Shown here: positions 1 to 64,000 of the stretch, piece by piece
Layout of the letters: every line of letters begins with the position of its first letter
Position numbering within the stretch: position 1 is the first letter of the stretch
DNA from: Somniosus microcephalus
Taxonomy: Eukaryota
DNA length: 64,000 bases
Assembly: GCA_052327205.1 (NCBI GenBank)
Contig: CM126213.1
Location: forward strand, 111,538,001-111,602,000
Reading direction: 5' to 3'
Program-made: the position numbers and the translations under genes
Notes under the pieces: generated by a model
Told to the model about the DNA's origin: nothing
The model's database searches: none
The model's input: the letters and a program-made list of their open reading frames with translations, nothing else

Positions 1-650
1 CCTTGAGGCAATAAAGCGCCTTTCTGGCTGCTGCGCGTCTCTGCCCCGATTGCAGTCTGGCCCCTGACACCGGCTGCGGTCGTGTCCTCTGCCCTTTCTC
101 TTTGTTTTTCCTCCCCTTCTCCCTCTGACAACTCGGCCGACTTCCCCCCCATGCCGCTCGATCGGGCTTACCCGCCGCTGTCGAAGAAGGGATGATCACT
201 GCCTGTTGCTGATGTTGGACTTCGTGGCCAGAAAACCAAACCGGGTTCTCGATGGCCTCCCGTGCGATGCAGTGCTCTGCAGGATGTTGAGGGCGGATGC
301 CCTTTTTCGACTCCCGTTCTCTGAGGACGAAGCCTCCTTGGAATGGACCCCAGAATCAGTACTGGGGGAGGTGATGCAAAACTGCCGCTAGGTACGATCA
401 GACTCGTCGCCACTGTTGAGTCTGTGTTTACAAGTGCAGTTATAATGAATAACAGGACACAGACAACAGAAGTAAGTAAACAGGTCTTTAGTGATTGAGG
501 GTCAAGGCGGGAACTGAGGTACACTTGCTCCGCAGGGTTTATATACCGGTGTGGTCACCACCGGTACTACAATGTACAGGAGCCATTAAAAAGTAGTCCA
601 TCACTTTAAGGTATCCTCTTAAGGTAGTACAGGTTACATATACTACATCA
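1..650 (-). mobile_element. LTR retrotransposon (probably Gypsy-like) 5' end: LTR 414-650, PBS 403-412, internal region running off the window
   Basis: Minus strand reads TGATG(650)...TATATAA...CTCAACA(414), a 237-bp TG..CA LTR. After 1 nt comes TGGCGACGAG, complementary to the 3' end of tRNA-Ser(GCU). The internal part is CpG-rich; a frame from ATG 152 (MGGKSAELSEGRGGKTKRKGRG...) is open to the window edge. Confidence 0.8.
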
Positions 651-3600
651 ATAAGAATGTATTAACAATGATTCTTTTATTTTAAGTTTTTCTAAAACAA
701 CGTTTCTTTTTAACTATTGATTGAAACAGCAGCAGAAGCATTTGCAGAAATAAGCTAGGCTGGAGGATGCAGCAAAAGCTGTTACAAAGATATCAGTCCC
801 TAAAGTCAATAAGTTGAAGGGCTCTTAGATGAAACTGCTCCTAGCTATTAGATTATAAGAATCTGTAGGAAATACCAGTTTTATGGATCTTTTAAACTAA
901 TAAAACTGCTTCACTTTTGCTCAACATTAGAAAAGCCCTGAAATAGTTTTTTTTCCTCAATCATTCATTTTGAAGATGAAGATGCTCTGGGAGATTCCTG
1001 TTGCTATTTCTAGCAGCTAATCCCTGCCATCTCCATAAAGGATACTTTTCATCGGATGTAGTTGTCGATTTGCTGGGAAAAAGATGACACCGCCGCTTTC
1101 GATTTGCCACTGCTCATGCTCACCGCGGCATACTCTAATTAGAAATGTTGGAAAATAAGGAGTAAGTTCGCAACGGCAAGATCGATGTGGTAGACAACAA
1201 ATTTAACAGTGTACATCGCCGATCTAACCATTGCAGGAATATCTGGGCCACTGCCTTGTGCTCTGATTAGAGAATTCACATTTACATGTTGTATACATAC
1301 CATAGTACAGAAATACATATTTTACTCATCTGCCCAACTAGACATAACAAATGTGCAAAACTTGTCTTGTTCTCTACAATTACAATGATATTTGTACGTT
1401 TAAGCTGTGATTCTATTCATATACTAACCAAAATGTGAAGATTCAAATGTTTTCATAGCACAGCATAATATTTTCATCTATCAAATCAACTTAATGCAGA
1501 GTATGAATGCTTCAATCAGCATAAAGTCAAATAAACTTTAGAAATCAACAGCATTTCCCAGAAAACCTCCCGAGTCCCCACAACCCTAAAAAGAAATTTA
1601 CTGAATTATTAAGCAGGGTAAATATAATCATTATCGAATAGCTTTGCAATAGCCCCCAATGCAAAATTTCAAAATTAACAAATGATGTAATTTCTAATAC
1701 CATAAACATTATTCATGAAAATAGCTTTCAGATTCTTAAGTGCCAGAGGCAATAAATATTTGTGCATGTAGCACAGTATCATGTGCATCATATTAACAAT
1801 AGTAACCATTATAATCATAAACTTTCAAATAGTTATTGAAAAAGAGGAAACTAATTTCAATTTAAAAGTACTGAAAGTCACTTTAGATAAGGAAGACCTT
1901 TAAATGGCATCATGCAGCCATTAGTTCTACACACTCATTTCCCTCATAAAACACCGTTTTTGTTTGTGAATTAATTATTGGCTGTTCATTTTACCTGGTG
2001 TAACAGTACAGCCTCTGTGCAAGGAGGAGGTGGTCTTGAGGCACCAAAAGACTTTAAAGGAGGATGATGTTCAAGTACAACACTGTGTTTATGTACTCCC
2101 AAAAGTGTATCAAAGCTCAGATCCACAGAAATAAAAGAAAAGCCAAACAAAACAAGCATTAGACTGCATAAAATAAAATACGGACAAGGCAAACAGGTGA
2201 GGCATTGTTTAGATGCCTAAGGTAGATCGATATCTATGCTTGCAAGCCAGGAATCCTGCCTACTTTCCCCTGGTGCTGCAAGGATCATCTTACGGACTGC
2301 AGACAGACTGTCGCCAATACCCAACTGACAGACAACCTATTCCACCTCTGCAAAAATCATACACATCTTCATTCTTTGTGGTTCACTAAGAAAGGTTGAA
2401 GAATCTGCACCTAAATTTCAGTGCTTTTGTGTCGTTCAAAATGTTTATTTGATAAACTGCTTACAGTTTGCTTTATAAGCTTTGTGCACTCAGTAACAGC
2501 GAAGCTGCACTTCAGCTATCTTCACTTGAATACCAGCTTTCATCTGTGGTGAGTTGTAATTCAGCTGAAATTTCTGTATAATAGCATAATGATTAATTTT
2601 GCAGCATTCGGTTGTGAATTGTTGATGCACTGAGAGAAAGTCCTTCTGAGTTCCTGTGGATTCATGTGACATGTAAAAATTTTCAGCAAATCATGTTGGC
2701 ATTTAACAAATTACTTGGGGCCTGTGAACATGACTTGAATGTATTAACAAAAAAAACACTTTAGCTACTATGTTCTGATAGCCACCTGAGATTTTACAGG
2801 TCAGTGAGTGAGCAGAATTGTCTAAATAGGAAACTCTCAGTGCAGGAAAATAGATAGCCAACATTTCATCTCAACAGCATTTGTTTTGCTATTCTTAGAG
2901 ATGGCATAGGGCTATGAGGAGTGCATAATTAATTATCTGTTAAATAGCATTAAGTGATTTACAAAAATAAAGACAAATATTGTATTTAAATGTATGATTA
3001 TACTGAAATGTAATTTGTGTACAATGACACATCAATGGTGCTCAATATATAACAGACTACCTTATATAATTTTAGAACTTTGTGGAAAGATTACTGATTT
3101 CAGTACATTAGCAAGTTTATCAGTCATATTGATCACTTGCTGCTGTGCCTTCCAATTCCCCCACCCCTTCCCCCACTGCCATATGAGCAGGATATTTTCT
3201 GCTAGCTGCTAGGAATTATATGAAGTGTTCTAATTGTCAATCCTGAAGATTGATGCTGGTTGCATCCTCAGGCAGATGAACACAAGTGTGGCTTTTCTGC
3301 ATTTGACAGACCATGTCAAACTCGGATTGTGACCAGGTTTTTCTGCTGATTACCCCTTTGTAATGGCGGAAGTGCAATTTTCCTGTCAGATGCAAATCTT
3401 TGACATAATTCCCCTTTAAAGAAAGCACCTCAGTGTAGAACACAAAAAATGCCTTCTATCACACTAATTTTTTTTTAACTTTCTAAGTGCAAAATTGCCT
3501 AATTATTTGAATCGACGATCAGTGAGTTATACTTCTATAGGTGAGAGGTGTATTTGGATTCAGTATGCCTCCTAGTTTACCCTTAATGACTTTCACAGAA

Positions 3601-4945
3601 AATTATAAATGTACAGTATTTTTATCTCTAATTAAGGGATAAATTAAAAACTTAAACTAATTCAATCTTTCAGTTTACAATAAATACGTAAAGCTGTTGT
3701 GAGAAACTGGCACAGTGTGTGGATTCAATTATTATTGTTTATTTGTTTAATTGCCTAAAAAATGGAGTTCTGAAAAAGGAATGATCCACATGCTGCAAAT
3801 TTCAATGCTGTCAGTTTACCTTTGAAGGACTATGGGATTTTATACTGTATTTTTGTATTGTATTCCCCAGAGCTTCTTCATGTTTTCATTATGAAGCAGT
3901 AGTTGAGAAAACATGCCAGTAGGTAAGCTCAAAATCCTCCATAAAGCAGCAGGAATATTGTTAAACCATTTTCTTGTACCAGATACTTCAACAGACACCC
4001 CTCCCCCATTACCCTAGGCTGCATAAAACTGCTCAAGTTTTGTATCAAAAGCATCCTTTAAAAAATAGCAAGTCATATTATAGGCCTAACTTCATTATGT
4101 TAATATTGCGCCACAAAGAGACACCTTCTCTGCAGTTTGTAAAAGATTAAATCAAATCAAAATACACTATACAAGCAAAAGTTGGACATTTAAAAAAATT
4201 ACCACATGTTTCAACATGCTATTTTTTTTGTTCTAGAGACATGTAAAAGGCAAGTTTGAGTAGAACTTACTTAGCACTTGTAGAATAACTGAACTAAATA
4301 TCACTAATATTTAATTTACATTATTATGCTATTTTGTGCCTGTAGAGTACTGAAGTAGTCTTAGCAAGGCTGTAGGTTCTCAAGTTACTTTTAGTGTTAA
4401 TGAGCTCTGGCAATGTGAAAAAAATGTAGGATTAGATATATAAAATCAGATATGATTAAAAGCTGCATCAGTTGGAGGGTGTTGGAAAGTGTCAGTTCAC
4501 AGAAAACTAATTAGTGCCTGATAAAGTAAGCATCTACATTAGAAAGAAATCCTTGCAAAATGAGAATATTACTTTGAACGAATGAGCATATCATGAACAG
4601 GACAATTTCTCTGATCTAGCTATGTCATAATGACACATAGTTCACAACTTAAAAATCCAAAAGCCAAGTGGAATACAGTTACCAATTCTAAAACTATTCA
4701 AATTGTAGTTCAATGCTTTATACAATTTTCAGCAGTAATGGCAGCATCTGATGTGTGCAAATTGTTACCAAGTGATACTTTGTCGTTTCCATCTCACTGC
4801 ATATATTTATTGCCTTATACACAAGCACTTGTACTTCTCAAAGTACTGTATATACTTGTGAATAAGGCAACCTATGTACAAGACAACCATTACCCAATAT
4901 TCCACTCAAAAACATCTACAATTCATATACAAGATAACAATCAAC

Positions 4946-5044
4946 AGGGGACTGGGACGATTGGGTAGCTCTACTAAAGAGCCGGTGCAGGCACGATGGG
5001 TCGAAAAGCCTCCTTCTGTGCTGTATCATTCTATGAATCTATGA
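4946..5044 (+). mobile_element. CR1-family LINE 3' tail fragment
   Basis: GGCACGATGGGTCGAAAAGCCTCCTTCTGTGCTGTATCATTCTATGAATCTATGA, the same tail type as the CR1 at 55349 on the opposite strand. Confidence 0.75.
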
Positions 5045-5135
5045 TTACAAAGCTTCTAGCCACCATAAAATCTCACCTTAATGTCAGCTGACATCTATAT
5101 ATATTTGATTTCAAATTTCAAAAAGTGCATTTGCT

Positions 5136-5332
5136 GTTGTTCAGCTACTCCAGCGCTGTGACATTGAAATGGCAACTCTCTCTCCTGATTGCAATCTAGC
5201 TCCCACTGCTGATTTTAAATCTCCTCTCCCTCTATCTATTCTGTGTCAGATTTTAAATTAGCAGTGGAAGCTTCAAGTTAGGATTTAGGACAGTTGCCAT
5301 TTAAATTATAGAGCAGAAGAATACTAAACAAC
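5136..5332. repeat. Degenerate ~200-bp inverted repeat (old MITE-like hairpin)
   Basis: AAATGGCAACT pairs with AGTTGCCATTT, and AGCTCCCACTGCTGATTTTAAATCT pairs with AGATTTTAAATTAGCAGTGGAAGCT, around a ~25-nt pyrimidine-rich loop. Confidence 0.7.
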
Positions 5333-6477
5333 TAGTAGGTTTGCATTGGTATGATGCTGCGGCTTCTAGGTAAACTGCCTTTGAAAACCTGAGGAAGTAT
5401 TTGACTCACATAAAAGACACGCCCCCCCTCAACTTTTAGCCCCAAAGAGGGACTTAAATTTCTAGTCTTATACACAAACATACACAGTATACATTACAAT
5501 ACAGAAATAGGAAAACATTCCATACAAATTGTCCTTTCTGCTCTGTCCTTATTCAGCATTGAAAAATGTGCAGGATAGACAAGATTATATGCGGGGAGAG
5601 TAGGGGTGGGGCATGCTCGTAGGGATTCTGGAAATGCACTGCTAATATCTCCAACAAATGACAGTCTCTCATGAACTATTAGGTTATTTTTGTGTTTTAT
5701 AAAGATAAAGCACTCCATTGTGAATTTAGTTCAATCGACTGACATGGGAATAATTTTGTTGGCAATATTTTTTTTTAATCAGTTTTAAAAGTGTGTTAAT
5801 ACTTTGTATTATGTTGCATGACCTGCTCTCACTTCTCACCAGGTCAACATCTTGACTGCCAACTTGAAAACCCACTATAGGCAGATGTTCAAAGCCCCAT
5901 TTCACAAGAATCATGGAGCAAGTAGGATGAGTATTTAGTTCATAATGACTAACAAGAAAAATTGTACATCTTATAATACTAATTTCTGTCTACAGTAGGA
6001 ATAGAAATGTCACTTTTACTGGTTAATTCCATAACACAGTCCATGAGTGTGTTACAATGCCCATAGTTTCTGAATGTGAAACACTTAGCAGCATTAGTGA
6101 AAGAACGCCTGTTCTGATGATAAATGTAACTTATCACACTAGAATATAATTACTCACGTATGCCTTGTCATTATTCTCAGGTATCTATCTCCATATATTT
6201 GTTTTTAAATGTTTATGCCACACTTGTCTGCACACAATGCCCTATCTTAAGTGTCAAATATGGTATTGATCCCACACCAAGAAAAATAGCACTTAACATA
6301 CAAACTCCTTATATTATATACACTCTGTATATATGCCAATAGATTGGGAATGTACAGAATCAGAAAAAGGATCATGATGCTCCTTCTGGCCTGCACAAAA
6401 GATTTTAAAAGAAATGCATACAAAACTCTGTCTCTTAGTAGGAATACAGGAATGTAAGAGAGATTGATTGATAAGAG

Positions 6478-6583
6478 TTCCTACATTACAATAATGACTA
6501 CATTTCAAAAGTACTACATTGGCTATAAAGCACTTTGGAATGTCCTGAGGTTGTGATAGGCATTATATAAATGCAAGTCTTTA
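6478..6583 (+). mobile_element. Deu-domain SINE 3' fragment
   Basis: TTCCTACATTACAATAATGACTACATTTCAAAAGTAC...GTCCTGAGGTTGTGATAGGCATTATATAAATGCAAGTCTTT matches the 3' part of the SINE at 14686-15120. Confidence 0.75.
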
Positions 6584-6851
6584 TTTCCTTCTTTCATACA
6601 CCTACATGTATTCATATTAGTATGTTTATACAAGGTATGATCAAAAATATATATTTTGTGGTATCTCAGTTCTGCTGTTATAGCATCAGTTGTGTTTTCC
6701 CTCACAATGATGTTGTATTTCAATTATGCTGTTTAATTTAAGTCTGAAATTTAAAAAGTGACCTTGAACCATAATCCAAGTATTGTGGACAATGCAATGT
6801 TCAGAATTTCAGCGGAATTCTTACAGAAAACAATAACTGCTGTATTCATCA

Positions 6852-7583
6852 GGGTCGATTTTAAACCTGCCCGTCCAGTGAGAACACACGGAAGAAGGGT
6901 TAAGAAGACGGGGGGTTCACGCTGCTTTCCCAAGGTGTTTCCACCCCCACCTTCTTAGCTTACCTCAGATCGGGCAAGGGAGGGCTGCCTGCTCCAGGCA
7001 GCTGGGGGCCCACTTTACATGGAAAAGTCACAGCCCGATTACATTATCGGCACCATGACCCCATTTTAAGGCGAAATCACGGGATGCCCACATGGAGCCA
7101 AACATACCAGCAAAACCTCGCATGAGGCAGCAGAGTGGCCAGAAGAGGCCACAGTAACTTTTATTTTTTTATCATTTTTGTGATTCCTAATGGGGCAGAA
7201 GGATCGGGAATGCTTCTCAGGGATTCGCAAGGAACCCTTGGGCCTCTCCAGCCCTGGCCTTCCCATTCCATCCCACCACCAGCAGCTCTTTGCAGACTTA
7301 CCAGTCTCCCCTGCTCATCACTAACCTTATGCCAGGGACTGTTCCCTTGGGTCCCCAGTGTTGTCAGCCTCCCGTCTAATTTCCCGCTCCCGCCCAATTT
7401 CCCACTCCCACCCATTGGCACTAAAGTAATTTTTGCCTGCTTTGGGCAGGAAACGCTGCAGACTAATTTAAATGAGGCCAGTGAGTTAAATTGGACCAAG
7501 CTTCACACCGAGGAGTCCGGGAGGGTTACCCTTCCGCCCCATATCCTGCCAGCCTTGAATGCACCCAGAGTTAAAATCAGCTC
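6852..7583. mobile_element. Non-autonomous TIR element (Harbinger-type MITE), ~730 bp
   Basis: Left end GGGTCGATTTTAA and right end TTAAAATCAGCTC (reverse complement GAGCTGATTTTAA) bound a GC-rich body in AT-rich DNA. No clear TSD. Confidence 0.6.
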
Positions 7584-8714
7584 TATATTAGTAAAATCTC
7601 ATCCTATTAAAATATCCATAGACAATAAGAAAACTGATTAAAGGCAATTTATCAAAAATTAGAAATCTTGAGCAACAAACAATCCCACACACAGAGGCTA
7701 GTAATACACCACTTTTATTCAACAATGGGGAGAAGGAGCGAATGAGAGGGGAAATGTAATTAGATTATCTCTACATATTTAATAAGACAAGTACCTCATT
7801 CTTCCAAGTGTGGATCCTCTATGTCCATGTTGAGTATTTCCTAAAAGTCAAAGCTCTCATTGCATTTCTATTGGAACCTTTTTCTGTTCAGAAAAACAGT
7901 GTGTGACTTAGAATTACAAAGTATGTTACAACTCAACGTATTACAAGTTAGAGATCATGTGCCATCATAACGGAACCTGTTTCTCAATCAAATCTCAATC
8001 TTAAAATGTATGGCATTATTCTCAGTATTATAAAGTGAGGAAACATAAGAAATTGCTGCTTTTTCAGTTTATCATTTTGGATATTTTTAACATGGGAAGA
8101 TGTTGTGGCAGACAGTGACTGAGAGCTCCCATGTGAATACCACATGAATTTGCCATAACTGTTACAGTATTGGGATTTATGTTACTGAAGCATAAAATAC
8201 CATAGCGTCTATATAATACCACTTGATTATTGACTGAGATGCAGTATTTGGACAGAGGCAGATCATGAAAGGAGACTGCTATACTTGTGCTCCAATATTA
8301 CTCTCAGTACTGGTTTTATAATATGTGCAATGCATTTGCATTGGTAAGAAATGTTTTGCTTTATTCATGTTTGAGGCACAGACCCATGTGTTACATTACT
8401 AGGTCCTATAAGCAGATTTACATTAGCACTTCCTCTTCCCAGTGAAAACAGCTGAAGCCCATGTCCATGTGTTAATGTCAACTTACCATAGATGAGATGC
8501 ATTTTTCTACACTTTTGTCTGATTTGTCTGAAGTAATTTTATCTGGTTTGTCATGATGAGCACAAAGCACCAAGGAATTCTGCAAAATAAAAAAGTAATT
8601 TTACTGGGGTAAGCACCTATTTAAAAATATCAGTAATTTATCAGCCTGTTAAAATAATTGCTACATGAATGTTTATTAAATTGCACATTGATACAATGGA
8701 GTGGTAAAGTTATT

Positions 8715-9365
8715 GAACTTGAATTTCCTCCATATTTGCATCCAGAAACACTCATAACCGGGGCGCAAATCAATTATGAGGCCTAAAAGATCGTGGAATT
8801 TTGGGTTACCCCTGTAAGTACAATACGCCCAAATCTCCTCAATCTTTTACGGCTGTCTATCGAACCCTCCGCCCATAAAACTGCCCCCCCTCCCACCAAA
8901 GTTACAGAGCTTTATATACCAGTTTCCTGCAATTACACTTGCTCACAGTTTCTATTCAAATTACTACCAGATTGTCAGGTGTTTTATGGTAATTTTTTTG
9001 AGTATTTTTAAAAATGTATCCTCTCTGAGACCTGCACTGCAATTTTTGTTTCTTTGAATACATTTTTATGGTGTAAGTCGCATTAATTGAAAAGCTTCCT
9101 TGATTGCTGTGCCTGATGGGTATGATGATGGTTGAATAAGGTGAAAGTTGAAACTTTAATTTTCATTCTTAAAGCAGGGAAATATATGGTGCAAATTCAA
9201 CGCTTTCCTTGGGCTCCAATTATTTATGCTGATTTATGCCAATTTATGCCCATTTTACATCTGGGTGTATTCTAATGAAATTCGCAGGAAATTGAAACGT
9301 CAGCAGAATGGGCGCATTTTCAGGTCTAACTCTCGGGTTGCACCCACAGAGAAAATTTCCGGACC
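8715..9365. mobile_element. Degenerate MITE-like element
   Basis: Right end AAAATTTCCGGACC resembles the GGCC..AATTT termini of other elements here. A weak inverted match (GAATTTCCTCC...TGCATCCAGAAA) lies near 8715. Confidence 0.35.
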
Positions 9366-10594
9366 TTGCTGGAATTTAGAACTCTACATTATGAAATATA
9401 CATGGAATATATGCCTTCAGGAGCTAGGGCCAAATTCGATCTTGAAATTTACAGTCACACTAATTTTGCCTGGCAACAAAATGCACTGGCGCAAAGCCCA
9501 GTTTTACAAAGGTGTAAGGCCACCAAGCTGATGTTGCATCAACCTTTACCAAGTGAGAAAGAGGTTGTCTCTCATTGCTGCAGCTTCCCACCAGATACAG
9601 TATAATTATAATTGTTGCATAAGGGAACTTGTATATCAAAAAAAAATCATAACTTTTTTAAGACCACTTATCTTCTATTCTCGTTCCTTCATTATAAGCT
9701 GCAGTTACCCATGAGGGGATTAATTCAGATAAAATTACTGACTGGATAAAGCAGGTCATACAAAGTGCACTATTGTTAATTGTTTTAAAAATACATGCTC
9801 ACAGTTAAATTAAATTTTTGGTCAGCATGATTTATATTTATCAATTATGATGCCTAATAAGTTTCTAAACAGTTTTTTTTTCCTCAGGGAAAGGAAGGAG
9901 CAGCAGTAACCAAGTGTAAATCAAAGGGAACTATGCTGGAATATGGAACAGTTCAGACCTTGCCCTTATAATCTGTTCCAGTACAAATTCCAGTCACAGT
10001 TTATGATATTAAAATATTCACCAGGCTGTGTTATTCCACTGGCTTTAACCTGCTGGCCCACCCACCTTCCACGCCCATCGTTTGCGTAAGAATAGGTTTT
10101 TCAAATATTACCAGTTTTTTTTTCTCTTCCAGGACGGGGCTACTGTTTCAATGATTTCAGAATCGTTTAACCTATTTTTAAGGGTCACGGTTTCAGTTCC
10201 GGTTCTGTCCTTTTATTAACCCATTGGTTCCCGCTCTCGAGCGGACTGCCCAGGCTGCGCTCTCGGTTATGGAACAGCCGCCTACAGTCGTGCCTGCTCA
10301 CTTGCTATATCCCGCTCTTTCCAATTACCCAGCCCAACTCTCTGCCTGGTGTGAGGCTACCAGTTGCAGTCCAATAGACCTAGTGATATGGCAGATTTAG
10401 CATTCATGAACATGGACTTCAGAACCGTGGTATCCCAGAGCGGGAAGGCGCTCCAGCTGAATTCTAAACCCTGTGAGACCACCTAGTGTAAAGCATTTTA
10501 TTTTAAATTGCCTGACATTTGTTTAGACTAACCAAACTGTGGTGCTGAACCTGTAATGTAAGTTCATGCTGTCAGCTCACTGCTTTGAATCAAG

Positions 10595-11456
10595 TACGAG
10601 GCTGACAGTTAAACGCAATACTGAGGGAGTGCTGCATTGTTGGAGGTGCTGCAGTCCTTCAGATGAGATGTTAAACCGAGGCCCCTGCTGCCTGTTCCCC
10701 TGTCTCAACACATCACTACTCCTCTAAATCTACACTCCTGCTTTAGTCCCAGGATTGAACTCCTCCTTGGATAAGCCCATGGCTACCCTCTATGCCTCTC
10801 TTCTACAAAGGGCTGCCTCCTTATGAGCAGCAACCCCAACTGCCCCATCCTTTCTCACCAACCTTCCAGCCCAGCACACCTGCCGGTTGCTAATCTTGCC
10901 AACCTCTTTCCCATCCCGCTCACCCCACCCACAACTGTCCCAGGGATTCTGTCACTGCCCCTCTCTGCAGTTCCCTCCAAAATGTCTTCTCACTCACAAA
11001 CAAAGCCCTTGCCATACATAATCTTATTCTGGATGAGTGCATTGACATCTTGGCTTTGACAGAAACTTGGTTCATGGGTGGCAACACTTTGCCCTTTACT
11101 GAAGCCTCCCTGCCTGGATAAACTTTCCACCACCTGCCCTGCCCAAACTGCCTCTGTGAAGCACCTAATGACATGTTCTATAAATGCAAGCTGTTGTTGT
11201 TCCACTGGTTCAAGTGGATGTTAAAAATTCCATGGTGCTATTGGAAGAAGAGTTTTTCCAATGTCTTGCTCAACATTCATCACTCAACCAATTCTGCCAA
11301 AAACAGATGGATTGATCATTTATTTCATTGCTGTTTGTGGGAACTTGCTGTTGTGTACCAGTTGTGTTTGCCTACATAACAACAATGAAATTCATTTAAT
11401 GCACACTGGAATGTTCTGACAGATGTGATAAACTGCTATATAAATGCAAGTTTTCT
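10595..11456 (+). mobile_element. Old Deu-domain SINE interrupted by an L2-derived insert
   Basis: ACTGAGGGAGTGCTGCATTGTTGGAGGTGC...GATGAGATGTTAAACCGAGGCCCC (10620-10697) resumes near 11202 as GTGGATGTTAAAAATTCCATGG...CATTGCTGTTTGTGGGAACTTGCTG...TATATAAATGCAAGT. Confidence 0.7.
10698..11201 (+). mobile_element. Internally deleted L2 LINE (endonuclease N-terminus fused to 3' tail)
   Basis: Encodes the AP-endonuclease motifs DECIDILALTETW and EASLPG*TFHHLP, then joins directly to the tail GCCTCTGTGAAGCACC...ATAAATGCAAGCTGTTGTTGTT, which matches the L2 tail at 13452-13516. Confidence 0.65.
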
Positions 11457-12789
11457 TTTACTGCTGTCAAACTAGTACCTGCAGTTAGAACCAATTTAAA
11501 CCAAATTTGAAACTTCAAATGTTAATATTAAAAGCAGTTTGCTGGATTATTTGAATCCTTTTTAAAGTTAGAAAAGAGCTGACTGGATAGTTGATTACTT
11601 TCTGTCATTAGAAGCTTAAACATTTCATCATCAGTCTGAGAACAGTGAGTAGAGCTCTGTACATACATTTAAGTATAACTGCTCAGAGCTCTGCTTTACC
11701 TGACTAGGTAACAGTGCAAGTGTGTATGTAACTTTACCATCACCACTTCAAAACTGATACTTGTATTGGCAATGTAATTGTGTCAAAAAAAGAGTTCCAA
11801 ACAATATGCACTTTTCTCTTGAGGCCATTGCTCTGCACAGAGTAAGAATGCAATGGCTGAACTAATTCTAAATCATGCATCTGCAAAGAAATGCTGTCAA
11901 ACATGACAGCAGTGTAAAGGATTTTCACACTTTGCATCTTTCTATTCTTTCTGGTTCAATTGAATAACAAAACTATTTGGTATTGCCTCTTGAATAAAAA
12001 ATGAGTTGGCAGGACTACTAGTTAATTGGGATAAAGTTCCAAAAATGAAATAAGATCAGTCATCTGTCACCTGCCACCACCCCCCATCAGCTGATTACTT
12101 TTCTTTGATGCTTCATGCAGCCAAATAGCCTGCTGAAACTCACTATGAAGACTCACAGATGAATAAAGACCACTTGGGGGATAGTACCAAAGGGTGATGA
12201 TATTCCAACAAGGCATGTGTGCAATCAAGCGAGGAGTGGTAGAGGAGAAAAATTGGCAAGAAAAAAATGAAAATAAAGTGACACTAGTTTCCTCACAAGA
12301 TTGTGAGAGTCCTTTGAGTTTGGCAGGTATCATGGTCAACATTAGGGATTTTTTAGGGGTAACATTTATGATCAGCAAGACTAAACACAAATTGCAAACC
12401 TAATTGCTCATTTGGAACTCCATTTATTTATTTTTAATTAGTAATTGTTGCTCTTAAATGAATGACATATGCCAGTTCTGAAGAAATGTGTGAAACTTGA
12501 CATTACCAAATTTAGAACAAACTAGATGGGGATGAGGTGTTTGCCAGGATGGGAGAAGAATTAGATAAGGGAGGCAATGCAATCAACTGTAAGTCCAATG
12601 ACAATAGTTTCAACCTTGTAAAAACAGGTCTGTTACAAAATACTCCAGAAATTCATGTTGCAGCAGGCCGTGAAATAATTGGCACAAAGCTGGTATTGAA
12701 TAGACATGATACTTTTCTAATTCTTAATTAGCAAATATAATTTGTGCTACTCCATGGAAACATGGGATCAGCTTCCACCATGAACTCTG

Positions 12790-13516
12790 TTCCATCGCCA
12801 CTGATTCTAACTTGCTCCCCAGCCATTGTTTTAGGCTGAACCAGACTGTTCGCAACCTCAGTGTCCTGTTCAACCCTGTGTTGAGCTTCTTAGCCCATAT
12901 CCTCTCCATTACATATCCTCTCCACCTCCGTAACATCACCTGCCTCTGCCTCTACCTCTACCTCAACCCATCTACTGCTGAAACACTCATCCGTGCATTT
13001 GTCACCTCCAGACTCAACTATTCCAATGGTCACCTGGCCAGCCTCCTGTCCTATAACCTCTGTTAACTTTAGTTCATCCAAAACTCTGCTGCCCACATCC
13101 TATCCCTCATCAAGTCCCTCAACAGCTCAAGTTTAAAATTCCCAACCTTGTTTTTAAATCCTTTCATGGCCTTGCCTCTCTCTATTTCTGTAGCCTCCTC
13201 CAGTTCCTTGCCCCCAAACTCCATTCCTCTGACTCTGGTCCCTTGTGCATCCAGTCTCCCTTAAGTGTACCAATGGTGGCTGTGCCTTCAGTCACCTAGG
13301 TTCCATACTCTAGAATTGCCTCCCTAAACCTCTCTGCATTTCCATCTTCATATCCTCCTTTTAAGACTCTTAAAACCCACCTCTTGGACCAAGCTTTTGG
13401 TCACCCCTTCTTATATCTCCTTCTTTGGCTCAGCATCAATTGTTTTGATAAGCCTCTGTGAAGCGGCTCAGAACATTTTTCTACATTAAAGGCACTATCT
13501 AAATGCATGTTGTTGT
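12790..13516 (+). mobile_element. L2 LINE 3' fragment (ORF2 C-terminus and tail)
   Basis: ORF 12812-13066 has LNQTVRNLSVLF and AETLIRAFVTSRLNYSN, typical of the L2 ORF2 C-terminus. It ends CTGTGAAGCG...AAAGGCACTATCTAAATGCATGTTGTTGT. Confidence 0.85.
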
Positions 13517-14685
13517 AAATTTAAAATATACTTGGGCTTATGTATGGTTCTAAATAAGCATATATTCTTAATTAATCAGCTTTAAATTATGTTTATTAAT
13601 AGTAAGATGACAATTATGATTGCAGTTGTGAGTAAGCAAGCTTCTCAATTGACCTACAGAAACAGCATTTTTTTTTTTGTTTCTCAATGTTGATTCAAAA
13701 CTGTCAATCATATCCTAACTCAATTTTAGGTGGACACATAGAGGATAATGAAGAAGGGTTATATGATATATTTTTATCCCATGAGTGAGCTAACCTGATA
13801 ACTCAAATAACAAAGTCACCTGTAAGTTATGGTGAGTGTTACAGTGTTATAATCTCACAGATCTTCATTATATATTTAGTTAATATCACCCTTTAGATAG
13901 GTTAAATGATAAGATTTAGATTTCAATATTAATTTTAAATATGAAATATGTTGACGTGTGGATTACAGACTAGCTTTGGTGGTATTACTGTATACTTTTT
14001 TCCTCAAGGTGCCTTATATTCTCAGTAAAGATGTGATTTCCATTAAATTTGGAATCATGAAGGTGGCATCAATGTGTGTAGTACAAACAGCTTCCCTTAG
14101 TTCCTGATCTGAAATGTCAGGGCTCAACAGCAGCTGGGGTAGCAATTTAAACAAAAAATTAACGGGTAGGAGATGTTTTAAAAGCTTCTCATGGGGAATC
14201 TAAAGGAAAAAGTAATTTACACTGAAAATATTGTGCTCTTCTACAGAATCACACAATCAACAGAAACTGCTGTTTTCCCACCATGCAAGTCATCAGGTGC
14301 TGCCAAGTGTCATTAAAGTTTTGACTTCCACAACACTATCTCTAAACTGGGGAACAAGCTAGTGGGGGTATCAACAGACATCCTCATCAACCATTGCATA
14401 GTCACCTTTCTCCTGAACCCTATCTCATGTAATGGTTAGAAATCCCAATGTGCTCTCTGCTGCAAACTTAATTCTCTTCACCATGGTAACAGCATTAATC
14501 ATCTCATCCCCAGTTTTTTTAAGAATCACCTCATCCATGTTTCCATGAATCCCTGTCATCCCACTTCCACCTCATCCATCTCACAGTTCCACCCTGTGTC
14601 TTTGGACTCAGCCACCTATTTTGCATATTTCAGCAGTTTTTTTCTTTTATGTTTTTCCTCTAACTTAATATCTGTTTCAGTTGTG

Positions 14686-15120
14686 TCAGTCATGGTTCAG
14701 TGTAGCACTATTACCTCTGAGTCAGAAGGTTGAGGGTGCAAGTCTCACTCCAGAGACTTGAGCATAAAATCTAGGCTGACACACCAGTGCAGTACTGTTA
14801 GAGATGCCAGCTTTCGGATAAGACATTATACTGAGGCCAGTCTGCCCCCTCAAAAGGTCCCATGGCATTATTTCAAAGAAGAGCAGGGGAGTTTTCCCTG
14901 ATGTCCTGGCCAATATTTATCCCTCAACCAACATCACGAAAGAAAGATTATCTGGTCATTATCACATTGCTGTTTGAGGGACATTGCTGTGCACAAATTG
15001 GCTGCCATGTTTCCTAAATTACAACAGTGACCACATTTCAAAAGTACTTTATTGGCTGCAAAGAGCTTTGGAAATTCCTGAGGTTGTGAAAGGCGCTATA
15101 TAAATGCATGTCTTTCTTTC
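14686..15120 (+). mobile_element. Near full-length tRNA-derived Deu-domain SINE (SacSINE1/AmnSINE1-related)
   Basis: tRNA-like head (GGTTCAGTGTAGCAC...GAGTCAGAAGGTTGAGGGTGCAAGTC), central GTCCTGGCCAATATTTATCCCTCAACCAACATC...CACATTGCTGTTTG, and L2-like tail GTGAAAGGCGCTATATAAATGCA. A homologous copy lies at 60917. Confidence 0.85.
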
Positions 15121-16476
15121 AGTATTTTCAGTGCACTGGTTAACAGCATTATTTTAGTGCTAAACAACTACATTAAACAGAGGAAATTGGTTGCCAAAAT
15201 TAGAGAAAGCTCAGGAAAGATTTTTTTTTTAAATAGTGCACAGAGGAAATTAAACAACAATCCTTATTTTCCACAGAACTGTTACATTCAACATGCCTAT
15301 GATTTTTATCATCTTTGACCATTACAGCAGGTTGCTGCTAATATTTGCACTGGCAGAGATTGATTCCCCAAGGTCCGCTGTTATTTTCCAATATTTTAGC
15401 CAACTGATGATGACTTTCCCTTCCTTTCTTTCTACCACGCTTCATCAGCTGCTCCTCCTTGATAAACTGTCCTTTCTAAGTACTACAATTACCTGCTCCA
15501 CCTCCTGCTGCATCACCTCATATATAGTGTGTACCCATCTCCAATGAAGCACTGACAGTCAACAGGATGTTCTACAAGTTGGTCAACCCTTGCATGCATA
15601 CCACACACCTTGAGGACCCCAATTTGCTAGATTCACCCTATTTGGCAACACATCATGCAAACTCCTCAACAAAAGCCTAAGCGAATTCTAGCCCGTTGAC
15701 TTTGTGATGTACTTTACTTCTCCACACTGTTTCACCCAATCCACATGCTTTGTGTCTGTTGTGCAGCTACTGTCACCCAATGCCATTTTCATCAGCTCTC
15801 ACTTCCTATATTACTAGTTTTCTCCTATGTCTTACTTTCTGGTTGCATTACCATCCTGTTAGTCTGTAATCAATGCTCTCTCTTCCCATCACAGTTGCTT
15901 CCAATATCTCCCTGAATTTTACTTTCTCAATCACTAAGGCCACGATTTTGCCGGCACTCAGAGGGCGGGTTTGGAGGCGGGTCAGAGGTTAAATTCGTTT
16001 TGATTGATGGTGGGTTCTGAACCCACCATCAACTCGCCTCCATGCAATTTTGCCAAGTGTCGGGTCTGGGAGTCCCACTCAGACCCGCCACCAAATGGCG
16101 GGAAAGGCACTTAAGGCAGTTAACAGCTTGTCAACTACCTACATAATCCGATTTTAGCAGGCGCTTCCCATTTTAGGATATTTTCAGCGTGTTCCACACT
16201 GTTCGCAAAACATGCCAGCTGATTGTGCCGGGTTCAGCAACTACCTGAATTCTTGACAGATGGACCTGCAACATAAAAGTGAACCTGTAACATGGCTGAC
16301 TTTCAGATGACAGAACTTTGTTTTTTGAGGTGATGGAACACTTTATGCAGGTCTATTGAGCTTGTAAGTGGTTAAGCTGAGATCCATATGCATTGTGACC
16401 TCCTTGGAAAACCCTCCCCCCACATTGACTGAGCACTTATAACATCTATTCCTCAACTGACATATATACCAGCGGA

Positions 16477-17674
16477 ATGGGAACCATTTATACCCTCTCA
16501 GCCTGGTCCTCAGAATCGGAGGAAGAGCAGCCGTGGCAGCAGCAGAATGAGGCACAACAGCAGCAGCAACAACAGGAGTGCCAAACTCCTCCTCACCCAC
16601 CTGATGCTGCACAGAGCAGAGGGCATCAGCGCAGGGCTGCACCTCACCGCAGGAGATACCCCCAACACAGGGTTTACAGGCAGAGGATGAGCTTCCTCAA
16701 CATGACTGAGCAGCAGTGCCAGAGGAGGCTGAGACTTTCGCGAGAGGTAGTCGCTGACATCTGCGCAATGCTGCACCAGCACCTGGAGCCCAGAGGAGCG
16801 GGTGGACACTCCTTACTAGTGGCTGTCAAAGTCACCACCGCCCTCAATTTTTTTGCTTCAGGGTCCTTCCAGGGACCATCAGCAGCCATCAGCAGCATCT
16901 CCCAGTCAGCTGCACACAGTGGCATCACGCAGGTTACCAATGCCCTCTTTGCAAAAGCGCACAATTACATCCACTTCTCCATGGATGAAGCAAGTGTAAC
17001 CACACGTGCGGTTGGCTTTGCAAATATGGCAGGCTTGCCAAGGGTGCAGGGCATCGTAGACTGCACATGTGGCCATTAGGGCACCCCATCACAACCCAGC
17101 TGTATTTGTGAACCGCAGGGGCTTCCACTCTCTTAACATCCAGCTGCTGTGTAACCACAAGAAGAACATTATGCATGTTTGCGCCAAGTTCCCTGGCAGT
17201 TGCCATGACTTGTTCATCTTGCGGCAGTCTACTGTGCCTCAGCTCTTCAATCCGCCAACCCAACTTTCCGGATGGCTACTTGGAGACAAGGGCTAACCCC
17301 TGAAGACATGGCTAATGACACCATTGAGGAGGCCATCAAACGAAGCAGAGGAGTGCTACAATGCGAACCACTTTTCCACCAGAGCCATCATCAGCTTGCT
17401 CAAAATGCGGTTCAGATGCCTCAACAGATCAGGTGGAGCCCTACAGTACTCACCAGCCAAGGTCTCCATAATCATCGTGGTCTGCCGTGCCCTGCAGAAC
17501 ATCGCACAGCAGTGTGGCTTACCGCTGCCTGAGGAACAAGTGGCTCAGTGCACAGCCTCCTCCTCCTCCTCCTCCTCCTCAGAGGAGGAGGTGGATGTGC
17601 CAGATCCACCAGCACGCGAGCACATTGCTGGCCGTGATGCAAGGGATGCACTAATCCATGCCAGATTCACTTAA
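16477..17674 (+). pseudogene. Harbinger DDE transposase (HARBI1-like), disrupted
   Basis: Motifs [49 protein letters not shown] and LKMRFRCL. Frameshift near 17067, TAA at 17294-17296 (G-Y-P to G-*-P), and the catalytic Glu region is missing after TRAII (~17392). Confidence 0.9.
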
Positions 17675-17936
17675 GTTTACGAAGCTAACACTGTGGCTGC
17701 CACCTTCTTAACACACCACTCACAATCTGTACAATAAACTGTGGGTTCCTATCACTCTCACCACCATCATTACAGATGAAAGGCACCCTGACACCTCACT
17801 GTGACACTTCCATTTCTGGGTACACATAGGCCAATTCTTTGAATGTTTGCCATTGCATTTCTTTATTACAATTGGAATGTCGATCATAATCTTATATATG
17901 TATTACATCAAAACACCCAAATGACTACCCTTGTGA

Positions 17937-19841
17937 CTATTTGTGTGTTAACTTTCTATTACGCGTGCTTCTACATGGTGCTTCCCCTGTGGCTTCAGCA
18001 GATGTGGAGGCACCTTGCTTACTTTCATGCTGCTCCTGCTTCGACACCTTTGGCAGGTGTCCTCTGGGATTGGGAGCCTGGGAGGGCTTGGCAACAGTCT
18101 GCTCCTCCTGTGGCTGTGCAGGGGCTGAGACGGCCATCTCAGTTGGGTGAGGAATCTGGGGCTCTGACCGAGGGCTCCACAGTGGCATGGGAGTGTGAGT
18201 GCTTGGAGAGGAGCCCACACTTCCTTGTTGTCGACCACCAACATCCCTCTCATGGGTCGCCCGCACTTCACTGCTAGCAAGTGGCTGGAGAGTAACCTGC
18301 TGCACCTTAGTGGAGCCATGAGGACCTGTCTCTGTACTGACAGTCCTCATAACGGGGACAGCCATGTGTCTCTGCTCAATAGCTGCCCATCTATCCTCCA
18401 TAGCAGGCCATCTATTTAGAAGAGTCACCATGCTCTGTTGAGTGTGGCGACTTATGTCGTCCAAGGAGGTTGCCACTCTCTCCATGGTGGCACGTTCATG
18501 TGCCATTGCCTCCACAAAGGCAGTGCTCATGTTTGAGATGGACTCCTCCATTCTCTCCACACTCACAGTTACGGTGGATGCAAACCCTGTCAGAGAGTCC
18601 TGCACTTGTTGCTAAAGTTCCAGCACTGCTCTCTTTCTGGATGGTCCCAGAGGCACAGGTTCCACATGCAGTTGAGCAGAGCTCGGAGCGTTCAGCACTC
18701 TCTGACAAGGACTCTCCACTGCTGTCCCTGTCTCCACCATCTGCTGATGCTCACTTGTGAGCTGTGATACACCAGGTGACAATACTAATCTATCTCGCGA
18801 ATGACCCACCAAGGTGCATGTCTCTGCGCTGGTGCTGGGTGCGTTCAATTCTGCTGACACTACGCCTTCAGAGATTGCAGCTTCCTCTGAGGAGTCTTCC
18901 GGCTCTTCCTGCTGGACAGTGAGGAGGGGGGCTCTCGATGGTCCTGTGGGGGAGTAAAGGCATGAGTTAGACATGTGATATTAACGTAGCAGGTACATCG
19001 AATTTTGCAGATGATCATAAGTCAATCTGTATGAACATCAGATGCCATATCAGTCACTCATGCAATGTAAATAAGAGGGCTGCAAATCTATTCTGTCACC
19101 AGCTTGCTCTACTGCACCCGTCTGACCGTCGCCCACTTCCAGATCCTCAGCACCTCCGACGATGTCGAGAGCAGCCTCCTCAGCGGTGGTCAAGTGGGCA
19201 ATCAAAGGTGGCCCTCCTCCTGTCCTCCCCCTCTCCCTCTTATTATGGGCTCTCTTTTCCTGCAATGGGGGACACAAGTGGCGTTTGAGTGAGAATGTTG
19301 GAGTGAGTGTAGAGAATCCATAGCATAGATGCTTAGAGGGAGACAAAATGGAGTGAGGTGCCAATACCAAGGGCCCTCCCTGTGCATTTTTAGTTGTTGT
19401 CATTGCATAACAGTGATAGTGAGTGTGAGGGGTGCATAGTAGAATAGTGAAGTGATTCTGTACATAGAGAAAGAGGGATGGTTAAGGGTGCAAGGGATGT
19501 AAGGGTAAAGTGGGATGTGCAGGAGTAGTTTGACAATGCAGAGTGCTGGTGGTGAGAGGAGATGGGGAGCAGATTGAAGGTAAGAGTGATGTTATATTCA
19601 CTTTTGCTGAGCATAGCAGATCATTGAACCTTTTCCTGCACTGAACCCAGGTGCGACCACACAAAGACCTGGCGCTCACCTCCTCAGCAATCTGCAGCCA
19701 GGCTGCCTTGGTTTGATGAGGAGGCTTGCTCCGTCCGTTTGAGGGGAACAGTACCTCTTGGCACCCTTTCACTTCCTTCACAAGAGTATGGAGGGAGTCA
19801 TCATCGAATCTGGGAGATGCCTTGGGTCTTGCAGCAGTCAT
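17937..19841 (-). pseudogene. Harbinger Myb/SANT-like DNA-binding protein gene, 3 exons (19841-19602, 19259-19100, 18943-17937), one premature stop
   Basis: Exon 1 encodes PRFDDDSL...AWLQIAEEVS...RTWVQCRKRFNDL (Myb/SANT) and exon 2 encodes RERGRTGGGPP. The GT-AG junctions (AAA|gtgaat, ttgcag|GAA, G|gtgaca, cacag|GA) join in frame to 1407 nt, with an in-frame TAG at 18612-18614. Confidence 0.85.
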
Positions 19842-22800
19842 TTTCAGATGGACCACACTGAGAAGCAGCAGGAAAGGATGGATTAAAAACAAGGCTGCAT
19901 GGGCCCCTTAAATACAGCTAGCTGAGAGATGTCAACAGAGGTGAGCAGCAGACCCGAACCCACTGATTGGGCCGGGTAGCACGCATGACGGGCTTATTCA
20001 GCCCACTTAAGCAAAAATCGTAATTCCAGGGCAGCTGAAACCGGCAGTAGGACCGGAACCTGCCAAACATCAAAGCCGCCTCCAACCCGCCTCCACTCGG
20101 AAAATTGCGGCCAGCTGTCTCCTCCTTAGGATCCCACTTTTGACAGATGCCCATACTTGATTGTAGGTGTGCTACGACAGGTTCTGGTGACTCTCTCATC
20201 AGCATTGCAAGTCCCACCTTAAACTCCTCAACCAATGATGTGATGGGCAGCTGCAGAACTCGGCGTGTCCCACATAATGCACAGGCACTTAGCATTCTAG
20301 ATATTCCCAGCAATAACATTTAACATACATTCACCGTTTGCTCCATCTTTTCACCCTCTGAGAATCCCACTTCATTTATGATTAATGATATTCTTATCCT
20401 TGTCATATTATTAAAGAATATTACATACCAGCAATTCTTCCTCACAAAAAGCAATTGAAAGTGTACTAGACTGTGCCACTTTTTTTTTACAGGAGGACAC
20501 CATAAGTACATTTTTGATGGAAAGGGTCATACTGGAGAGCATGAACCTAATTTTACTGTTTCTGAATAACAGTATCTAAATCTGGTTTTCCAAGGCTGGT
20601 GAATGCATATGCTTTGGATTTTAATACTTTTTACTCTCTCTTCCTAATGTATTTTCCATAATTTTCTCTTCCACACCCCAGAGATTTAGACTCTCCCAAA
20701 AATACTGTGACTAATTCTGAAAGTTTTGCAAATTGGAGAGAAACTGAAATTACTGTGAGCTAAGGAAAATGTATTGGGAAGTAATGTTTTGCAGATTGTC
20801 CATATAATTAAAAACCTTGCATACTGTGCATCACACATTAACTCTGTAAGGTGGCACGTTAAATCTGTAACAGAAAAAAAATTAGTGTGACACTTTTCTC
20901 ATTAGCTCAAATAAGCAACTGAAGGATACTGATATTTATTGAAATATAGATCAGCAAAGATCCCACCAAAGTGCAACTACAGTACTTGAAAGGCTGCAAT
21001 TTCAACCAATTACTTCATTGCATTTTTTTAAATGGTTCTACCCGCCACTTTTATTTCTGACCTAGCTCAAAATATAACTGTATAAATAACATTTAAGATA
21101 ACAAATTCATAAAAAGTTTATAATTCTCCTTAAAACATGACTGTTACTCATATATCTGTCCCTTTGGTATTCTTTTCCTACACTATTGTTTCATTCCAGA
21201 TGCTTACTTGTATATTGGATGCCTTACACTCATTTGTTCTGCTTTGCTGCAGTTCAATTTTGCCTCTTAACCATTTTACCCCATTTCTTTACCTCACAGT
21301 TGGGCCTAATTGTGCATGTGCAGTCACAGCCAACCTTAGGCAACTTCCACATATGCGTGCTTCAGATAGGTTAAAATATTTACCTTCTTATTTCTTTCCT
21401 TGCTTCTTTGTTCTTTTCTGATGTTCTCATATAAATTCCCCGTGTTTTTGCCCTACCATTGAAATTCATCTCATTCACAGTCTTTGCCACGTTCCATAAT
21501 TGCACACTTGCCAACTCTCATTCTCTGAAGTGATGAACAATGCCTGGGAGATGAAGTAGTATACTCTATGTTCATCATTATTACAACAATTCATCAAATC
21601 ACATATCTCTAATTTTCATAAGGCTAACAATTTGTTTATACCTTACAATGCTAAAGGGGTTGTTATCATACACTGTATCATAATAAGCAGGAAGAGTAAC
21701 TGCAGAAAATAAATGTCTCTATCTCTAATAGCTGTAACTTTTGTTACAAATCAAAAGTACACCTAACAGTTTACAAGCTACTATAGTATCGTAATAGTGT
21801 CACTGCACCATCCTCCCAACCAGCTTAAAAGAAATCAAGCATTCAAATAGAGGCATATTGTACATCAAGTGTCAACCATAAACATTTATTTTCATAATAG
21901 AAAAAGTTAACATTGTTGGCAAAAACAAATATGGACTCATTCACTGTTGCTTTGCAGAGATGAGGTGCTTAAAGAGAAGTTTTAATTGATTTAGTTTTTC
22001 ACATCAAATAATAATCGCAGGATAATAAGCAATTAATAAAGATTTGCCAAAAATGTAGACATTCCAAGTACTGTTGCTCATTTGAATTCTCCACACATTT
22101 TCCTCTTACAAATTTAATTTAAATAAAGATTAATTTCTGTCACATTAAAAGACCTCAGATCGTCAATTTCAGTGCTATGTTGGCCATCAGAATAAGTGCA
22201 ATTTAGTTATTCAAACAACTACATATAAACTAAACTCAGTTGCCACTGGACACTTAGTATAAATCAAGTACAATGTTTTAAACTTGCAGTACAAACTTTC
22301 AGAAATGGCATAATGGATCAAAGCAGCAAAGTATTATGCCATGGCCGTATTGGAACCCAAGGTTCAATTCCACCTGCTAGTGAATTCCAATCTCAACTGA
22401 ATTGTTCTAGAGGAGCATAATGTTCTTAAAAGGGCATTTTGCTCTGAAGACCCAACTAAATGGCTCTCCAGAAAGAGTGAGGAAAATCATAGAGCGCATT
22501 ACCTCTGGATTGTTCTCATGCAACTCTTCCTGGTTGGTTCAGAACAGAATTGGTGAAAGCTTAGGAACATCTGCCTTTCCTCTCTGCTAGATTGATAAAG
22601 CACCTTCAGCCATTTTATTATGTTATAAAGGAACTATATAAACATAAGTTGTTGTTAACATGTGGTGTGCAGAAACAACGGACAAATGCGCAGGAAAATG
22701 CATCCCTTCTCCCCCCAAAAAACTGATCTTGGTGAACACTTTCTGTACTGCTCTGTGCCAGTATAGCCGCAATCTAAACTGACAAGGAGGACAGTACTGT

Positions 22801-25800
22801 AAACTTACTCATAAAAAAGCACAAATCACCATTGCCTGATTATTTTTAATGCATGCATATCAATATTATTGGATTTAATTTACTAATATCACGCTCATGA
22901 TGGCAATGAAAATGGTGTGTTTGCATTTACTCAACAGTATCTGAAGCAATCTACAATAGAACTGACACAGGGACAAATGGGCATGAAGGTAGTCAAATCA
23001 GATATAATATTATAATGTCTGAATGGGCAAATTTAATTTGTTTGTGTTGTAAATGCCATTTTTGTGCATATGCATAGGCTTGAATGTGCACGTGTTCTTA
23101 ATTAATCACACTCTAAATAAATGTTAATAAATCACATTAAAAGCTTAGATTGTGTGATTTCACACTTTATTCACAAATCAGGGAGAATGTGAATATGCAA
23201 TTTTTTTTTAGTAAATACAGGTCCAGGGTATTGTTTTATTGTATGAATGCAAAGGCATAGTGCTAGAAAAAGAAACAAATTGTTAATTAAAGCATGAGGT
23301 AATTGTTGGTTTTACCCAACTCAATGTCCTCTATTCTTCAATGATGCCTGCACATTCTTGCATAAGTAATTAGTAGACACTACAGTGTACAGTCCCTGAA
23401 TTAGCACATGTAGTGTTGCTTTTGAAACTGATATTAGCTTATTATAATATGGAATTCTATTGAGGAATTGGTGGTCACTTGGTGGCCAAGCAATCAAGTA
23501 TTTTAGTAAAATAACCAAACCTTTGACTTGATCAAAATAAAACTAACTATAAGAAAGGCTAAATGGGTCAGCTGATCTTTTCCTGTCCTTCATTTTCACA
23601 TGTTTATACGTACACCTAACAGCAACTTAGTATGCATACCATGTCTTCAGCAGATACTTCAATCATTTCTGAAAGAGCATTGTTTGTCCTTCTTGTAAGT
23701 AGTTATAAGTACAGGTGTGAATGTATAATATTTCACAATGCACTAAACATTGTGTGGTTTTGCAATATGCCTTATTCTATTGCATCAAGGAAGACCATTT
23801 TGATAATTATATTTTAACATATTTTTAACATTTTTACAATAATGTAAAATTATTTTATTGCTCTCAAATATCAAAATATAAACCTTGAACTAGTGTATAT
23901 GAAAAGAAAATATATGCCCCCAATTATTTTATCATGAAATGCATTGGAAAGCACAGATGCATTACTGAAGTTAGCAGTAGCTTCTTTCTAATGTAAAGAA
24001 AATATGAAAAACAAGTTTATAAAATTGAGTATATCATCCTATTTAAAACAGCTATGTATTATCATCTAAATATGAACAATTCTAATTATTTTTATTATTT
24101 CAGTTTTGGTATTACACAGGGTGTCCTGTATTCTGGAGCATATAAATGCATTTAAAATTAAACAAGAAAATGTCAGTTTATCTGGTAACTACCTTACATT
24201 TGTATCACTAGATTCTTATCAATTTTTCTTTAAGCTATTAATTTTAAAACTGCTGAACCTTTATATTGAGAAGCATGACAAGGATATTGTGGATATCTTA
24301 CATTTGATGGAGGAACAGGAATTGTTGTGTGTTCTGTGTGTTGCTCCAAGTATTTCTTGCCCCAGCCGAAAGATCATTGAGTATTACACTGACCTGACAT
24401 TTCCATTTACCACACATCAAGCCATCCCTGTGGCCTTTCTGAGTGAGACTGCCCAATCAGCTGCAATTGGTGCCAAATTACAGACATGTTTTGTGCTCTA
24501 GACTCATAAAACTGGGTTAATACAGCACAAAGTTGTTTCAGTTACAGCCCTTAAGAAGCATCAAATTGTGGGGATGAATCATCCCATCTGTCTAGCCTAT
24601 ATTAGACCCCAGAATAGAGCGGTAAAAGAGCACTACTCTAACTCATCCCAACACTCAGTGCCCAGAATAAGAGGTTTTAAATTATATCAAATTCAAGTGT
24701 TACTTAATTTTATCAAGGAAACTTTTTAAAGAGCCACCATAAGATTAGCTTATTTTTCCTATTCTGTCTAGATGTTGTATTTGAATCAAGCTTTCATACA
24801 TTTTGTTAAACCATTTCCAAACAGTAAAGTTCATATTATGTTGGTCAGATTTAATTTTGTTAGCTCAAAGTGACTAAGAAAATAAAAGACAAATAGATTC
24901 TACTTCTACAATAAACATACATCAAATACTGTCATATATTTTCCATACAAAACGACCCTTCATTTCTCCAGCTACTTATGAGCAACGGCTAATGGTGAGA
25001 CATCTAAGAAGTTAGTTATTGTTTTATCTACTTAACTGTGTTAACACCAACGCCTGATAGTAAAGCTACCTAATGTTCTATATATTCCTGAAGAGAACGT
25101 CTTACAACCAGAAATTATTTTATATTTCGATATTCAAGAAGCAGTGAAGATTGAGTCCATTAATATTTACATAAAGTAAAATCTGTATACGCTGTGCAAA
25201 AGATTGGATTTAAGTTTATTTAAATTAGAACATTAATGATGTTCAGATCTTGCCACTCTTGTTCAAACGTGCACAGATGTAGTAATTTCTTGTTTTGTTC
25301 TTAAAGCTGAATATGCAATGTTCACAAACACGCACACATATAACAATGTATGCGTATATATGGTTTTGACGTTTATATTTGGATCTTCAGATTTAAAATA
25401 TCCCTGAAAGCATTGCTTACTGATCACGTGTGGTTAATGAAAATGTTTTCAACCAAAGTGACATATTTGATAATGTTATTGGATGTTTTGTATGAATGCC
25501 AAAGTCAATGGTTAGAGTTCTGGAACGCTTCGCTCATACCAATTCGGAAGCCGGGTGAAAGACCCTTACTTTATACTTCTCAATTAAGTGCGGGCTATTA
25601 TTTGCAAGTTCATTTCAAAGCAAACGTCTAAAAACTGTGTTTTATTCAGTAAAATTATAAATCTAAAAGGTGCTCAATGAAATGTGCTCAAACATTAGTA
25701 TGCTGATGTTTCTGTATGGAAAGATTGAGCTGATTGCTAAGTTTATTTGTGTTAACTGAGATATACCAAAAATGGTAACGATCTCATTTTAGCTTCAACC

Positions 25801-28800
25801 CAATCTTTGTTTCGTTTTAATAACAAAGTGGAAATGATAAGAAACGACGATCTCGCAAGCGTGACATGAACTGAAAAATTATACCGCCAAAGAGCATATT
25901 GTGACACACTTTAGACCAAAAAGTTTCATTGTATCTGTAAAATTGTGTTTTTAAGTATCGGAGAAAAGTGTGAGTGATCCACATCAAGTTACAGAAATCA
26001 AAATAATGCGAATAGTAACGACATTACCTCCGTGAAATGTACTCCAAAAAAAACTTTACAACATTGTTTTTCATTAAAACGTGTTTGAGGAAATCACCAA
26101 CAAAAAGTGACTGTGCTGGTAGTGATTATGTTAAATTGAACAAGAGCCGTGGTATCTCGGAAAATAATTAAATAATTTACACTGTTACAAGGCAAAATAT
26201 TTTAGATGGCAACTTCTACTCCTGCAACTCAATTACAGTTTATCGATAATAAATGTAATATTCGTAACATTATCACTTTATTTCCTCTTTATACAATATT
26301 CAGTGACTTATCAGTTGCATTGATTTATATTGCTACATTTCACTTGTTTTAAATGAAGCAACAGAAACAATCTGTATATACTGATGGGACGTCTAAACAA
26401 TGCAAGATTAATTTCAGCGAATTTAAATGGTGATGCAATGCATATTTTATCAAGAAATTTGTTGTTTTATTAAATCCTAAGTAAAATACAGTTAATACAA
26501 AATGTGTTAGTTCAACTGTTACACAAAACTGTAACCAGACTTCGAAGATCACTAGATTACGGTTACAGGGTTGGAAACAGGCTGTCATAAAAGATTTGAA
26601 ATAGATAATAATTAAAAATGAAAAATAAAATAAATGTATATAACCTCCATAGACATATACATGTGTAAAATAGACATTGATCTATGTATTTATTTGTATG
26701 AACGTGCATAATTAGAAGGTTTCAAATAGAAGAATATTAAGACAAGTTGGGAGTTTTTGATCATGTGACTACATTTAATCATATATTCTACTAAGGATAA
26801 TGCTTGATATTCTGCAATGAGTTCCAAGATATGAAGGCACCAAAACATCTATCTATAGCAAAGTCTTGATAAAATGAGAAGTTCTCAATGTCTATGGTGA
26901 AACAATACATGCTGCGGCCAAAGAGGCAGCAAACTCTCAGCTACTGCTCTTGTGAATTTTAGACTGAATGTTTCCTTTTAATACAGTACTTTTCGAAAAC
27001 TAGTGAACTGTTTCAAGAGGGAATACTTAAAGAAATTCAATCTCAAGAATGCCTCTGCCCTTTCCCCTTTATTTTACACACAATGGCTTTAGCGTGTTTA
27101 ACAATAGCAATTCCTACTCCGGCAGAGACGTGCTATTTACCGTCCACAACCTGTAACGGCGCCGAACTATGCTTTTATTGTACAAAAGAGCACTTTATGC
27201 TATGGATGTCACATTGTCTCCGTGCACTGTGACCAGCATTTCATTCATCACATTCACCTTTTCTTTGGACAATATTTCTTGCTGTCTAAAGTTGGTTTCT
27301 ATGACACCTGGTCGGACAGTGAGTTCCATCGTGGAGTAACTCTTCAAGCCAGAGCAATGCACCTTATCGTCTCAGCGCCTGTGTGAGTATAAGGACAGCT
27401 TTATTTATGTTGGGGGCGCTGAAGAATTCAGTATCATCCCGGGTAGGGACAATGACTTTAGGAAGATGTAATCTTAAACCCAGAATCACAGGTTCGTTTA
27501 CTGCGACTACCGTAGAAAGCAAAAGAGTGGAATCTTCCAACCCAGCTACGGAGCTTGGCTGCCGCCTGACGTCTTCAGTGTGTCTGGCTACAGACTCGAG
27601 GCGTAGCCATCGGACACAAGGGAAGTCAACCTTCGTTTCTTTGTATTTGTTATTTCCTACAGTCTGACGTGTGATTAAATATTTGTTTTTTTTTTACTAA
27701 TCCGTGTACAATATGTGAAAGCATTACAGTTTGCACGAAAAAAGGCGGTATTTGCAAATTGTTCGAATTTGAATAATGGCTTCATTTTATAGTAAAAAGG
27801 GGCTTGATGGTAACATGAGACGTGTATTTGTACGGCAATCAGTTGTCTAAACACTTGAATGCCCTAATGCTGCAAACAGGCGTGGGACCAACTTCTAAAG
27901 TTTATATTTGATATAGACTTTTCAATTACATAACATTTGGACAAATAGATATCTGATAGGAACACTGCCATGTTCCCTTTGCCTCTGAAACTCGCGGGTT
28001 ACTGTTGACGTGTTAAGAATTGTCACCGCCTGCTTCTGACGTTGTGAATGTTTTTGTTTCTGTAACCTGTTTTCACTCCAGCAAGACAAACGTTTCTTAA
28101 AGCACAGCTGTATTGACGTAAACATATGTTAGTGCATTTTACTTACACAGCAAAGCAGAGAAAACAAACAGCCAGAATAAAAAAGCAATTTGGGGGGTTA
28201 TTTTAGAGATTATTAGGGTTATTTTGGCTCCTGCAGGTATATAACATTTCCCTGTAATGTTGAAATGTGAACTGAAACAATTCCTGAATATCAGCACTTG
28301 TAATTATATTAGTTTACTTAGATCTTTCTTTTGGAAACCTGGGAACAAACCAATTGCATAACACTTATTGTCGACACCGCGTAAATCTTCCATTTTCTTG
28401 GACTGATTTTTTTGCCACTGTATAATTACTGTAACTCTGTCTGAACTGTTTACTAGGCGATATTATATTTGTATTATTTTTGAATTATGTATGTCAAAAT
28501 AAATATAATTAATAGCAATTAAGTGAGCATACAAGAATATCAACGCATGCAGAAAGCTTTAGGAAGAATATTGTTACGAAGTTCGAAAAACAATAAAAAA
28601 TAATAATAATCAATAGTGTCGATATTTTAATATTGTGGTCGAAAACCAGATTTTCTGCAAACTTAGGTTTTACTTCGTTAAACTGTAATGTTAACTGTCA
28701 TAAGTATTCGTATAACAACAATCTATTTTAACACTATGTTGCCAGCCGATTGTAAAATTCTTCAGAAATGCTACCCTTTTCTCCACATAGAACGCAGTTT

Positions 28801-31800
28801 TCTAATAGTTACACGGCGTTCGAACAAATGTAGGCAATCTCCAAACGGGCGCCGTGTATCTCTGCAATTAAAAGTTTAAAATTAACCAACAGGTCACAAA
28901 GCAGTTTACAATAAACACATGCCGAAAAGGACTGTTTAAAGGCATTTGTTTCCGTGTCAGTCGGTTTCTTATCTTTGGGAAATACATCGTCGTAAAAGTA
29001 TTTATTTCGATCCTATTGCCTCAAAATTACAATCGACTATTTGACGGTGCACATTTGGGATGTACATGGGAACAAAATCTTCCGAATTTTGTGAAAGTTT
29101 CACACGTGACCAACATTTTGGAAACACGTGATTATGTGGACCTTAAGCACTTTTTAACATATTTGTGTGTCCGTGTCTATCCATCCGCCTCAAAAGCAAG
29201 GCTTTTATAGTTTAAATACGTATGAAAACCACTCACTATGTTCCTCGTCTGAGTATAAAATATCAAACATTCCAATCAAAGCACTTCACCAGTGCTGGAG
29301 GATCGACATTGTATCGCCCTCTTAACTGCTTTGATAAAGCAAATACAATATACAGACGCATTCTTTTGAATAAAACAATATCAATTTCTTGCCGTCTATG
29401 AATTGCAAATATATTGTGTTAATTTGGACTTTGATTAAAGACCGTAGTGCGATCGCAAATCACCTTTTTGTCTGACTTGATGCTTGGCTAAACCACAGAC
29501 TAACATTAAACAAGATCACACTCAAGTTAAGAAAATATTGTTATTTTTCTTTAATTGGGACAATTGGACTCCCGCGTGTTGGAGCTGTGGTTTTAACCAA
29601 CGGAACGGAAAACTGGAATGACACCACTTTGCACTTTAACAATCGGATTACATCAGGGTACAAGTTGTTTGTTTAACCCGACAGCTCTCTGCACCCCGTC
29701 GCATGCTTTACACACTCATTAAAACGATTATTCACGACCTGTCGAGTGTTTTCTAGTTCATTCACACGACGCCCTCAGCATTAGCTCAACCTATTGGGCC
29801 GGCGAGTCAGAAGAAAGAAAAGATCCGCACTTTCAAACAGCGGTGCCCAAACCGAGCTCGGACTCTACAGGTTGTAGTGGCTCACAGGAGACCAACACAC
29901 ACACACACACATAATGCCCACCTTCCTTATTATTGCAGAAAATCGGGTTGTGTGCAGAAATAATATTTCGAATAATGTACTATGAAATATACAGTTACCA
30001 CAAAAACTGCAATACACTGCAACAGGTTATCAATCAAATATTCTCAATAATACTTTCTGTTTATGATTTATTCAATGTTTATGCTAATTGCTAAATAGAT
30101 TAATAAATAAAAGGCAGTCTGCGTTCAACATTTTAGTTCAATGTACTACATCAGAGTGATTTAAAAATGTTTATGAGGAGTAAAATATACTAAGATTGAC
30201 AATTTATAAATCCATCAAATCTAGCTAATGAATCGATTAATACTTGTCATTTAAAACAAACAATAAGATAATTGAAAATATTTAAAGTGACGGAACCGAA
30301 ATAAAATGAAGCAGGTATCCGATTGTTGATTAAACAGCAAATACAACACAGCAAACGGGCACTGTTTGTTAATACCAACTTTATTATCACCCCGCACAAT
30401 AACAAGTAACACTGTTTTCAAGTGGAAATAATCTTTATTACTTGCTACGGCTATGCGAAGAGGTGGCACATATATTTTAAAGCGACATTTCTAATCATTA
30501 TTCAATAGTAAAGGGTTCAAATAAAGTGCTTTAGATTTTAACTTTCTGCTTGAAAACTGCACATTTAGATTGAAGCGCTATCGTCCATTTACTAAACACA
30601 ATCAGTGCTCCCAACAATCTCCTGCCGATATAATAGGTAGTTAAAAAAACACATATGTGACACGTTCTCTCAGATTATAAGAAGTTTGTTTCAAAACAAT
30701 ACGGTAATATTAACACAAGCCAATGACTATGTAGGTAATTACGTAAAAGTTTTCATAAATAGATAAACACGCAAATCAATACAAACCAAACCTTGTGTAA
30801 TTTGTGACCAATTCCTGATAAATGACTCATTTTAAATGTGTGGTTGACATGTTTACGCATTGCTATCCACAGTCGTTTTTTTTTTAGCACTATGAACGTA
30901 TTTTAAATATCAAAGCCGGTTTCAGCAGTAGTTTATTGTAACCAAGGTGAATGAGTAATTTAGTATAAGCTTGATACAAAAAACAACGATTATTTCTTGT
31001 CTATGCGATCGCCATTTATTGAGCAGATAATTTGTTGTACTCTGTGTTTCAATAATAATTCTAAGTATCCTGAGTTACACAACTCAATCTGTTAACCATC
31101 CTCGAGTTTTGGTATTTAATTTCGGTATTGGGTTAATATGAATGTGTTCAACACAAATTTACTTTCAGCGACAGTTTTTAGCCAAATGTGTAATTTATAT
31201 CAGGTTGATTGCGAGCTACTAGAAAGTGTTTTTTTGTGTTTTTCAACAGTGGTACATATAATTGTGTGCACCAGTCCGAGGTTTGATGTACATTAGTTTC
31301 CCATTCGGAATCGAACGTTTCTTACACGCTTCCGCAGATAAATCCCCACCGAGTCCCAAATGGTTTACACAATGTAATTACATAGGAGTGCATTCTCCAT
31401 TTCCTGAACATATAAACTAATATCAGAGTAGTAAATTCTTATTTACGCGATGTCAATATTGCTTTAATATTGGCATTACTCAAAACGTGGGGTGTTTACA
31501 GAACTTTGTTTTACAGTTTGGACCATTCCATGTTTAAGTTCATTTTCAGACAAAACAAAATGCCTCCAAAATGTTTATTTTCTCTTTTTGCCTCAAAAGT
31601 AGAATCTAATAACATTGAACGCGTTTACGTGGAAATATATTTGAATCTCTTTTAAAGGAAGTGAAGTATGACATCTTTCAGAGAAAAAGGGAAACAGTTA
31701 CATATATAAATTAATTTTAGCGAGAAGGAGAATTGAAATGAATCCTAGGAGATAATTATTGTAAAAAAAATGACAGGATGCAGCAACTGTTAATGCACAA

Positions 31801-33608
31801 AGACAAGGTGCAGTGTAATTGTTAAAGCAATTACCAGCATTTTATATTAAATATTGAGGTGTGAACTTTGCGTAGCTTCAATAGCAGCCATTATATGTTA
31901 TGAGGGGAGTTGACATTTGAATGGGAACTTGTTTGCTTTACACGACAAAGAGCCTTGTAAATGTTGTATTGTTCTTCTTGGATATTTAATTCGGTTAAGC
32001 AAAGTGTTTTTGTTAGTTTGGATATTTTCACCGTACAGAATCTTCCCTGGTGTAACGAACACACACACATGCGTTCTTCATCGGGTAACCTTCAGTATCT
32101 CTCAGTTACTCGTCAAGCCAAACACTGTAAAATGATACCTACAGTTGCTTGTGCTGTATCATAGATAAATAAATAATCCTTCACTTCACTCTCATTTATG
32201 AAATATGGAATTATGACAAGCAGGATCTCTGTATTTAATGGCGTGGCACCGCTGGAAGTGACTTTCCGATTTATTTCTTTAAACAATAAGAAATAATTGG
32301 CGTTTTGAAATCATTTTCCAATGGACACACAGCTTTCTATTACTGCCTCCCTATAGGAGCATTGCTACATCTATACAGGCGCTGATTGTTAATGTTTTAC
32401 AAGTCGCATACAGCTATTGTTCAAATAGCGAGAATCTTGACGGCGACTCGTGTTCAACAAATGTGCACATTTGTGGTTTTAGTGGTCGGTGGGATAAAGA
32501 GTTAGGGATTGCTCAAGCTAATTGATGAGCGATTAATACGAAAATGCTTTCTTCTTTCGGATATAAGGGGCGCATTCTCCTTAAATGTAATCACAAACAC
32601 CGCATTCCATATCAACGTTAATGTTCGTTCTATATATTCCATGTAGTAGTTTTCTATTGTAAAATCTACCAATGCACCGAGATTCGACAAATCCCACATT
32701 CATCATTTTTAAATCAATTCGCTGTAGTGAAAGCCATTGTTTGCTGCTGCTAAATATACTTGTAAAACATGCACCAATATTTAGTTTAGTTTATGCACAC
32801 ATAGGCACCCCTTTTAGGGAATCTACAATTGAATATTTAAGAACGGTTAGAGATGTGAGGTACCGTGAAAGTATAATTCCCCGTGAGACGCGCGCGCGCA
32901 CAAAATGTTATCCTAAAGGCCATTCGACCTTTTAAATATATCTGGTGAGCATTTAAACTCTCCGTTAATAAATTCAATTGTGCTGTTCAGTAGACGTTAT
33001 CGACAAAAGTGCGAACAATAGAGAGTTGCGCAATGCCAACATGGTAACAATACTAAATGATGAAAATTCGACTGACTGAACGACATCTGTTATTTCAAGT
33101 GTCAAAATATTAAGTGATATTAAAAATGCAACGAAAAGGAGCTATTAAATCTAACGTTATTAAATCTGTGCCGATAAATGTTGTTTAAAGTGTACTCAAA
33201 ACATATCCACGCTCCCAAATGATATAGAATTCTTTATCACTATTAAGAAAAGAATAAGACATATAGTTTGAATTGATTAATGGATGTTTACTCTGCTTAA
33301 GAACTCGTTTTTGATCACCATGTCTGTAAGGCAAAATATTTGTTCACAAAATGTAGACAACTTTTATTCCTTAAAATCTTTGCATTTTACTACCTGCCCA
33401 AATAACTCCGTTAAATCCTATTCTTTATTTATTTAAATATGTTTGAAGGTAATCCCGAGAGCATTTTTGGTCATTTGAAAAGTCGAGCATGTGACTTCTA
33501 CGCGAATTCCTCTTTTGAGTAGATATTGAATTGCTGCTAAAACTGTGTACACGTTTCTGAGCGTCGACACGTTTAAAGCCTTGTTATAAACGCAGGGTCG
33601 CTGCCATA

Positions 33609-33768
33609 CGGGTTCCGTTCCCACCGGCGCTAAAGTTCAGTAGTGTAAATCTGGAACCCGATTCTACTCCGAGCGATGTAGAATTGAGTCCACTCCTGGC
33701 TCCGGAGTCAGATCGAACTCCTGACTTCGGATTTACACTACACGGTTGGAGTCGGTGAGAAGAGAACC
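33609..33768. repeat. Nested inverted repeats (multi-stem hairpin, MITE-like remnant)
   Basis: CGGGTTC..CACCG pairs with CGGTG..GAACCCG; GTAGTGTAAATCTGGA with TTCGGATTTACACTAC; ATTCTAC with GTAGAAT; TCCGGAGTCAG with CTGACTTCGGA. Confidence 0.65.
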
Positions 33769-36700
33769 CGCTTGGTGCCGATAGTGGTGTAAATGCGTAA
33801 TGTTCAAAAGACAATCGAATACATGCATTATGTTTTTGAAACACAGACACAAGCTGTGAAGGAAAGCGAGAGAGGGGAAGAAAGAGCGAGATTAGATAGA
33901 CAGTGAAAGAGACCTGTTGTTAGAGTCTCATTGCTTTACCAACAGCGCCCCCACGCTACCATTGACTGTTGTTATAAAAAAACTTCCATTTTTTTAAAAG
34001 GTTGTCAATAAATAAAATCAAAACGGAAAAGAAGCTAAATGAATCTGTCTTCTAACGGAATAATGTTTTTTTTTCTAGCATATATTACATTTCAAGCAAT
34101 ATTTATGATTACCTGTGCGAAATGTGCGGCGTGAAGACTCGTGAGACTTTAGGCTGTGCAGAAGCTCTGACGATGCCGAAAATAATAGTTTTAACTTCGT
34201 GAAAATACCTCGGAATTGAAAATGAATTATCAGGGAAATGTGCTTAGTTCTATGACAGACGCATTGTGTTGAGATTGAATAAAACACTGTATATATTGAG
34301 TTCATAACAGTAAGGGAGCGCGAACAAAGTGACCTGTCACAGTCAATAACGTTAAGGTACAGAACCAAGTCTGCGACTCACGCGATGCCCAGTTTATGAA
34401 CAACTATACGGACTATTTAACTGTTGGCCTGTACGTGTGCAAATAAATGTATTTACAAACACATTCGTTCTGAAAGATTATATACAAACAAACGTTTGTT
34501 TAGTAGACGAGTAATTGTACAATTTGTGGGCTATTGCATTTGTGTATATTAATCTCGTTGTACCGCCCGGATGATGCTTTGTATGTGCAGTGAAAAAACG
34601 TTTATTTTCAAGATTATTACCTCTAGCTATCAATCGATATATGCATAATAACTATTACAACAATATTTAAATGGATAGTTATAATATTTATATATATAGA
34701 TGGGGTCAGAAATAAAGATGTTTGTATATTATCTATAGGCATAAACAGTCATTTGGAAAACAGCTCCGTTTTGCAATCTACATACAAAGCATTATGTAAA
34801 TAATATAACGAAATTGAAGTACTAAACCCCTCATGTTCTTTGAATAACACTTAGTGTATCCAATATTTTATACCGTGCCGTTAATCAGCTGTAAAAAAAA
34901 GGCCAAATTAGAGCTTACGGATTATCCTATTGCATTATCTAAACCAGTAAATAGCTACATTTCACGCCATTGTTAAATGTAAGCGTTGCGTGTATATAAC
35001 ATAAAATAAAATAGGCACAACCTCTGTGAAGCAAAGAGCTTCAATAACACCCCGCGAGATAGAGGACGCAATGCCCGCTTTTTAATTGCAATTAACACAC
35101 AGAACACTTTTTATTGCACTAATATAGTGTTTGAAATTAATTCTAAGTGATAAATTTTACATTATTAATGATGTACATTCACATGTTTTCACTAACTACA
35201 GCGGTGTAAGTTACATACATGCTCCGTTTCATAATTTCAAAGAATTTGAGAATTCATATTTAATATAAAAATATAGAAACGTTTAAAATTTTAGTCAGGG
35301 AAATGTCGATAAAGAAAATTTAAAGGCAAAGATATTGATGTTGTCTGTGAAACACGATTATGTACAAGGCTCAATACAGAACAAAGGGTTTCTATACAGA
35401 TATTACATTTCAACATAATGTTGGTATTTTGTTACATAATTTTAACAATATGAAATAAGTCCAAGTACCAGTTTTGGTAATTGTGTAGTTCTACTTATTT
35501 TGCCAACAATCCTATCTTCTCTTTTTGTTTTCGTTTAATGCATTCAGTAACTGACTCGCAATGAAATATGTAACGTGAATCTTCTCTCAAACACTTGCAT
35601 CTAAATTTAATATTAAGGAACAATTTGCAGATTATTATCAAGAAGTAAATATAAACTAATTTAACGCAGCTCACCAGCAGCGCAGAAACACTATTCGACA
35701 ATATATGGATCATTTTAGATATGCGCATTGCTAATTACATTTTTTGTTTCCAATTACCATATATCACATTAATAAAGTATTGTATACAAGTGCCTTGACG
35801 ACGGCAGTCGCCACAGCTAAAGTTTGTTTAAAACTTTAACATTTAAATAAATAATCAAATAATGAATAGTATTTGCGTAAAGAAAATCACACTATGTTAT
35901 AAAAAGTGAGTGCGCTGATTCATTGCTTTTAATCGGATGTTATTTACTTATCATTTTAGTTATCGCGGGTTAGATCATAAGTGTTGATTCCTTTTATTAG
36001 CGTTTTGTTTTATTTTAGGTATTGCAGTCTTATTTTACTGGTTGCCTACCTATTATGGATTGAGGCTAAAATCTTGGTCCGGTTTCTATGTCGCTGCCAT
36101 CTGTTTCGAGTCAATTGTAGTGAGGCTTGGCCAGTAAAGTTTACAGTGCGCAAGAACTCCGCCCTCTGGGCACCATTCACACATCTCTAAAACCTCTAAT
36201 GATCTTCACCTTCACCTTTGCCTAACCCAGCAAACACCACGTTTGACCCAAACGGATCGAGCCGAAATTTCGAGCCTGAGTTATCGGAAATAATCCCTTC
36301 TATATCTGGTTAAATAAATAAACAAAGAATTAAAAACCTTTCCAAGTAGTCAGCTCTGTCTAGTTTTTCCTTAACATGGGTATTTGGAGGTAGGCAATAC
36401 AGTTAAGTAGAAATAAACCGAGGGAGAAGGTATTACGTGTAATTTCAATAAACTGCAACAAAGATGAAGCTGGCAAAAAGTAAATTATTTTCTTGACTGT
36501 AGAGATTGTATTTTGCGATTAATCAAATTCAAATTACAATTATCTGAAATGATATAATTGCTTTCTACTATACCTTTGTATTGTCACAAGTATTGTCACA
36601 AGAATCGCCTCATATTGTAAGACATACCACGCAGCTGACACGTAAAGTATTGCCGCATTACCCATAATATTGGTCACAGATTCTGTACACTACTGGAAAC

Positions 36701-39699
36701 TTACATATCGCAACCAAATAAAAGTGATCACACATTCACATTTTGTGTTATTTTCGAAGTGAAAGTGTCCCTCACACAAATACGTGCAATGCTCAATACT
36801 GAGCTACCTTGGACTCATGTGAGGAGCCCAGCTTCATGTTTGATATACTTCCGCTTTGAGATGCATTAATAGTAACAATGTACAACATATAGTTTGGCTT
36901 TTGGATTTTTTTCTTAGAACAACCCAGTCATTTCAACATATTTTCCAGGTATTTAGCAAACTTGAAAAATAAACCATTACATTCGAAATGCTGAATTATT
37001 TCAGCATAGAATTGTATTTCGAATCTATTAGTTAAGAGAAGTTATTGTTCTGATCACTGGGGAATATTTGATTTAAAAACTTATAGCTAACTAGGAGTCA
37101 TACATACAGCATCAGTTAATCGGCCTGCCTCGCTTTTAACATGTATTGTTATTGCTAAATTTCACTGCCAGTGGATTTGATCTGCTTTAGTGTAAGGGTA
37201 ATTGGAGATCTGATGTGTTTTCATGTTGGATGTTCGCTCAATCACAGCCGAGTATTTTCGGGACCAGAAATACTGTTGCGATCCAGTTCCCCTCCCAATC
37301 CGTCGACACACAAAGCGACTTGACAATAGAATAGTAACACAGTTGCGATATTAAATACACGGTTTCCTTTTGTTTGGATCACCCGCCTTCTGTTGTACAT
37401 AAGTCAGATTTATACCAGATTAGTAAAAACTTGAGAATTTCTAGTCGGTTGCAAGTAATCATGAAAGTATTTTGGTGCGGATTCTGACAACCTTATTAGA
37501 AATACTTTGTGGGAATTTGTATCGTAACCATGCAATTTTAAATTTGGGAATAGCATAATTTCTTTAAATTATATAATCTGTAAAACTACGATTTTCTGCT
37601 CATGGTGGTAATTAGAGCGTTAGATTAACTAACGCGTTGGTCACAGTGTCTAGTTAAATCACATTTCAAGTAAAACAATGAAATAAAGACTGTGCAACGC
37701 AATAACACATATATATATATATTTCAAACAATCTTCGCAAACTAACGCCGAATTATAACAGTTAAATAATAAATATACTGTGGACTTACCAAATGCAAGA
37801 CATTGCATCTCGGCTCCACCTCCCGCCTCTGAAGTTTCACTGACGTTAAGACAGAAGAAGGCTGCGATTTTCTTCCCGTAAAACGGCAGACTTACACTTT
37901 ATGAAAAACCTTTAAACTTTTAACCAAATGTATCATGTTCTTTTTAAAGTTACATTAAGGTTAACTATCTAACAGGACCACAGATCTGAAAAGCACCGGT
38001 GCCTTTAAGCTGTGCTGTAATAAAATAATCAGCACTTAATAAAGACGCTATGTATTTTTTTGCAATAGGCTGTACACAGCATATTATCAACAGATAGATT
38101 AACTTTATTTTCTAGTTCCGGACCGCTGGTTTTGAGAGAAACGGGCTATATTTTCTCCGTAACACGTATGGAGCAGTCAGCGGCACGGATAACAGCCAAC
38201 GTCACTGCGTCTTGCCACTATGTAAATGAACCTTCACGTTTCTTTAGCAGTTAAAAAAGACTATTATTAATAGATCCCTACAATTGCTCCTCGCAAACTC
38301 TAGTTTCTCTTTCCAACTAAATTTGCTTGTATTTAATTCGCGAGACACACTTCCTTCTTTCCTATAACCCCGCTTAACTTTGGAGCGATAACATCTAGAG
38401 CAGAGATTCATTTTACTTCGGGCCTATTGTGAGAGGCACTGGCCTTATTGCATTACTCGTGGGCATATTTCATGCAATACAAGGAGAACAAATAAGGAAA
38501 ACACCCCGCGCAGGCCTACAGGCGGATCGGATTTGCCGGAAATGTGTTAGCAAAGGTTTTCTCACAATATGGTATCTTCCGTGTCGAGATGTTCCCTATT
38601 ATCATAAGGATCTTTAATATTTTTATTTATAAGTGGCATTACCAAAAGGACAAGTAATAGTTTCAGAATCCTTGCGTAAGTTAATCTGATCTTGACTGAA
38701 ATAACAAAGGCACAAAGCATCCATTTATACAGGCTATCATTTATACCCCAGATTAGGTGAGTTCCCTTTAAAGCAAATAATAAAGTTCTGTTTCTGAATG
38801 TTCAAGATGCCCAAAGTACACGCGGCACTTGGCAGCTTTCAGTTCCAACATTCATTTGGCTTCACAGGCCTTGCGCTCCAATATAATTTTAAAATTAATT
38901 TGGCATTTCGTAATAGTAACTTGCCGTCATTAGAATATTTCTGGCAACAAAATATTGATTTATAAACTTTCAACTAGGTTTCCAGGCGGAGCGTTTTTTT
39001 AAAATCACGTTTAGATTTTATATTCAGTATTATGGGATGCTTTGGATTGTTAATATATTTTTCGAAGACTATGGATTGTTTCAAAAATGCAGCGTCCTTG
39101 TAAAATAACAGACCTACACGCTCAATGAAACCAGATTTAACGTTCAGATCAAAATTATACCACAGTAGCAACAATATTGTTTTGTTAAATAGAAAATATC
39201 TACACCAGCGTGTCCTGTGCGATTTACAATATAAATAAATGACACATCAAGGATAAATGGTTTAAAGAATATCACAATAGTGAAATAAACGTTGATAGGA
39301 AATTCTTTTAGAAATGATTTCCAACCTATTGTTTATTTTAAAGTATATAATTTGGAATATGCTGAAAACTGAACGGTTCTGAAGACACATTGTGCGATTA
39401 TATAAAACATCTATTAAGAACTGTAACAAATATTTTCAATTAAAATAATTGAAGATGGTAATTAAATGGTAACCTAACTCAAATACTGTACCAAAGATTC
39501 AGGTTAAATATGGGTGACTATAATAGGATCATTTAGGCCTAGAAAACGTGGACTTCCATTCCCAACTCTCTGACAGACTCTCGTCTCTTTTAGACGGGGT
39601 TCAGGAATGCACGCGGTAGGAAAGCCACCATTTAAAATATTACTGCAGATAACTATTGCATTTAGTCGTGATAAAGAAAAGGACAAGATGTCAACGTTT

Positions 39700-40583
39700 C
39701 TGAATGTAACCTATTTTTTTTATTTCGGTGCCTTCTGTATAGTAAACATTTTAAGTGACAACACGGGCATATGATCACAATATCACAATCATGAAATTTA
39801 GAGACGACATTAACAATCACTCAAGGAATTTATGAGGCATTTAAGCAACACAGGTTACACGTCCGCAAAATTTATCTTTTAAGTACAATAGGTTTACACA
39901 TTTCACTACATTTACATAAAGAAATGAAAAGGGACCTGTTAGTGACCACATACATCGAATTATGCACAACACAAACTAAAGGCAATCATCAATTTTGTCC
40001 CCTTCTGATTCTTTGCAGGCAGTGTTGTAAACTGGAATATAGGAATTATTTTCAAAGTACTTGTTCTTTTAAACAAGGAGTGCATTTCTAGCCCCGTCTT
40101 TGGTCTAAAAGTAAACATGAACCATTTTGTAACCAAATGGGAAAAATGACCGAAAGGTTAGGCATATTTTAAGTAAGGTTATGAAATACAAATCAAGCTT
40201 TAAATTTTGATTATTTTTAGTGAAAAAATGTTTCCGCTAATATTGAAATCAGCAGCCACCAACAAAGCCATGATAACTTATAATACTGCAAACATGGAAA
40301 TCTGGTGGAACAATTGAAACATACCTGCCTAATTTAAACTTAGTTGGAATGCAGTCATTTTTAAATACACAGTCTACATTAATTTAACTAGTGGTTTCCT
40401 ATCTAAACCGCCTCAAATTGCACATTGCTGAAATTGAATAAACAAACAACCCTACGGGATTTGACAAAATGCAGACAAAAAAATGGGGACTTGAATAAAA
40501 ATACCTGGGCTTCTTATTTTGAGAATTATTTACAACGCAAATGTGTGTAAAACGTTAACTTACAGTCTTTTCGAAGGGATTTG
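39700..40583 (-). promoter_or_regulatory. FOXG1 3'UTR with miRNA seed sites
   Basis: mRNA-sense sites: ACCAAAGA (miR-9 8mer, 40097-40104), CAGTATTA (miR-200b/c/429 8mer, 40281-40288), CACTGCC (miR-34 7mer-m8, 40018-40024), TGTTTAC (miR-30 7mer-m8, 40111-40117), AATGCAC (miR-33 6mer core, 40080-40086). Confidence 0.75.
39719..39724 (-). terminator. Candidate FOXG1 polyadenylation signal AATAAA
   Basis: TTTATT on the plus strand, ~860 nt past the stop, at the end of a U-rich 3'UTR-like block. Confidence 0.55.
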
Positions 40584-41813
40584 TTAGTGTATTAGAGGGT
40601 TTGAAGAGGGCCCCTGGTTTTGATGTGTGAAGTAATCAGAAAGTCCTCCAGAAAGTCCTGTGGAGAAACTTGGCAAAGAAGGTCTTAGAGACTCACAGGG
40701 GAGAGTTGAAGGCGCCTGTGGAGACGTGGAGGACGCTGTCCTAGCCGTCATTGAAGTGCTGCTTTGAGAAGTCATTGAAGGGTGCGGAACATGAGGGAAA
40801 AAGTAACTCGTCTGTCCTGCCAGCAGATTCACCGAGCAGGGGTTTAACGAATATGTGCCTGAGCACGGAACAGACAAACCACACGGCACCGAGGCAGCCA
40901 AGGCGGCTGCAGCCGTTAGGTGGTGGGTGGCATAAGGAATCTCTCCGTTAACAAGTCTATCTACACTTAGCCCATTTGATGTTGGAAATGAGTGGTTGTT
41001 TGCCAGAGAGTTCTGAGTTAACACCGAGCTGTAGGACATCGGGTGGCTTGGGTAAGGTGAGGTGGTTCCATTATAACTTAAGGTACTGCTGGCTCGGGGA
41101 TGGTGGAGGGATAGGAATGGAGAAACAGGCCAATATAAGGAACCTGCCCTATCCATAAATGTCAGTCCAGTCGAGGTGAGGCGCGCTCCCCGCTTGAAAG
41201 CTAACTTTGCTCTCGATGTTGTGGATCTCCTGCGAAGTTTCCCCGTGGTGCCACCTATAAAGACGTCGTCACTAGATGGATCCAACATCCAGTAGTTCCC
41301 CTTCCCAGGATCATCATAGTGCCTCGGAACTTTTACGAAACACTTGTTCAGACTCAAATTGTGTCTAATAGAGTTTTGCCAGCCTTGCTTGTTCTCTCTG
41401 TAATAAGGGAAGTTCTTCATGATAAACTCATAGATGCCATTCAGTGTCAGTCGTTTTTCTGGACTCTGTCGGATTGCCATCATGATCAGGGCATTATAAC
41501 TGAACGGAGGCTTTTCATATTTGCCATTTTTCTTCTCCCCTTCCTTTCCACCGTCCGCTTCTTTGCCGTCGGCCTTCTTCTCTTCCTGCTTCTCCTTGTC
41601 TTCGGCGCAGGGCGGCTCCGCCGAGCTGCTGTCACTTTTGCTGAGAATATTTTCAGACTTGGACTCCGCCGTTGGCAAAATGTTTTTGTCCTCCTCTTCG
41701 GGGGCCGATCGGTGACGGTTGTCACTTTGCACCGCTTCGGGCACCAGGCTGTTTATGCTGAACGATGATTTCGGAATCATTTTCACTTCTTTCTTATCTC
41801 CCATGTCCAACAT
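40584..41813 (-). CDS. FOXG1: Forkhead box protein G1 (brain factor 1), intronless, 409 aa
   Basis: N-terminus [29 protein letters not shown] (eh1 motif FSINSLV), forkhead domain [31 protein letters not shown]...[23 protein letters not shown]-terminus [27 protein letters not shown] at 41813; the ORF-track start at 41840 is a GTG. Confidence 0.98.
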
Positions 41814-41874
41814 CACACACAGGTAAAATTGCAGCAGCACAGTTGGACCGCAATCGCAAACGCTGGCAACTCAT
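41794..41874 (-). other. Overlapping upstream ORF, 26 aa [26 protein letters not shown]
   Basis: ATG at 41874 is 61 nt upstream of the main ATG and out of frame. The frame reads through Met1 and Met4 to TAA at 41796-41794. Confidence 0.7.
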
Positions 41875-41894
41875 GTAGTAAAAAAAAAGAGCCA

Positions 41895-41947
41895 CTACTT
41901 CATGTTCTTAAAAACACGTCGAGCCGAGCCAGCTTGCTGCAATTCAT
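41895..41947 (-). other. Two further short uORFs: MNCSKLARLDVFLRT* (41947-41900) and MK* (41903-41895), sharing an ATGA overlap
   Basis: Minus strand GAAATGAATTGC...AGAACATGAAGTAG. Whether they are transcribed depends on the unmapped TSS. Confidence 0.45.
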
Positions 41948-41949
41948 TT

Positions 41950-42830
41950 CGGACCCTGGGCGCTGGGCTCCAAACACTCGCTGCAACCTTTTCACTCGCT
42001 GCCCAATCGCAGCCCGCACCGCGCCTGTGCGTCGGCCCGGCCCGCAGCCAATCAGCGCGGCGCCCCGCCGCCTCCGCGGAGGGATACAGCCAAAGGGCGG
42101 GAGAGGGGGGGAGGAGGAGGCCGCGTCACTCCGCCTCCGGGCCCACTCTCTCTCTCACCATCGACTCTTCCAATCCCACAATACACATGCATTACATTCA
42201 CCACTCCGCCCGGATAATAGCGTTCGGTACGTCAATATTTTATGTTATTGTTGAAAGTTTGTTTATACTTTCAAGGAAGGGAATTAAAATAGAGGAGGGA
42301 GAGGCGCGGTACTACTTTATATCTCCGAGGGCGCAATCCCAGTTTCCAAAAAAACCCAATAATCTGAAAACTGGTTCGGAATTCGGGATTGATTTATTTG
42401 TACCGGTTTCCCAATGATCACACCCTATTCCCGAGTTGGCGTGTGTTTTTTTGGATGTGCGGGAGTGAGGAGAACTTGGAGTTGATGTAGTGCTGCTGGA
42501 AGTTGTCCTGTGGCAGTCGGACAACAACCGCGGCGAGCGCGGGACCGCTGGAAGCCCCGCCTGATCCGGAGCGCTGCCTCCTCAATCCTCACCCTGTCCT
42601 GTCCAGCCCAGCCCTCCTTACCCTGTCCTGTCCAGCCCAGCCCTCCTCACCCTCGGCCCCTCACACACACACACAGACCCAAATATCCGCGCAATGTGCC
42701 GAGTCCATTAAACCTCCGCATCATTCGCTCCGATTCTTTTCCTGTCAGTCATCTCGGAACCATGATGGCGGATGCGGGCAATCATTTCCAGATTGATTAT
42801 AATTTTATATCGGCCCAAATACAATAAAAT
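41950..42830 (-). promoter_or_regulatory. FOXG1 CpG-island promoter
   Basis: GC/CpG-dense DNA with CCAAT at 42003 and 42048 (plus strand), GC boxes (CCCCGCC 42063, GGGCGG 42095), a half-CRE CGTCA near 42124, and no obvious TATA box. Confidence 0.8.
42586..42653. repeat. 29-bp tandem duplication (~2.3 copies) in the upstream promoter
   Basis: ACCCTGTCCTGTCCAGCCCAGCCCTCCT(T/C) starts at 42591 and again at 42620. Confidence 0.9.
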
Positions 42831-45689
42831 CCGGGCTCTCTAGACCAAACTATGTATTGCTTACAACCAATGAAGGCCTAAGATTCCAATGTTAGGCTAT
42901 AGATCAGTGTTGCTGGGCTGATGAACGAGTCTTTAAACGTGTTGTACACCCTGCCTTCTTTATATAATCCTTTGTTCCATTTCTTAAAGATTAACTATTA
43001 ATTGATTAAGATACTTATAAGAATAACGAAAGTAGCGAATGACTGCGCAAGTATTTCCCGCTGTGCTTATCGCCTCAGAGCTGTATGCGAGCTTTCTGTT
43101 TGCTGCAATGTCTTACCAAGTGTTGACATTTATATAATGTGCTTTACTGGGTTATTTGGGGTTGGGGTATTTCCTTCGACAGGGTCACGACAAGTGAAGC
43201 CAGGACGCCGCGTTCCGTGCAGACGTTAAGCTGGGACTGTACCAAGCGGCTGGATCCATCAAATCGAAGAGTGTCCCAACACTGTGTGCACTGAACTCCT
43301 GAACCAACCGGCCGGCCAATGTATTCGGATTACATTATCGTGGTAAAACATGTGTTAAATAAACGGCGGCTCTCGTTTTAACCCAACTATATAGCGGGAG
43401 TCAAATACAAACATGTACTGTCTCTGCTTCTGTTTATCGCAGGCTCTTTCGCACTTTGGCCTGCCCATCCATAAAGTGCTAAGTATTTTAAACGAATACC
43501 TGCAAAATAGCATTAAACGTCGGTTAAAAGAAATAACCTGCATACTAATGCAAAATGTATTTACCTGGAGCTTTTGGGGCAGGATGATAAATGATGTGGT
43601 GCACGGCATTGATTAATAATGTATTTTTAAAGCTTTTTTAAAGCTAGGTCTTTAGAAAGAGACTGTGTTATATTTTTCAGCCACTGAGCTAACCTATAAA
43701 GTATTAAAAAAGTCATCCGAGAAATTAAATATTTGCACCCTTTTGATGTGGTAATACTGTATATTGTATAAATCAGCTGAGGGAGTTCTCCATTTTAAAA
43801 CAGTGGAATATCTGAGGCCAAAAGGTCACCAGTAAAATCTGTGCAAGGTCGTAAATTGTTTCATATGCCGTGTATGTGTGGGTGCGCGCACGTATTTAAA
43901 GAAAGCAAATTGTGAACCGTTCGCTTATTTTCTACGTATATATTTAAAGTCTAGTCTGACCTGCTCGTTTTCTTACTCAGTCTAGCATGAAATGATTTAG
44001 CGTAACCGGATTCCTGGAAAAGGACAGGTTACATAAACATTTACTGATGTGGAGTAACTATAGTACTTGTACTCTGATATGCAGGAAGGAAAGTGTTGAT
44101 TAACACGAAGAAAAAAACGAGATTAGCTGATTGCATGCTCATATGCGCAAGTCGTCATTGAATTGTTTTTAAAAAAATAGACACAGCTGTTGTTTGCATT
44201 GAACCTCTGTTGTTGCTGTGATTTAGCAGTACTTAAATCAGCATTTTTGTATAACAATTTCGAATCGTTTACAAATGTGTATTCCACACTGATTTTGGAA
44301 CACTGAAAGAAAGAAGCAAACCGTGTTAGTTCTGATGTATTACAATATTTTAATTCTGCTTGTTTAACATAATTTAAGTTTCAAAAGTTGGCCCAAAAGA
44401 AAATAGGTTTCATGTTTACTCAGGAAGCCTAACAGACTGGTACAGATGTTAAACATTTTGAATTGGGTGTTAAAGATTCGATGAACCATAAGGTTGTCTA
44501 AAGTGAACTTTTTATTTTTGATAGGATAATTAGACTCTAAACAGGCGAGTAAATATACATTTATTTCAAATCGTTTTATCCCTCACAATAGGTCAAAATG
44601 ACAGTTTTGAAATTGCTGCAGGAACTAACAAAGACAGACAACATAAACTTTAAAGAAAAATAGTAATAATAATTAACAATGGGTAATAATGTGAATGCAC
44701 AATGTTAACACACTCAAGAGTGAACCAAAAAGCAAAAACAGGAGAAAGGCAAAATAGCGAGAGCTACTGATAAGTGCATTGGAATTAGTCTGGAGCCAAG
44801 GCCTTTCTCCCCTTTACTATCAACTAAGAAAGGAAGCTTTAACACAACGACTTTTTAAAATCTGTCTATGTATAGAAATAGATTTATTTTTGACGGCGAT
44901 TATACGTTTCGCGTATGAAATGTTGAGGTTTTGGAAATGCAGTTTATTTTCCATTAATATTGTTTTTGTGTCTGCTGCAGAATTTTACCTTTGACCTTCA
45001 ATGAAAATAAACCCTTGCATAGAAGTGGACTCCAGGGTATCACATTGTCCCTACTGTCATGGGGAACGCAGGAACTATACACACTAAGATAATATAATAA
45101 TGCGTTATTTGACGCTCGTGTATCAGTTTGGATTTTTAAAAATACGACGTGATATTTTGGGGTATTGCACATTGAAAATGCTGCATTATTGTTGCATGTA
45201 GTTAATGCTCTAGTTAATAATATAACGGATTTATAAATGCGGTCAAATAAAGTTGGAGAATCAACCCTACCATCTCTACCATTCGTATGTGTTATTTATT
45301 AGGTTTATTGGGCTGGCACGTTTCAACAAAGATATAAGATCAGCATTACAGACCCAGAGCTGAGCTCCTGGCATTATAACCAAACGTGAAGTATGCATTA
45401 TCCGAATAAGGTATCACTACCTAATAGAATTGATGATTAAGAATAAGTTGATACCACGACATCTCTGATTTTTGATATTTTTTGCGAGCTATGCCCAAAA
45501 TGTTCTTAGGGGCGCTCATTTCACAAAAAAATACACTTGTTCTGAACTTGAACAAAAATATACTTGTGTGATTAGGCGCCGAGCAAATTATTTGTTGTAA
45601 TTTCTTTATCTGTAAGTGATCTAAGCGGGCCCTAGGTTGACAGACCTTTGAAAGAATCGGCGATTCAATTCTTATCCGAGTAACTAAGT

Positions 45690-46220
45690 AACACACTTAA
45701 CTGACGGCAGGCGCTAATAATTAGTGATTGAAAGTTTCTGTATTTAGCGTGCTGCATGTTTCTTAAGTGGTTTTTGTTACAGGTTATATTATTAGGTTTG
45801 CGAGAACAGTAGTGAACTAAACTTCCCAGTTAGTGGTCTTCGCACCAGGAAAGTGTTACTTGGTGCAGCAGCCCTGCCTCGTCACTCATTAACTCCCTGT
45901 AGGTTGTCAGCGGCTGCTCAGCACAAAAACCAGCACCAAACTAAATTAAGAGCCCGATGATTAAGATGAACGTTTACCGGCGCTGTCATTTGCAGCATCT
46001 TTCCATCATAACATTGTGTCACTGGGAAATTCTCTTGAAAACTGCAGGAAAAAAAGCACACACGCAAAGCTAGAAGAGAGCCGCTTATTCCGAGTTTGCT
46101 CCAATGCAAACAATAATGTCATGTAAATAGTAATTGTAACTGACTCAATCTGGCATCACTCAATGTATTTGAAAATAAAAATGGAAACAATATTTACGCA
46201 ATGTCAGAGTAGTGTCTTCA
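45690..46220. promoter_or_regulatory. Candidate conserved forebrain enhancer ~4 kb upstream of FOXG1
   Basis: Non-repetitive block with homeodomain (CTAATAATTAG, TCATTAA, TAAATTAA, TGATTAA), TALE (TGTCAG, CTGTCA), Sox (AACAAT) and Fox (GTAAATA) motifs. Conservation was not tested. Confidence 0.5.
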
Positions 46221-49200
46221 ACATAGGATTGGGCGAGTAGGCTTTGGTGTATAATCCATAGTCGAAATGCAGCAAATAATCTAAACAACTGTTTACATGA
46301 CAACATGGTTATCCATGAAACCTAAGTTGTTCTTTTTGTTAGCCCCAAAATACACTTTTTAAAAAGATTCATGTCCTGAGGTGCACATGTAAGCGAGATG
46401 GAAAACGCACGCACCACATTTAGGCCGTGATGAACAGTCGCTGTGAACCACTGAATTTACGTGGTGTATTGAGCTTACATCTCCAAATCCTTGTAAACGC
46501 GTCTCAACAGACTGAATAATTTACTGTGTGGGTGTTGAGTAAATCTGAGTCGGATCTCGGTATTCAGAATAATATATCACGCATTTGCACTGCAGAAGGT
46601 CTTGGCACTGAAAAAAAAGATTAACCCAGAATGGATACAAGTTCATGATGAAAGAGAGAAACTTATTTGCAACCTGCTGAACCTGGCGGAGGCAAACATA
46701 AATAATATGGTCCGACTCAGAAATAAATAATGTTGGTGAATAATTATCTAATTAGCTAAGCGCTTTTGTGTTTTTTTAGAACAATCGCCCGAAAGGATCA
46801 AATATCAAAATGATTTATTGCTGTTAATACTTTTGATTTAAGGTTGAAGTGAGCTTGAATTATGCAGCCGAACAGAACTGTATAGCAAAAATACATTTTA
46901 AAGGTTCCCATTGTTGGTGAACCTTCCGAATAACCAAGAGTTTTGGATGCTGCAAGAGTGTAGGGAATACGTACACTCTGTGATTTACAACCTTTTATAT
47001 CTTAAAATTAGCAATCTTGAAGATTCCAATCAATGCTTGCATGCAATATATACTAGAAAAATAAGAAGAAATGTAGGACCACTTCATTTATTACTTGGAA
47101 GTACTGAGTGCCCATTTCCGTTCTGAACCTGTACTCATTTAGTGACAGAGCGAGCTGGATGGTCGGAATGGCTGTTTGTTGATTCCACATTATTGTGTTC
47201 TTAAATATTGAAAACATTTGCTCCAGTGGCTGCAAAATCAGATCGCTTTTCTGCGGAATCGGCCACAAACGGCGATTAACTATAATTAATTGCATTATTG
47301 ACTCTCGCGTTTAAGCAAACCATGTTAGGCTCAGAGTTAAATTGTTTCGATAAATATGCCGCATGTGCCATGTATTGTTTAAACCACCCCGATGTAAAAC
47401 ATAAGCGACGACTCCTCCAGCGTCTTCTAATATTTATTCATCTGGGTTTTGTTCTCCGGCGGGGAGTACTTTAATTTAAATTAGAGCAATTTATGTTTGG
47501 AAGTGTTCAAATAAATAAATAATCTAAATGTATCCCAAATATTATTTTGTTATTTGTCAAGTCCCTGAATCCTTTAGTTTATTTCGATTTGTATTCTCTA
47601 ACGGGAACTCAGTAGTAACATTTTCTTCCAGATATGCGATAATGCAATTTGCAGTATTCTGTCACAGCTAAACTGTAAAACTCCATAGGCTGACAATGTG
47701 AGCTGGGTGTTTATTTTATGGGAGCGCTGCGTTGGCAAAATGATTTCAAATATTGACTTTCATCGCGAATGGTGTGACGCCTCGAATTTAAACAGGTAAA
47801 ATAATCTTTGACGTTTTCCATCGTAAGGCGAATGCGTTTCAAATGAAAAAAATTCTATTTATAAGACGGTCGACGTAACCATACAAAAATGTATAATTAC
47901 ATTTATTTTTGCTTATACCCAAATTGTTTTTAATAAAATGATGCAATCTTTTGAGCAGCAACCTTCAAAACATCGCCTCTGGCTAAACGTGCTTCTGTGG
48001 AAACTGCGACCAAAGCAGAACGCTTTAACAGACAATGTGTTATTTCATTCTGATACCGTTCACAATATTTTTCAATCTATATTAAATATTACTTGTTTAG
48101 CATCTTGTCTAGCGCAGTGTTACAAGTATTTTAAACTGCAATAGGACCGCACAAAGAAACTACGGACAAAAATCAATCCCTATGTAAACAATACTGTATC
48201 AACTGTATTGACCGAACCGTTCCTACTTTCACAAATTCTGGTGGAACTTAATTAATACCACTGTTCGTAATAGCAGTTGTTGTGGAAATCGATCTTTTAA
48301 AAGGAGAAAATCTTTAATTTTATGTATGGTTTTGACTTCAATAACTTGGCCGATAAAGTGTGAAAATTAATTGTAATGACAAGCTTGCAGTTTTAATCTC
48401 CCGTGGCCCACTGTGTCTCCTCGTAGCAGCTTTTTGTTTCCTTGTGTTTATGCGTACTCAGTTGTGCCGGGCGGGACTTGGGGGAAAAAAACAGATTGCC
48501 TGAATAAAACACTTCCATTCCTATATTCGGTGTTTAGCGTTGTTACGTGAGTTACTGTCCCGGAAATTGAAGCTTCCTTTTTAAGCTACAGTTTAAGAAA
48601 TAATTAATATTTTGTGTAAGTTTCCGCATGCGGTAATATTGGCTCCATGTTACTTTGGTATTTTATTTATAGGTGATTTTGATAATTATTCTCATTTGCT
48701 GATTCGTTCGTGTTGGTGTAATTTGCACAAGGCCAATATGAATAATTATAAATATTAAAATCGGGTTCCATCTGCAGCACAGCGAATGTCAGACTGGCGG
48801 TGACAGCGCTTTGTGTTATATCTACCTATAGCAGTTCTCCCTCAGCACATATTCCAAATGAGCTGCTTGTCTCGACACGCTCCTGTTGCAGTCTGTGCTG
48901 AGAGTACACAACATAAACAAAGCACTGCAACTACCTCCACATCATTGCCGCTCCAGCTTTCCGCTAAAACAGTCCATCCCTGGCTTGCAATGCCACGAAT
49001 GATACAACAGACAACGATGCATCATTTACGACATATTCATATCCTTTATTATTTCCTATTGGGATATAAACTTTTGTTTCCCGTAATCTACGAACCAGGC
49101 ACTCCAAGCATCCTCGGCGGAGTCATATAGATTGAAATATTAGGACTCTATGAAATATAGCTGCAAGTAACCTGTAATTATTCGAAATGCAAAAAAATAA

Positions 49201-49617
49201 AACAAACAGCACAAATTTTATTGTAACAATTTACAGAAAGTCGGAATGTGTTTATATAAATAACGAAATCTCAAAATTGAGAATCTACCATAGTACAACT
49301 GGGAACTAATTTAACGTTCTGACGGCTACCCAAGCCGTCAAATAGAGGCTTAAAGCAGAGTGACTAAATTAGGTAATAATACAGTAGTAACACAATAGCT
49401 AAACTATTACTTGTTGACGATTTGTAGCGTTGAATTAAATCGTTACAAGCGTTATGTAAGACACATCGAGCAAAACAACGTTTGCTTTTAGCACAACGCA
49501 CCAAGCTTCACAGATGGAAACAAAGAGTATTTAAAAAAACGGAGTCAGTTGTAAAGTCAGGTTCAATGGTATCCGATACATCTCCAAATGCAATCGACCT
49601 GCTCCCAAGCAATACAG

Positions 49618-49636
49618 GCACGCCACCTAGTGGAAC
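49618..49636 (-). promoter_or_regulatory. CTCF core motif
   Basis: Minus strand GTTCCACTAGGTGGCGTGC matches CCASYAGRKGGCR. Confidence 0.6.
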
Positions 49637-50728
49637 ACCTCACAATTATCTGCTGCAAATTGGAATTTCTACTGGTTGGCGTCTCCAGTCGAACGTATTG
49701 TACATGAGATAAACACAAAATACCGCTAATATGTAATAACATTAGCTTTGATGCTTCATAAATATTTACAGTTTGCAAAAGTAGACGGTGCATATAAAAC
49801 AAAAATATTTAAACAGTCGCATTGAAATTTGTGATGAGCCAGTTCATTTCTTAGCAACCACAGCATGAAAATTGTTCATTAAAGCCCACGGAAAATAAAT
49901 CGTTTCCAAAATCAGCAGGAAAGCATAGAATATGCCAATACAGCTCCTTTCGCTTTCAGTAACCCATAAAAACTTCGCGCTGATTGGTAAATAATAGAAA
50001 ATAAACATTTCCGGGGGAGTTGATATTCACTTTTATATCACACATGCTGAAATACAAATCGTCGAAAAACAATTTGGTTCATTTTTAATTTTTAATTTCT
50101 GCCTGCAATCAAAATAAGGATACCAGCAAATCCGCTGAAACAAAACTCTTGCAAAAGAGGATGAATGAATGGCTAACCATGGATATCATGTTGATCCCAT
50201 TAGTGGTGGAGACCACGGTACTCAGTAACGAGTAAATCACTAGTGAATATTGATTGACCACTTTCTCAAAACTTGAGAAAGCTATGGCCTGGGGACAGGC
50301 CGAACAAGGTTTCCCAATATTCTGCTCCCTCATTCCGACCATTAAACTTATCGGACGGTATATTTACCGTGGTAAATGGATCTTTCTCCATCGTGTCACA
50401 CTCAATTTTGTTCGCATGGCTGATGTCATTGATTAGTTAACAATTGGCACTTTATCTACATCCCTGGTTTTAAAACAATCAGGTGCATTTATTTAATAAA
50501 GATTGAATGTTAATGAAGTTGTCACAGACGTACGAGCGATGTGACTGTTTTCCTGGCTATATTTGCTGCACTTGGTAATGTGAACGACATCAACATCGAT
50601 ATAAACGGAAAGTGTGCCAGAAGCTAGGGGCCTCTTAAAATATCGAATTAATCGAAAATAAAGATTAAAAAATATGAACCAAAACGCCCGATGGCTCTGA
50701 GTATAAATGCACTGTGCGGTGTCGTACC

Positions 50729-50783
50729 TGTAGCGCTTTGGGACGTCCCCGAGTTCGTGAAAGGCGCTATATAAATACAAGTT
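50729..50783 (+). mobile_element. Deu-SINE/L2-type 3' tail fragment with CpGs intact
   Basis: AGCGCTTTGGGACGTCCCCGAGTTCGTGAAAGGCGCTATATAAATACAAGT aligns to 15063-15111 and 6531-6578. Confidence 0.7.
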
Positions 50784-50809
50784 ATTTCTAAATTATTTCT
50801 TTACTCCTA

Positions 50810-51140
50810 ATGCAGACCAAAAAGGTTCCAGGTTGGTCCCTGTTCTGTGCTGAGTAAACTGCAATGTGTGTGTGTCGGGGGGCGGCGGGGTGACCGTATT
50901 GACTATCCTAGGGAGCGGCAAAATCAGACAGGGTTCTCCCACCTGATCACTGCCCAGTGAGCCCTGCTGAAAGTGTGGATTTGGGCTTGAGAACAGATTT
51001 AGGCTGGGTTGTGATGACTCCCATGGGAATAACTTGCCAACACGTTCGGTTCATAACGCGAAGAATTATTGTTTGGGTAAAGTACACGCGGGCTCCCGGT
51101 ACCCGCGGAACTGTACCGCAGGACGAGTCAGAGTTAGAGC
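50810..51140 (+). mobile_element. Old SINE-like interspersed repeat (family not assigned)
   Basis: B-box-like AGGTTCCAGGTTGGTCCCTG followed by AAAATCAGACAGGGTTC...CCAGTGAGCCCTGCTG...GGAACTGTACC. Resembles a shark SINE family from memory only. Confidence 0.4.
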
Positions 51141-51346
51141 ATAAACCTTCTACCAACTCCATGGGTACTTAGGCCATTCATATTTGGGTCTGTAACAGGC
51201 AATTAAACTTCATGCACACATAGAATTTACAAAGTTGCAACGTTTTTAAAAAACCTTTTGTTTTTCAGGATCTATTATTGTGCCACGGAACCGATAACGT
51301 TTAGTGCCCAAGCACGCTTTGTTTGAGTCTACAATCAATTCCATGT

Positions 51347-51435
51347 CATAGAGTCATAACGGCACAGAAGGAGGCCATTCGGCCCATCGAGTCGGTACCG
51401 GTCTCTGTAGAGCAATCCAGTCAGTCCCATCCCCC
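51347..51435 (-). mobile_element. CR1 3' tail fragment
   Basis: CATAGAGTCATAACGGCACAGAAGGAGGCCATTCGGCCCATC matches 55349-55397. Confidence 0.75.
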
Positions 51436-53808
51436 CGTTATGACCTCAAGGTGTGCAAAGAGTTGGAGGTGGGGTGAGGGCGGCGAGAGCAAACAGTTCT
51501 GGTTGGTGGGCTGCTATTCCATCCTATAAAGTTCACCGATAATGTTATTTTCACTGTTTATTATCACTGGATAAACGTGTTATGATTGTATCACAATCGT
51601 CAGTCTTGCAGCGTTGATGTCATTGCACCAAACCACACGGATCATCCTTAACCTCGGATTTCTACCATGAATCCTGTCCCTGAGCAAAATACCCAGCCAA
51701 ATTCCAAATGAAACGGTCTCCGCAAACTCCACTGTATGTTTATTAAAACATTGGTAACACAGGAGTAACTTCAAGGCTGCCGTTTCATTTTGAGATGCAG
51801 ACGACGTTATAGACTCGAAGAGGAACATATGAGATTACTACCTCGGTATCGTTTTAATGTTTTTTCAGGAGACCCTACTAGTGGTTCGATCAAACAAAAT
51901 GTTTCCGTTAGATGAAGCGGTTTCCTTGGATTTTCTTTGGCTAAAAAAAACTTGAAACAAACCCTGTTCATTTTCAGTTGTAAACATTCTACAAGTGCTG
52001 TAAATAGATTACTCTATGCCTGTTGGTGTATTCTGAATTTTATTTCCACTCCCGAGGCCGATGGTAACTCGCTTGAGACTTCCTAGTCAGCCTTACTAAT
52101 GGAAAAAAAACATAATGCAGGAGCGTAAGGTCCTGGGTCCGATAAACAGTACAATCCAGCATTTGGTCTACGCCTCAGTAAAACCATCGCAATTCACCTG
52201 TGTTTTGCCACTAATGGATTATGAAGCATCTTTCCCTCAAAGAATAACATTCTCTCCGATCCGCGCCCTGCAATTTTCGCACTTGCTTTGCGCTTGTGTT
52301 TGGGACTTCTTTCTGTTGGTGTTTTGTGTGTGTGATGAACGGATCACTGGGGAAATAGGTTTTCAATTTGTGTCCGTAATAAGCGATAGTGGTTTAAAGA
52401 ACGGGTGACTCCTTTACAAACTCACTAAAATTGAAATTAACACATTTTTCAGTTGTATAATTTAACGTATGACTTCCGTTGCATTTAATAAAAAAAAGTT
52501 TTGTCGCTGACTGAGAAATCTTTCGTCTGATATTGTTACTTTTGGGCAATTTGGATTAAACGGCATTTTAAAACGACCTTTGCCGAAGCTTTTACAAACT
52601 GCATCCGTTTACAGTCAGTACTGGCGATGCCACACTATAGATTTCTCTTTGGTAACAACCAGTTGGTCCATTGGTTATCTTAACACAGATTAATGAGCAA
52701 TGCTGCGATGCATTTTAACTGGCTCGACCTGTTTGCAAACGTCTTCAAGTTTTCCTTGAGGAAAGTTGTCCAGTTCAGGAAGATTTTCGTCCCTCTCCCG
52801 GTTAGGCGGCGGTGGCTGGAGTGGGGCCGGCTCGGAACCCTGGTCAGAAGCGGGTGTTCCATTTTGCTGTTATAATAAACAAAAGACCGGCAACAAATTA
52901 CACAACTTACACTTTTCTGGCAGGTCCAGAAACATACTAAAGCCTCGTCTGTTTAATAATAGGCTTGACTTTTTTTTCCAATCAAGTTTTTAAAAAATTC
53001 TACAAGAACAAGTCCCCGTTTTCTGCAAAGGCTACTCATAGAATTCACCACTGACATGTACACCACATAACCGCAGTCTTCGCAATAACACAGGAGCTAA
53101 AAGTGACACGAACAAAGCGTGCCGACACCTAATAAATGCTACAATGCCCCTCTTTTTTTTACTGGGATGAGTTTTATTGAGACAACATTTTCATGGTAAG
53201 CAGTTTACTTCTGAGTAATGGACTTCAGGAGGTTGTAAAGCCCATTGCACAATTTATGTCAAGGCTGGAAATTCCAAAATACATCTCCAAAATGCAGATT
53301 TTAAAATAGTTTACAGATTATAGCCGTTTCATAATTAAACACACGAGTTTACAGAATTGAATCAAGTAGGGAAGTTACTGACTTTCAAATGTTAAATTAT
53401 AAGCTGTGAAAAGGACAGGTTCGTGTTAAAGTTGGGACCTTGCCGCACGTTATTCGCTTGTACGAAAGAGCACCTCTCGTAACCAGTGATGCAAAATGTG
53501 ATTTGCAGTTGCTAGTTTCGAATGTGAAACACTTCTCTGGCGGACTGAGGCAGAGAGCACAGATGCCTGTGAGGGTGACATTGTACAACCGCGACCCACA
53601 TTTTCCGTACATCAGCTTTAAGAGTACAAAAAGAGGCGAATTCAACTAAATGCAGTACAAATATCAGATAGGTTCGTATTTTCAAACGGAGACCACGTTG
53701 TTATTTTCGACATATTTTGCGGATTTTGTTAATCGTTAGCCCAACAATTGGGGCCCCGAAGGTCCTGTGATCTCTGTAAATAGGGAAATGTTTTGCTCCG
53801 CGCCTCTT

Positions 53809-53826
53809 TAGCGTCACCCAGTGGCA
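53809..53826 (-). promoter_or_regulatory. CTCF-like motif
   Basis: Minus strand TGCCACTGGGTGACGCTA, two mismatches to the core, in the same orientation as the site at 49618. Confidence 0.35.
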
Positions 53827-55348
53827 CAGTGTGTCTTTGCACAACCCTCTTCTGAAGCCGAACTCGTCCCACTTCTCACTGTGGACAGCCAGACTCCCAG
53901 AGAGATTACCGGCATAGAGTTTATAAAGTCAAAGTTACAGAAACTGGACACAGTGGACACAACATGTTGGGAATGGGTGTAGCATGATGATTTTTAAACG
54001 TAAAAGTTTGGTCAGAATAACAAGGCTACATATTTCATTTTTTAATGTAAAAGGAAATTCAAAAATTGCACATTTTACCACTCTTCTGTTGTTATTCTCG
54101 ACACCAACAGCATCTTCGTTCTTCAGGAAGTCCAGAGCCTCCGTCAAATGTCCTGACCTTCTATAGTCTATTCACCCACTACCTATTTACTTTCTTAATA
54201 ATCCCTTTTAATATTTCAAATTAAACAAATCTATTCGTTTTAATTTTCCTTTTAATTTCAATTTAGCGACACGATTTTCTTCTCGCTTCAGTTCTATGAT
54301 TTTGCTTGTATTTATGATACTATGTACAATGATTTTTTTCATTTCTACGTTTGTATTTAGCCCCCGTTTATCCGCCGTCATACACCTGTTCGCACTGAAG
54401 GAAAGTAAGCGTGTCAGTCCTGACTGGATCCGTCATAGCTACAAAGTAGCGAGCCTTGACAGGATGAAAACAACCTCTGGGTCACAGCACCGTATCAGTG
54501 AGAACCTCGGTCACTTCTAACTGCATTACAAATGTAGATACACTTCACATTTCCGTGGATAATAAGTGGTTTCTGATGCAACAGTCCAAAAGTTGCGGCA
54601 TGGGTCAGGAACCTCCAGGAAGTAGCCTCGCACCAATTTGAGTTGGCACCAGCTGCAGTATAACTCCAGCCTGACGCAAAGCTGGCTGAAAGGTGACCTA
54701 GAACTTCCTGCGAAGTTTGAAACTTAGTATTGAATAGTTTGAAGTTAGGAGAAAGCCAGCACTCCCACCGTGTACTCGTAACATTAACATTAGCCACCGA
54801 TAGAGTGAAGCTCGGCACATGAGCCCAAGCATAAAGATGTTTTGCGGCTGATCTCAGTGCAACTTTAAATAATGCAAAGTGCGCAGTACAACTCCAGCCT
54901 GATGTGAAACTTTGTTTAAAAACTACCCGGATCGACCCATTTGGAAACCTTTTACATTTAGTATGGACTTTTTACAACAGGAAGAGAAAATAGACTCTGC
55001 ACGGCTTCTTTCTCGTGACATTGGAAACAACCTGTCCAGGAATGGAGCTCTGTACACGTGTCCAAACTACAGGCCTTACCAGTCAGGTCTGGCACACTCA
55101 CTACAATAGAGCTCTCTCCCAGCTGGGCAGAGTGCGACATACAATGAGTTGCAGCTAGCACTGCTGGGGATTACACTTCACAGATATTGGTCACTGGCAG
55201 TTATCTGTTGTATAATGGCAGCCTTATCAAAATGCTTACTTTTGAACCTTTTAACCTTATAAGAGAAGTAATGCCCGTTCCTGCCTTCTCATAACCTTCA
55301 AGATTAGCTGAAGGAAACAAAGCTTCATGAATGCATCTAAACGCACAT

Positions 55349-58015
55349 CATAGAACCATAGACATTTACAGCACAGAAGGAGGCCATTCGGCCCATCTTG
55401 TCCCTGCCGGCTGACAAAGAGCTATCCAGCCTAATCCCACTTTCCAGCACTTGGTCCGTATCCTTGTAGGTTACGGCACTTCAAGTGTATATCCAAGTAC
55501 TTTTTAAATGTGATGAGGGTTTCTGCCTCTACCATCCTTTCAGGCAATGAGTTCCAGACCCAACCACCCTCTGAGTGAAGAAAATTCTCCTCAAATCCCC
55601 TCTAAACCGCCTACCAATTATTTTAAATCTATGCCCCCATCTGCTAAGGGAAATAGGTCCTTCCTATCTCCTCTATCTAGGCCCCTCATAATTTTATACA
55701 CCTCAATTAGGTCCCCCCTCAGCCTCCTCTGTTCCAAAGAAAACAACCCCAACCTATTCAATCTTTCCTCATAGCTAAAATTCCACAGCCCAGGCAACAT
55801 CCTTGTAAATCTCCTCTGTACCCTCTCTAGTGCAATCACATCATCCTGTAATGTGGTGACCAGAACTGCACACAGTATTCTAGCTGCGGCCTAACTAGTG
55901 TTTTATACAGTTCAAGCATAACCTCCCTGCTCTTACATTCTATGCCTCGGCTAATAAAGGCAAGTATCCCGGATAGAGAACTGGTTGACAGACAGGAAGC
56001 AAAGAGTTGGAATAAACGGGTCTTTTTCCAAGTGGCAGGCAGTGACTAGTGGGGTACCGCAGGGATCAGTGCTAGGACCCCAGCTATTCACAATATATAT
56101 TAATGATCTAGATGAGGGAACTAGATGTAATATCTCCAAGTTTGCAGACAACACAAAGCTGGGTGGGCATGTGTGCTGTGAGGAGGATGCCGAGAAACTC
56201 CAGTATGATTTGGACAGGTTGGGTGATTGGGAAGATGCATGGCAGATGCAGTATAATGTGGATAAATGCGTGGTTATCCACTTTGGTGGCAAAAACAGGA
56301 AGGCAGATTATTATCTGAACGGCAATAGATTTGGAGAAGGGGAAGTGCAACGAGACCTGGGTGTCCTTATGCACCAGTCGCTGAAGGTAAGCATGCAGGT
56401 GCAGCAGGCAGTTAAGAAGGCAAATGGTATGTTGGCCTTCATAGCAAGAGGATTCGAGTACAGGAGCAAGGATGTCTTGCTGCAGTTGTACAGGGCCTTG
56501 GTGAGACCACACCTTGAGTATTGTGTGCAGTTTTGGTCGCCTTATCTGAGGAAGGATGTTCTTGCCATGGAGGAAGTGCAGCAAAGATTTACCAGACTGA
56601 TACCTGGGATGGCAGGAATGACATATGCGGAGAGATTGGGTTGATTGGGCTTATATTCACTGGAGTTTAGAAGAATGAGAGGGGATCTCATTGAAACTTA
56701 TAAAATTCTAACAGGACTAGACAGACTAGATGCAGGAAGGATGTTCCCGATGGCGGGGGAGTCCAGAACCAGGGGGTCACAGTCTAAAGATAAGGGGTAA
56801 GCCATTTAGGACAGAGATGAGGAGGAATTTCTTCACCCAGAGAGTGGTGAACCTGTGGAATTCTCTACCACAAAAGGCAGTTGAGGCCAATTCATTAAAT
56901 ATATTCAAGAAGGAGTTAGATATATTTCTTAAGGCTAAAGGGATCAAGGGATATGGGGAGAAAGCAGTGACAGGGTACAGAATTTGGATGATCAGCCATG
57001 ATCTCATTAAATGGCGGAGCAGGCTTGAGGGGCCAAATGGCCTACTCCTGCTCCTATCTTCTATGTTTCTATGTTTCTATGTATGGCTTCTTAACCACCT
57101 TATCTACCTGTCCTGCTACCTTCAGGGATCTGTGGACATGCACTCCAAGGTTCCTCTGATCTTCTGCACTTCTCAGTGTCCTACCATTTATTGTGTATTC
57201 CCTTGCCTTGTTAGCTCTCCCCAAATGCATTACCTCACACTTCTCCAGATTGAATTCTATTTGCCACTGTTCTGCCCACCTGACCAGTCTATTGATATCT
57301 TCCTGCAGTCTGCAGCTTTCTTCTTCATTATCAACCACACAGCCAATTTTTGTATCATCTGCAAACTTCTTACTCATACTTCCTACATTCAAGTCCAAAT
57401 CATTGATACCACAAAAAGCAAAGGACCCAGAACTGAGCCCTGCAGAACCCCACTGGAAACAACCTTCCAGTCACAAAAACACCTTTCGACCATTACCCCC
57501 TGTTTCCTGCCTCTGAGCCAATTTTGGATCCAACCTGCCATTTTGCTTTGGATCCCATGGGCTTTTACTTTCATGGCCAGTCTGCCATGCGGACCTTATC
57601 AAAAGCCTTGCTAAAATCGATATAGACTACATCAAATGCACTACCCTCATTGACCCTCCTTATTACCTCCTCAAAAAATTAAATCAAGTTAGTCAGATAC
57701 GACCTTCCCTTAACAAATCCATGCTGACTGTCCCTGATTAATCCGCGTCTTTTTAAATGAAGATTTATCCTGTCCCTCAGAATTTTTTCCAATAATTTTT
57801 CCACCACCGAGGTTAGGCTAACTGGGCTGTAATTACTCGGTCTATCCCTTTCTCCCTTTTTAAACAACGGTACTACATTAGCAGTCCTCCAGTGCTCTGA
57901 CACCACACCTGTAGCCAGAGTGGATTGGAAAATGATGTTCAGAGCCTATGCTATTTCCTCTCTTACTTCTCTTAACAGTCTGGGATACATTTCATCCAGG
58001 CCTGGGGATTTATCT
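55349..58015 (-). mobile_element. 5'-truncated CR1 LINE (outer; segments 55349-55970 and 57081-58015)
   Basis: Minus-strand RT pieces WRTANVVPLFKKG...SQHGFVKGRS, GVLQGSVLGPLLF, KFADDTKI and LERVQRRFTRM. The two segments join seamlessly (AGTATCCC|GTATGGCTTC). Confidence 0.92.
55971..57080 (+). mobile_element. 5'-truncated CR1 LINE (inner, antisense insertion)
   Basis: ORF 55985-56644 has SGVPQGSVLGPQLFTIYINDL, SKFADNTKL and LVRPHLEYCVQFWSP. The 3' end is GGCCTACTCCTGCTCCTAT followed by (TTCTATGT)n. Confidence 0.95.
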
Positions 58016-58544
58016 GATGCTCTTTTGTCACCGATTTCCTACAAGCAGCAGCCAGCAGTCCAACTCGCAATCTATTAAGACTGGTATCTGTAAGGTGATG
58101 CAGTGTAATTAAGAAGATTGTTTCATAGTTAAGATACTAGTCAGTGTTAGCCAGCAGCTTTCTGAGAATCAAGTGTTTCCGTGCAATCAAAAATTGTCTT
58201 TCATTAAGAGTTATGAACTTGACTTGCGACAGATTAAGAAATACATTTGTATCACCATATTTACAAGGTTTATTGTTGGATGCCAAGACTCATTAAACAT
58301 GTAGCTTGTATGTTAATCATATAACAGTTCAGCCTCAAAATTCCATAATCTGTGCTTTGCATGAGTGGCCACATGTGTCATTACGGGACCATATATGACC
58401 CTGGTAAATACATTAACAAAGATGATTCCACCACTGGCCATGTCACAAGTGTGATGCAAGAACCCAGGACAATACAACATTATTTGAAAGCACCCCCAAA
58501 ATTAAAAAATGCTAAAAATACTTAAGACCACTCTCACACACAAT

Positions 58545-60036
58545 GGCCTGGATTTTGCAGTCAGCAGCGAAAAGACGTGCTCAACGCTGACCTCAAAAAA
58601 AGCTGCCCACAAAGATTTAGCGGGCTCTAGTATGTCAATTTCCCCAATTCCAACATGACTTTCAATCTGGTGCCATCTATAGGGGATCTATGGCATCCAA
58701 CAACAGTGACATCATCAAGCAGGCTGACCAGCCAATCAGATTGAAGAATTCTCACAGACAGCAAACCAGGAATTAAAAGACATGGGCCTAGAAATTCAGT
58801 TGGCTGCGCCAGCCATTAGCGCCTTAGGAGGAGTAGATCTCGAGCGCTAGGCGCTTAGCGCCCGGGTGCAGTGCGATCTGCGCCTCACCCCAACTTCAGT
58901 AGACATTTAGCGCCGGCGCAAAGTCATTGCGCGCGCTCATCTGCGCGCGCAGATCATGACGTCATTTCGTCGTGCAACGTCCTTTGTGCGCCCGGAACCG
59001 GAACTTCACTCGCGCCGCCCCATTGTGCACCGGGTGGCCCGAACGACTGAATTGGAACGGTACACAGCCGAGGCGGGCCGCGGGGAGCGCAAATTAAAGG
59101 GCACTCCTGCAGTAGAAAAGGCAGCCGTTTTGCAACACTCCTTCTTTGGTGGGAGGAGGAGGAGGAGGAGGAGGAGGAGGAGGAGGAGGAGGGTCCCCAG
59201 AAACACAAATACACTAGTCTCGGCCTGTCAAAAAAACAAATCCACCCTTCCCCTTTAAGAGCTCGTGTCTGCCGGCAATCAGCAGCTCGCCGCACCTGCC
59301 CTGCGCCCAACTTCCAGTGTTAGCGCCCCGGCCTGCCGGCTTAGCGCCTAATGATAGTCCTGCATCGCCTGTTTTAGCGCAGCAGCAACCTCTTAGGGCG
59401 ATGCAACTGAATATCGGCGAAGGGGGCTCGACTTTGCGCCGGGCGCAAACTTTAGCGGCCGCCCGACTTTACCGCCCCAAAAGTGGCTATACTGAATTTC
59501 TAGGCCATGGACTATAATTCACTTTTTAAACATTTTACAGAAAGTGAAATAAAGATTGGGACATACACATGGGATTAAGATAGAATCTGAAATATCATAA
59601 ACAAACTTTAATTTTTTTTTTATTATTTAAAAAATCATCCAATTTTTAAATGTTATTGTGAGGAAATGGCACCCCAGACTTGTAAAATTAGTTTTTCAGG
59701 GCCAGAGAGCGTGTTCCACAGTAATTATGACTTAGTACACCATTCAAAACTCAGTTCCACCTCATTCAACAAGGCTTAACATTTTCAATGGTCTTTACGG
59801 TGAGAATAGTACGTAAAAAGTTGAAGTTCACATCAATTCACTGATTCTGTGTTGATTGCATCTGTGAAGACTGCAACAGCGCACCCTATGGAGGAGCAGG
59901 GCATCACTGACAGCAACTTCCGAATTTCTGCGTTTAACTGTGCATGTGCAGAAGCCAGAAGTTGCTGTAAATTTTACACAGTAATGATGGCGTGCGCTAA
60001 CAGTTTCGCCGCCATTACAACCACAAATTCTGGGCC
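58545..60036. mobile_element. Older Harbinger-type MITE (host of a nested element)
   Basis: Left end GGCCTGGATTTTGCAG; right end reverse complement GGCCCAGAATTTGTGG; flanks AAT/ATT (a 3-bp TSD with one mismatch). Confidence 0.7.
58785..59506. mobile_element. Young 722-bp Harbinger-type MITE
   Basis: Perfect 16-bp TIRs GGCCTAGAAATTCAGT (58785-58800 and 59491-59506), a perfect ATG TSD, dense CpG, repeated TTAGCGCC motifs and a central (GGA)n tract at ~59152-59192. Confidence 0.92.
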
Positions 60037-60916
60037 ATTGAAATATTGCACTATCAAAATTACAACCAAGACTTGAGATAGGGGCTGTGCCATTACATTT
60101 CTCTGTTTGTCCTCAGTTGTATATTTCAAATATCTCAGATTTTCACCTGTGTTTAAAGTTGCAGTTTATCCCTCTCCATGTTCTGTTCTGACATACTAAA
60201 AAGTGTTACATGATATTTACTTACTTTTTTATTTATTGTGCTATCTCTGATATTATCAGCATCATCATTCACCAATAGTAGTTACAATTTTATTTTCAGT
60301 ATTTGATAATGTAGAAAGAAGAAAGTTATTTATTTTTGGACTGTAAATGCAGCATTGGAGATGCAATTATAATATTAACAAATCTCAAACAAGATTAGAG
60401 ATTGATGGAGCTGTGGGTATGTGAACTTTATTCCTAGACAGAACAACTATTGTTCAGTTAATTAACACCTTTAAAAGGAAGCTGACTGAATATCTGGTTA
60501 GGAATGGAACTGAGGATTATCAGGACAAACACAGACAGAAATGATCAAATGTTGTATGGAACATGACCATTCCTGAGCTGCTGAGACAATGGAAATGCTA
60601 CATCAAGGAAAGCAAGCCTGATGACAATGTGGGATGTAGGATTTGATAGGTATTCTGGAGTTTTGCTTTATTTTAATCTGAGGAGTCAGCAGGGAGAAAC
60701 TTTACAGAACCTTCCCAGAGGAGGTTAAATGGGTAGTGTCCTTAACAGAAAAATTATGTATGATTTGCACAAAGACAAGTTTAATGGGCTGAATACTTTA
60801 TCATTGGCTAGAAATTAGGCTGTGCCATATTTGGGTATGAATTAAAAAAGTGTTTGTATGAAATTCCTTTCCCTGGTATTTTAATGGAGCTATTATCCAT
60901 TTATTTTGAACAAATT

Positions 60917-61302
60917 GACTCAGTGGTAGCACTGTCACCTCTAAGTCACAAGGTTGTAGGTTCAAGCATCACTCTAGAGACCTGAGCACATAATCTAGGC
61001 TGACGCTTCAGTGCAGTACTGAGGGAGTGCTGCACTGTCTGATGTGCTATCTTTTGGAGGAGGCATTAAACCTGTCTGCCCTCTGAGGTAGATGTAAAAA
61101 AGATCCGATGGCTCTCTTTGAAGAAGAGCTGGGGAACTCTCCTCGTGTCCTGGCCAATATTTATCAGTCAACCAACATCACTGAAATAGATTATATGGTC
61201 ATTAATCTCATTGATGTTTGTGGAACCTTGCTTTGTGTAACTTGGCTGCTGTGTTTCCCTACATTACAACATTACACTTCAAAATAAACTTCATTAACTG
61301 TG
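60917..61302 (+). mobile_element. Deu-domain SINE lacking its tail
   Basis: GACTCAGTGGTAGCAC...GGTTCAAGC head, CAGTGCAGTACTGAGGGAGTGCTGCACTGTC and GTCCTGGCCAATATTTATC; homologous to 14686-15060. Confidence 0.85.
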
Positions 61303-61304
61303 GC

Positions 61305-61498
61305 AAAAGCAAAATGTTGCAGATGCTGGAAATCTGTAATAAAAACAGAAAATGCTGGACCCCTCAACAGTTCAGGCAGCATCTGTGCAGAGAGAAACCA
61401 TAGATTTCTGTCTCCACAGATGCTGCCTGACCCACTGAGTGTTTCCAACATTTTCTGTTTTTATTTCAGATTTTCAGCATCCGCAGTATTTTGCTTTT
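61305..61498. repeat. ~194-bp palindromic element (arms like Penelope-type terminal repeats)
   Basis: ~93-bp arms: AAAAGCAAAATGTTGCAGATGCTGGAAATCTG...GGCAGCATCTGTGCAGAGAGAAA pairs with TTTCTGTCTCCACAGATGCTGCC...GCAGTATTTTGCTTTT, with a 7-nt loop. Confidence 0.85.
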
Positions 61499-61947
61499 AT
61501 ATTAGTATAGCTTGAGAGTCAGGTTTTGATCTTACTCCCAACTTTAAATAGTGCCAATGAAGATTTAATCAGCTGGAGGTCTTTCCCTTTTACTTCTTTC
61601 AATGTTCCTGAATTTCTGATTGGTCAGGCAATGTAAAGATATTGGTTTGGGTAAGAATACCATTGAACGCTAATACACAAGCTCAAATAGGCAACCAAAA
61701 GATTTCTATTTGGCAGAACAAAATAATTTCATAACTTTGTATGTTTTATGATGGCCATTTCCATAGCAACTTTTGTGACTCAAAATATAACTTATAATAT
61801 TTATAACTCAATGAGTCTATCAGAAAGCTTTCAACAGCTAACTTCAACTTACTCACTCTCTCCAGTCTAATATCATTTTCAATTTGAAATGTAAAACTAC
61901 ATTTAGTCCAAATCAAAATTGCTCACTCCATTTCATACTTCTACTAT

Positions 61948-62532
61948 TAAGAACGTAAGAACATAAGAAATAGGAGCAGGAGTGGGCCATTTGGCCCTTT
62001 GAGCCTGCTCCGCCATTCAATGAGATCACGGCTGATCCTCTACCTCAACTCCACTTTCCCGCCCGATCCCCATATCTCTTGATTCCCTTAGCATCCAAAA
62101 ATCTATCAATCTCATTCTGGAATATACTCAATGACTGAGCATCTACAGCCGTCTGGGGTAGAGAATTCCAAAGATTCACAACCCTCTTAGTAAATAAATT
62201 TCTCCTCATCTCAGTCCTAAATGACCGACCCCTTATCCTGAAACGATGACCCCTAGTTCTAGACTTTCCAGCCAGTAGAAACAGCCTCTCAGCATCTACC
62301 CTGTAAAGCCCTCTAAGAATTTTATATGTTTCAATGAGATCACCTCTCATTCTTCTAAACTCCAGAGTATATAGGTCCATGCTACTCAATCTTTTCTCAT
62401 AGGACAACCCTCTCATCCCAGGAATCAATCTAGTGAAACTTCATTGCACTTCCTCTAAGGCAAGTATATCCTTCCTTAGGTAAGGAGACCAAAACTGTGC
62501 TCAGTACTCCAGGTCTCACCAAAGCGCTATAA
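61948..62532 (-). mobile_element. CR1 LINE 3' fragment
   Basis: ORF 62045-62428 has LEFRRMRGDLIETYKIL and VVNLWNSLP; tail AAGAACATAAGAAATAGGAGCAGGAG. Confidence 0.92.
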
Positions 62533-63861
62533 CCTCAATATTATTAATTATAGCATTAACTATTGGAATTATATAATGTCATAAATTGGAAGAGATCACT
62601 ATGACCCATCTTGCCAGTCTGAAAGTTTAAAATTACTTTCAAAAATTTTGTAGTTACAAAACATTTGCAGTCACTACCAAATAATACTTCTAGTGATGAA
62701 CCATTTTTGCCCCTCTGGACAGTCCCTCATTTTTATCGCTTTTTCAGTCATGGTCCTGGTCTTCAAAAATCCTGTTAACCATTCAATCTATCAATCAGGC
62801 AAAAGGACAGTTCATTTCCATTGAAAATGACAAAAGAATAGTTGCTTCTAGTCAGATGAGACTGTAGCATTTTCATTCACGTCCTTTCATTTTTTTCCAC
62901 TGTCCTCTGACTCACATCCTATCTCACACTGTGCTTTATAACTGACAGCTCATGTTATACTGGATCCCCTGACAGCTTGTGTCAGATATTGTGCTTCATA
63001 ATCTAAGTAACAGCTGATGTCACATGTTGCGCTTTGTGCTCTCACTGACTGCCACCCACCTGAGTGTACTACCCTGCGTGCATTGGTATAAAGAGTCACA
63101 AATCATCAGCCATGCCATTATATTGCAGCTTTAATATCCATCAACAATTTAAGGGCTTTCTTAAGCCAGAGAAATATTTTATGGCCTATCAATTGCTACC
63201 TGTCATGCTGTGGTTTTGACCTTTTGCAGCAATTGTGAAACCTTGTTAGCCGAGCACGGAGAAAGAACTATGCAAACAACACAGTTTGGTTCCTTGACAT
63301 ATAACCCCTCTGCACAATTGTCAGATGTCTACATCTGCCGTAACACCACAGATGTCAGTATTTTAATGGAGTGACCACAAGTGTGAAAAGGTGTTCCCTT
63401 ATTCCTAAAACATGTTTGGAACAGCCGATAGGAATACGATAGATTGATGAGAATTAATAGGCATTTTGTCACTCAATGAAGTTTTTGTGGGGCTGTTAAT
63501 CTCCTCGAGGAACTAAGGAAAACAAAAGGACTACATGGAAAGAAAGTTGCACATTACATACAACTCAAATACATGCTGCAGGAGATTTTGAGTGGGTGCT
63601 ACCAATCCTCCTTCTCCAAATCTAGAACGTTTCAAATATCTGCTGTAATACATGCATAGGGTCCAAGCTAGGCAAATATTTGTTCTGTACACATGCTTTT
63701 TAAATAAGAATTATCTGTATTGACTAATGAATTAATCTTAGCATAACCTATAGCTCCTCTCCTTGGATTTGGTGTTCATCTCAATGTTTGAGGTTAAGTA
63801 ACATGCTAATCTCCTTAGTTGCAGTGGGTTAGAGTATGACATTCAGTAAAACAGGTTTGGG

Positions 63862-64000
63862 CATAGAAACATAGAAGATAGGAGCAGGAGTAGGCCATTC
63901 GGCCCTTCGAGCCTGCTCCGCCATTCAATGAGATCATGGCTGATCATCCAAATTCAGTACCCGGTCCCTGCCTTCTCCCCATATCCCTTGATCCCTTTAG
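63862..64000 (-). mobile_element. CR1 LINE 3' end running off the window
   Basis: CATAGAAACATAGAAGATAGGAGCAGGAGTAGGCCATTCGGCCC is the reverse complement of the inner CR1 tail at ~57030-57080. Confidence 0.9.

Follow-up and report, generated by a model that had tools for sequence, protein, structure and literature searches.

In 2007 Tanay is said to have inferred hyperconserved CpG domains from alignments of primate genomes. Of the 190 such domains, 146 are reported to lie in DNA methylation valleys (PMC5806489), which are defined by a mean CpG methylation below 0.15 in sliding 5-kb windows, undergo little deamination, are rich in factor binding sites and depend in part on Polycomb and TET (PMC5806489). 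Broad non-methylated islands, in which more than 90% of a gene lies under captured non-methylated DNA, have been described in seven vertebrates, where they cover developmental genes and bear H3K27me3 (PMC3583005). It is already known from fish that broad, GC-poor non-methylated domains are missed by island callers, which fail in zebrafish because a high CpG observed/expected ratio (o/e) comes there with a GC content like that of the surroundings (PMC3583005). The main text of that source has no occurrence of Foxg1, and its passages on these islands name no cartilaginous fish.

Methylation is reported to be global in the genomes of cartilaginous fish, their start sites being unmethylated (PMC5437953), and the word "valley" does not occur in the available text of that report. 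Methylation data for cartilaginous fish exist (PMC10115646, PMC9842680), among them public bisulfite data of the elephant shark and the little skate (cited in PMC10115646). A literature search confined largely to papers outside subscription returned, among the matches listed, no paper on a valley at shark FoxG1 or on shark valleys read from sequence, and none joining FOXG1 with transposon-free regions or with a methylation canyon.

In mouse, Foxg1 is listed among the valley genes in all 21 columns of Table S1 of the valley survey, sperm and oocyte included (PMC5806489). The interval from chr12:50,472,500 or 50,473,500 to 50,503,500 (30-31 kb) is a continuous valley in 6 of 16 adult tissues and is broken up or shorter in the remaining 10 (PMC5806489). 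Valley length is 35 kb in oocytes, 17 kb at E6.5, 23 kb at E7.5 and 7 kb in ES cells, and in sperm only 50,473,500-50,479,500 and 50,482,500-50,488,500 fall under the threshold, two 6-kb pieces that make 12 kb (PMC5806489). Foxg1 is missing from the list of valley genes common to human, mouse and zebrafish. The table that gives these intervals is itself unlinked to genes (PMC5806489); the link to Foxg1 was made through a 1.3-kb promoter whose start is printed as chr12:50,483,149 in mm9 and whose printed end does not fit that length (PMC6687716), and through downstream enhancers that lie at higher coordinates than the gene (PMC5740158).

The window analysed here is the whole of a 64,000-nucleotide stretch from Somniosus microcephalus (assembly GCA_052327205.1, contig CM126213.1, positions 111,538,001 to 111,602,000); features quoted below without a strand have none assigned. 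It contains a CpG-retaining domain at 24,953-55,062 (30.1 kb, o/e 0.89, GC 0.38), a putative germline methylation valley. A preliminary description of this DNA had placed a switch from CpG-depleted to CpG-rich sequence at about 24.95 kb, lasting to about 55.1 kb. Maximum-likelihood change points fall at 24,953 (support 24,900-25,098) and 55,062 (support 54,848-55,101), within about 100 bp of that reading, and a two-state HMM returns a single uninterrupted segment at 24,953-55,057. CpG o/e is not flat across the window, being 0.28 in 1-24,949, 0.89 in 24,950-55,150 and 0.36 in 55,151-64,000. An o/e of at least 0.55 is found in all 30 of the 1-kb bins inside, compared with 4 of 34 outside (Mann-Whitney p=2e-11).

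The rise in CpG is unaccompanied by a rise in GC, as the same description had noted. GC in the three segments is 0.400, 0.379 and 0.421; the 1-kb bins inside and outside do not differ in GC (p=0.09), and after repeat masking GC is 0.365 in the left flank, 0.366 in the non-coding domain and 0.371 in the right flank. At this equal GC, CpG o/e is 0.22 in the repeat-masked flanks and 0.89 in 24,953-55,062, about a fourfold difference. In AT-rich 250-bp bins (GC below 0.38) the contrast is 0.90 inside (n=68) vs 0.14 outside (n=55). The domain lies outside the classical CpG island definitions (GC of at least 50-55%, o/e of at least 0.6-0.65): Gardiner-Garden islands cover 4,439 of 30,201 bp (14.7%) and Takai-Jones islands 0 bp, so that island callers with a GC threshold do miss it, as had been foreseen.

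The plateau of CpG o/e is even as far as both edges, and its CpGs do not cluster into islands. At the left edge (24,900-25,098), downstream of FoxG1, no repeats were recognised and the change is step-like; among logistic fits a step is best, a scale of 200 bp being 1.6 log units worse and one of 500 bp 4.4 worse. At the right edge (54,848-55,101), upstream of FoxG1, 270 bp of CpG-poor DNA (2 CpG observed vs 13 expected) precede CR1 sequence, and low CpG continues beyond the CR1. A CTCF consensus motif gave 2 matches vs 1.86 by chance, none at a domain edge, and Rfam gave 2 matches, both under the gathering score, with no convincing family. CpG-rich spots outside the domain were examined as possible neighbouring promoters, a reading rejected for the one at 58.8-59.5 kb, which has 16-nt perfect inverted ends.

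A single open reading frame on the minus strand at 40,584-41,813, wholly within the domain, encodes 409 amino acids with a forkhead domain. Its product is 99% identical to FoxG1 of Pristiophorus japonicus and 97-98% identical to that of other sharks and a sawfish. Judged by this identity, the gene within the domain, named FOXG1 in the preliminary description, is elasmobranch FoxG1, which marks the window as elasmobranch and most likely shark DNA. Small GC-rich patches upstream of the start codon, at 41,901-42,700, are its presumed promoter; two 200-bp bins near the start have GC 0.66. The coding sequence has a CpG o/e of 0.67, lower than 0.88 (p=0.025). Its C-ending codons are depleted before G (12:29 vs 97:69, p=0.0009), in a comparison that still includes the general TpG/CpA bias, and its NCG codons show no depletion (p=0.53).

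5-Methylcytosine in the germline deaminates, converting CpG to TpG or CpA. In repeat-masked sequence the flanks fall short of expectation by 0.026-0.027 CpG per base and the domain by 0.003, while TpG+CpA is in excess by 0.037-0.045 and 0.020, respectively. The extra CpG loss in the flanks is approximately matched by the gain in TpG and CpA, as expected from 5mC deamination. TpG/CpA o/e within the domain is still 1.17-1.18. CpG counts in the domain track the local expectation from C x G, with a dispersion of 0.79 over 54 non-coding bins, and every NCGN tetramer stays at or below 1.16 of expectation. Because the counts are near-Poisson and no context is favoured, absence of decay fits better than site-specific selection.

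These levels were compared with a simple neighbour-dependent simulation, with parameters of our choosing, that ignores indels, turnover and selection. Its equilibrium o/e was 0.99, 0.82, 0.67, 0.24, 0.19 and 0.11 at CpG transition factors of 1, 1.5, 2, 8, 12 and 20, so that an o/e of 0.88-0.90 corresponds to a factor of 1 to 1.5 and one of 0.14-0.22 to roughly 10 to 20. Regaining an o/e of 0.87 from the depleted state took about 0.6 substitutions per site, or 600 million years at an assumed rate of 1e-9 per site per year, and decay to 0.77 took about 0.02, or 20 million years. A pedigree of the epaulette shark is reported to give 7e-10 mutations per generation (PMC10587355). Given the length of the simulated regain, the domain has probably never been depleted of CpG. 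Recent methylation is also compatible with the sequence.

Repeats were identified with a home-made list drawn from self-matches within the window, Pfam, inverted ends and tblastn with 115 LINE proteins. The list is biased towards families with at least two copies in the window, and one of its elements (1-650) is unverified. Recognised repeats make up 28% of the left flank and 54% of the right, and 0.9% of the domain between them; 3 of the 19 recognised elements lie within the domain (p=0.005). Of the earlier claim that transposons are excluded, the depletion is real and the exclusion incomplete: the domain holds three short remnants, 280 bp in all, and the whole 30 kb is therefore not transposon-free. 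They are a weak CR1-type 3' tail at 47,128-47,210 on the minus strand (nhmmer E 0.009-0.047 to three outside copies; reversed decoy 0), a SINE/L2-type 3' tail at 50,727-50,806 on the plus strand, with 5 CpGs kept where the outside copies mostly have TpG or CpA, and a CR1-type 3' tail at 51,323-51,439 on the plus strand, with 6 CpGs. The longest span without a recognised repeat, 22,661-47,127, begins 2.3 kb outside the left CpG edge and stops 8 kb before the right one. It measures 24.5 kb with a library of window self-matches and 115 LINE proteins, and is a candidate transposon-free region, a class defined by at least 10 kb that RepeatMasker leaves clear of annotated transposons. The CpG-rich and transposon-poor intervals thus differ in their limits.

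The CR1 protein search gave no matches within the domain. The L2 protein search scored none of its 96 candidates, and old L2 pieces in the domain are for that reason poorly probed. A stretch at about 50.8-51.15 kb that looked SINE-like by eye had no significant match to the candidate outside copies (z 0.6 and -0.2) and was left uncounted. LINEs resume at the right end as described, with CR1 ORF2 matches from 55,375 in a cluster of CR1 LINE fragments at 55,334-58,038 (CpG o/e 0.24). The left flank carries a PIF/Harbinger-type DNA transposon at 15,937-20,112 (CpG o/e 0.34; outer limits read by eye), with broken DDE_Tnp_4 and Myb/SANT reading frames on opposite strands and inverted ends.

The repeat tails provide a weak internal control. 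The in-domain SINE tail has 5 CpG to 1 decayed site, whereas three outside copies together have 1 CpG to 10 TpG/CpA (p=0.005), a count in which the sites were partly chosen from the single in-domain copy and three more degraded outside tails, though aligned, were omitted. When the sites are set by the outside copies alone, the ratios are 1:0 vs 1:2 at one site (p=1). When the columns come from external sequences, CpG occupies 2 of 2 positions in the in-domain tail and 1 of 10 across five outside copies; these columns rest on a metagenome scan for the repeat tail, whose 37 loci, 33 of them aligned, are heterogeneous upstream of the motif and form a poor family reference. In its other columns the in-domain tail is 63-77% identical to the outside copies, which are 71-90% identical to one another. 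Being no nearer to them than they are mutually, it looks no younger. The CR1 tails show no significant CpG contrast (7:2 inside vs 10:15 outside, p=0.12).

Taken as a whole, this evidence makes it probable that a germline DNA methylation valley around FoxG1, whose defining methylation we infer, has left its mutational footprint in the domain. Outside it, deamination of germline 5mC would have let CpG decay to TpG and CpA, seen here as a static pattern. Inside it, CpGs would have been largely unmethylated in the germline over a very long time, and this long protection would have held CpG near its no-decay level at an unchanged GC. By analogy with mouse, the protection may have come from Polycomb, TET activity and CxxC/H3K4me3 factors. 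Large transposon insertions, rare inside by the measure of an incomplete library, would most likely have been removed by selection, while short repeat tails may have been tolerated at the upstream end. The long-lived germline-unmethylated domain of the preliminary description, larger than the promoter island, agrees with all the sequence tests and with an orthologous mouse valley of the same size, but its mechanism is one that we infer. Several results tell against this reading: the lower CpG o/e of the FoxG1 coding sequence and its depleted C-ending codons before G, the residual TpG/CpA o/e of 1.17-1.18, the CR1 tails with their non-significant contrast, the 12 kb of mouse sperm and 7 kb of ES cells under the valley threshold, and the lack of Foxg1 among the valley genes common to three species.

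The same composition could record a past or one-sided state, in which the DNA is unmethylated in one germ line or stage only, such as oocyte and embryo with part of sperm left methylated, or in which protection has shrunk recently in a slowly mutating lineage whose CpGs are yet to decay. The mouse gives an instance of one-sidedness in the 35 kb of oocytes vs the 12 kb of sperm (PMC5806489), and the 0.02 substitutions per site needed for decay to 0.77 would accumulate slowly at the epaulette shark rate (PMC10587355). We consider this reading unlikely, however, for sustained partial methylation is hardly compatible with an o/e of 0.88-0.90, given that the simulation settles at 0.67 with a factor of only 2, and the plateau is even to both edges. 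Methylated CpGs might instead have been kept by purifying selection on dense regulatory elements, with transposon depletion arising from the same cause. The strong repeat depletion and the richness of valleys in factor binding sites (PMC5806489) speak for such selection, but it would not be expected to leave CpGs evenly spaced, near-Poisson and without a favoured context, and a presumably neutral SINE tail has retained its CpGs. Most transposon-free bases in zebrafish, moreover, are reported not to align with mammals (PMC2241635), and we judge selection of this kind a distinctly improbable source of the domain.

The sharpness of the edges could point to an assembly artefact or to inserted foreign, unmethylated DNA. 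This is very improbable, since the gene inside is elasmobranch FoxG1 and the repeat tails in the domain have relatives in the flanks. The interval 22.7-32.6 kb, with the left edge inside it, is also represented in sequencing runs from two studies of organism A, at a share of 0.44-0.45, and from one study of organism H, at 0.29, the matched part being unplaced; runs of organisms B-E, with shares of 0.08-0.13, were counted as no evidence, and runs of F and G, from one study and with shares of 0.97-0.98, may come from the source of the window itself. Equally hard to credit is an ordinary cluster of CpG islands driven by GC through GC-biased gene conversion. The two bins of GC 0.66 close to the start of the gene would suit it, but the composition data already contradict it: masked GC is equal inside and outside, o/e is 0.90 in AT-rich bins, and Takai-Jones islands are absent from the domain.

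With the germline valley as the preferred reading, the domain may be compared with its mouse counterpart. The preliminary description had called for its boundaries to be set beside those of other vertebrates; the mouse valley, at 30-31 kb, resembles the shark domain in size and placement. Upstream of the promoter the mouse valley extends for about 11-12 kb and the shark domain, measured from the GC-rich patch near 42,050, for about 13 kb; downstream the figures are about 19 and 17 kb. Both surround the same gene, at 30-31 kb and 30.1 kb, with the larger share downstream of the promoter. Human FOXG1, from its hg18 position, presumably lies in the transposon-free region hs14.37, with an asymmetry similar to that of the shark domain. 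That region is listed as chr14:28,293,645-28,325,108 in hg18, 31.5 kb (PMC2241635 supplement). Because a single locus is compared and its edges lack homologous anchors, the match in size between mouse and shark is possibly a coincidence.

We put forward tentatively, as a possibility somewhat short of even, that the FoxG1 valley, some 30 kb long with 11-13 kb upstream of the promoter and 17-19 kb downstream, has changed little in extent or position since the separation of sharks and mammals, and that it was never depleted of CpG in sharks. If so, shark genomes would hold a sharp-edged map of ancient germline-protected domains, readable from CpG o/e alone, and the question of what fixes valley boundaries could be tested without methylomes. 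Should the match in size and polarity reflect homology, valley boundaries would have been conserved across the whole history of jawed vertebrates, some 450 million years, and shark assemblies would offer an inexpensive way of mapping them and of asking which sequences determine them.

Among the known classes, the domain resembles DNA methylation valleys, or canyons, in its large span over a developmental transcription-factor gene and its apparently low CpG decay. At 30.1 kb by the CpG proxy it exceeds the least valley length of 5 kb, and FoxG1 has a valley orthologue in mouse Foxg1. It would thus behave like a valley, with its class provisionally assigned from composition, whereas valleys are defined by measured methylation. 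Mammalian valleys, unlike it, mix CpG islands with non-island DNA, where the shark has an even plateau at 35-39% GC and almost no island. Broad non-methylated islands likewise take in whole developmental genes, with a high o/e at background GC in zebrafish, but they were recognised by CxxC capture in bony vertebrates, and the shark domain by its CpG (PMC3583005). Transposon-free regions share with it a long repeat-poor span at a FOX-family gene (PMC2241635); they differ in that the shark domain has three short tails and its 24.5 kb without repeats are shifted against the CpG domain. Like hyperconserved CpG domains, which lie at Polycomb targets, it is read from sequence evolution alone as a region of putatively low CpG decay, though those were read from multi-species alignments and this one from the composition of one genome. 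As a putative member of a well-known class the domain is unsurprising, and its value is that of a clean example, with GC unchanged, CpG on an even plateau and one edge apparently step-like within a few hundred bases. What it adds to the known class is the close match of its size and position to the measured valley of mouse Foxg1.

Across the whole window, the Takai-Jones criteria return a single CpG island, and it lies at 58,785-59,506 in the right flank. This element has a CpG observed/expected ratio (o/e) of 0.97, with 61 CpGs, and carries perfect inverted ends of 16 nt as well as a GGA repeat; these features suggest a non-autonomous DNA transposon of young age. Since it is the sole island in the window, the caller selects this apparent transposon and misses the FoxG1 domain, the CpG-retaining AT-rich stretch read as a putative germline methylation valley.

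CpG retention within the domain is lower over the gene itself. The region 39,600-41,813, which comprises the FoxG1 coding sequence and the presumed 3′ UTR, has an o/e of 0.69, below that of the rest of the domain (p=0.02). On the minus strand, an AATAAA/ATTAAA hexamer occurs close to position 39,724. Upstream of FoxG1, a GC-rich patch contains a 29-bp tandem duplication at 42,586-42,653 (2.3 copies, 94%). One perfect match to a CTCF consensus was found at 49,622-49,633 on the minus strand, 7.8 kb upstream of the FoxG1 start codon and away from both edges of the domain; in the window as a whole, matches to this consensus do not exceed chance level.

Immediately upstream of the right edge there are at least three CR1 fragments of alternating orientation (55,334-58,038). 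These fragments may have shortened the domain when they inserted, or they may have arrived after the edge already existed. Farther out, a near-palindromic element of 190 bp (61,305-61,498) is inserted where a SINE ends. Its arms are 55 nt (89%) and 35 nt (83%) long, and its sub-threshold Rfam match to mir-196 is probably due to this hairpin shape.

The left flank also contains repeats and local CpG peaks. CpG-rich pieces are present at the start of the window, at 1-650, where the o/e is 0.71, and at ~1,000-1,250; judged by eye, the former may be a terminal part of an LTR element. Milder CpG peaks coincide with GC-richer pieces at ~6,820-7,570, 8,750-8,900, 9,170-9,500 and 10,020-10,480. These look like degraded small DNA transposons; a search of them for clear inverted ends found none, and they were left out of the repeat counts. 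A Harbinger-type transposon occupies 15,937-20,112, with a GC content of ~0.5 and an o/e of 0.34, and its transposase and Myb/SANT open reading frames, on opposite strands, are both broken.

Inside the domain, a CpG-rich, SINE-like stretch at ~50,810-51,140 would form a small repeat cluster together with the SINE/L2-type 3′ tail at 50,727-50,806 (+) and the CR1-type 3′ tail at 51,323-51,439 (+). A search for matching copies of this stretch within the window found none. We take it to resemble a tRNA-headed chondrichthyan SINE.

Follow-up and report, generated by a model that had tools for sequence, protein, structure and literature searches.

Overlapping upstream open reading frames (oORFs), that is, uORFs whose AUG precedes the main start, lies out of frame with it and meets no stop ahead of the coding sequence, are a well-known class of translational control element and are present, in the accessible text of one survey, in 15% of human 5′UTRs (PMC11057154). 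The oORF of STN1, described for yeast and human, represses the main ORF, 10-fold in yeast (PMC6089452, available portion), while ATF4 combines a 3-codon uORF1 with an overlapping uORF2 (PMC11058473, available portion). The start codons of uORFs are usually better conserved than the peptides they encode, as stated in the accessible part of PMC7889888. A gene for which such control would be of consequence is FOXG1, which is sensitive to loss as well as to duplication and causes disease when its dose is halved or duplicated (PMC6882862, as far as its available text goes).

The DNA considered here is a window of 64,000 nucleotides from Somniosus microcephalus (GCA_052327205.1, contig CM126213.1, positions 111,538,001 to 111,602,000), the minus strand of which carries a single-exon ORF of 409 aa (40584..41813; Met1 at 41813, Met4 in strong context at 41804, Met12 at 41780). 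A Pfam search finds a Forkhead domain in it, the best 7 of 139 protein matches are FoxG1 of sharks and rays with 88-97% identity over residues 1-60, and a tree of 17 proteins places it amid chondrichthyan FoxG1, separate from two paralogues encoded in the same genome; judged by these similarities, the main ORF encodes a cartilaginous-fish FoxG1. The paralogues (L004, 1501-2607, and L005, from 1501; 368 and 372 aa) keep the spacing of Met1, Met4 and Met12. Each also has an upstream AUG, at -160 and -145, that is open and lies in the frame of the shark FoxG1 uORF; neither was accepted as support for that uORF, given that shuffles yield such an AUG at rates of 37% and 20%. Alignment of the paralogue leaders to the FoxG1 leader was rejected as well, not being significant (scores equalled in 95-328 of 500 shuffles).

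The original prediction described a uORF overlapping the FoxG1 start, and in all its geometry this was reproduced: the ORF (41794..41874, minus strand) encodes 26 aa in frame -1 to FoxG1, starts at -61 with an AUG of weak context (U at -3, A at +4), reads through Met1 and Met4, and has a stop that ends at +19, 13 nt short of Met12. In its sequence it thus agrees with the definition of an oORF given above. Because shuffling the leader 3000 times also yields an open AUG of this frame in 25% of cases, presence of the uORF alone is not beyond chance and the case depends on conservation.

Mammals were compared via translated records (P0041, from macaque, and the mammal-type P0121) and via ORF coordinates reported for mouse. 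Residues ahead of Met1 are present in 10 records among the 120 of 139 FoxG1 matches listed. Two of the records, macaque P0041 and the probably chimeric, mammal-type P0121, start with Met and match the first 15 codons of the shark uORF (41830..41874, minus strand) at 12 of 15 residues each, with scores of 61 and 62 that none of 200 shuffles equalled; this is similarity across distant taxa of the kind by which conserved-peptide uORFs are recognized. Between shark and the mammal records, Met1 of the uORF is unchanged, and variation is seen at residues 2, 6 and 7. Contrary to frame -1, the macaque model joins the uAUG in frame with FOXG1. The idea that mammals normally have an N-terminal extension in frame was nevertheless rejected, for it occurs in one record only, from a garbled model; P0041 is the sole match of 1345 candidates, and elsewhere, in a second GC-rich stretch, its sequence is garbled too, from which we infer that the join is a one-base error of the model.

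The mouse evidence comes from the accessible rows of a RibORF table (PMC13396407, Suppl. Table 7), where one ORF at 412:586, with the CDS at 566, lies in frame -1, is open from -154 and ends at +20, which is the shark stop. Among the rows listed there, CUG starts of mouse Foxg1 lie at -154, -143, -138 and -135, a spacing of 11-5-3, and the shark leader has CTG or TTG triplets at +21, +32, +37 and +40 of the uAUG, with the same spacing. Searching both strands of the 64-kb window turns up this four-site pattern a single time, and shuffling the leader reproduces it in 2 of 20000 cases, TTG having been permitted at the first site post hoc; the strict three-site pattern arises in 40 of 20000. If the spacing is taken as homologous, codon 1 of the mouse uORF would lie at -175, with an insertion of 114 nt (38 codons, 3n) relative to shark and a peptide of about 64 aa. 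That indels between uAUG and Met1 should be multiples of three, as proposed originally, agrees with this putative insertion and with the complete lack of gaps in four of four shark relatives; the retention of frame is one deep contrast, expected 1 time in 3 by chance.

As to use of the AUG, none of the four distinct leader starts in the 8 of 45 mouse Foxg1 extension and overlap rows listed is an ATG. The same source applied a lenient RibORF cut-off of 0.3, called all three Foxg1 frames and dropped ORFs of less than 30 nt. From its accessible rows, ribosomes occupy the mouse Foxg1 leader, and initiation at this particular AUG is putative (PMC13396407). Scans of metagenomes for vertebrate FOXG1 leaders gave 0 matches; there were 182 pattern matches, none of which was confirmed. 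Taken together, the conservation of the uORF as read from these records is beyond chance; the uAUG likely persists in mammals, and the uORF is likely shared by sharks and mammals.

The situation is different in spiny-rayed fishes. In guppy-type fishes (8 records, one of which derives from an unspliced contig call), Met1 is preceded by an open stretch of 92 residues. Its colinearity with the shark leader is seen in one block with a score of 40, a value reached by 1 of 200 shuffles, and in two shorter anchors that follow in order, neither being significant singly. By back-translation, all three frames are free of any possible AUG from -148 to -52 in five guppy-type records (those tested of the 8) and from -145 to -52 in halibut; both AUG-free spans include the place matching the shark uAUG. 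It therefore looks as if the overlapping AUG was lost in guppy-type fishes and halibut, provided that the models have no breaks and the anchors are correctly placed. The original claim of retention across jawed vertebrates thus stands for the AUG and the N-terminal peptide in P0041 and P0121 and for a mouse ORF with the same frame and stop, and falls for several spiny-rayed fishes, in which the AUG is impossible. The guppy-type extension of 92 residues, in frame with FoxG1, is nearly invariant, and medaka has one of 32 residues (P0118, P0140-P0145, P0147, P0112, P0124, P0125); they are possibly a lineage-specific longer FoxG1 isoform, or merely conserved leader.

On a shorter time scale, the leader was compared with those of four shark relatives, the table of differences being complete for X1 (20 of 20 listed), nearly so for X2 (34 of 35) and less so for X8 and X14. 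X2 has 2 listed changes in 162 nt of leader, as opposed to 22 in 119 degenerate third positions of the CDS (p 2e-7, or 4e-4 in the worst case, with all 6 unlisted letters placed in the leader). The two changes are spread evenly, 1 in 61 sites within the uORF and 1 in 101 outside. Within the uORF none of 19 degenerate third positions is changed in the shark relatives, and the sole change listed is a missense one, Ala15 to Val (n = 1). The constraint, as far as these alignments reveal it, acts on bases and leaves no peptide signature. Synonymous changes are scarce also in codons 1-28 of FoxG1 (41730-41813), with 2 of 25 degenerate sites changed in X2, compared with 13 of 24 in the forkhead domain and a likewise low 7 of 70 in codons 29-98; the nucleotide constraint of the leader may extend into the start of the CDS.

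Since the whole leader is fixed at the nucleotide level in shark relatives, a functional micropeptide, one of the two roles proposed originally, becomes unlikely. That the uORF encodes such a peptide, stalling the ribosome or acting in trans, would fit the 12 of 15 N-terminal residues common to shark and mammal records, the more so as merely 1.82% of human uORFs of at least 10 codons keep their peptide in fishes (PMC7889888, accessible part). Yet the third positions of the uORF are as unchanged as its flanks and the lone change alters a residue, the shark peptide has 26 aa and the presumed mouse one about 64, the start of FoxG1 imposes the C-terminal residues, and searches of Pfam and Atlas gave no family match for the peptide; we consider this explanation very improbable.

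As conservation of the leader is no lower beyond the uORF than within it, the AUG may instead be a passenger in an element selected at the nucleotide level, such as a splice acceptor, a protein-binding site or a promoter-proximal sequence, and be rarely used or have no effect. For an acceptor there are indeed candidates. A pyrimidine tract that includes 9 consecutive T (41880..41891, minus strand) lies directly upstream of the uAUG, and codon 4 of the uORF is a CAG (41863..41865, minus strand), use of which as 3′ splice site would place uAUG and mini-uORF (see below) in an intron; 12 of the 19 nucleotides before the CAG ending at 41863 are pyrimidines, a GAG at 41870 coming earlier in shark. 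In four runs from shark relatives (the RNA origin of which is a guess) no splice joint or loose end was found at the CAG. For mouse, the accessible rows of PMC13396407 comprise at least 15 in-frame extension rows for the transcript with a 565-nt leader and at least 7 for the other one, and among the rows listed the 565-nt-leader transcript is without the uORF that ends at -199. From these row counts and coordinates an acceptor probably lies between -198 and -155 in mouse, the codon-4 CAG being the likely site, and the spliced isoform likely lacks both the uAUG and the mini-uORF. Besides these neighbours of the uAUG, the passenger explanation would accommodate that the block downstream of it may partly persist in fishes without the AUG, a 3-residue match which is not significant alone. 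A 3′ acceptor, however, needs no AUG between pyrimidine tract and AG, and neither the keeping of Met amid variable residues nor the preservation of frame and stop over the putative 114-nt insertion is what a passenger would be expected to display. All in all we judge it unlikely, albeit of real weight.

Two further AUGs precede the originally described one in the leader, at 41947 (-134) and 41903 (-90). The first opens a uORF of 15 aa (41900..41947, minus strand), the AUG of which is apparently not retained in guppy-type fishes, where the matching block has Ile in place of Met. The second opens a mini-uORF that consists of AUG, a Lys codon and a stop (41895..41903, minus strand), has A at -3, and ends 20 nt ahead of the overlapping uORF and 81 nt ahead of Met1. 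The mini-uORF is compatible with 9 records of spiny-rayed fishes, as a His-Glu pair able to hide its AUG is present in 9 of 9 reaching it. For mouse, coordinates in the accessible part of PMC13396407 suggest an in-frame stop, that of the uORF ending at -199, 23 nt ahead of the presumed uAUG, a distance close to the 20 nt in shark.

The order of these parts, a very short uORF and then an out-of-frame overlapping one, is that of ATF4 (PMC11058473, available portion), and it is conceivable that they form a conditional relay of the same type, in which output follows the level of eIF2 ternary complex and the ratio of spliced to unspliced leader. The compatibility of the mini-uORF with the nine fish records and with a stop in mouse would suit such a relay. 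The gap in question, however, is just 20 nt in shark and apparently 23 nt in mouse. Between uORF1 and uORF2 of ATF4 it is about 85-90 nt, and by the rules of reinitiation 20 nt is probably too short. With a gap so far below that of ATF4, the uAUG would be skipped after translation of the mini-uORF, stress or none. Further, the mini-uORF apparently persists in fishes without the overlapping AUG, and in the mouse study the Foxg1 leader ORFs showed no significant change with activity, with padj of 0.62-0.80 for overlap and uORF rows among the rows listed (PMC13396407). A relay of this kind appears doubtful to us.

What we favour, at somewhat better than even confidence, is that the overlapping uORF acts as a leaky-scanning brake which would lower FOXG1 output by a fraction, the peptide being a likely by-product; it corresponds to the rheostat of the original prediction. 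Part of the scanning 40S subunits would start at the weak uAUG, pass Met1 and Met4 and yield no full-length FOXG1, and the remaining ones would leak past it to Met1 or to Met4 in its strong context. The AUG-Lys-stop would capture some subunits, which would resume scanning too near the uAUG to use it and, by reinitiating at Met1 or Met4, would soften the brake. Splicing to the CAG that follows the uAUG would remove mini-uORF and uAUG alike from the transcript. Extending this, one may imagine an isoform-switchable dosage module predating the split of sharks and mammals, with an AUG-Lys-stop gate and an overlapping uORF that starts within a 3′ splice site; the brake would then act on unspliced transcripts and spare spliced ones. 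As a whole, such a module is unlikely. Were it real, the intact allele in FOXG1 syndrome could be made to give more FOXG1 by blocking the uAUG or by favouring the splice, and variants in the leader could cause FOXG1 disease.

The uAUG is covered, without gaps down to Met1, by contigs of four of four related organisms (compared over 41400-42250). These contigs represent 4 of 23 listed runs, none recorded as RNA, so that their RNA origin is a guess, and they cannot show the transcription start. They reach upstream to 41888, 41933, 41975 and 41981, and three are about 2.2 kb long; the ends at 41975..41981 (minus strand), from two studies (X2 and X8), give a weak hint of a transcription start near 41980. 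Located 20-75 nt beyond 41980 are two ATTGG boxes (42003..42055, minus strand), which we take to be reverse CCAAT boxes; one of them is shared with both paralogues, as CTGATTGG. X14 has separate, shallower contigs upstream (42136-42250 and beyond; depth 24-28 versus 131 in the main contig), which may reflect a longer leader or a divergent transcript. Further upstream, a 29-nt tandem repeat (42586-42653, 2.3 copies) has a donor-like site per unit on the minus strand and, by this sequence feature, is a candidate for the end of an upstream first exon. The annotated leaders of mouse Foxg1 are 565 and 1603 nt long, as given in the accessible part of PMC13396407.

Several other features of the region were noted. 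RNA structure of the whole leader is unremarkable (z -0.24), and an Rfam search gave a sub-threshold match only. A three-way junction is predicted for 41934-41860, with the AUG of the mini-uORF in a stem and the uAUG at the junction (z -2.7; 6/500); it was set aside, as it was picked post hoc and z -2 is reached by 1 of 22 scan windows. The GTG preceding Met1 (41814-41816) creates a TGA at -2, which shuts the third frame at the start codon; this GTG is common to both FoxG paralogues, Val is the last residue before Met1 in 9 of 10 extended protein records, and one mouse Foxg1 row in the accessible part of PMC13396407 ends at +1. A plus-strand ORF of 171 aa (41902-42417), antisense over leader and promoter, has no Pfam match and is probably due to chance in GC-rich DNA. 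Elsewhere in the window, two facing ORFs of about 200 aa lie in a GC-rich island (16477-18551); they have no Pfam match, and the first presumably is a fragment resembling a Harbinger-type transposase. Likewise without Pfam match is an ORF of 294 aa (56730-57614), which we assume to resemble read-through of a LINE-derived repeat.

No account of a FOXG1 uORF was found in the literature, as far as titles and the beginnings of abstracts tell, with few subscription papers and with the ESUCA, TransCODE and h5UTR lists outside the scope of the search. FOXG1 was not found in the supplements of Sandmann 2023 (PMC10032668), PMC4890304, PMC6089452 and PMC12859497, nor in 7 of 8 supplementary files of PMC11685710, and the available parts of two FOXG1 reviews and of a Ribo-seq preprint on FOXG1 progenitors do not mention a FOXG1 uORF. 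The mouse frame -1 ORF is already contained in PMC13396407, where, in the accessible part, it appears as unremarked table rows only. A brake built into the leader would give a direct handle on the dose of FOXG1, as a target through which the intact allele might be made to yield more protein, and would mark a place to seek non-coding variants in FOXG1 disease. Retention of a uORF from shark to mammal is rare, judging from the small share of human uORF peptides that reach fishes in the available text of PMC7889888, and the compact shark leader, with 61 nt from uAUG to Met1 versus about 175 in mouse, offers a simple natural test construct.

Compared with the described systems, all of them as represented in the available portions of the respective sources, the locus is closest to STN1: in both cases an out-of-frame upstream AUG opens an ORF ending within the main CDS, and the FOXG1 one would be expected to lower the output of a dosage-sensitive gene. 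Repression by the STN1 oORF has been measured, whereas the FOXG1 uORF is known from sequence; it has, in addition, a weak AUG, a block conserved from shark to mammal, an adjoining mini-uORF and a probable splice acceptor. With ATF4 it shares the succession of a short and an out-of-frame overlapping uORF, and three in-frame AUGs lie near the main start; in contrast to ATF4, the gap is 20 nt, and the overlapping AUG is apparently gone in some fishes. Like the conserved-peptide uORFs of ESUCA (PMC7530721, the accessible main text of which does not name FOXG1), it has a peptide recognizable across distant vertebrates; unlike those, there is no sign of Ka/Ks < 0.5 (with one change listed) and its length is not kept. 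Finally, in being a developmental-gene leader fixed as nucleotides near the start codon, it is similar to the hyperconserved vertebrate 5′UTRs (bioRxiv 10.1101/2020.06.29.165878), which are defined by at least 250 nt of 60-way PhastCons element in mouse, the likeness of FOXG1 to them being one of constraint among shark relatives only.
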